Source: a virus
Taxonomy: Duplodnaviria; Caudoviricetes
Length of the DNA stretch: 27,908 nucleotides
Virus record (IMG/VR): IMGVR_UViG_3300011335_000080
Span: 1-27,908 of that record
Strand: one strand, 5' to 3'
A program made the position numbers and the translations under genes. Below are positions 1 to 27,908 of the stretch, in pieces. Each line of letters starts with the position of its first letter. The first letter of the stretch is position 1. The notes under the pieces were generated by a model. The model did no database searches, was not told where the DNA came from, and saw only the letters and a list, made by a program, of their open reading frames with translations.

Positions 1-332
1 GTCCAGTCAATCTGATTGAACGCATCGAGTTTGCCATACTTAGCATTCTTCATCTGGCCTAAGCCGTAATGAGATCCATTACGTGCATCAACTCTCCAGT
101 TGCTTTCCTTTGTGATGAGTTGATCTAGGCAAGTGAACTGCTCCATTGATACCAGCCGAGAGTGTGCGTATAGTTTGAGTAAATCAGTCTGCGATACTGC
201 TTTGGCTTCGATTGTTGTGGATATTGTTAAGATCAGAATTGACATAGGAAGAGCCAATAAGTTTTTATTATTTTTAATCTTTATATTTATTTTCTTTTTA
301 TTTATCTTTATTTTCAAGATATTATCTTTCAA
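1..332 (-). CDS. Secreted lytic transglycosylase (SLT/lysozyme-like), 3' truncated; start uncertain
   Basis: Manual translation ..LLALPMSILILTISTTIEAKA..CLDQLITKESNWRVDARNGSHYGLGQM..QIDW; homologous to 14340-14750; absent from ORF track. Confidence 0.75.
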   Translation of the reverse strand, partial: MKDNILKIKINKKKINIKIKNNKNLLALPMSILILTISTTIEAKAVSQTDLLKLYAHSRLVSMEQFTCLDQLITKESNWRVDARNGSHYGLGQMKNAKYGKLDAFNQIDW

Positions 333-408
333 GTATAGCGATGCACACTGACATTCTGTCAAGCATTGAGTGCGGTGTGTCTCATTGTCCACAGGCTTCT
401 GTGGATAA
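262..408. other. Putative replication origin, unit A
   Basis: TTGTCCACA 385-393 and inverted TGTGGATAA 400-408 beside an AT-rich tract at 262-330. Confidence 0.6.
332..381 (-). promoter_or_regulatory. Promoter GACAC-N9-AAT-N2-TTGACA-N19-TATACT
   Basis: Same elements and spacing at 14750-14799; TGACA-N3-TGTCA palindrome overlaps the -35. Confidence 0.55.
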
Positions 409-1023
409 CTATTTGATTGCATTGAGTATCTCCCTGCTTAATTCAATCGGAACCATTGAGCGTTGCTTAGAGCCTTTAATGCCTTGTGTGCCTGTCTTAG
501 ATCCTCTTGGAGCCGCTTCGTGGCACTTGTCCCCATTCTTGCAGTGTGGCCTGGCAGTCCAGCCATCAACCGCGCCCCAGAGGTCAGTCGGTTTCATACG
601 CGTTTCTCCATAAGTGCAATATGTGACTGTGCGTCTATCCATGAAATCCATCATCGATTGCTTTCTAAGCATTCCACGCGGATTCTCTATAATGAAGCCT
701 TTTGTTGGCTTTAGTTCACGAATGAGAGAGATTGTGTGCTCAATTATCTTTAAGCCGGCAATTGCTTTCTCATTCTTTGGCTCCCCATTAGGAGTCCAGT
801 ATGTGCTGCATGAGGCCACGCTGAAAGTTGTGCAAGGCGGCGAAGCCCACACGAAGTCCGGTTGGCCGTACTTAGTCACAAGATATTCGGCGCTGATGGA
901 CAAGATGTCTCTCTCATCGGCTGCAAATTGCTCATCAAGTTCAATCTTGACCACTGTGTGACCTGCATCGTGGAAAGCCCGTGTCGCTGATCCTGTACCA
1001 GCGAAGAAATCAAATATCAGCAA
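409..1023 (-). CDS. Compact orphan C5-cytosine DNA methyltransferase (TTG start inferred)
   Basis: Motif I DFFAGTGS, motif IV ASPPCTTFS, motif VI IIENP. Confidence 0.85.
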   Translation of the reverse strand: MLIFDFFAGTGSATRAFHDAGHTVVKIELDEQFAADERDILSISAEYLVTKYGQPDFVWASPPCTTFSVASCSTYWTPNGEPKNEKAIAGLKIIEHTISLIRELKPTKGFIIENPRGMLRKQSMMDFMDRRTVTYCTYGETRMKPTDLWGAVDGWTARPHCKNGDKCHEAAPRGSKTGTQGIKGSKQRSMVPIELSREILNAIK

Positions 1024-1195
1024 GGCCAGCCACCAGAGAATCATCGACCAATTTGACCGAGAATGCCCCACACCCAGAGCATTGAGCGAACCATTCGTGC
1101 TCAGTCAATTCGGCTCCTTTAGTGATGAGGTGTTCTCGACGCCCGTCGCCGTAGAGTTTCTTGCAAATTGAACAATCAAATCGCAGCAGTGGCAT
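1010..1195 (-). CDS. Small zinc-ribbon protein
   Basis: CSIC..CSGC; nearly identical to 14839-15018. Confidence 0.75.
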   Translation of the reverse strand: MPLLRFDCSICKKLYGDGRREHLITKGAELTEHEWFAQCSGCGAFSVKLVDDSLVAGLADI

Positions 1196-1670
1196 ATTCG
1201 CTCCTGGCTAGATTCTCAATTGGATTGAGATTGCCTTGATCTATCCACCAGGAATCCTGACGTGGATTCTTAAACCTCTTACGCTTAGCGAATGCCACTG
1301 GAAGCCAGCCGACGATGTAGTAAGTCGGAGACTTGCCCACGACTAGCACTGCCACATCATCATCTCGATCGTATGGATACACGATGAGATTGCCACCAGT
1401 GTATGACGTCCAACGAACCTCGATGCCCTGGCCTACATCTGCCCGTCTCTTGCCCTTGTTGTCGCTGATGTCGTAGTCAAGCCCGAAGTATCGTGCGACT
1501 AGTAATTCAGCAGCAAGAGATTCGGCATATTCAACACATCGTTCATGATTGTTAAGTTTTGAGTTGTATTGAATGCCGTGACCTAGTGAGCCAGATTGTG
1601 CAAATACGACATCACTGGCGCGTCGATGGATAGCCCATTCATCGGCCTCGCTGATTGTCATTTTCTGCAT
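1176..1670 (-). CDS. Hypothetical protein, possible PD-(D/E)xK nuclease-like fold
   Basis: E..ADVGQGIEVRWT pattern; conserved with 14999-15493; start MQKMT chosen by homology. Confidence 0.5.
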   Translation of the reverse strand: MQKMTISEADEWAIHRRASDVVFAQSGSLGHGIQYNSKLNNHERCVEYAESLAAELLVARYFGLDYDISDNKGKRRADVGQGIEVRWTSYTGGNLIVYPYDRDDDVAVLVVGKSPTYYIVGWLPVAFAKRKRFKNPRQDSWWIDQGNLNPIENLARSEYATAAI

Positions 1671-1852
1671 TGAGTGCAGAACCAAAGAACCGGCTCTCCT
1701 CCGACTGCACGCAAATAACCTGCACGATCTAGCATCTGAATACTGTTACAGTGATCGCAATTCTCGACTTTGTATTCGGCGACGATTTTGCCATCGACAA
1801 GAGTCCGACCAATCATCGTGTCCACATCAATCATTTCAGTCACGCGGCTCAT
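1658..1852 (-). CDS. Small zinc-ribbon protein
   Basis: CDHC..WFCTQC; homologue at 15481-15675. Confidence 0.7.
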   Translation of the reverse strand: MSRVTEMIDVDTMIGRTLVDGKIVAEYKVENCDHCNSIQMLDRAGYLRAVGGEPVLWFCTQCRK

Positions 1853-1932
1853 TTTGTAGCCATCACAATCAGAGCAAGAATGAGAATGCACTCGATAATC
1901 ACAAGAATTTTGATTAGACGATTCTTCATCAT
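1849..1932 (-). CDS. 27-aa single-pass membrane micro-protein
   Basis: MMKNRLIKILVIIECILILALIVMATK; ATGA overlaps with both neighbours. Confidence 0.65.
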   Translation of the reverse strand: MMKNRLIKILVIIECILILALIVMATK

Positions 1933-2594
1933 ACTTGTGGCCTCCACTGTCCATCAGATCCGAGCATGTACCAGGCCGGCGGACACTGCTTCGCCTTGAC
2001 CTTTTCAACGCACATATAACCGCCCCAGCCCTTGCCAGTCTTGGCTGATGTGCCTTCTTTCCAAATCATGTGACCATGAGCGCACATCGGAGCAGCAGCA
2101 ACTTGAACGCCGCCTAGAGTTTCTTTGATCGTGTCAATGGCAGTTCCCAGAGTTGGAATTCCGGCTTCTTCTGCCTCTTCGCGTGTCTTAAACGATGGGA
2201 CATCTCCATGCTTTGTGTTCCAGTAGTCATAGGCGACGGCTGAATCTTGAACAATCTTTGGATCGATTCGCTCTACTTGCTGCATATTCTGAACTGTTGG
2301 TCGTTTATCAGATCCAAGCACCAGGCCGACACATCTGCCAATTGCGCTTGTGACTGTATCCTCGACGAACCATTTTTTCATCTGGACGTTGTAGGTATTT
2401 ACGTTGCCGAATGCGTAATCAATGCCGGCTGGCTCTTGATCTTCGTAATGACGATAAACACGGCATTCAACTAGGACGTAGCCCTTTTCCAAGTTGATGT
2501 CCATGATTGAGGTGTGAATCTTGCCGTCTTTGTGGGTAGCCCAGAATCGCTGAATGCGTGCGGCAACATCTTCGTAATTTTCCAAGAAACTCAT
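1929..2594 (-). CDS. Putative Rad52/Sak-like ssDNA annealing protein with C-terminal zinc finger
   Basis: YEDVAARI..VEDTVTSAIGRC pattern; C-terminal CAHGHM..YMC..QC. Confidence 0.55.
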   Translation of the reverse strand: MSFLENYEDVAARIQRFWATHKDGKIHTSIMDINLEKGYVLVECRVYRHYEDQEPAGIDYAFGNVNTYNVQMKKWFVEDTVTSAIGRCVGLVLGSDKRPTVQNMQQVERIDPKIVQDSAVAYDYWNTKHGDVPSFKTREEAEEAGIPTLGTAIDTIKETLGGVQVAAAPMCAHGHMIWKEGTSAKTGKGWGGYMCVEKVKAKQCPPAWYMLGSDGQWRPQV

Positions 2595-2752
2595 TTAGCA
2601 ACCGCCTTAGATGAAATATGGCGAGTCACTGCTCGGCCTCGTTGATAGCCTTCTTTGTGACCTTCTTTGTAACCTACCGAATAACTGACAATCGCCCAGA
2701 AAATACAGGCGATAGCCATAAGGACAAATAGTCCGATTTCACTTGTTGTCAT
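2591..2752 (-). CDS. Small membrane protein, first gene of the putative early operon
   Basis: TM segment then GYKEGHKEGYQRG; GGGAGC SD before MTTSEIG; conserved in unit B. Confidence 0.75.
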   Translation of the reverse strand: MTTSEIGLFVLMAIACIFWAIVSYSVGYKEGHKEGYQRGRAVTRHISSKAVAK

Positions 2753-2755
2753 TTT

Positions 2756-2837
2756 GCTCCCGTGGGAGCCTTGTCGTTGCTCCCAAATAAAGAATGACAT
2801 CAACAACCGACATTGGCAAGATTCGCCTCGGCGTGTC
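2756..2837 (-). promoter_or_regulatory. Promoter GACAC-N9-AAT-N1-TTGCCA-N17-CATTCT with structured 5' leader
   Basis: Same layout at 16492-16574; leader GGGAGC..GCTCCC-AC-GGGAGC. Confidence 0.55.
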
Positions 2838-3034
2838 TATTTCTTAAGAGCAATTTCCAGCATCATTTGATCTAAGCGCTGCTCAATTCGATTGACTTGA
2901 TCCTTGAGACTGTTCCCACCATTCGGTTGAAACTCTCGCATGATCGACTTCACCATGAATCTCATTGACGAATAGATGGCAGTGAGCACCGCAAGGACAA
3001 GCCCACCCACCGCCGTCCATTCGCCGACACTCAC
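2837..3034 (-). CDS. Lysis-cassette membrane protein
   Basis: N-terminal TM, NGGNSLKDQVNRIE motif; follows the holin. Confidence 0.7.
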   Translation of the reverse strand: MSVGEWTAVGGLVLAVLTAIYSSMRFMVKSIMREFQPNGGNSLKDQVNRIEQRLDQMMLEIALKK

Positions 3035-3213
3035 TTCGTCTTACCGAATTGCGCGTCGTTAGGATTTAACCAGCGAAGAATCACTGGCAGAATTGAAGCG
3101 ATACCTGCCCCGGCAATCGCTTTCGGATCTGTCACACCGGCAAGATATACGGCGATGCAACTACTGAGGAAACTTCGTCCCCACGAAGCGCCCATAGCCT
3201 TGAGATCTTTCAT
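3031..3213 (-). CDS. Putative holin
   Basis: 60 aa, two hydrophobic segments, RWLNPND C-terminus, directly after endolysin. Confidence 0.7.
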   Translation of the reverse strand: MKDLKAMGASWGRSFLSSCIAVYLAGVTDPKAIAGAGIASILPVILRWLNPNDAQFGKTK

Positions 3214-3734
3214 TTCTTTTTCTCCTTTGGCTTTGCCTTTTGGATTGGCTCAACCAGTGGATATTCTCCATCATAAGCAACCAGGCGAGCGCGAGCGAAA
3301 CCCACAATCTCCTTGCCGATATAGCGCTGCTTAAGCATCACCATTCCGCCGTTGCGTTGATCTCCGTTTCCGGAGGTATTGCCTTCGATAGTTAGGACGC
3401 TCGACGCACCAACCTTGACGACAATTCCGATGTGACTGATGCGATCAATGCCATCATGTGGAAAGTCCATAAAGCAAAGATCTCCCAATTGTGGCTTTTC
3501 TTCAATCCAGCGACCAAGTTCTTTCATCTTGTGAGCACCGGCAGCCGTTGAAACCATTGATGGAATCTTGACTTTTGCCGCATCGAATACCCAATTGCAG
3601 AACGAACCGCACCAGGGCAGTCCGTCGGCCTTTGTGAATTTGCCGTACTTTGTCAGATTATCGCCAGTCTCAACTGTGCCAATTTCTGCTAGTGCGACTT
3701 CAATAATCCGAGCAGCAGTGCCTTCTGGATACAT
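3210..3734 (-). CDS. CHAP-domain endolysin
   Basis: PWCGSF, SHIGIV, IEGNTS motifs. Confidence 0.88.
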   Translation of the reverse strand: MYPEGTAARIIEVALAEIGTVETGDNLTKYGKFTKADGLPWCGSFCNWVFDAAKVKIPSMVSTAAGAHKMKELGRWIEEKPQLGDLCFMDFPHDGIDRISHIGIVVKVGASSVLTIEGNTSGNGDQRNGGMVMLKQRYIGKEIVGFARARLVAYDGEYPLVEPIQKAKPKEKKK

Positions 3735-3988
3735 TAAAGTCCAAGAGCCTTCAGATCATCAGCAGTTAAACCAAGCGCAGCCAATTTGGCTTGTGCAGTT
3801 GCTTTGTCTGTCTCTGCTTTTGCATCTTGTTGCGCTTTCCAAGCATCATATTGAGCAACGCCAGCCGTGAATTGTGCCTTAGTAATTGGCTTACATTCCA
3901 GGAATTGGATACCTTCGTAATCATCTCCAGAAATATACCAACCACCTTCTGGCAATAAATAATTAAGAACTTCATAACCTTTCGCCAT
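3734..3988 (-). CDS. Tail-fibre-associated small protein
   Basis: TAATG-coupled to fibre gene; C-terminal AKLAALGLTADDLKALGL. Confidence 0.65.
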   Translation of the reverse strand: MAKGYEVLNYLLPEGGWYISGDDYEGIQFLECKPITKAQFTAGVAQYDAWKAQQDAKAETDKATAQAKLAALGLTADDLKALGL

Positions 3989-4824
3989 TATGCACCTATT
4001 TCCATGAGAATGATTGTGGACAATTCGCTTGCTTCTTGGCATGAAATTAAAGAGGCTGCCACTCTGTTCTTAAATTGTGTTTTGTACGTTGTTGCTGATG
4101 TTGTTGCTGGTGAATCTAGATAATTGATGTTAAAGGTGAAATCGCCATTTCTGATTGCTGTATCTGTTGCCATTCCTTCATTGGATATTTGAGCAATTGA
4201 TGATCCGCCGCGTTGTAATTGTAAAAGCAGAGCATTCCCAGAATTTCCGTTTGTGCGATTTGTACCGCAATTAGAAACCAGAACTAGAACTTTTGATGTT
4301 GCAGAACTTGGCGTGATTGTTGCAGTTAAATTAGTGTCCGCGTAAGTAGTCGTGCTATTAGTTGCTCGCGTTGTTGTTGTTCCCATGACTACTTGTAAGA
4401 CTTTTCCGCCTCCTGCTGGAGCAGCCCATACCGGCGCACCTCCTGAAACTGTCAAGACTTGTCCAGTTGAGCCAATACCTAGACGATCAAAAGTGCCTGA
4501 ACCTGTGCCTTTAATCAAATCGCCGGCCGTTGTGATTGTCGTTGCCATTGAATTAGTGATGGTCACTGCTCCAGAAGTGCCACCGCCTGAGATTCCAGTG
4601 CCAGCAGTGACGGCAGTGATGTCACCGACGTCATTAGTGATCCAAGTAAAAGCCATATCGGTCGCGCTTGTCTTAGACAAGATTTGACCAGTTGTGCCGC
4701 CTTTAAGTTGAGCCATTGATGTATCGACGGCCTGGCCGAATGTGTTGAAATCAGCCGGAAGATTCGTGACGAGACTTGTACTCGTCGGCATCACCCAGCC
4801 GAAGTTTGTTGTTGGATTTGCCAT
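3988..4824 (-). CDS. Tail fibre / receptor-binding protein
   Basis: G/T-rich repeats (GDLIKG..RLGIGSTGQVLTV..W); last tail gene. Confidence 0.75.
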   Translation of the reverse strand: MANPTTNFGWVMPTSTSLVTNLPADFNTFGQAVDTSMAQLKGGTTGQILSKTSATDMAFTWITNDVGDITAVTAGTGISGGGTSGAVTITNSMATTITTAGDLIKGTGSGTFDRLGIGSTGQVLTVSGGAPVWAAPAGGGKVLQVVMGTTTTRATNSTTTYADTNLTATITPSSATSKVLVLVSNCGTNRTNGNSGNALLLQLQRGGSSIAQISNEGMATDTAIRNGDFTFNINYLDSPATTSATTYKTQFKNRVAASLISCQEASELSTIILMEIGA

Positions 4825-4833
4825 TGTTTCTCC

Positions 4834-6075
4834 TTAGTTCACGACTAGCGCGTCCGCGTAGTCAAGGGTAGGGCTAAGCGTGTTGAAAGTTTCTGCGACA
4901 CTCACATCTTGCCACTCCATCGCCTGGAGTGAGAATGCTAATGGCGAAACAAGAAGAGTCACTGCGAGTTCGTTATAGGAAGCCTGGAATCGCCAGCCCT
5001 CGACAAAGCCCAAGAAGTTTCCGGATTGCATATTGACGGGCAAGTCCGAAAGCGAAATTGGCTGACCCATGAACACATTGATAAGAGCGTCACGATCTAA
5101 GTCATCAAGTTCTGGATTAGTCAATGCGAAAGTGATTGATTCTAAGAATCCTTGAGGTTGGGCTCGCAGCGTCAAATAGAAGTCGGCTTGATCTTGGGCA
5201 TCAACGGCGTGATTGAGCGAGGTCGTGATTTGCTGAGCGAGTTTTCCATAGAGTGCAATCGAATCCGCATTAGTGGCCGTCTCTGTTCCAGATTTCCATA
5301 CGATGGAGACATCGTTGCGAATATCTCCGGCCTTAGTCTGAATCTTAATTCCACGCGCTAAAGCCTGATTAGCCGTGAGTTCTGTGTATCCGTTAATGGC
5401 AAGGTAAGTCGAACGATGTGTGGAATCGGCATAAGAAATCTGACCTTGAGCATTTTCGTAAATATAACCAAGTCCAGAAGTTGCAAGGTCAGCCACAAGA
5501 TTCCAGACGACTGTCTGATTCGCTCCACGATTTGCAAGTTCGTAATTGCCTGGACGATCTATCTCACCGAGCCCTGTATTTTCTGCATCAGCCCACGTCT
5601 GCGTCGCTGGCGTATAAGTCGCCCACGTAAGAGCGGCTGGTACTTCGCCCCAGTTATTTACCAGTAAATCCTGGAGAATTGTGTAAATCTGGTCACCATC
5701 GAAATCAACCGAAAGCACGCCTTCAGTTAATGCCTTCTGAAGCCTTGCTAGGGCTCCTAGAGCCGTGATTGTTATCTCTTGAGTGATTGCCACTGAACCG
5801 GCTTGCGAGACAACCACTGAGACGTCCACGACGGAACCGCCAAAGATTGGAACGAAAGTGCCAGAAGTGTCCTTAACCTCGATTGTGACGGAGTCATTGA
5901 TTTCGGTTGTGATGGCTGCAAGATTGAGATTGATGAGATTGATTGTGCAATAACCGGCTTGAGCCTGTGTGTAGATATTTGTGCGTCCTGACGAAATTGA
6001 AAGATTAGCAAGAATGACGTCGGTGTACTCAACCGCGTTGATTAACACGCGCCAGATTGGAGCCCACTGTGTCAT
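4834..6075 (-). CDS. Minor tail / baseplate hub protein
   Basis: 413 aa directly after tape measure; homologue 18592-19839. Confidence 0.7.
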   Translation of the reverse strand: MTQWAPIWRVLINAVEYTDVILANLSISSGRTNIYTQAQAGYCTINLINLNLAAITTEINDSVTIEVKDTSGTFVPIFGGSVVDVSVVVSQAGSVAITQEITITALGALARLQKALTEGVLSVDFDGDQIYTILQDLLVNNWGEVPAALTWATYTPATQTWADAENTGLGEIDRPGNYELANRGANQTVVWNLVADLATSGLGYIYENAQGQISYADSTHRSTYLAINGYTELTANQALARGIKIQTKAGDIRNDVSIVWKSGTETATNADSIALYGKLAQQITTSLNHAVDAQDQADFYLTLRAQPQGFLESITFALTNPELDDLDRDALINVFMGQPISLSDLPVNMQSGNFLGFVEGWRFQASYNELAVTLLVSPLAFSLQAMEWQDVSVAETFNTLSPTLDYADALVVN

Positions 6076-7466
6076 TAGATAGCCTGAAGTGCGCCGGCTC
6101 CGCCAGTGCCTCGAAAGAATGAATCATTAAGAGTGTTGATGATTGTCCGAGCCGTACCTTCAGAATCAATGGCTCCATTAACTGTGAGGTTGATTGTGGG
6201 AGACGCAGCCGATTGAGCACTTATACGAGCCGCATTCTGTGAATCTGTAAATCCACCTCCGGCGACGCTAGCGATTGCCGCACCTGAAACCGCAGAAGAT
6301 ACTCCGCCCGTGGAAGTTGTAGATCCTGTTCCGGTTGAAGTGGTAACTGTTGGAACGGAAATTGTTGGCACTGTTAATGATGGCGTTGCAGTCTTTGGAA
6401 TAGTTACGTTCGGAACGCTAATTGATGGAGCCGAAATTTGTGAAACGTTAGGCAAGAATGGAATTGAGTTGTAAACACGAATGAGAGCGTTAATGCCTGA
6501 TACTGCTCCAGAAATCAATGAGTTCAATCCACCAATAACCGCTCCGATGACGTTGATGATTCCGCCAGCAATTTCTCCAACAACCTTGAAGGCTCCGCCT
6601 AAGACTGTGACTAAAACCGGCACAACGTATTTCTGAATAAATCCGATAAATTCTGTGAAGGCTTCTTTGTTGTTATCAATTGCGTCAGTGATTGGCTTGA
6701 AGAAGTCTGCGAACTGACCAAGAGCCGGAACGACCTTGCTCACGATAAAATCAACAAGTTGCTGAATAATTGGAAGCAATTTATATCCGATAGTTTCTTT
6801 TGCTTCATCGAATGTGACTTTCAAGCGATCTAAACGGCCTTGATATGTCTCTGCATTTGCGGCGGCAGCGCCACCAAATAAATCTGTTAGTTTCTTCTGG
6901 ACGTCAGTGAATGACATTGTTTTAAGTTCAGCAGAAGATAATCCGATGCCTAACTTTCCAAGAGCGGCAGTATTGCCATCGTATGCCTTACCGATTGCGT
7001 TCGCCACTGCCTCGAGCGGCTTGCCTGTTGATGTAGAGACATCAAGCGCAACGGAAAGAAGATCCTGCGCCTTGCTTAAATCTCCAGTCGAGAGCGCGAT
7101 GCGCTGCAAGGCCGGACGAAGTTTGTCATCGCTGACGCCGGTTGCCAAAGACATCTTAAGAATCTGATCTTCTGTGGCTTTAATTTGTGCTTCAGTTGCT
7201 CCTGTTGCAGATTTTAGAGCGTTAGCAAGTTTTACCTGTGCCGCTTCATCTTCAATCGCCGCCTTGACGCCATCGACTCCGATTTTGATTGCATAAGCAG
7301 CAGCAGCAGCGCCAGCAGCCGCGAAGGCCATGCCGGCTTTCTTGCTAAATTCACCCATCTTGGAAGAAGAGTCATCAACGTCTCCATTGGCTTGAGCCAG
7401 CGATTTCTTGAGTTGATCTACATCAGCCAGAATCGAGAGTTTAAGTGTGCGCGATTGTCCGGCCAT
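6075..7466 (-). CDS. Tape measure protein (short)
   Basis: Ala/Gly-rich helical sequence with aromatic periodicity; position in tail module. Confidence 0.85.
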   Translation of the reverse strand: MAGQSRTLKLSILADVDQLKKSLAQANGDVDDSSSKMGEFSKKAGMAFAAAGAAAAAYAIKIGVDGVKAAIEDEAAQVKLANALKSATGATEAQIKATEDQILKMSLATGVSDDKLRPALQRIALSTGDLSKAQDLLSVALDVSTSTGKPLEAVANAIGKAYDGNTAALGKLGIGLSSAELKTMSFTDVQKKLTDLFGGAAAANAETYQGRLDRLKVTFDEAKETIGYKLLPIIQQLVDFIVSKVVPALGQFADFFKPITDAIDNNKEAFTEFIGFIQKYVVPVLVTVLGGAFKVVGEIAGGIINVIGAVIGGLNSLISGAVSGINALIRVYNSIPFLPNVSQISAPSISVPNVTIPKTATPSLTVPTISVPTVTTSTGTGSTTSTGGVSSAVSGAAIASVAGGGFTDSQNAARISAQSAASPTINLTVNGAIDSEGTARTIINTLNDSFFRGTGGAGALQAI

Positions 7467-7919
7467 TTACCACTCCTTCAAGATTCGGTCGAAAGCATTT
7501 TCCCACTTGTCAATGATTTCTGGCTGGATTGCGCGGAGTGTCGGATAAATAAACCAGCCAGTTGAGCCGCGCCCTGTTGAGCCCGACCAGATTGGGAATT
7601 GCTTAAACTTGTTAGATCCGAATTCTGTACCGCCCCAGAGATCCTTTGTTGTTGCTCCGCCAGAGAACTTTTGACTTACAAAGCCGAAAGAGAGTTCACC
7701 AATCTTGGAAGATTTAGAAACACGAGAGCCACTGGCAATTCTGTCGGCTGCTTTGCCCCTGGTGACTGCCTTTTGCTGAATTTTGCCTTGTGCAAATTCT
7801 GCCAGCGCTGATGATTCTCTTTTAGCCGCATCTGTGGCTTCTGAATCCATCGCCTTAAATGCTGAAGTAATGCGACGAAGGTCAGCCTTATCGTAAGCAA
7901 TTTCAACCTTGTCGCTCAT
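7467..7919 (-). CDS. HK97 gp10-like neck/tail completion protein
   Basis: TEFGS..WFIYPTL pattern; start MSDKVE by homology with unit B. Confidence 0.5.
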   Translation of the reverse strand: MSDKVEIAYDKADLRRITSAFKAMDSEATDAAKRESSALAEFAQGKIQQKAVTRGKAADRIASGSRVSKSSKIGELSFGFVSQKFSGGATTKDLWGGTEFGSNKFKQFPIWSGSTGRGSTGWFIYPTLRAIQPEIIDKWENAFDRILKEW

Positions 7920-8297
7920 TCTGTTTCTCCAGTATCTCAAAGGCCGTATAGATTTGCTCCGCCGTCGTCCATTCGCTCATCGGAATTCCTGTGGCTATCG
8001 CTAACTCCACAAGTATTCGATTTACGCTTCCGGCGGCGTAACTTTTGGGAGAACGTCACCGACTGTCACGTCGGCCACTGTTTCACACCAGATTTCATAA
8101 CCTTTAATTGGCTTACCACCGGCTTCACGTTTCATCGCATTCCACGCAAGGAAGAGAAGATCAGATATTCCAATCTTCTCCTGCGCTTGCGAGATTGTGC
8201 TGCCTGTCTTTTGTTCCCATTTAGCCCACTCTGGCGGTTGTGCGGTGTATGTGCCGAACTCGCCATTTGTGTATTCGATGGTGATTGGTAGTCTCAT
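7903..8297 (-). CDS. Tail assembly chaperone (8022-8297) with -1 frameshift extension to 7903
   Basis: Slippery C CCA AAA at 8049-8043; -1 frame SYAAGSVNRILVELAIATGIPMSEWTTAEQIYTAFEILEKQNERQG*. Confidence 0.8.
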
Positions 8298-8319
8298 TAT
8301 TTGCTCCCGTTTCTATTGA

Positions 8320-8721
8320 TTAACTAATTGTGAGAACTGGTGTTGTTGAGCAGAGCATAGACCAGGTGTCAGTCTGTGCATCTGGAGCAGTGCCGCCAGC
8401 AGTTGGAGCCACTGGAAAAGCATTACCTGCGAACACCGCGCCGGTTGCAGTTGTTAAACTGAAAGCGAGTGCAGTATTTGGAGCAGAAGTGAAAGCAGTC
8501 CACATCGCCTCAAAGAGTGATGAAGTTGCGCCCCAATCTGCAAGAAGTGAGATGTTGAGTGTCCATTGATCATCGATGTGCTTGTAAGCCTTGCCATCGA
8601 GTGTCTGATAAGTAGTGATGACTGGCGCATTGACGAGAGTCACTGAAGTCGTCTGTGCGTCGTAATTAGTCGTGGCTAGTGTGAATACTATGTCGCGACC
8701 GGTGACGATTGTTGTTGGCAT
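8320..8721 (-). CDS. Major tail protein
   Basis: 133 aa, Thr-rich, upstream of chaperone, highly conserved between units. Confidence 0.75.
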   Translation of the reverse strand: MPTTIVTGRDIVFTLATTNYDAQTTSVTLVNAPVITTYQTLDGKAYKHIDDQWTLNISLLADWGATSSLFEAMWTAFTSAPNTALAFSLTTATGAVFAGNAFPVAPTAGGTAPDAQTDTWSMLCSTTPVLTIS

Positions 8722-8730
8722 GATTGCTCC

Positions 8731-9129
8731 TTAGATTGTCTGTTGTGTGTAGTAAGTGCTGACCGCGAGATCCGCCACTAGTAGGTTAGATGCTCCCACT
8801 GATTGAATTGTCGGACGTTGGACGTCTCCGACTTCGTAACCAGTTGGCATCGCTGCGATGATGCTGATTATCAATTGCTCAAGATTGTCTAGTGCTCCGG
8901 CCGTGTTGTTATACGCAACGGCCGCAGTAACCACGAAGTTAATTTTCACGCGCACCGCAGACTTGCCGATTGTTGTCGTCTCTAAATAAGGCGAATCGGG
9001 AACGATTACGCAAGCCGGAGGAATGACTGCTTCTGGAGGCGATGAATAAACTGAAGCGACGACGCCAGAAAGTGCAGTCGCAAGAGTGCCTCGGACGTTG
9101 GTCGCAATTGTTGTCGGAGTTGGCATCAC
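8731..9129 (-). CDS. Putative tail terminator
   Basis: Size and position between adaptor and major tail. Confidence 0.55.
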   Translation of the reverse strand: MMPTPTTIATNVRGTLATALSGVVASVYSSPPEAVIPPACVIVPDSPYLETTTIGKSAVRVKINFVVTAAVAYNNTAGALDNLEQLIISIIAAMPTGYEVGDVQRPTIQSVGASNLLVADLAVSTYYTQQTI

Positions 9130-9752
9130 ATAGCCATCGTTGAAGTATCAAGGAATGGAGAAAGTAATCCGACCACTCTGTTCATTAAGGATCGTCCCAT
9201 TCTGTACGGAGATGGAGTGAAATCCACGCCTTCAATTTGTCCGCCTGGAGCGACCACTGATTGGAAAATCTCCACACTAACAATCGTCACGGCTTGTTCG
9301 ACTGCCGGAGTTGATGCGTAAAGTGTGGCGGCGTTGGATCCGGATAAGTAAGCAACGCCAGCCGGTATGACTTCGCGAAATGCGATGTTTGCGTTTGTCT
9401 TAGCGGCAGTAAATACATAGAGCGCTTGACCATACATATTGATTGACGGAATGAAAGGAAACGCTTGCCAGTAATTAGAAGTGACTGTGATTGTGCCGTT
9501 GAAAGTTGATGGAACGCAACCAGTGACGACGACTGTCTGACCCTCGACGAAAGTGTTTGGACGTTGCGTGATGTAATAGGCGACGTTGTTCTCAAGATAA
9601 ACGCCGGCGATTGCTGCTTGATTAGCCGTTAGCATCGGCAAGATTACATTCTCAGCAGAATCAATGATTCCGTCGAGATAAGCATCTGAATACAGGGACG
9701 ACGAAACGCCCAAGACTGTTCGCAACTGCGATGCAGTAATGATTGCTGGCAT
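9126..9752 (-). CDS. Head-tail adaptor with central beta-rich insertion
   Basis: Helical ends (ITASQLRTVLG..; AVEQAVTIVSVEIFQS) like gp6/gp15-type adaptors; first gene after capsid. Confidence 0.6.
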   Translation of the reverse strand: MPAIITASQLRTVLGVSSSLYSDAYLDGIIDSAENVILPMLTANQAAIAGVYLENNVAYYITQRPNTFVEGQTVVVTGCVPSTFNGTITVTSNYWQAFPFIPSINMYGQALYVFTAAKTNANIAFREVIPAGVAYLSGSNAATLYASTPAVEQAVTIVSVEIFQSVVAPGGQIEGVDFTPSPYRMGRSLMNRVVGLLSPFLDTSTMAM

Positions 9753-9775
9753 TTCATCGTCCCTTCGTATTCGGC

Positions 9776-9805
9776 TGGGCTAGATACGGGAGCGCACCTA
9801 GCCCA
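9776..9805 (-). terminator. Post-capsid stem-loop (terminator or mRNA stabiliser)
   Basis: UGGGCUAGGUGCG-CUCC-CGUAUCUAGCCCA; identical at 23563-23592; no U tract. Confidence 0.6.
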
Positions 9806-9817
9806 TGATCAGTTTGT

Positions 9818-11401
9818 TTAGGTTAGGTTGAAGCGACGAATGCCGCCGGCCTGTGTAACTCCTGCTGCAACGTATCCGTAAAGCATCAATTCAATTTCGC
9901 CAGTTGTTGGAACGTTGGCTGAAAGTGTTAATGCTGGAGACTCGAAGATTTCGATTGAACGAGGCTCAATGATGAACGCTGATTCGTCGATTGTTGTTGC
10001 GACCATATTTGCATCGACATATAGATCCAAGCCCAAGACGTTTCCGCGAATTGATGTTGGATTAGCAGTACCACCAGCATTTTGTGTCAATGGCTGAGCG
10101 TTGTAAATTGGACGACCAGTTGTATCAGTTGCACCCATCAAGAGTGACCACTGTGAAGTTCCGGCGACGTAAGCAGTTGCAGTGCGCTTTGTTGCATTGT
10201 ACGCGGCTGCTGATTCTGTTGATACGAATGAAATGATTCCTGCTGATGATGCTGCAACCGCAGTTCCTTGTGTACCACCGGCAACAAGTTGAGCAATTAC
10301 GTACTCATCAACTGCCTGAGCATAGCCATCACGAAGATTTGAGAGCATGATTTCATAGAAACTTGGATCTGATCGGTCAAGCAATTCGACTGAGTAGCGT
10401 TGGAATCCAGCCTTCTTGATTACTGTCGCATTGACGTAAGCAGAAGTGATTTGAGTTGTTCCAGTTGGATCTCCGCCTTCTGCCACTGTTGCAACTGTTG
10501 AGTTGGCAGTGATTTTAGGAATTGACACTGTCATTCCGTATGAGTTAAGTGGACGAGTTCCACCGCAAGCGTCCACTGTTGGACGAACCATTGTTGTATT
10601 AGTTGCAACGTCGCGGATATAGGAAACCGGTGAGAACGCTGGATTTGTTGTGAATGAATCATCGGCAGCCATTACGTACTGACGAGAATCTTCGTTGCCC
10701 ATCTTCGCCTTGATTGTGTGCTCTAGGTATGCCCCTGGAGTTGCAATTGGTGAACGTGGCTTGGTGAAGTACAACGGACGAGTTGCATCTGTTGCAGTTA
10801 CGACTTTGGAAGCCTCAACCGCTTCGGCTGCTGCTTCGGGAACGGCTGGAGTTGATTCCATTTCGTTTTCTCCTTGTGTAGTTGGTGTGTTTGTTTCTGC
10901 TTCTTCGGCTTGTGGCTCTGATTCAGAATTTTCTGTTTCACTTGCTGCGACTGCAACTTTTGCGCTCGCAATTGCTGGATCTGTTACTAGTGAGACTTCC
11001 TTGAGAGCACTAGCGCTAATAACTAGAACGCCATCGACATTCTTATACTTCTCAGCAAGAACTCCCACGCTAAAGCCATCACGCAATCCAGAACTGGCCT
11101 CGACCAGACTGTCGTTGCCGGCGGTTGTATTACCAATAGCGAACGTTGCATCAATTCCTTCGTCGGTGACTTTGTAGGATTTTAAGAATCCAATTGGCGC
11201 TTCGCGACGATGCTCAAGTAATAATTTCGTTGAATCGCCGAAAGTAATTGAGCCAGGCTTGAACGATGTTGCTCCGGCTGATGTTGATCCAGTTTCATTC
11301 CAGGTGACGATGCGTCCAGAGATTTCGCGCTTCGGAAAGTCAGTGGCCGTGACTTTGATTGAGAAGTCAAGATTCATCGGAGTTGGCTTTGTTTCTTTCA
11401 T
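9818..11401 (-). CDS. Prohead protease-major capsid fusion (HK97 type)
   Basis: N-terminal LLLEH..GFSVG..LKEVSLV protease motifs, acidic linker, capsid-like C-terminal ~350 aa. Confidence 0.88.
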   Translation of the reverse strand: MKETKPTPMNLDFSIKVTATDFPKREISGRIVTWNETGSTSAGATSFKPGSITFGDSTKLLLEHRREAPIGFLKSYKVTDEGIDATFAIGNTTAGNDSLVEASSGLRDGFSVGVLAEKYKNVDGVLVISASALKEVSLVTDPAIASAKVAVAASETENSESEPQAEEAETNTPTTQGENEMESTPAVPEAAAEAVEASKVVTATDATRPLYFTKPRSPIATPGAYLEHTIKAKMGNEDSRQYVMAADDSFTTNPAFSPVSYIRDVATNTTMVRPTVDACGGTRPLNSYGMTVSIPKITANSTVATVAEGGDPTGTTQITSAYVNATVIKKAGFQRYSVELLDRSDPSFYEIMLSNLRDGYAQAVDEYVIAQLVAGGTQGTAVAASSAGIISFVSTESAAAYNATKRTATAYVAGTSQWSLLMGATDTTGRPIYNAQPLTQNAGGTANPTSIRGNVLGLDLYVDANMVATTIDESAFIIEPRSIEIFESPALTLSANVPTTGEIELMLYGYVAAGVTQAGGIRRFNLT

Positions 11402-12519
11402 TTGATTGTGTCCTCTTCCATTCGGATTTCTTCTGACGTGATTGCACCTACATCGAAAAGCATCTTGTAAACTTCTGCACGTTCTTTAGCAGAGCCGCGA
11501 AGATAATCATCAAGATCGAATTTAACTTCTTGTGATGGCGGAACGAAATCATTTGGCATTCCAGTCATTGAAAGACGTTCTTCAATGGCACACATCACCG
11601 ATCTCAAAGAGAAATCAACGAGCGTCTGACGTGAAAGATTGGCGTTGGAGTAGGTCATGCTGGAGCCAGTTTCTGCATCGACGTAATAAGCCGGAATGCC
11701 ACACGCACGCGCCAATTCAGTCGCAACGTATGATCTAGCCTGATTCAATTGAAGTTTCTCTGGGTCAAATCCTAAAGCCTGTAATTCAACGTCAGCGTTT
11801 AAGAATGCAGTTGCGCGATTGCGTCGAGCAGCGCCCCAGGATTCAAGAAGTTTCGCGATGCGATCTGCTGGAAGTGCAGTGCCATTAGATTTCAACACCA
11901 TCGTCGGAACTGGCTCGCGTGCGTACATAACCGCAGCGCGCTCCAATTCTGCACCGGCTTTAATTGTGCGACCGGCACGATTCAAGATTCCTTCGTCTGT
12001 TCCGTAGAAAACTGCAAGAGCGCCCACACCAGATTCTGGCGCTGGAATATTATCGACTGTGTAATACTCAATCTCTGTTCCGCGTGCATTTGTAATGATG
12101 CCGATGCGAGTTGGCGAGATTCTTTCTGCTGATCTGATGCGATACGTGTCTGCATAAATTTCAGTAATGCGCAGATACCCATACCCAAAGAGCAGCAAAT
12201 CTTCGCAGAGCCAGGCATACGTGCTAGATCCTGGAACACGATGATCTGGCTGCATAATTACACGTGGAGGATTTTCTACTTCTTCGTGATCTGCTTTCAT
12301 GCGAACTTCAAGCGGAATTGATGCAACGCTTGAACAAATTATGTTACGTGCCCGAGCACACGTTGGAACTGACATGAATTCAGCGCGAGAAGCAGTGATT
12401 CCAGTTAATCCGTAAAAGTTGTAAATTGAATCGCTCGTATTCGTCGGCGCAAGTGCTGCCTGGACGTCATACGTTGCAGCCGGAGCGGCAGTCGTGATGT
12501 TGCGAGAGAATAGACCCAT
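11398..12519 (-). CDS. Portal protein
   Basis: ELARACGIPAYYV..SMTYSN HK97-family pattern; between terminase and protease. Confidence 0.9.
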   Translation of the reverse strand: MGLFSRNITTAAPAATYDVQAALAPTNTSDSIYNFYGLTGITASRAEFMSVPTCARARNIICSSVASIPLEVRMKADHEEVENPPRVIMQPDHRVPGSSTYAWLCEDLLLFGYGYLRITEIYADTYRIRSAERISPTRIGIITNARGTEIEYYTVDNIPAPESGVGALAVFYGTDEGILNRAGRTIKAGAELERAAVMYAREPVPTMVLKSNGTALPADRIAKLLESWGAARRNRATAFLNADVELQALGFDPEKLQLNQARSYVATELARACGIPAYYVDAETGSSMTYSNANLSRQTLVDFSLRSVMCAIEERLSMTGMPNDFVPPSQEVKFDLDDYLRGSAKERAEVYKMLFDVGAITSEEIRMEEDTIK

Positions 12520-12532
12520 GTGGCGAAGTCTA
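12520..12532 (-). promoter_or_regulatory. Possible -10 element for a leaderless portal transcript
   Basis: TAGACT-N7-ATG in both units (also 26289-26301). Confidence 0.45.
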
Positions 12533-12548
12533 AGGCTCTCCTTTACAT

Positions 12549-14048
12549 CTATCCGACCAGAATATCAATCTCCATCTCTGGGCGTGTCGCAAAGTGTGTC
12601 GCAAGAGCCGAAGCCACTGCCGCGCACACTGCAACCGAAGAGGCGCGCCGGCCGATAATCCAACCGCCATCGCCCATTGGTAATCTCACGGCGGATAATA
12701 TCTGCTTGGATAATTCTGCCTGTTTTCCGTGAATCAATCTCTTTGATGTAATCGCCCCGAGAAGTTCGTCGCAACTTTGTCCATACAAGGCTCCGTCGAT
12801 GTCAATGACGGGAATTCCTGCCGGTTGCAATCTAGCCGCAACGGCTGACGAAGTTCTCTTGCTGAACGCCACATATTCGAGCGGATACTTTCTGGCATAG
12901 GGAGCGATGTCATTGGCGATGGCTTTATCGTCTAAGGAGATTGGATTGTGCCAGGTGTGCAGAAGTTTGATGTTGAAAGTATCGTCCGGATTCTTCTGAG
13001 CAGCCACGAGCGCCCCATCTCTACGATCTGGCGATAAATCAAGGCCGAACCACGTGACCTTCTCGACATCAAGTTCAATCTCATCAGATCCACACTCTTC
13101 CCATTCCTTGACGGGAATTGCTCCGGAGATTGTATTGACCCAACGGCAGAGCACCTCCGTCTGGACGACATCTGGCGGATCATTGAGAACGGCGCGGATA
13201 TTATCTTCGTGGATTGTGTGACCCAGCGCCGGATTGCTCGCGACCCAATTCTTCTCATCTTCAATCTTGTCCGAGAATGCTGACCACTCGAAATATGCGA
13301 TGTCATCGTTTCCGCCGGCAGCCGAAGCCATACCGCGCTCGCGGAGTTGATTAAGAATCAAGGAATGCTGATCTCCAGCATTTGAGAACGTCCAGAGTTG
13401 AGGATTCTTAGCGGCCATCATCGTATATCTCATCGCTGACCAGGCTTCGGTGTCTTTCAACTGACGCGTCTCGTCCATGTACACAGTTTCCGGCTTAGCG
13501 AATCCACGCGCCGCAGCGTTTGCCGCCTTGACCACGTAGCGAGCGCCCGACATCAATTCAATCTCTTCGGATCCATGAGCCCATCGAATCTTCTTGACTT
13601 GTTTGGCCAGAGATTCATTGTTCTCGATGATGCTGACTACGTGTCGAAAAGTCTCCAGCGACGTCGTGAGTACGTGAGCCGAACCAAGTTGAAGCGATTC
13701 CTGCCATAGGAAAAGGCGAGCCAGAATTGACATCTCCATAATCGTGGATTTTCCATTCTGACGAGCGGCCACCACGACGACCAGAGGCGCGTGCCAGCGC
13801 CCGTCCGGCTTGACCTTAAGCGCGTGCTCGAACACGAACTTCTGCCACGGCATGAGATCAATGCCAATCTGAGAAGCGAACTCGATGATTTCTAAGCCCT
13901 TAGACGGCAAATCATTAAGCCTAGAGTGGATTCTGGGCGTTCCTGAGCCCATTAGGCGCTTCGGTTGGGTATCGATTCCCTGTTCGTCCCTGTTCGCCTC
14001 TGGTACGGCCTTGAGCGCCCTTATTTGACCCTGTTCAGCCTTAGTCAT
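12549..14048 (-). CDS. terL: Terminase large subunit
   Basis: Walker A ARQNGKS, Walker B VYMDE, C-motif FSNAG, nuclease GLDLSPDR. Confidence 0.93.
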   Translation of the reverse strand: MTKAEQGQIRALKAVPEANRDEQGIDTQPKRLMGSGTPRIHSRLNDLPSKGLEIIEFASQIGIDLMPWQKFVFEHALKVKPDGRWHAPLVVVVAARQNGKSTIMEMSILARLFLWQESLQLGSAHVLTTSLETFRHVVSIIENNESLAKQVKKIRWAHGSEEIELMSGARYVVKAANAAARGFAKPETVYMDETRQLKDTEAWSAMRYTMMAAKNPQLWTFSNAGDQHSLILNQLRERGMASAAGGNDDIAYFEWSAFSDKIEDEKNWVASNPALGHTIHEDNIRAVLNDPPDVVQTEVLCRWVNTISGAIPVKEWEECGSDEIELDVEKVTWFGLDLSPDRRDGALVAAQKNPDDTFNIKLLHTWHNPISLDDKAIANDIAPYARKYPLEYVAFSKRTSSAVAARLQPAGIPVIDIDGALYGQSCDELLGAITSKRLIHGKQAELSKQILSAVRLPMGDGGWIIGRRASSVAVCAAVASALATHFATRPEMEIDILVG

Positions 14049-14107
14049 GACTTGTGCTCTCTTGTGTCGGTGAAAACGGAAAAGGAAGAGTCAGAGGTGT
14101 CCTTGCT
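14036..14107. repeat. 72-bp block identical to 27805-27876; candidate cos/packaging site
   Basis: Exact match with divergent flanks, at the HNH/terL overlap. Confidence 0.6.
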
Positions 14108-14340
14108 ACGCCAAAAAACGGGCTCATTCGGTTGCCTTTCGAGTAATTGCATCGTGTACACGCTGCTAAGAGGTTATCGGGCTCATCAGTGCCGCCCTTG
14201 CTGATTGGAATCACGTGATCCACAGTCGTGGCATCGTTGCCACAGTATTGGCAGAGATAGCCATCACGAATCAGTATGCGTTCACGTATCTTTGACCAGG
14301 CTCTTGTGCCTCCATTAGCTCTCGCTGACTTAGCTGCCAT
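14041..14340 (-). CDS. HNH endonuclease (terminase-associated)
   Basis: RDGYLCQYCG..VDHVIP..GG..NLLAACTRCNYSKG. Confidence 0.92.
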   Translation of the reverse strand: MAAKSARANGGTRAWSKIRERILIRDGYLCQYCGNDATTVDHVIPISKGGTDEPDNLLAACTRCNYSKGNRMSPFFGVARTPLTLPFPFSPTQESTSHD

Positions 14341-14750
14341 CAGTGATAGCCATTAGCTTGAAAGAATCTCCAACTGTTGCACATAGATCCGTAACGTCCT
14401 TTGATGTATCTGATAGACCAATCAATCTGGCGATAACCATCTAGGTTACGATACTTAGTGTTGCGCATTTGGCCAATACCGTAATGAGATCCGTTGCGAG
14501 CCTTTGGATCCCATCGTCGATTCTCTTTGTTTATCAGCTTATAGAAGCATTGATACTGCTCATCATTAACAATCCTTGAATGAGCATAGAGTTTGAATGA
14601 ATCGCTTTGTGTAGCTGCTTTGGCTTCTGTTGTTGTGGATACTGTCAAAATCATAATTGACATAGGAATAGCCAATAAGTTTTTATTATTTTTAATCTTT
14701 ATTTTTATTATCTTTTTATTTATCTTTATTTTCAAGATATTATCTTTCAA
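14340..14750 (-). CDS. Secreted lytic transglycosylase (SLT/lysozyme-like); start uncertain (14750, 14735 or 14663)
   Basis: Signal-like segment ending AKA; KENRRWDPKARNGSHYGIGQ..QIDWSIRYIKGRYG. Confidence 0.75.
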   Translation of the reverse strand: MKDNILKIKINKKIIKIKIKNNKNLLAIPMSIMILTVSTTTEAKAATQSDSFKLYAHSRIVNDEQYQCFYKLINKENRRWDPKARNGSHYGIGQMRNTKYRNLDGYRQIDWSIRYIKGRYGSMCNSWRFFQANGYH

Positions 14751-14838
14751 GTATAGCGATGGATCCTGACAATCTGTCAAGGATTGAGGCCGGAGTGTCG
14801 CATCGTCCACAAGTGCCTGTGGATAAGTATGTGGATAA
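14680..14838. other. Putative replication origin, unit B
   Basis: TGTGGATAA at 14818-14826 and 14830-14838, TCGTCCACA at 14803-14811, AT-rich tract 14680-14748. Confidence 0.6.
14750..14799 (-). promoter_or_regulatory. Promoter GACAC-N9-AAT-N2-TTGACA-N19-TATACT
   Basis: Conserved with 332-381. Confidence 0.55.
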
Positions 14839-15018
14839 CTATTCAAGGCCAGCCACCAGCCCATCATCGACTAGCTTGACCGAGAATGCACCGCAACCAG
14901 AGCATTGAGCGAACCATTCGTGTTCGGTTAGCTCTGCTCCCTTAGTAATGAGATGTTCCCTGCGCCCATCACCATAGAGCTTCTTACAGATTGAGCAATC
15001 AAATCGCAGCAGTGGCAT
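14839..15018 (-). CDS. Small zinc-ribbon protein
   Basis: CSIC..CSGC; homologue of 1010-1195. Confidence 0.75.
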   Translation of the reverse strand: MPLLRFDCSICKKLYGDGRREHLITKGAELTEHEWFAQCSGCGAFSVKLVDDGLVAGLE

Positions 15019-15493
15019 ATTCGCTCCTGACCAATGTTTCAATCGGATTCAGATTGGCCTGATCGACCCACCAGGAATCCTGACGCGGATTCTTGAACCG
15101 CTTGCGTCTAGCAAAGGCTACTGGAAGCCAGCCGGCTATGTGATAAACCGGCGACTTGCCGACTACCAACACTGCGATGTCATTCTCACGATCATTCGGA
15201 TAGACGATGAGATTGCCACCAACGTATGACGTCCAGCGCACTTCTAGCCCTTGACCTACATCAGCCCGTCGCTTGCCTTTGGAATCATTGATGTCATAGT
15301 CAAGGCCAAAGTATCTCGCCACAATCATTTCAGCTCCGAGAGATTCGGCGTATTCTGTTACGGCTTCGTGATTGTTAAGCTTTGAATTGTAACGAACTGT
15401 TACGCCTAGACTTGCTTCTTGAGCAAAGACCACATCGACGGCTCGTTTGTGAATAGCCCATTCATCAGCCGCACTTATTGTCATTTTCTGCAT
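14999..15493 (-). CDS. Hypothetical protein, possible PD-(D/E)xK nuclease-like fold
   Basis: Homologue of 1176-1670. Confidence 0.5.
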   Translation of the reverse strand: MQKMTISAADEWAIHKRAVDVVFAQEASLGVTVRYNSKLNNHEAVTEYAESLGAEMIVARYFGLDYDINDSKGKRRADVGQGLEVRWTSYVGGNLIVYPNDRENDIAVLVVGKSPVYHIAGWLPVAFARRKRFKNPRQDSWWVDQANLNPIETLVRSEYATAAI

Positions 15494-15675
15494 TCAACAC
15501 AGAACCACAAGATTGGCTCTCCTCCGACGTTGTATTGGTAGCCCAGCTTGTCCAGTGTCCGAATCTTTTGGCAGTTGTCACAGTTTTCGACTTTGTATTC
15601 TGCAACGACTTTGCCATCAATTAACGTCCTGCCAATCATCGTGTCAATGTTGATGATTTCTGATACGGCGCTCAT
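15481..15675 (-). CDS. Small zinc-ribbon protein
   Basis: CDNC..WFCVEC; ATGA-coupled start. Confidence 0.7.
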   Translation of the reverse strand: MSAVSEIINIDTMIGRTLIDGKVVAEYKVENCDNCQKIRTLDKLGYQYNVGGEPILWFCVECRK

Positions 15676-16328
15676 ACCTGTGGCCTCCATTGTCCATCAG
15701 ATCCGAGCATGTACCAGGCTGGCGGACACTGCTTTGCCTTAGTCTTTTCGGAGCACATATAACCGCCCCAGCCTTTTCCAGTCTTAGCCGATGTGCCTTC
15801 ACGCCAAATCATGTGACCGTGAGAGCACAATGGAGCAGCAGCTACTTGAACGCCACCTAGTGTTTCTTTGATGGTGTCAATGGCCGTTCCCAGTGTTCGA
15901 ATGCCGGCCTCTTCTGCCTCTTCACGTGTCTTAAACGATGGCACGTCACCGAATTTCGTGTTCCAATAGTCCGGCTCAGTGTTGGCAACCTTTGCTGGAA
16001 GCTTTTCAATCTGCTCCATAGTCTCGCGCACTGTTCGCTCTGCACCGCCCATGATGAGCTGCATAACTCTAAGAATTGCGCTGGTGACTGTATCTTCCAC
16101 GAACCAGCGTTTCATGTTTTGCACATAAGCGCCTTGATAGCCATAAGCGAAATCAACGCCGGCTGGATATAGATCATCGGCATTTCTGTAACCAGTTGCC
16201 TTGACTAGAACGTAGCCCTTCTCGGCGCTAAATTCCATAATTTCTGTTTCAATGCGACCAGTCGGATATGTTGCAAGCCAGCGATCAGTGCGAGCGCGAG
16301 CAGCTTCGTAATTGTCCAAGAATCCCAT
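15672..16328 (-). CDS. Putative Rad52/Sak-like ssDNA annealing protein with C-terminal zinc finger
   Basis: Homologue of 1929-2594; TAATG-coupled start MGFLDNY. Confidence 0.55.
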   Translation of the reverse strand: MGFLDNYEAARARTDRWLATYPTGRIETEIMEFSAEKGYVLVKATGYRNADDLYPAGVDFAYGYQGAYVQNMKRWFVEDTVTSAILRVMQLIMGGAERTVRETMEQIEKLPAKVANTEPDYWNTKFGDVPSFKTREEAEEAGIRTLGTAIDTIKETLGGVQVAAAPLCSHGHMIWREGTSAKTGKGWGGYMCSEKTKAKQCPPAWYMLGSDGQWRPQV

Positions 16329-16486
16329 TAGCGCACTGCCTGAGCTGAGATGTGACGGCCAACGGCTTTGCCGCGTTGATAGCCTTCTCTGTGGCCTTCT
16401 TTGTAGCCTACTGAATAGCTGACAATCGCCCAAAGAATACAGGCGATAGCCATAAGGACGAATAGTCCAATTTCACTTGTTGTCAT
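16328..16486 (-). CDS. Small membrane protein
   Basis: Homologue of 2591-2752. Confidence 0.75.
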   Translation of the reverse strand: MTTSEIGLFVLMAIACILWAIVSYSVGYKEGHREGYQRGKAVGRHISAQAVR

Positions 16487-16491
16487 TTTTT

Positions 16492-16574
16492 GCTCCCGTG
16501 GGAGCCTTGTCGAATGCTCCCAGATACAGAGTGACATCTATGTCCGACAATTTCAAGATTGACGTCGGCGTGTC
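16492..16574 (-). promoter_or_regulatory. Promoter GACAC-N9-AAT-N1-TTGAAA-N17-CACTCT with structured leader
   Basis: Conserved with 2756-2837. Confidence 0.55.
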
Positions 16575-16771
16575 TATTTCTTGAGAGCAATCTCCAGCAT
16601 TAATTGATCTAAACGCTGCTCAATTCGAGAGACTTGATCCTTGAGAGAGTTCCCACCATTCGGTGAAAGCTCTCGCATGATCGACTTCACCATGAATCTC
16701 ATTGACGAATAGATGGCAGTCAGCACCGCAAGAACAAGCCCACCGACCGCCGTCCATTCGCCCACGCTCAC
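16574..16771 (-). CDS. Lysis-cassette membrane protein
   Basis: Near-identical to 2837-3034. Confidence 0.7.
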   Translation of the reverse strand: MSVGEWTAVGGLVLAVLTAIYSSMRFMVKSIMRELSPNGGNSLKDQVSRIEQRLDQLMLEIALKK

Positions 16772-16950
16772 TTTTGACGACCGAAAGAAATGTCGTTTGG
16801 ATTAGCCCAGCGAGCTAATACCGGAATAAGACCAGCGATAAGCCCCATGGCTAAATCTTTTGGATTTGTATTGCCTGTCATATAGACGGCCACCATTCCG
16901 GCTACTGATGATCTAGCCCATGATGCTGCTATTGCCTTGAATTGTGTCAT
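16768..16950 (-). CDS. Putative holin
   Basis: 60 aa, two hydrophobic segments, RWANPND. Confidence 0.7.
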   Translation of the reverse strand: MTQFKAIAASWARSSVAGMVAVYMTGNTNPKDLAMGLIAGLIPVLARWANPNDISFGRQK

Positions 16951-17477
16951 TTCTTCTTCTCCTTTTTTGGCTTTGCCTCTGGAAGTGGCTCGACCACTGG
17001 ATATTGTCCAGCATAAGTTACGAGCTTCGGCCTAGCGAAACCAACAATCTCCTTGCCAATATAGCGACGCTTAACCATCACCATTCCGCCGTTGCGTTGA
17101 TCTCCACCATCTCCGGACGTGTTGCCTTCAATACAGAGAACGCTTGTCTGGCCTACCTTGACAACAATTCCAATGTGGCTGATGCGATCTAAGCCATCGT
17201 GCGGAAAGTCCATGAAGCATAGATCTCCAAGCTGCGGCTTATCTTCAATCCAGCGTCCAAGCTCTTTCATCTTATGAGCGCCAGCAGCAGTTGAAACCAT
17301 TGATGGAATCTTCACGCCGGCAGTGTGGAACACCCAGTTGCAGAACGATCCGCACCAGGGCAATCCATCCGCCTTTGTAAATTTGCCGTACTTCGTAAGA
17401 TTCTCGCCAGTCTCAATCGTGCCGACTTCAGCTAAGGCGACTTCAAGAATCCGAGCAGCAGTGCCATCGGGATACAT
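16947..17477 (-). CDS. CHAP-domain endolysin
   Basis: PWCGSF, SHIGIV, IEGNTS. Confidence 0.88.
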   Translation of the reverse strand: MYPDGTAARILEVALAEVGTIETGENLTKYGKFTKADGLPWCGSFCNWVFHTAGVKIPSMVSTAAGAHKMKELGRWIEDKPQLGDLCFMDFPHDGLDRISHIGIVVKVGQTSVLCIEGNTSGDGGDQRNGGMVMVKRRYIGKEIVGFARPKLVTYAGQYPVVEPLPEAKPKKEKKK

Positions 17478-17692
17478 CAGAGCCCAAGTGCCTTCAAATC
17501 ATCAACAGTTAATCCAAGAGCTTCGAGTTTGGCTGCCGCTGATGCTTTTGCTTCTTGCGCCGCAATTTGTTCTGCCGTTAATGGCTCCGGTTCACAAGAT
17601 TTCAAGTAAGCATCATGTTCGGCTTTTGTCATTTCACGATCTATGACTTCGCCAGTTTCTAAATTGTGTTCTCTCATCATTGGTCTAGTCAT
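17477..17692 (-). CDS. Tail-fibre-associated small protein
   Basis: HNLETGEVIDREMT..AKLEALGLTVDDLKALGL; coupled to fibre gene. Confidence 0.65.
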   Translation of the reverse strand: MTRPMMREHNLETGEVIDREMTKAEHDAYLKSCEPEPLTAEQIAAQEAKASAAAKLEALGLTVDDLKALGL

Positions 17693-18576
17693 TAGTTCAC
17701 TCCATAAATCTTCATAGATGGGCTTCCGTCAAAAGTTGCGGTACCAGTTAAAAAGACTTGCACACTAGTTACTGCGGATACGCTCTGAAAAATACCACTC
17801 CCATTAGTTACACCATCTCCACCAGTCGGATTTGTGCAACCGGTGCGCACGTCAAAAGCCTTAAAAGCATTAGTACCAGCGTAGTTATATATGTTTATTA
17901 AAGCGGCCGTATTATCGCCGCCTGTATCTTTCATATTTCGATTAGCAGTTAAAGGAATACAAGCTGAGCCACCGCCTGTAAATACTGCCCCCGTATTACC
18001 GTCCACTCCGCAAGATAAATACGTAGTTGTATTTGAGTTTAATCCCATTTTCATAATTCCTGCCGCCGTACCTGTACCTAAATCATCTATGCGTATTTGT
18101 AAATTTGTGTATGAGCCGCTAATTCCCGTAACGCTAGTAGATGAGCCAGTTAAAGTAGTTGTTGAAAGCAATGTCAAGCTTCCGCTTGCTGGTGCAGCCC
18201 ATTTCAATCCTGTTGCTTCTGCTGAATCAGCAGTGAGGACTGTTCCGTTCGCTCCCACGCCAATTCGTGCATCTACTGTTGTGAAAGTAAATAAATCACC
18301 TTTAGTTGTTAATGGTGTTACATCGGATGTTGTTGTCCAAGCTGGCACACCGCCTGAAACTGCCAAAACTTGTCCGTTTGTGCCAATCGGCAATCGTGTA
18401 TTTGTGTTCGCAGTTGCCGATGAATAAGCAATGTCACCAAGCGTCGTGCCTGGCTGCAATGCTTTCAATCGAGTATCTACGCCCTGCAATGCGACATCGA
18501 AATCGGCTGGAAGATCCGTAACAAGATCAGTTGCCGTAGGCAGAACGAAGCCATAATTCGTTGTTGGATTTGCCAT
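17692..18576 (-). CDS. Tail fibre / receptor-binding protein
   Basis: N-terminus shared with unit A fibre, two GD..R..G.NG.VL..W repeats, distinct C-terminal domain. Confidence 0.75.
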   Translation of the reverse strand: MANPTTNYGFVLPTATDLVTDLPADFDVALQGVDTRLKALQPGTTLGDIAYSSATANTNTRLPIGTNGQVLAVSGGVPAWTTTSDVTPLTTKGDLFTFTTVDARIGVGANGTVLTADSAEATGLKWAAPASGSLTLLSTTTLTGSSTSVTGISGSYTNLQIRIDDLGTGTAAGIMKMGLNSNTTTYLSCGVDGNTGAVFTGGGSACIPLTANRNMKDTGGDNTAALINIYNYAGTNAFKAFDVRTGCTNPTGGDGVTNGSGIFQSVSAVTSVQVFLTGTATFDGSPSMKIYGVN

Positions 18577-18591
18577 AAGTATTTCCTTTCG

Positions 18592-19839
18592 TTATGAGAC
18601 TATTGTGGCATATTGCCACTCTAAAGTCGGCGACACGGTATTCCATCGTTCTACTATTGGCACGTCATTCCATCGCATGGCTTGCAGTGAATAGGCCAAT
18701 GGCGACATCAGAAGAGTGATGTCAAGTTGATTATAAGAAGCCCGGAAAGTCCAGCCTTCGACGAAACCTTGAAAGACGCCGGACGACATATTGAGCGGAA
18801 GGTCATTGAGTGCGATTGGCTGACCCATGAAGATATTGATCAGATCATCACGATCGGCATTGTCTAGCTCTGGATTGGTTAAGGCGTAAGTAATCGAATC
18901 AAAGATTGGCTGCGGATAAGCTCTAAGCTCAAGATAGAACGCGGCCTGAGCTTCTGCATCGGCTTGATGTTTAATCGTTGTCGTAATGATTTGCGAAAGA
19001 TCGCCATAAATGGCTATTGATGTCGAATCAAGGTCACTGACTTCACTGGTGGAGCCGATGCCATACTTGATTGTAATGTCATTTCTAACATCTCCAGACC
19101 GTGTCTTGATTGTAATCCCTTGCCCTAAAGCGTGATTGGCCGTGAGATCTGTGTATCCGTTAGCTGCAAGATAAGTCGTGCGGTGTGTCGAATCAGCATA
19201 AGAAATGAGCCCGGACGCCGATTCATATATGTAGCCCAAGCCGCTACTAGCAAGCGCGGCTACTAAGTCATAAATCACAACACGATTTGAAGCTCTTTGT
19301 GCCAGCTCATAATTGCCCGGAGTGTCAATCTCTCCGATGCCGTTATTGCCAGCATTAGCCCACGTCGTAGTCGGATCATAAGTGTTCCATTGAAGCGCGG
19401 CTGGAACCTGCTGCCATTGAGCCAGCAGAACTTCGCGCAAGATTTTCTCAATTTGATTGCCATCAAAATCTTGAGTTAAGACGCCATTTGTGAGTGCCTT
19501 TTGAAGCCTTGCAAGGGCTCCTAGAGCCGTGATGGTAACTTCTTGAGTATATGCGCTAGAGCCGACTTGAGACACGCTCACGGCAATATCGACCACTGAT
19601 CCGCCAAAGATTGGCACATAAACCGCCGAAGTGTCTTGGACTTCAATCGAAATGGTGTCATTGATTTCGTAGGGCAATGCAGCTTGATTGAAGATGATAA
19701 GAGTTACTGAGCAATAGCCGGCTTGAGCCTGAGTGTAGATATTTGTGCGACCGGACGTAATTGTCAGATTAGCAAGAACCGAATCTGTGACGTCCGTGCC
19801 ATCAATTTTAACGCGCCAGACTGGAGCCCACTGTGTCAT
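18592..19839 (-). CDS. Minor tail / baseplate hub protein
   Basis: Homologue of 4834-6075. Confidence 0.7.
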   Translation of the reverse strand: MTQWAPVWRVKIDGTDVTDSVLANLTITSGRTNIYTQAQAGYCSVTLIIFNQAALPYEINDTISIEVQDTSAVYVPIFGGSVVDIAVSVSQVGSSAYTQEVTITALGALARLQKALTNGVLTQDFDGNQIEKILREVLLAQWQQVPAALQWNTYDPTTTWANAGNNGIGEIDTPGNYELAQRASNRVVIYDLVAALASSGLGYIYESASGLISYADSTHRTTYLAANGYTDLTANHALGQGITIKTRSGDVRNDITIKYGIGSTSEVSDLDSTSIAIYGDLSQIITTTIKHQADAEAQAAFYLELRAYPQPIFDSITYALTNPELDNADRDDLINIFMGQPIALNDLPLNMSSGVFQGFVEGWTFRASYNQLDITLLMSPLAYSLQAMRWNDVPIVERWNTVSPTLEWQYATIVS

Positions 19840-21251
19840 TAGATTCCCTGAAGTGCGCCGGCTCCGGCCGTGCCTCGGAAGAATGAATCATTAAGGACGT
19901 TCACGATTGTGCGAGCAGTACCTTCGGCATCTATTGCCCCATTTACCGTGACGTTAATTCGCTCGCCCGTTGAAAGGCCACCAGTAGCCGCTAATCGTGC
20001 AGCAGCATCAGATTCGCGCTTGTTTCTCAATCGTTCTGTTTCTGCCTTTAATTCTTCACGTCTGATAATTGCAGCTTGCATTGAAGCTGAATAAACGCCG
20101 ATGTCTGCGCCGGTAGCTGGCGAAATGATGCCGGTGACTTGACCTGTTCCTTTTCCAGTATCAAATCCGCCATTACCAGATGGATCTACATTAAAATCAG
20201 AACCACCAGCTTTTAGACCTTTTGAATTATCTCCACCGCCAAAGAATCGAGTGATTGGATTGTCTTTCATAAGTTTAATAAATGCCTGAACCGCATTTAT
20301 TACTTTTCCAATTCCAGAAAGAAGATTGGCAAATCCATTTACCAAGCCAGCAATGATTGCAGCTATAACCTTTAATGCGCCGCCTAAGCCTGTCACAAGA
20401 ACTGGCACAACGTATTTTTGAATAAATGAAATCAAGTCTGCAAATGTTTCTTTATTATCTTCTACCGCTTTGGTGATTGGCTTGAAAAAATCAGCAAATT
20501 TACCAAGTGCCGGCACAACCTCATTCACGACAAATTCGACAAGTTGCTGAATAATTGGCAAAAGTCTTGCACCGACTGATTCTTTGGCTTCATCAAATGT
20601 TACTTTGAGAATCTCTAGGCGTCCGGCAAATGTCTCTGCATTAGCTGCTGCCGCTCCACCAAATAGATCCGTAAGCTTTGACTGCACATCTGTGAAAGAC
20701 ATCGCTTTGAGCTCTGCCGTAGATAATCCGATGCCTAACTTGCCAAGAGCTGCCGTGTTGCCGTCGTATGCCTTACCGAGTGCATTAGCTACCGAATCTA
20801 AGCCTTTGCCCGTCGCTTGAGAAATGTCCAGTGCAAGATTGAGAAGATCTTGAGCCTTTGTGACGTCGTTTGTAGAAAGAGCAAGTCGTTGCAATGCTGG
20901 ACGAAGTTTATCGTCTGCAACACCTGTGGCCAAAGATGTCTTGAGAATCTGTTCTTCAACCGATGCAATCATTTGATTCGTTGCACCAGTTGCATTCTTT
21001 AATGCAGTGGCTAGACGTATTTGTGCAGCTTCATCTTCAATCGCGGCTTTGACTCCATCGACTGCAAGCTTGACGGCGTAGGCTCCAGCAGCAGCTCCGG
21101 CGGCTGCAAATGCAAGCCCAGCCTTCTTGCTAAATTCTCCCATCTTTGATGATGAGTTATCGACGTCTCCATTGGCTGCTGCTAATGATTTTTTTAATTG
21201 ATCTACATCAGCAAGAATCGAGAGCTTGAGTGTGCGCGATTGTCCGGCCAT
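19839..21251 (-). CDS. Tape measure protein (short)
   Basis: Homologue of 6075-7466. Confidence 0.85.
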   Translation of the reverse strand: MAGQSRTLKLSILADVDQLKKSLAAANGDVDNSSSKMGEFSKKAGLAFAAAGAAAGAYAVKLAVDGVKAAIEDEAAQIRLATALKNATGATNQMIASVEEQILKTSLATGVADDKLRPALQRLALSTNDVTKAQDLLNLALDISQATGKGLDSVANALGKAYDGNTAALGKLGIGLSTAELKAMSFTDVQSKLTDLFGGAAAANAETFAGRLEILKVTFDEAKESVGARLLPIIQQLVEFVVNEVVPALGKFADFFKPITKAVEDNKETFADLISFIQKYVVPVLVTGLGGALKVIAAIIAGLVNGFANLLSGIGKVINAVQAFIKLMKDNPITRFFGGGDNSKGLKAGGSDFNVDPSGNGGFDTGKGTGQVTGIISPATGADIGVYSASMQAAIIRREELKAETERLRNKRESDAAARLAATGGLSTGERINVTVNGAIDAEGTARTIVNVLNDSFFRGTAGAGALQGI

Positions 21252-21707
21252 TTACCACTCCTTCAAGATTCGGTCAAAAGCATTTTCCCACTTCGCGATG
21301 ATGTCTGGCTGGATTTCGCGTAGTGTCGGATAAATAAACCAGCCCTTAGATCCGCCACGAAGTCCACTGCCTGACCAGACTGGGAATTGCTTAAACTTGT
21401 TAGATCCGAATTCTGTACCGCCCCAGAGATCCTTTGTCGTGCCACCGCCAGAAAACTTTTGACTTACAAAGCCGAAAGAGAGTTCGCCAATCTTGGAAGA
21501 TTTAGAAACACGGGAGCCACTGGCAATCCTGTCGGCTGCCTTACCTCTGGAGATAGCCTTTTGCTGGATTTTGCCTTGAGCAAATTCGGCCAAAGCTGAG
21601 GATTCTCTTTTAGCTGCATCAGTAGCTTCAACGTCCATCGCCTTAAATGCCGACGTAATACGACGAAGATCAGCCTTGTCATAGGCAATCTCAACGTTGT
21701 CGCTCAT
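21252..21707 (-). CDS. HK97 gp10-like neck/tail completion protein
   Basis: Homologue of 7467-7919. Confidence 0.5.
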   Translation of the reverse strand: MSDNVEIAYDKADLRRITSAFKAMDVEATDAAKRESSALAEFAQGKIQQKAISRGKAADRIASGSRVSKSSKIGELSFGFVSQKFSGGGTTKDLWGGTEFGSNKFKQFPVWSGSGLRGGSKGWFIYPTLREIQPDIIAKWENAFDRILKEW

Positions 21708-22085
21708 TTTGTCGCTCCAATATCTCCAAAGCCGTCAGAATTTGCTCCGCCGTCGTCCATTCGCTCATCGGAATTTTTGTGGCTATTGCAAGCTCCACAA
21801 TTATTCGATTGAGGCTTCCGACGGCGTAACTTTTGGGCTTGCGTCACCTGCACCAATATCGGCCACTGTTTCGCACCAAATTTCATAGCCTTTGACTGGC
21901 TTGCCACCGGCTTCGCGTTTGTGAGCATGATAAGCAAGAAAGAGAAGATCGGAGATTCCAATCTTTTCTTCAGCTTGCTGAATTGTATATCCTGACTTCT
22001 GCTCCCATTTTTGCCATTCCGGTGGAGCCGCCGTATAAGTGGCGACTTCACCGGACTGATATGTGACTTCGATGTTCAGTTTCAT
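21691..22085 (-). CDS. Tail assembly chaperone (21801-22085) with -1 frameshift extension to 21691
   Basis: C CCA AAA at 21837-21831; -1 frame SYAVGSLNRIIVELAIATKIPMSEWTTAEQILTALEILERQNERQR*. Confidence 0.8.
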
Positions 22086-22109
22086 TTTGTGCTCCCGTTT
22101 CTAGTTAGT

Positions 22110-22511
22110 TTAACTGATTGTGATAACTGGTGTCGTTGCGCAAAGCATTGACCAAGAATCTGTCTGAGCATCTGGTGCAGTGCCGCCAGCAGTTGGTGCT
22201 ACTGGGAAAGCAGTGCCAGCAAATGACGCGCCTGTTGCAGTGAGCAGAGTGAAAGCCAGTGCAGTATTTGGAGCAGAAGTGAACGCAGTCCACATCGCTT
22301 CAAAGAGTGATCCGGTTGCGCCCCAGTCTGCAAGAAGCTCGATATTAAGTGTCCATTGATCATCAATGTGCTTATAGGCTTTTCCATCAAGTGTCTGATA
22401 AGTAGTGATGACTGGAGCATTAACTAAAGTGACCGCAGTTGTCTGCGCGTCGTAATTCACGGTGGCAAGAGTGAAAACTATGTCGCGACCGGTGACTATT
22501 GTTGTTGGCAT
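22110..22511 (-). CDS. Major tail protein
   Basis: Homologue of 8320-8721. Confidence 0.75.
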   Translation of the reverse strand: MPTTIVTGRDIVFTLATVNYDAQTTAVTLVNAPVITTYQTLDGKAYKHIDDQWTLNIELLADWGATGSLFEAMWTAFTSAPNTALAFTLLTATGASFAGTAFPVAPTAGGTAPDAQTDSWSMLCATTPVITIS

Positions 22512-22523
22512 TTCTTTGTCTCC

Positions 22524-22922
22524 TTAGATTGTCTGTTGTGTGTAGTAAGTGCTGACCGCGAGATCCGCCACTAGTAGATTCGATGCGCCCACCGATTGGA
22601 TTGTCGGACGTTGAACGTCTCCGACTGTGTAACCTGTTGGCATCGCTGCGATGATGCTAATAATAAGCTGCTCAAGATTGTCCAGTGCTCCGGCCGTGTT
22701 GTTGTAAGCAACGGCCGCAGTGACCACGAAATTGATTTTCACGCGTACCTGCGATTTGCCGATTGTTGTCGTTTCTAAATAGGGCGAATCGGGAACGATT
22801 ACGCAAGCTGGAGGAATGACTGCCTCTGGAGGCGATGAATAAACTGATGCAACGACGCCAGAGAGAGCAGTCGCAAGAGTGCCTCTGACGTTAGTCGCGA
22901 TTGATGTTGGTGTAGGCATCAC
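22524..22922 (-). CDS. Putative tail terminator
   Basis: Near-identical to 8731-9129. Confidence 0.55.
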   Translation of the reverse strand: MMPTPTSIATNVRGTLATALSGVVASVYSSPPEAVIPPACVIVPDSPYLETTTIGKSQVRVKINFVVTAAVAYNNTAGALDNLEQLIISIIAAMPTGYTVGDVQRPTIQSVGASNLLVADLAVSTYYTQQTI

Positions 22923-23539
22923 ATAGCCATTGTTGAAACGTCGATGTAATTACCTATGAGCCCAATGATTCGATTTTGGAGTGAGCGCCCCATACGAAAT
23001 GGCGAAGGCTGAAAATCTACTCCTTCAATCTGACCGCCTGGTGCGACCACGCTCTGGAAAATCTCAACGCTGACGATAGTGACCGCCTGTTCGACTGCGT
23101 CGGTATTTGCGTAGAGCGTGGCCGCGTCTGCCCCAGATAGATAAACAACGCCGCCAGGAATTACCGGACGAAATGTTATGTCATCGTTAGTGAGCGCGCA
23201 TGTGAAATAGAAATAAGGAGCCGGATAAGCGAAAGGTAAGTAAGGAAATGGATCATAGTAATTCGATGTGACTGTCTTTGTTCCGTTAAATGTAGATGGA
23301 ACGCAACCTGTAATCACAACACTTTGACCAGCGACGAATGTATTTGGCTTTTGAGTGATGTAATAGGCGACATTGTTTTGAAGATAAACGGCGGCGACTG
23401 AATTTTGATTAGCAGTCAATAGCGGCAGAATTACTTGCTCAGCTGAATCGATAATTCCTTCAAGATAAGCATCAGAATAAAGAGAAACAGAGACGCCAAG
23501 AACCTGTCTAAGACTGGCGACTGTAATGATTGCTGGCAT
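22919..23539 (-). CDS. Head-tail adaptor with central beta-rich insertion
   Basis: Homologue of 9126-9752. Confidence 0.6.
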   Translation of the reverse strand: MPAIITVASLRQVLGVSVSLYSDAYLEGIIDSAEQVILPLLTANQNSVAAVYLQNNVAYYITQKPNTFVAGQSVVITGCVPSTFNGTKTVTSNYYDPFPYLPFAYPAPYFYFTCALTNDDITFRPVIPGGVVYLSGADAATLYANTDAVEQAVTIVSVEIFQSVVAPGGQIEGVDFQPSPFRMGRSLQNRIIGLIGNYIDVSTMAM

Positions 23540-23562
23540 CTCTGTTCCCTTTCGTGAGCTGC

Positions 23563-23592
23563 TGGGCTAGATACGGGAGCGCACCTAGCCCA
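23563..23592 (-). terminator. Post-capsid stem-loop
   Basis: Identical to 9776-9805. Confidence 0.6.
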
Positions 23593-23604
23593 TGATTAAG
23601 TGGA

Positions 23605-25170
23605 TTAAGTTAAATTGAAGCGACGTAGACCACCCGCAAAGACGGCCTGAGCTGCAATATATCCATATAGTGAAATTTCGATTTCTCCGGTAGTTGGCAC
23701 ATTTGTGGCCAAAGTTAAAGCTGGAGATTCGAAGATTTCGATTGAACGTGGCTCGATGATGAATGCTGACTCATCGATGCTTGTGCTCACCATGTTGGCG
23801 TCTGTGTAGTAATCGAGTCCAAGTACGTTTCCGCGAATCGCAGTTGGATTTACTGTTCCGCCTGGATTCATTTGCATTGGCTGAGCATTGTAAATTGGAC
23901 GTCCAGTTGTATCTGTCGCAGAAAGTAAAGTGCTCCAGATTGAAGTACCAGAAACGAATGCAGTAGCTGTGCGCTTTGTTGCATTGTAGACGGCTGGTGA
24001 TTCTGTTGATACGAATGAAATAATGCCGGCTGAGTCAGCAGCAGTTGCAGTCGCTTGAGTTCCGCCGGCAGTAATCTGAGCGATTACATATTGATCAGTT
24101 GCCTGAGCATACGCATCGCGAAGATTTGCCAACATGATTTCATAGAAACTTGGATCTGATCTGTCAAGAAGCTCGACACTGTAGCGCTGAAATCCCATTT
24201 TCTTAATTACGGTAGCGTTCACATAGGCTGAGGTAATCGCGGTTGTTCCAGTTGGATCTCCGCCTTCTGCCACTGTTGCAGCAGTCGAATTTGCAGTGAT
24301 TTTAGGAATCGAAACTGTCATTCCGTAGCTATTAAGCGGACGTGTTCCACCGCAAGCTTCAATGACTGGACGAACTGCGTTTGTGTTTGTTGCTACATCG
24401 CGAACGTATGACACTGGTGAGAACGCTGGATTTGTTGTGAATGAATCGTCAGCAGCTTTTACATATTGACGAGAATCTTCGTTGCCAAGTCCTGCTTTGA
24501 TTGTGTGCTCAAGGTATGCGCCACCAGTTGTAATTGGTGATCGTGGTGATGTGAAATAAAGCGGACGAGCTGCCTCGGCCTGTACGACTTTGGAAGCCTC
24601 AACCGTTTCGGCTGGTGCTTCTGTAACGGTTGGAGTTGTTTCCACTTCGTTTTCTCCTTTGGTAGTTTGTTCTTCTGTTTCCACGACGGATTCAGAATCT
24701 TCTAGCTCACTAGCTGCGACCGCAACCTTTGCGCTTTTTATGGCTGGCTCTGTGACTAGTGAGACTTCTTTGAGCGCACTTGCGCTAATAACTAGAACGC
24801 CATCGACGTTCTTATACTTTTCAGCCAGAACGCCAACACTAAAGCCGTCGCGTAATCCAGAAAATGCCTCTTCCAAAGCATCAGATCCGGAAGTTGTTTT
24901 GGCAACAGAAAAAGTTGCGTAAATGCCTTCTTCATCTTCCTCGTAATCTTTTAAGAATCCGATTGGAGATTCACGGCGATGCTCAAGTAATAATTTCGTA
25001 GTATCGCTAAAAGTAATTGAGCCAGGCTTGAACATAGTTGATCCGGCTGATGTGGAGCCTTCTTCATTCCATGTGACGATGCGGCCAGAGATTTCGCGTC
25101 TTGGAAAGTCTGTCGCCGTGACCTTCATTGAAAAGTCAAGATTCATCGGAGTTGGCTTGATTTCTTTCAT
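23605..25170 (-). CDS. Prohead protease-major capsid fusion (HK97 type)
   Basis: Homologue of 9818-11401. Confidence 0.88.
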   Translation of the reverse strand: MKEIKPTPMNLDFSMKVTATDFPRREISGRIVTWNEEGSTSAGSTMFKPGSITFSDTTKLLLEHRRESPIGFLKDYEEDEEGIYATFSVAKTTSGSDALEEAFSGLRDGFSVGVLAEKYKNVDGVLVISASALKEVSLVTEPAIKSAKVAVAASELEDSESVVETEEQTTKGENEVETTPTVTEAPAETVEASKVVQAEAARPLYFTSPRSPITTGGAYLEHTIKAGLGNEDSRQYVKAADDSFTTNPAFSPVSYVRDVATNTNAVRPVIEACGGTRPLNSYGMTVSIPKITANSTAATVAEGGDPTGTTAITSAYVNATVIKKMGFQRYSVELLDRSDPSFYEIMLANLRDAYAQATDQYVIAQITAGGTQATATAADSAGIISFVSTESPAVYNATKRTATAFVSGTSIWSTLLSATDTTGRPIYNAQPMQMNPGGTVNPTAIRGNVLGLDYYTDANMVSTSIDESAFIIEPRSIEIFESPALTLATNVPTTGEIEISLYGYIAAQAVFAGGLRRFNLT

Positions 25171-26288
25171 CGGATCATTTCCTCTTCTAGTCGGATTTCA
25201 TCGGAAGTTAAAGCTCCGATGTCGTAGAGAATCTTGTACACATCTGCGCGCTCTTTTGCTGATCCGCGCAAGTAATCGTCTAAATCGAATTTAACTTCTT
25301 GTGATGCTGGAACGAAATCATTTGCCATTCCAGTCATTGAAAGACGCTCTTCAATGGCACACATAATCGGACGAAGTGAGAAGTCCAGCAAAGATTGACG
25401 CGCAAGTGTTGCGTTTGTGTACGTCATACTAGATCCGGATTCTGCATCGACGTAATAGGCCGGAATGCCGGTAACTCTGGCGAGCTCGGTCGAAACGTAC
25501 GATCTGGCTTGATTGAGCTGCAATTTCTCTGGATCGAATCCTAAAGTCTGCAATTCCACGTCAGCATTCAAGAATGCAGTTGAACGATTGCGACGTGACT
25601 GCCCCCAAGATTCGAGAAGCTTTGCGATGCGATCTGCTGGAAGTGCAGTGCCATTAGATTTCAAGACCATCGTTGGAACTGGCTCGCGTGCGTACATTGT
25701 CGCAGCGCGTTCTAATTCTGCACCAGCTTTGATTGTGCGACCGGCACGATTGAGAATGCCCTCATCTACGCCGTAAAAGACTGCAAGACTTCCAACGCCT
25801 TCGTATGGCACTGGAATTGAATCTACGCAGTAATACTCAATCTCTGTTCCTCTGTCATTAGTTTTAATTGTGACGCGAGTAGGATCAATGCGTTCTGCAC
25901 TGCGAATGCGATATGTGTCGGCGTAGATTTCCAAGATACGCATGTAGCCGTATCCGTATAGCAATAAATCTTCTGCAAGCCAGGCATAGGTTGCGAATCC
26001 AGGAACGCGTGGATCTGGCTGATTGATAACCTTTGGAGGAGATTCAACGCGAGCGCCATCTGCGCGAGTGCGAACCTTAAGCGGAATTGATGCAACGCTT
26101 GACGAAATTATGTTGCGTGCTCTGGCGCATGTTGGCACTGACATAAATTCAACGCGAGAGGCAGTGATTCCGGCAACGCCGTAGATATTATAAAGCGAGC
26201 TAGTGACATTTACTGGAGCAAGAGAAGCTTCAATGTCAGAAGTGGCAGCCGGAGCTGCGGTCGTTACTGTGCGCGAGAATAGACCCAT
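25167..26288 (-). CDS. Portal protein
   Basis: Homologue of 11398-12519. Confidence 0.9.
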   Translation of the reverse strand: MGLFSRTVTTAAPAATSDIEASLAPVNVTSSLYNIYGVAGITASRVEFMSVPTCARARNIISSSVASIPLKVRTRADGARVESPPKVINQPDPRVPGFATYAWLAEDLLLYGYGYMRILEIYADTYRIRSAERIDPTRVTIKTNDRGTEIEYYCVDSIPVPYEGVGSLAVFYGVDEGILNRAGRTIKAGAELERAATMYAREPVPTMVLKSNGTALPADRIAKLLESWGQSRRNRSTAFLNADVELQTLGFDPEKLQLNQARSYVSTELARVTGIPAYYVDAESGSSMTYTNATLARQSLLDFSLRPIMCAIEERLSMTGMANDFVPASQEVKFDLDDYLRGSAKERADVYKILYDIGALTSDEIRLEEEMIR

Positions 26289-26317
26289 GTGGATAAGTCT
26301 AAAGGCTTGCTATACAT

Positions 26318-27817
26318 CTAACCAACCATGATGTCCATCTCCATCTCTGGGCGTGTCGCAAAGTGTGTTGCAAGTGCCGAAGCCACTGCCGCGCACACTG
26401 CAACCGAAGAGGCGCGCCGGCCGATGATCCAACCGCCATCGCCCATTGGTAATCTCACGGCCGATAATATCTGCTTGGATAATTCTGCCTGTTTTCCGTG
26501 AATCAATCTCTTTGAGGTAATCGCACCGAGCAATTCATCGCAGCTCTGGCCGTAAAGTGCGCCATCGATGTCGATTACAGGAATTCCGGCTGGTGCAAGT
26601 CGCGCAGCTACGGCAGAGCTTGTTCTTTTGCTGAAAGCCACATATTCAAGCGGATACTTGCGTGCATAGGGCGCGATGTCGTTGGCGATAGCTTTATCGT
26701 CTAGCGAAATCGGATTGTGCCAGGTATGTAGAAGCTTGATGTTGAAAGTATCGTCCGCATTTTTCTGAGCGGCCACAAGCGCCCCATCTCTACGATCTGG
26801 CGATAAATCAAGTCCGAACCACGTCATTTTCTCAACGTCGAGATGAATCTCATTAGATCCACACTCTTCCCATTCCTTCACAGGAATCGCTCCGGAGATT
26901 GTATTGACCCACCGGCACAACACCTCCGTCTGGACGACATCTGGAGGATCATTGAGAACGGCGCGGATATTATCTTCGTGGATTGTGTGACCAAGCGCCG
27001 GATTGCTCGCGACCCAATTCTTTTCATCTTCAATCTTGTCCGAGAATGCTGACCATTCGAAATAAGCAATGTCATCGTTTCCACCAGCAGCCGATGCCAT
27101 ACCGCGCTCGCGTAGCTGATTCAAAATTAAACTATGTTGATCTCCGGCGTTTGAAAATGTCCAAAGCTGCGGATTCTTAGCGGCCATCATCGTATAGCGC
27201 ATCGCTGACCAGGCTTCGGTGTCTTTGAGCTGACGTGTCTCGTCCATGTACACAGTCTCCGGCTTAGCAAATCCACGAGCTGCTGCATTAGCTGCTTTGA
27301 CCACGTAGCGAGCGCCGGACATTAGCTCAATCTCTTCGGATCCGTGAGCCCAGCGAATCTTCTTTACTTGCTTTGCCAGTGATTCGTTGCTCTCGATAAT
27401 ACTGACCACGTGCCGGAAAGTCTCCAGCGATGTAGTCAGTACGTGAGCCGAACCTAATTGCAAAGATTCTTGCCAAAGGAAAAGGCGAGCCAAGATTGAC
27501 ATCTCCATAATTGTGGACTTGCCATTCTGTCGAGCTGCAACGACCACGACCAAAGGCGCGTGCCAGCGTCCGTCCGGCTTAATTTTCAAAGCGTGTTCGA
27601 ACACGAATTTTTGCCAGGGCATTAAATCGACGTTCAGAGAAGCTGCAAAGTCGATGATTTCTAAGCCCTTAGACGGTAAATCGTTGAGCCTAGAGTGGAT
27701 TCTGGGCGTTCCTGAGCCGATTAGACGCTCTGGTGTAGGAGAGATTCCCTGTTTGTCCCTGTTCGCCTCTGAGACGACCTTGAGCGCCCTTGTAGAGCCC
27801 TGTCCAGCCTTAGTCAT
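26318..27817 (-). CDS. terL: Terminase large subunit
   Basis: ARQNGKS, VYMDE, GLDLSPDR. Confidence 0.93.
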   Translation of the reverse strand: MTKAGQGSTRALKVVSEANRDKQGISPTPERLIGSGTPRIHSRLNDLPSKGLEIIDFAASLNVDLMPWQKFVFEHALKIKPDGRWHAPLVVVVAARQNGKSTIMEMSILARLFLWQESLQLGSAHVLTTSLETFRHVVSIIESNESLAKQVKKIRWAHGSEEIELMSGARYVVKAANAAARGFAKPETVYMDETRQLKDTEAWSAMRYTMMAAKNPQLWTFSNAGDQHSLILNQLRERGMASAAGGNDDIAYFEWSAFSDKIEDEKNWVASNPALGHTIHEDNIRAVLNDPPDVVQTEVLCRWVNTISGAIPVKEWEECGSNEIHLDVEKMTWFGLDLSPDRRDGALVAAQKNADDTFNIKLLHTWHNPISLDDKAIANDIAPYARKYPLEYVAFSKRTSSAVAARLAPAGIPVIDIDGALYGQSCDELLGAITSKRLIHGKQAELSKQILSAVRLPMGDGGWIIGRRASSVAVCAAVASALATHFATRPEMEMDIMVG

Positions 27818-27876
27818 GACTTGTGCTCTCTTGTGTCGGTGAAAACGGAAAAGGAAGAGTCAGAGGTGTCCTTGCT
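27805..27876. repeat. Second copy of the 72-bp block
   Basis: Exact match to 14036-14107. Confidence 0.6.
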
Positions 27877-27908
27877 TGTCCATAAAACACGCCTGTTCTG
27901 TTGCACTT
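27810..27908 (-). CDS. 3' end of another HNH endonuclease allele (5' truncated)
   Basis: KCNRTGVFYGQARTPLTLPFPFSPTQESTSHD*, in frame with the 14041-14340 C-terminus. Confidence 0.75.
   Translation of the reverse strand, partial: KCNRTGVFYGQARTPLTLPFPFSPTQESTSHD

Follow-up and report, generated by a model that had tools for sequence, protein, structure and literature searches.

Why does a record from a phage family with genomes of 13.7–15.4 kb measure 27.9 kb, a multiple of that size, and was its double length made by a virus or by the handling of its DNA? The record, IMGVR_UViG_3300011335_000080, is a stretch of 27,908 nt (the window) in which two units, A and B, lie collinear and in the same orientation, with 77.7% identity. 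This arrangement had been described in the initial annotation, and self-BLAST of the whole record agreed with it, giving seven pieces of 69–84% identity with offsets running from 14415 down to about 13785. The matches proposed between distant positions also held (3 pairs with 14418, and 27904 with 14135), but the unit boundary, which had been placed near 14416, did not: the record edges are only ~77–80% like the inner copy, and on these grounds that boundary was rejected, as was the idea that a collapsed 280-bp repeat had caused the break. The actual boundary lies at 14085–14096, and the window is divided as follows.

1..14084, minus strand: unit A, a mini siphovirus-type genome; its left (terminase) end is base 14084, and its right end lacks ~320 nt, which would precede base 1
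14085..14096, minus strand: cos, first copy, the 12 nt CTCTGACTCTTC, a predicted 3′ overhang; the true A/B boundary
14097..27853, minus strand: unit B, a complete 13,757-bp genome between its own two ends, matched by record G001
27854..27865, minus strand: cos, second copy, the same 12 nt
27866..27908, minus strand: the tip, 43 nt of a right end other than that of B (12/43 mismatches to B)
14036..14107, no strand: 72-bp exact repeat, copy 1 (49 nt of left end, cos and 11 nt of right end)
27805..27876, no strand: 72-bp exact repeat, copy 2, identical to 14036–14107; a direct repeat flanking B

The order is A-left, cos, B-right and, at the far side of B, B-left, cos and another right end. Phage sequence runs from edge to edge, with no host DNA and no N in the 27,908 nt, and profile searches for tyrosine and serine recombinases (PF00589 and PF00239; controls 14/14 and 12/14) found no match in the record, which bears out the view that integrase and host DNA are lacking. 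By contrast, the junctions are not featureless as had been claimed, each being a genome-end site within the direct repeat, and genes are broken at both record edges (a transglycosylase-like gene at base 1 and the HNH gene at 27908). The estimate that the window is ~280 bp short of a closed two-genome circle was confirmed by two relatives (G002 and L011), in which the genome continues for 322 or 319 nt past the equivalent of window base 1, from which the 43 nt of the tip are to be subtracted. The tip is likely to be A's own right end or that of a relative, as it shows three mismatches to the right-end allele adjoining A's exact left end in record G003. Three differences are private to the tip and suggest that it derives from one error-bearing read; of 67 right-end alleles it is the only one without the T6-GG run.

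The genes that identify the two units are listed below.

14041..14340, minus strand: HNH endonuclease (PF01844, phrog_589), which reads through cos at codons 82–86 and has its last 18 codons on the left end
12549..14048, minus strand: terminase large subunit of A (phrog_9, E 2e-67; PF03354), its ATG at base 37 of the left end
26318..27817, minus strand: terminase large subunit of B, 95% amino acid identity to A
11398..12519, minus strand: portal of A (PF04860, TIGR01537); B copy 25167–26288, 81% amino acid identity
9818..11401, minus strand: fused prohead protease-major capsid protein of A (PF04586 with PF05065/PF25209, TIGR01554); B copy 23605–25170, 82%
6075..7466, minus strand: tape measure protein of A (phrog_991); B copy 19839–21251, 66%
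3988..4824, minus strand: tail fibre-like gene of A (phrog_6942); B copy 17692–18576, 38%
3210..3734, minus strand: CHAP endolysin of A (PF05257); B copy 16947–17477, 84%
1929..2594, minus strand: protein with a predicted alpha-beta-beta-beta-alpha N-domain and a Cys/His C-domain; B copy 15672–16337, 67%
409..1071, minus strand: cytosine methyltransferase-like gene (PF00145, phrog_757), in A only, with no B counterpart

Protein identity between A and B ranged from 38% (tail fibre) to 98% in 20 of the 21 gene pairs, the remaining pair being left out as mis-framed by the coordinates used. About 56% of the differences in aligned genes fall at third codon positions; together with the methyltransferase-like gene this upholds the statement that the units differ at synonymous sites and in whole modules.

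The boundary coincides with fixed genome ends. Of 80 terminase loci, 32 begin at the base equivalent to 14084, 36 nt ahead of the ATG, and ten of 79 HNH loci end at the base equivalent to 14097, as do 16 of the 30 top-ranking metagenome loci (a set that partly overlaps the 79). The exact 12-mer was present in 66 of these 79 HNH loci, which had been picked by protein and not by motif; that is, in all 66 that reach across the site, and the genomes of the family members sharing it are 68–92% identical. It is missing from four whole linear monomers (G002, G023, G024 and G025), while locus L021 is made up of the right end of G024, the 12-mer and the left end of G024, a clean self-join with the 12 nt restored. 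Three records end exactly after the 12-mer, which fits an overhang that sometimes survives. Fixed ends with 12 bases missing between them in whole monomers are the pattern of a 3′-overhang cos, and 14085–14096 is therefore likely to be such a site, shared family-wide, in keeping with the earlier guess of shared cos ends. No reads were needed to place the two genome ends of this uncultured family with single-base precision: contig ends pooled across datasets sufficed. The HNH frame was open across cos in 17/17 crossings tested, including both window junctions, and with the site inside this frame a full HNH protein would exist only once the ends had been joined.

In shotgun data, as set out in the part of PMC5557969 available, 3′-overhang cos phages of the HK97 type show fixed ends at the contig limits, a short gap lost in end repair (with a limit of 20 nt) and occasional crossing reads. 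The present family resembles them in its fixed ends, different terminal sequences and 12-nt gap, and in having a terminase, an HK97-type portal and capsid, and an HNH gene beside the end site. It differs from the cases in that part of the paper in that the ends were obtained from many metagenome contigs rather than from the read starts of one isolate, that the site lies inside the HNH frame and that it links the genomes of two different phages.

Read from its sequence, the record is two independent phage genomes joined at their shared 12-base end. B occurs alone as the 13.8-kb record G001, which has two differences from it (at 26385 and 26324) and ends exactly at 14097, and over its whole length B contains no tract exchanged with A. 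For A, no exact stand-alone copy was found; its nearest relative is the 14.5-kb monomer G002 (94.5% identity over 94%), which has both ends at cos and starts at the equivalent of 14084, and for the C-terminal part of its tail fibre no relative above 80% was found among 79 other loci. Thirteen further monomers resemble A more closely than B does, and A and B were sisters in none of 200 bootstrap trees for either terminase or portal; on these identity ranks, with three trees (terminase and portal, 200 bootstraps each, and a quick version for capsid), duplication and divergence of A and B was rejected. A stable 28-kb unit or tandem variant array, whether from duplication and divergence, as a cointegrate or as a prophage array, is accordingly largely refuted and highly improbable. 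It would account for a record that is contiguous without N and for the attL/attR-like geometry of the direct repeat around B, but that repeat marks the genome ends and the recombinase searches came back empty, so that an att site was rejected; nor has the record any host flank. Moreover, a search of 185,579 prokaryote genomes gave a single match, a 4,952-bp contig beginning at the left end, and the 25 near-complete relatives all measure 13.7–15.4 kb per unit.

A join made outside any cell was therefore weighed against one made within it. The assembler probably made it, if by a narrow measure, in walking once round B via the 72 bases exactly common to A and B at cos. For every k up to 72, reads that span cos, whether their source is circular, concatemeric or self-annealed DNA, would collapse A and B into a single node; B would then form a loop that leaves and re-enters the cos node, and the contig would run from the tip (A right end) through the node, B and the node again into the body of A, a figure of eight written as a line. 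Assemblers would resolve such loops by a single traversal, and k-mers below 74 nt cannot separate the A/B walk from two separate circles. Of the 71 exact A/B runs that reach 20 nt or more, the repeat is the longest, and it is the sole A/B common node at k 59, 63, 71 and 72, none being present at k 73 or 77; at k 55, however, two more common nodes appear (7593 and 8727) and no switch took place there. Monomers of both types exist, and the two crossings are reciprocal: G003, whose two ends overlap by 98 nt and thereby close it, alone among the other records fetched shares A's exact first 100 nt, and it pairs A's left end with the tip-like allele, and G003 and G024, both carriers of this allele, group with A in the terminase and portal trees. 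Against this, the allele is common to several phages (G003, G005, G024 and L011) and so is not necessarily A's. Repeats can yield chimeric phage contigs, according to the accessible part of PMC10104058, and just two of 75 records crossing cos exceed 15 kb.

Public runs offered a further view of the two units, and the sequence was present in river and estuary runs. Exact pieces of A and B, as listed, had depths of 20.6 versus 294–328 in run X1, 6.3 versus 15–17 in X3, and 2.8 and 13.2 versus 24–29 in X6, a 2- to 15-fold gap in all three runs listing exact pieces of both; these are per-contig word depths, and the runs may not be the source sample. In X1 the shared stretch 14036–14095 stands as a contig of its own at depth 323.6, separate from an A-left piece at 107.5 and a B-right piece at 215.2, as the assembler route would have it, although the A-left depth departs from the 20.6 of the other A piece. 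No contig bridging 14035 to 14108 was present among the matches listed in X1, X3, X4 and X10, whose contigs are too broken up to settle the matter. Both the separate ~14-kb forms and the unequal depths are observations that the initial annotation had itself held to tell against its dimer.

Annealing in the tube is a possible though less probable origin: virion DNAs with a common 12-nt overhang would pair at random after extraction and be sealed in library making, and the assembler would follow the hybrid reads faithfully. The conservation of the 12-mer among genomes as diverged as these speaks for this account, and the resemblance of the tip to a single read agrees with it. A rough sum, using the ring-closure formula and the Kuhn length, puts intermolecular joining equal to self-closure at ~8 micrograms/mL of 14-kb DNA, and for broken molecules intermolecular joining is the sole option. 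Foreign ends were found across cos in four of the 25 near-complete records (G001, 7/70 mismatches; G004, continued by 3,263 nt from a different phage at 85.7%; G014, 6/141; and G017, 11/28), and G015 runs into a near-self end (1/64 mismatches). B's left end is joined to its own right end in neither of the two records that hold it, having a different foreign partner in each, which also speaks against the assembler; the other crossings of the partner allele in G001 have no more than 19 or 6 nt in common with B's left end, so short a stretch that the graph could join them only if an unseen phage lay between. Twelve of the 25 near-complete records self-close, seven of them with 127-nt end overlaps; had the source record been assembled at k ~127, it would have taken real reads to resolve a 72-nt repeat, and the tube or the cell would then be favoured. 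On the other hand, annealing in the tube requires two hybrid events in one record, the second with a partner carrying the allele expected of A; it must allow for the self-closed records and for the clean self-join in L021, and a shared graph node could also explain each foreign join. An exact B right end was not found in a metagenome scan over 25 of 64 parts. Among the 79 crossings, near-identical arms formed four pairs on the right and seven on the left; L084 and L091 (identical left arms, 80% right arms) were not counted as one phage with different partners, as natural mosaicism fits equally.

Joining inside a cell is unlikely. In that case A and B would have met in one host, whose ligase would seal their identical ends into a transient mixed circle or concatemer, and terminase would cut each cos and package the parents unchanged. 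The identical family-wide 12-mer, the recurrence of foreign joins, the HNH frame kept at both junctions and a reciprocal geometry suited to a dimer circle ~280 bp short are all as this predicts. However, it requires near-simultaneous double infection and a common host for phages with tail fibres only 38% identical, A and B differ in depth in every run with listed exact pieces of both, and the A-B pair occurs in just one of the 75 cos-crossing records. Cutting at cos would also return the parents and by itself shuffle no alleles, and B has no A tract. The broader proposal that this freshwater mini-phage family keeps one sticky end cutting HNH, that inside a host cell co-infecting members become ligated as mixed circles or concatemers, with a hybrid HNH rebuilt and packaging shared, and that the record is a snapshot of this, we regard as doubtful to the same extent. 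An annealing protein (1929–2594) was rejected as the joining agent: there is no exchange tract to explain and the label found no confirmation, the product having no PDB or Pfam annealing-family match. Its Atlas features point strongly to a dsRNA-binding-domain-like fold, and the alpha-beta-beta-beta-alpha N-domain comes from a structure model with pLDDT 66.

Artefact of one kind or the other, in the assembler or in the tube, is very probably the origin of the record, so that among the explanations first offered cohesive-end joining and assembly chimera are favoured. A mixed concatemer or variant array as a lasting means of keeping and shuffling alleles is left without support, given monomer relatives for each unit, units that are never sisters, no A/B exchange, changing cos partners and unequal depths. 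Most likely the A+B heterodimer does not exist as a biological entity, its double length stemming from sequencing or assembly rather than from a virus of a new kind. It resembles the database concatemers treated in the parts of the CheckV (PMC8116208) and MetaVR (PMC12807716) papers available, where a contig about twice as long as expected for the genome is put down to a probable assembly artefact. In those cases one genome is repeated, and a k-mer frequency above 1.4 (MetaVR) exposes it, whereas here the two genomes are 78% alike and the mean 21-mer frequency is 1.024, under the cut; the database entry is linear and 100% complete. Concatemer filters that rely on k-mers have a blind spot here, letting through joins between two different cos phages, which then stand in databases as complete genomes; such mixed joins can inflate genome sizes and fake recombinants, and foreign ends occur in four of the 25 near-complete relatives. 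Were hybrids shown inside cells, they would give a direct handle on the co-infection frequency of related wild phages. A search of the literature, PMC9878933 included and with few subscription journals covered, found nothing on this family's ends or on mixed cos joins.

In size (13.5–15 kb) and freshwater and estuary habitat the family is like the freshwater miniphages of less than 15 kb in PMC6802176, the available text of which gives no end structure (no mention of 'cohesive' or 'concatemer'); no whiB was found here, which sets the family apart from them. In layout it recalls Rhodococcus phage RRH1 (NC_016651) and Arthrobacter cluster AN (in the part of PMC5513430 available), which have 14–17 kb genomes with terminase at the left, HNH at the right, a portal and a fused protease-capsid. 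Yet blastn of 11000–18900 against 50,697 phage records gave no match, and only the protease part aligns, at 29–44% over about a quarter of the protein. RRH1 has terS first and its HNH gene stops 86 nt before the genome end, whereas here no small-terminase gene precedes the large terminase and HNH crosses the genome end; the position of cos within the HNH frame offers a testable point on how packaging starts in a 14-kb genome without a recognisable small terminase. The best 25 of 66 capsid-protease matches were all phages of 14–17 kb, and 63 of the 66 bear actinobacterial genus names (Curtobacterium counted in). Terminase matches, all below 30% identity, were mostly to phages of Gordonia, Arthrobacter, Mycobacterium and Microbacterium.

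Self-BLAST of the record, which IMG/VR classes as linear and 100% complete, aligned unit A (about 1-14084) with unit B (14097-27853) in seven collinear pieces of 69-84% identity, and the whole units were 77.7% identical over 85%. Gene order and strand were the same in both; protein identity ranged from 38% to 98%, and third codon positions held about 56% of the differences. Family searches found no tyrosine or serine recombinase in the window, none of the proteins scanned across it was assigned to a DNA polymerase, helicase, primase or repressor family, and no small-terminase gene was recognised in A or B, in which only 36 nt separate the left end from the large-terminase ATG (14049-14084 and 27818-27853). 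The initial annotation, which described a seamless head-to-tail heterodimer of two integrase-less mini-phage genomes, thus held for sequence content but not for the boundary: this had been placed near 14416, and is instead a genome-end site at 14085-14096, inside a 72-bp exact run.

Features of the two units
Both units, minus strand, first in gene order: terminase, portal, fused protease-capsid, head-tail and tail genes, tape measure
Both units, minus strand, next in gene order: fibre, CHAP lysin, small genes, transglycosylase-like gene, HNH gene
409-1071, minus strand: cytosine methyltransferase-like gene, in A and not in B
1929-2594 and 15672-16337, minus strand: conserved protein; N-domain predicted to be dsRNA-binding-domain-like, C-domain PF25690-like with invariant Cys/His
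14041-14340, minus strand: HNH gene, its frame passing through 14085-14096 as codons 82-86

The methyltransferase-like gene occupies an accessory slot; it is also present in G002, a related monomer, and the block 501-1000 had no match in G001, G003, G004 or G005. The conserved protein may be a candidate annealing protein. An A/T-rich low-complexity stretch, near-identical in A and B (252-343 and 14670-14761; exact runs of 33 and 51 nt), forms the 5' part of the transglycosylase-like ORF, whose body is 66% identical in amino acids. The gene itself probably starts downstream, the stretch being a likely promoter or origin.

The 72-bp run (14036-14107 = 27805-27876) was the longest of 71 exact runs of 20 nt or more shared by A and B, the next being 58 and 57. 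Relatives were fetched by protein, using the terminase N-terminus (80 loci) and the HNH protein (79 non-window loci). Exactly 36 nt before the terminase ATG, at the base equivalent to 14084 and 27853, 32 of the 80 terminase loci start; 10 of the 79 HNH loci end precisely on the base equivalent to 14097, as do 16 of the 30 best metagenome loci (some being the same contigs). Between these end bases the exact 12-mer CTCTGACTCTTC was found in 66/79 HNH loci, three of which end with it, and a further count of 3/79 stop inside it. Four whole monomers (G002, G023, G024 and G025) run from left base to right base without the 12-mer, and locus L021 consists of the right end of G024, the 12-mer and the left end of G024. 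As the bases just inside the ends differ among records, a graph break caused by a repeat would not fix all of them at one base. According to PMC5557969, 3' overhangs are lost in end repair and assemblers then put cos ends at contig limits. We infer a 12-nt 3'-overhang cohesive-end site (cos) at 14085-14096, with a second copy at 27854-27865; the units would then work like the 3'-cos HK97-type phages. The HNH frame ends 18 codons beyond cos, overlapping the terminase start, and was open in 17/17 crossings tested, a count that is not a test of selection. In virion DNA the HNH gene would be split, and only joining of the ends would make it complete.

A and B are independent phages. A check on stand-alone monomers was positive: B exists alone as G001 (13,839 bp), which agrees with 14097-27865 apart from two differences and has one end exactly at 14097, and G002 is an A-type monomer, the nearest to A (94.5% over 94%), although no exact stand-alone copy of A was found among the relatives fetched. 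In closeness to A, B ranks behind a further 13 monomers, and A-B identity lies inside the family spread (median 74, range 68-92, 300 pairs). Neither the terminase nor the portal trees paired A with B (0/200 bootstrap trees each), and the two were also apart in a quick capsid tree. Of 75 records crossing cos, 73 were under 15 kb, the longer two being the window and G004.

Changing partners at cos were seen elsewhere in the family. Among 25 near-complete records fetched whole, chosen from loci already found, 12 were self-closed by end overlaps, 4 were linear from cos to cos, 1 had kept the overhang, 3 were broken elsewhere and 5 crossed cos into a second end. This end was foreign in four of the five: G001 (mismatched to its own right end at 7 of 70 positions), G014 (6 of 141), G017 (11 of 28) and G004 (locus L200), a 15,366-bp monomer followed by the 12-mer at 15367-15378 and 3,263 nt of another phage (85.7%). 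The fifth, G015, differed at 1 of 64 positions and was not counted as foreign. G017 shares with G004 both its own left end and the beginning of the foreign sequence, and two different foreign right ends lie beyond B's left end, one in G001 and another in the window. Separately, loci L084 and L091 have identical 300-nt left arms and right arms across cos that are 80% alike, reflecting either a foreign join or natural mosaicism.

The window's last 43 nt (27866-27908) differ from B's right end at 12 positions and from a common allele at 3. Of 67 right-end alleles, only this tip has no T6-GG run, pointing to a single read that carries errors. Among the other records fetched, G003 alone has the exact first 100 nt of A, and the common allele lies beside them; since the tip is near that allele, the window is likely a swapped figure of eight, joining B's right end to A's left and A's right end to B's left.

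For the join itself we lean, with slightly better than even confidence, towards an assembler walk through the shared cos node, which explains the reciprocal swap without any special molecule. A and B shared three graph nodes at k 55, including the 72-bp run, that run alone at k 59-72 and none from k 73. If some reads of both phages cross cos, B would be a loop on the 72-bp node and the record the path tip-node-B-node-A, which k-mers under 74 nt could not separate from two circles; assemblers would write such a loop out once. Annealing of sticky ends in the tube before sequencing, a tentative second choice, accounts for the changing partners and the single-read tip, and also for G001, where B's right end is a dead end and the sequence in common with the left partner is too short for an obvious graph join. 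With a large final k, which the 127-nt end overlaps in 7/12 self-closed relatives suggest for many such records, annealing would be the preferred explanation; by the ring-closure formula, cross-joining roughly equals self-closure at about 8 micrograms/mL.

Ligation of A and B inside a co-infected cell is improbable: both phages would have to enter a common host almost simultaneously, and packaging from cos to cos would give back both parents unchanged. A stable array or 28-kb virus is virtually eliminated. At least 20 public runs, from 6 studies and with several duplicates among them, contain the sequence. A and B depths, whose comparison the initial annotation had proposed, were unequal in runs X1 (20.6 vs 294-328), X3 (6.3 vs 15-17) and X6 (2.8 and 13.2 vs 24-29) for the exact pieces listed, and X10 had no exact A piece among those listed; these word depths are contig depths, not copy numbers, from runs that may not be the window's source. 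An A-left piece reached 107.5 in X1 because related strains share it. The depths argue against an obligate 1:1 A/B pair, and nothing further. The shared stretch was a separate contig in X1; in X3 and X10 the contig with B's right end extends past the 12-mer as far as 14051, before the first base distinguishing A from B, and no contig among those listed bridged the A/B junction.

The heterodimer is most likely not real as a biological unit, and the main value of the record lies in the family-wide cos it maps, the HNH gene cut by cos and a blind spot in concatemer filters. Unlike the concatemer artefacts treated in the CheckV and MetaVR accounts, the window joins two different genomes, and its 21-mer score of 1.024 therefore passes such a filter. 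A limited search found no literature describing the genome ends of this family or mixed joins at cos. The prokaryote genome collection gave one match only, L377 (JAPLON010000135.1, 1-4952), a short phage contig that begins at the left end and was binned in a MAG titled Proteobacteria, which is no evidence on host. The units resemble 14-17 kb actinobacterial siphoviruses that have a fused protease-capsid gene, but differ in DNA, with no similarity, and in the small terminase gene, not recognised here, and so were not placed among them. Their size fits the class of freshwater miniphages in PMC6802176.
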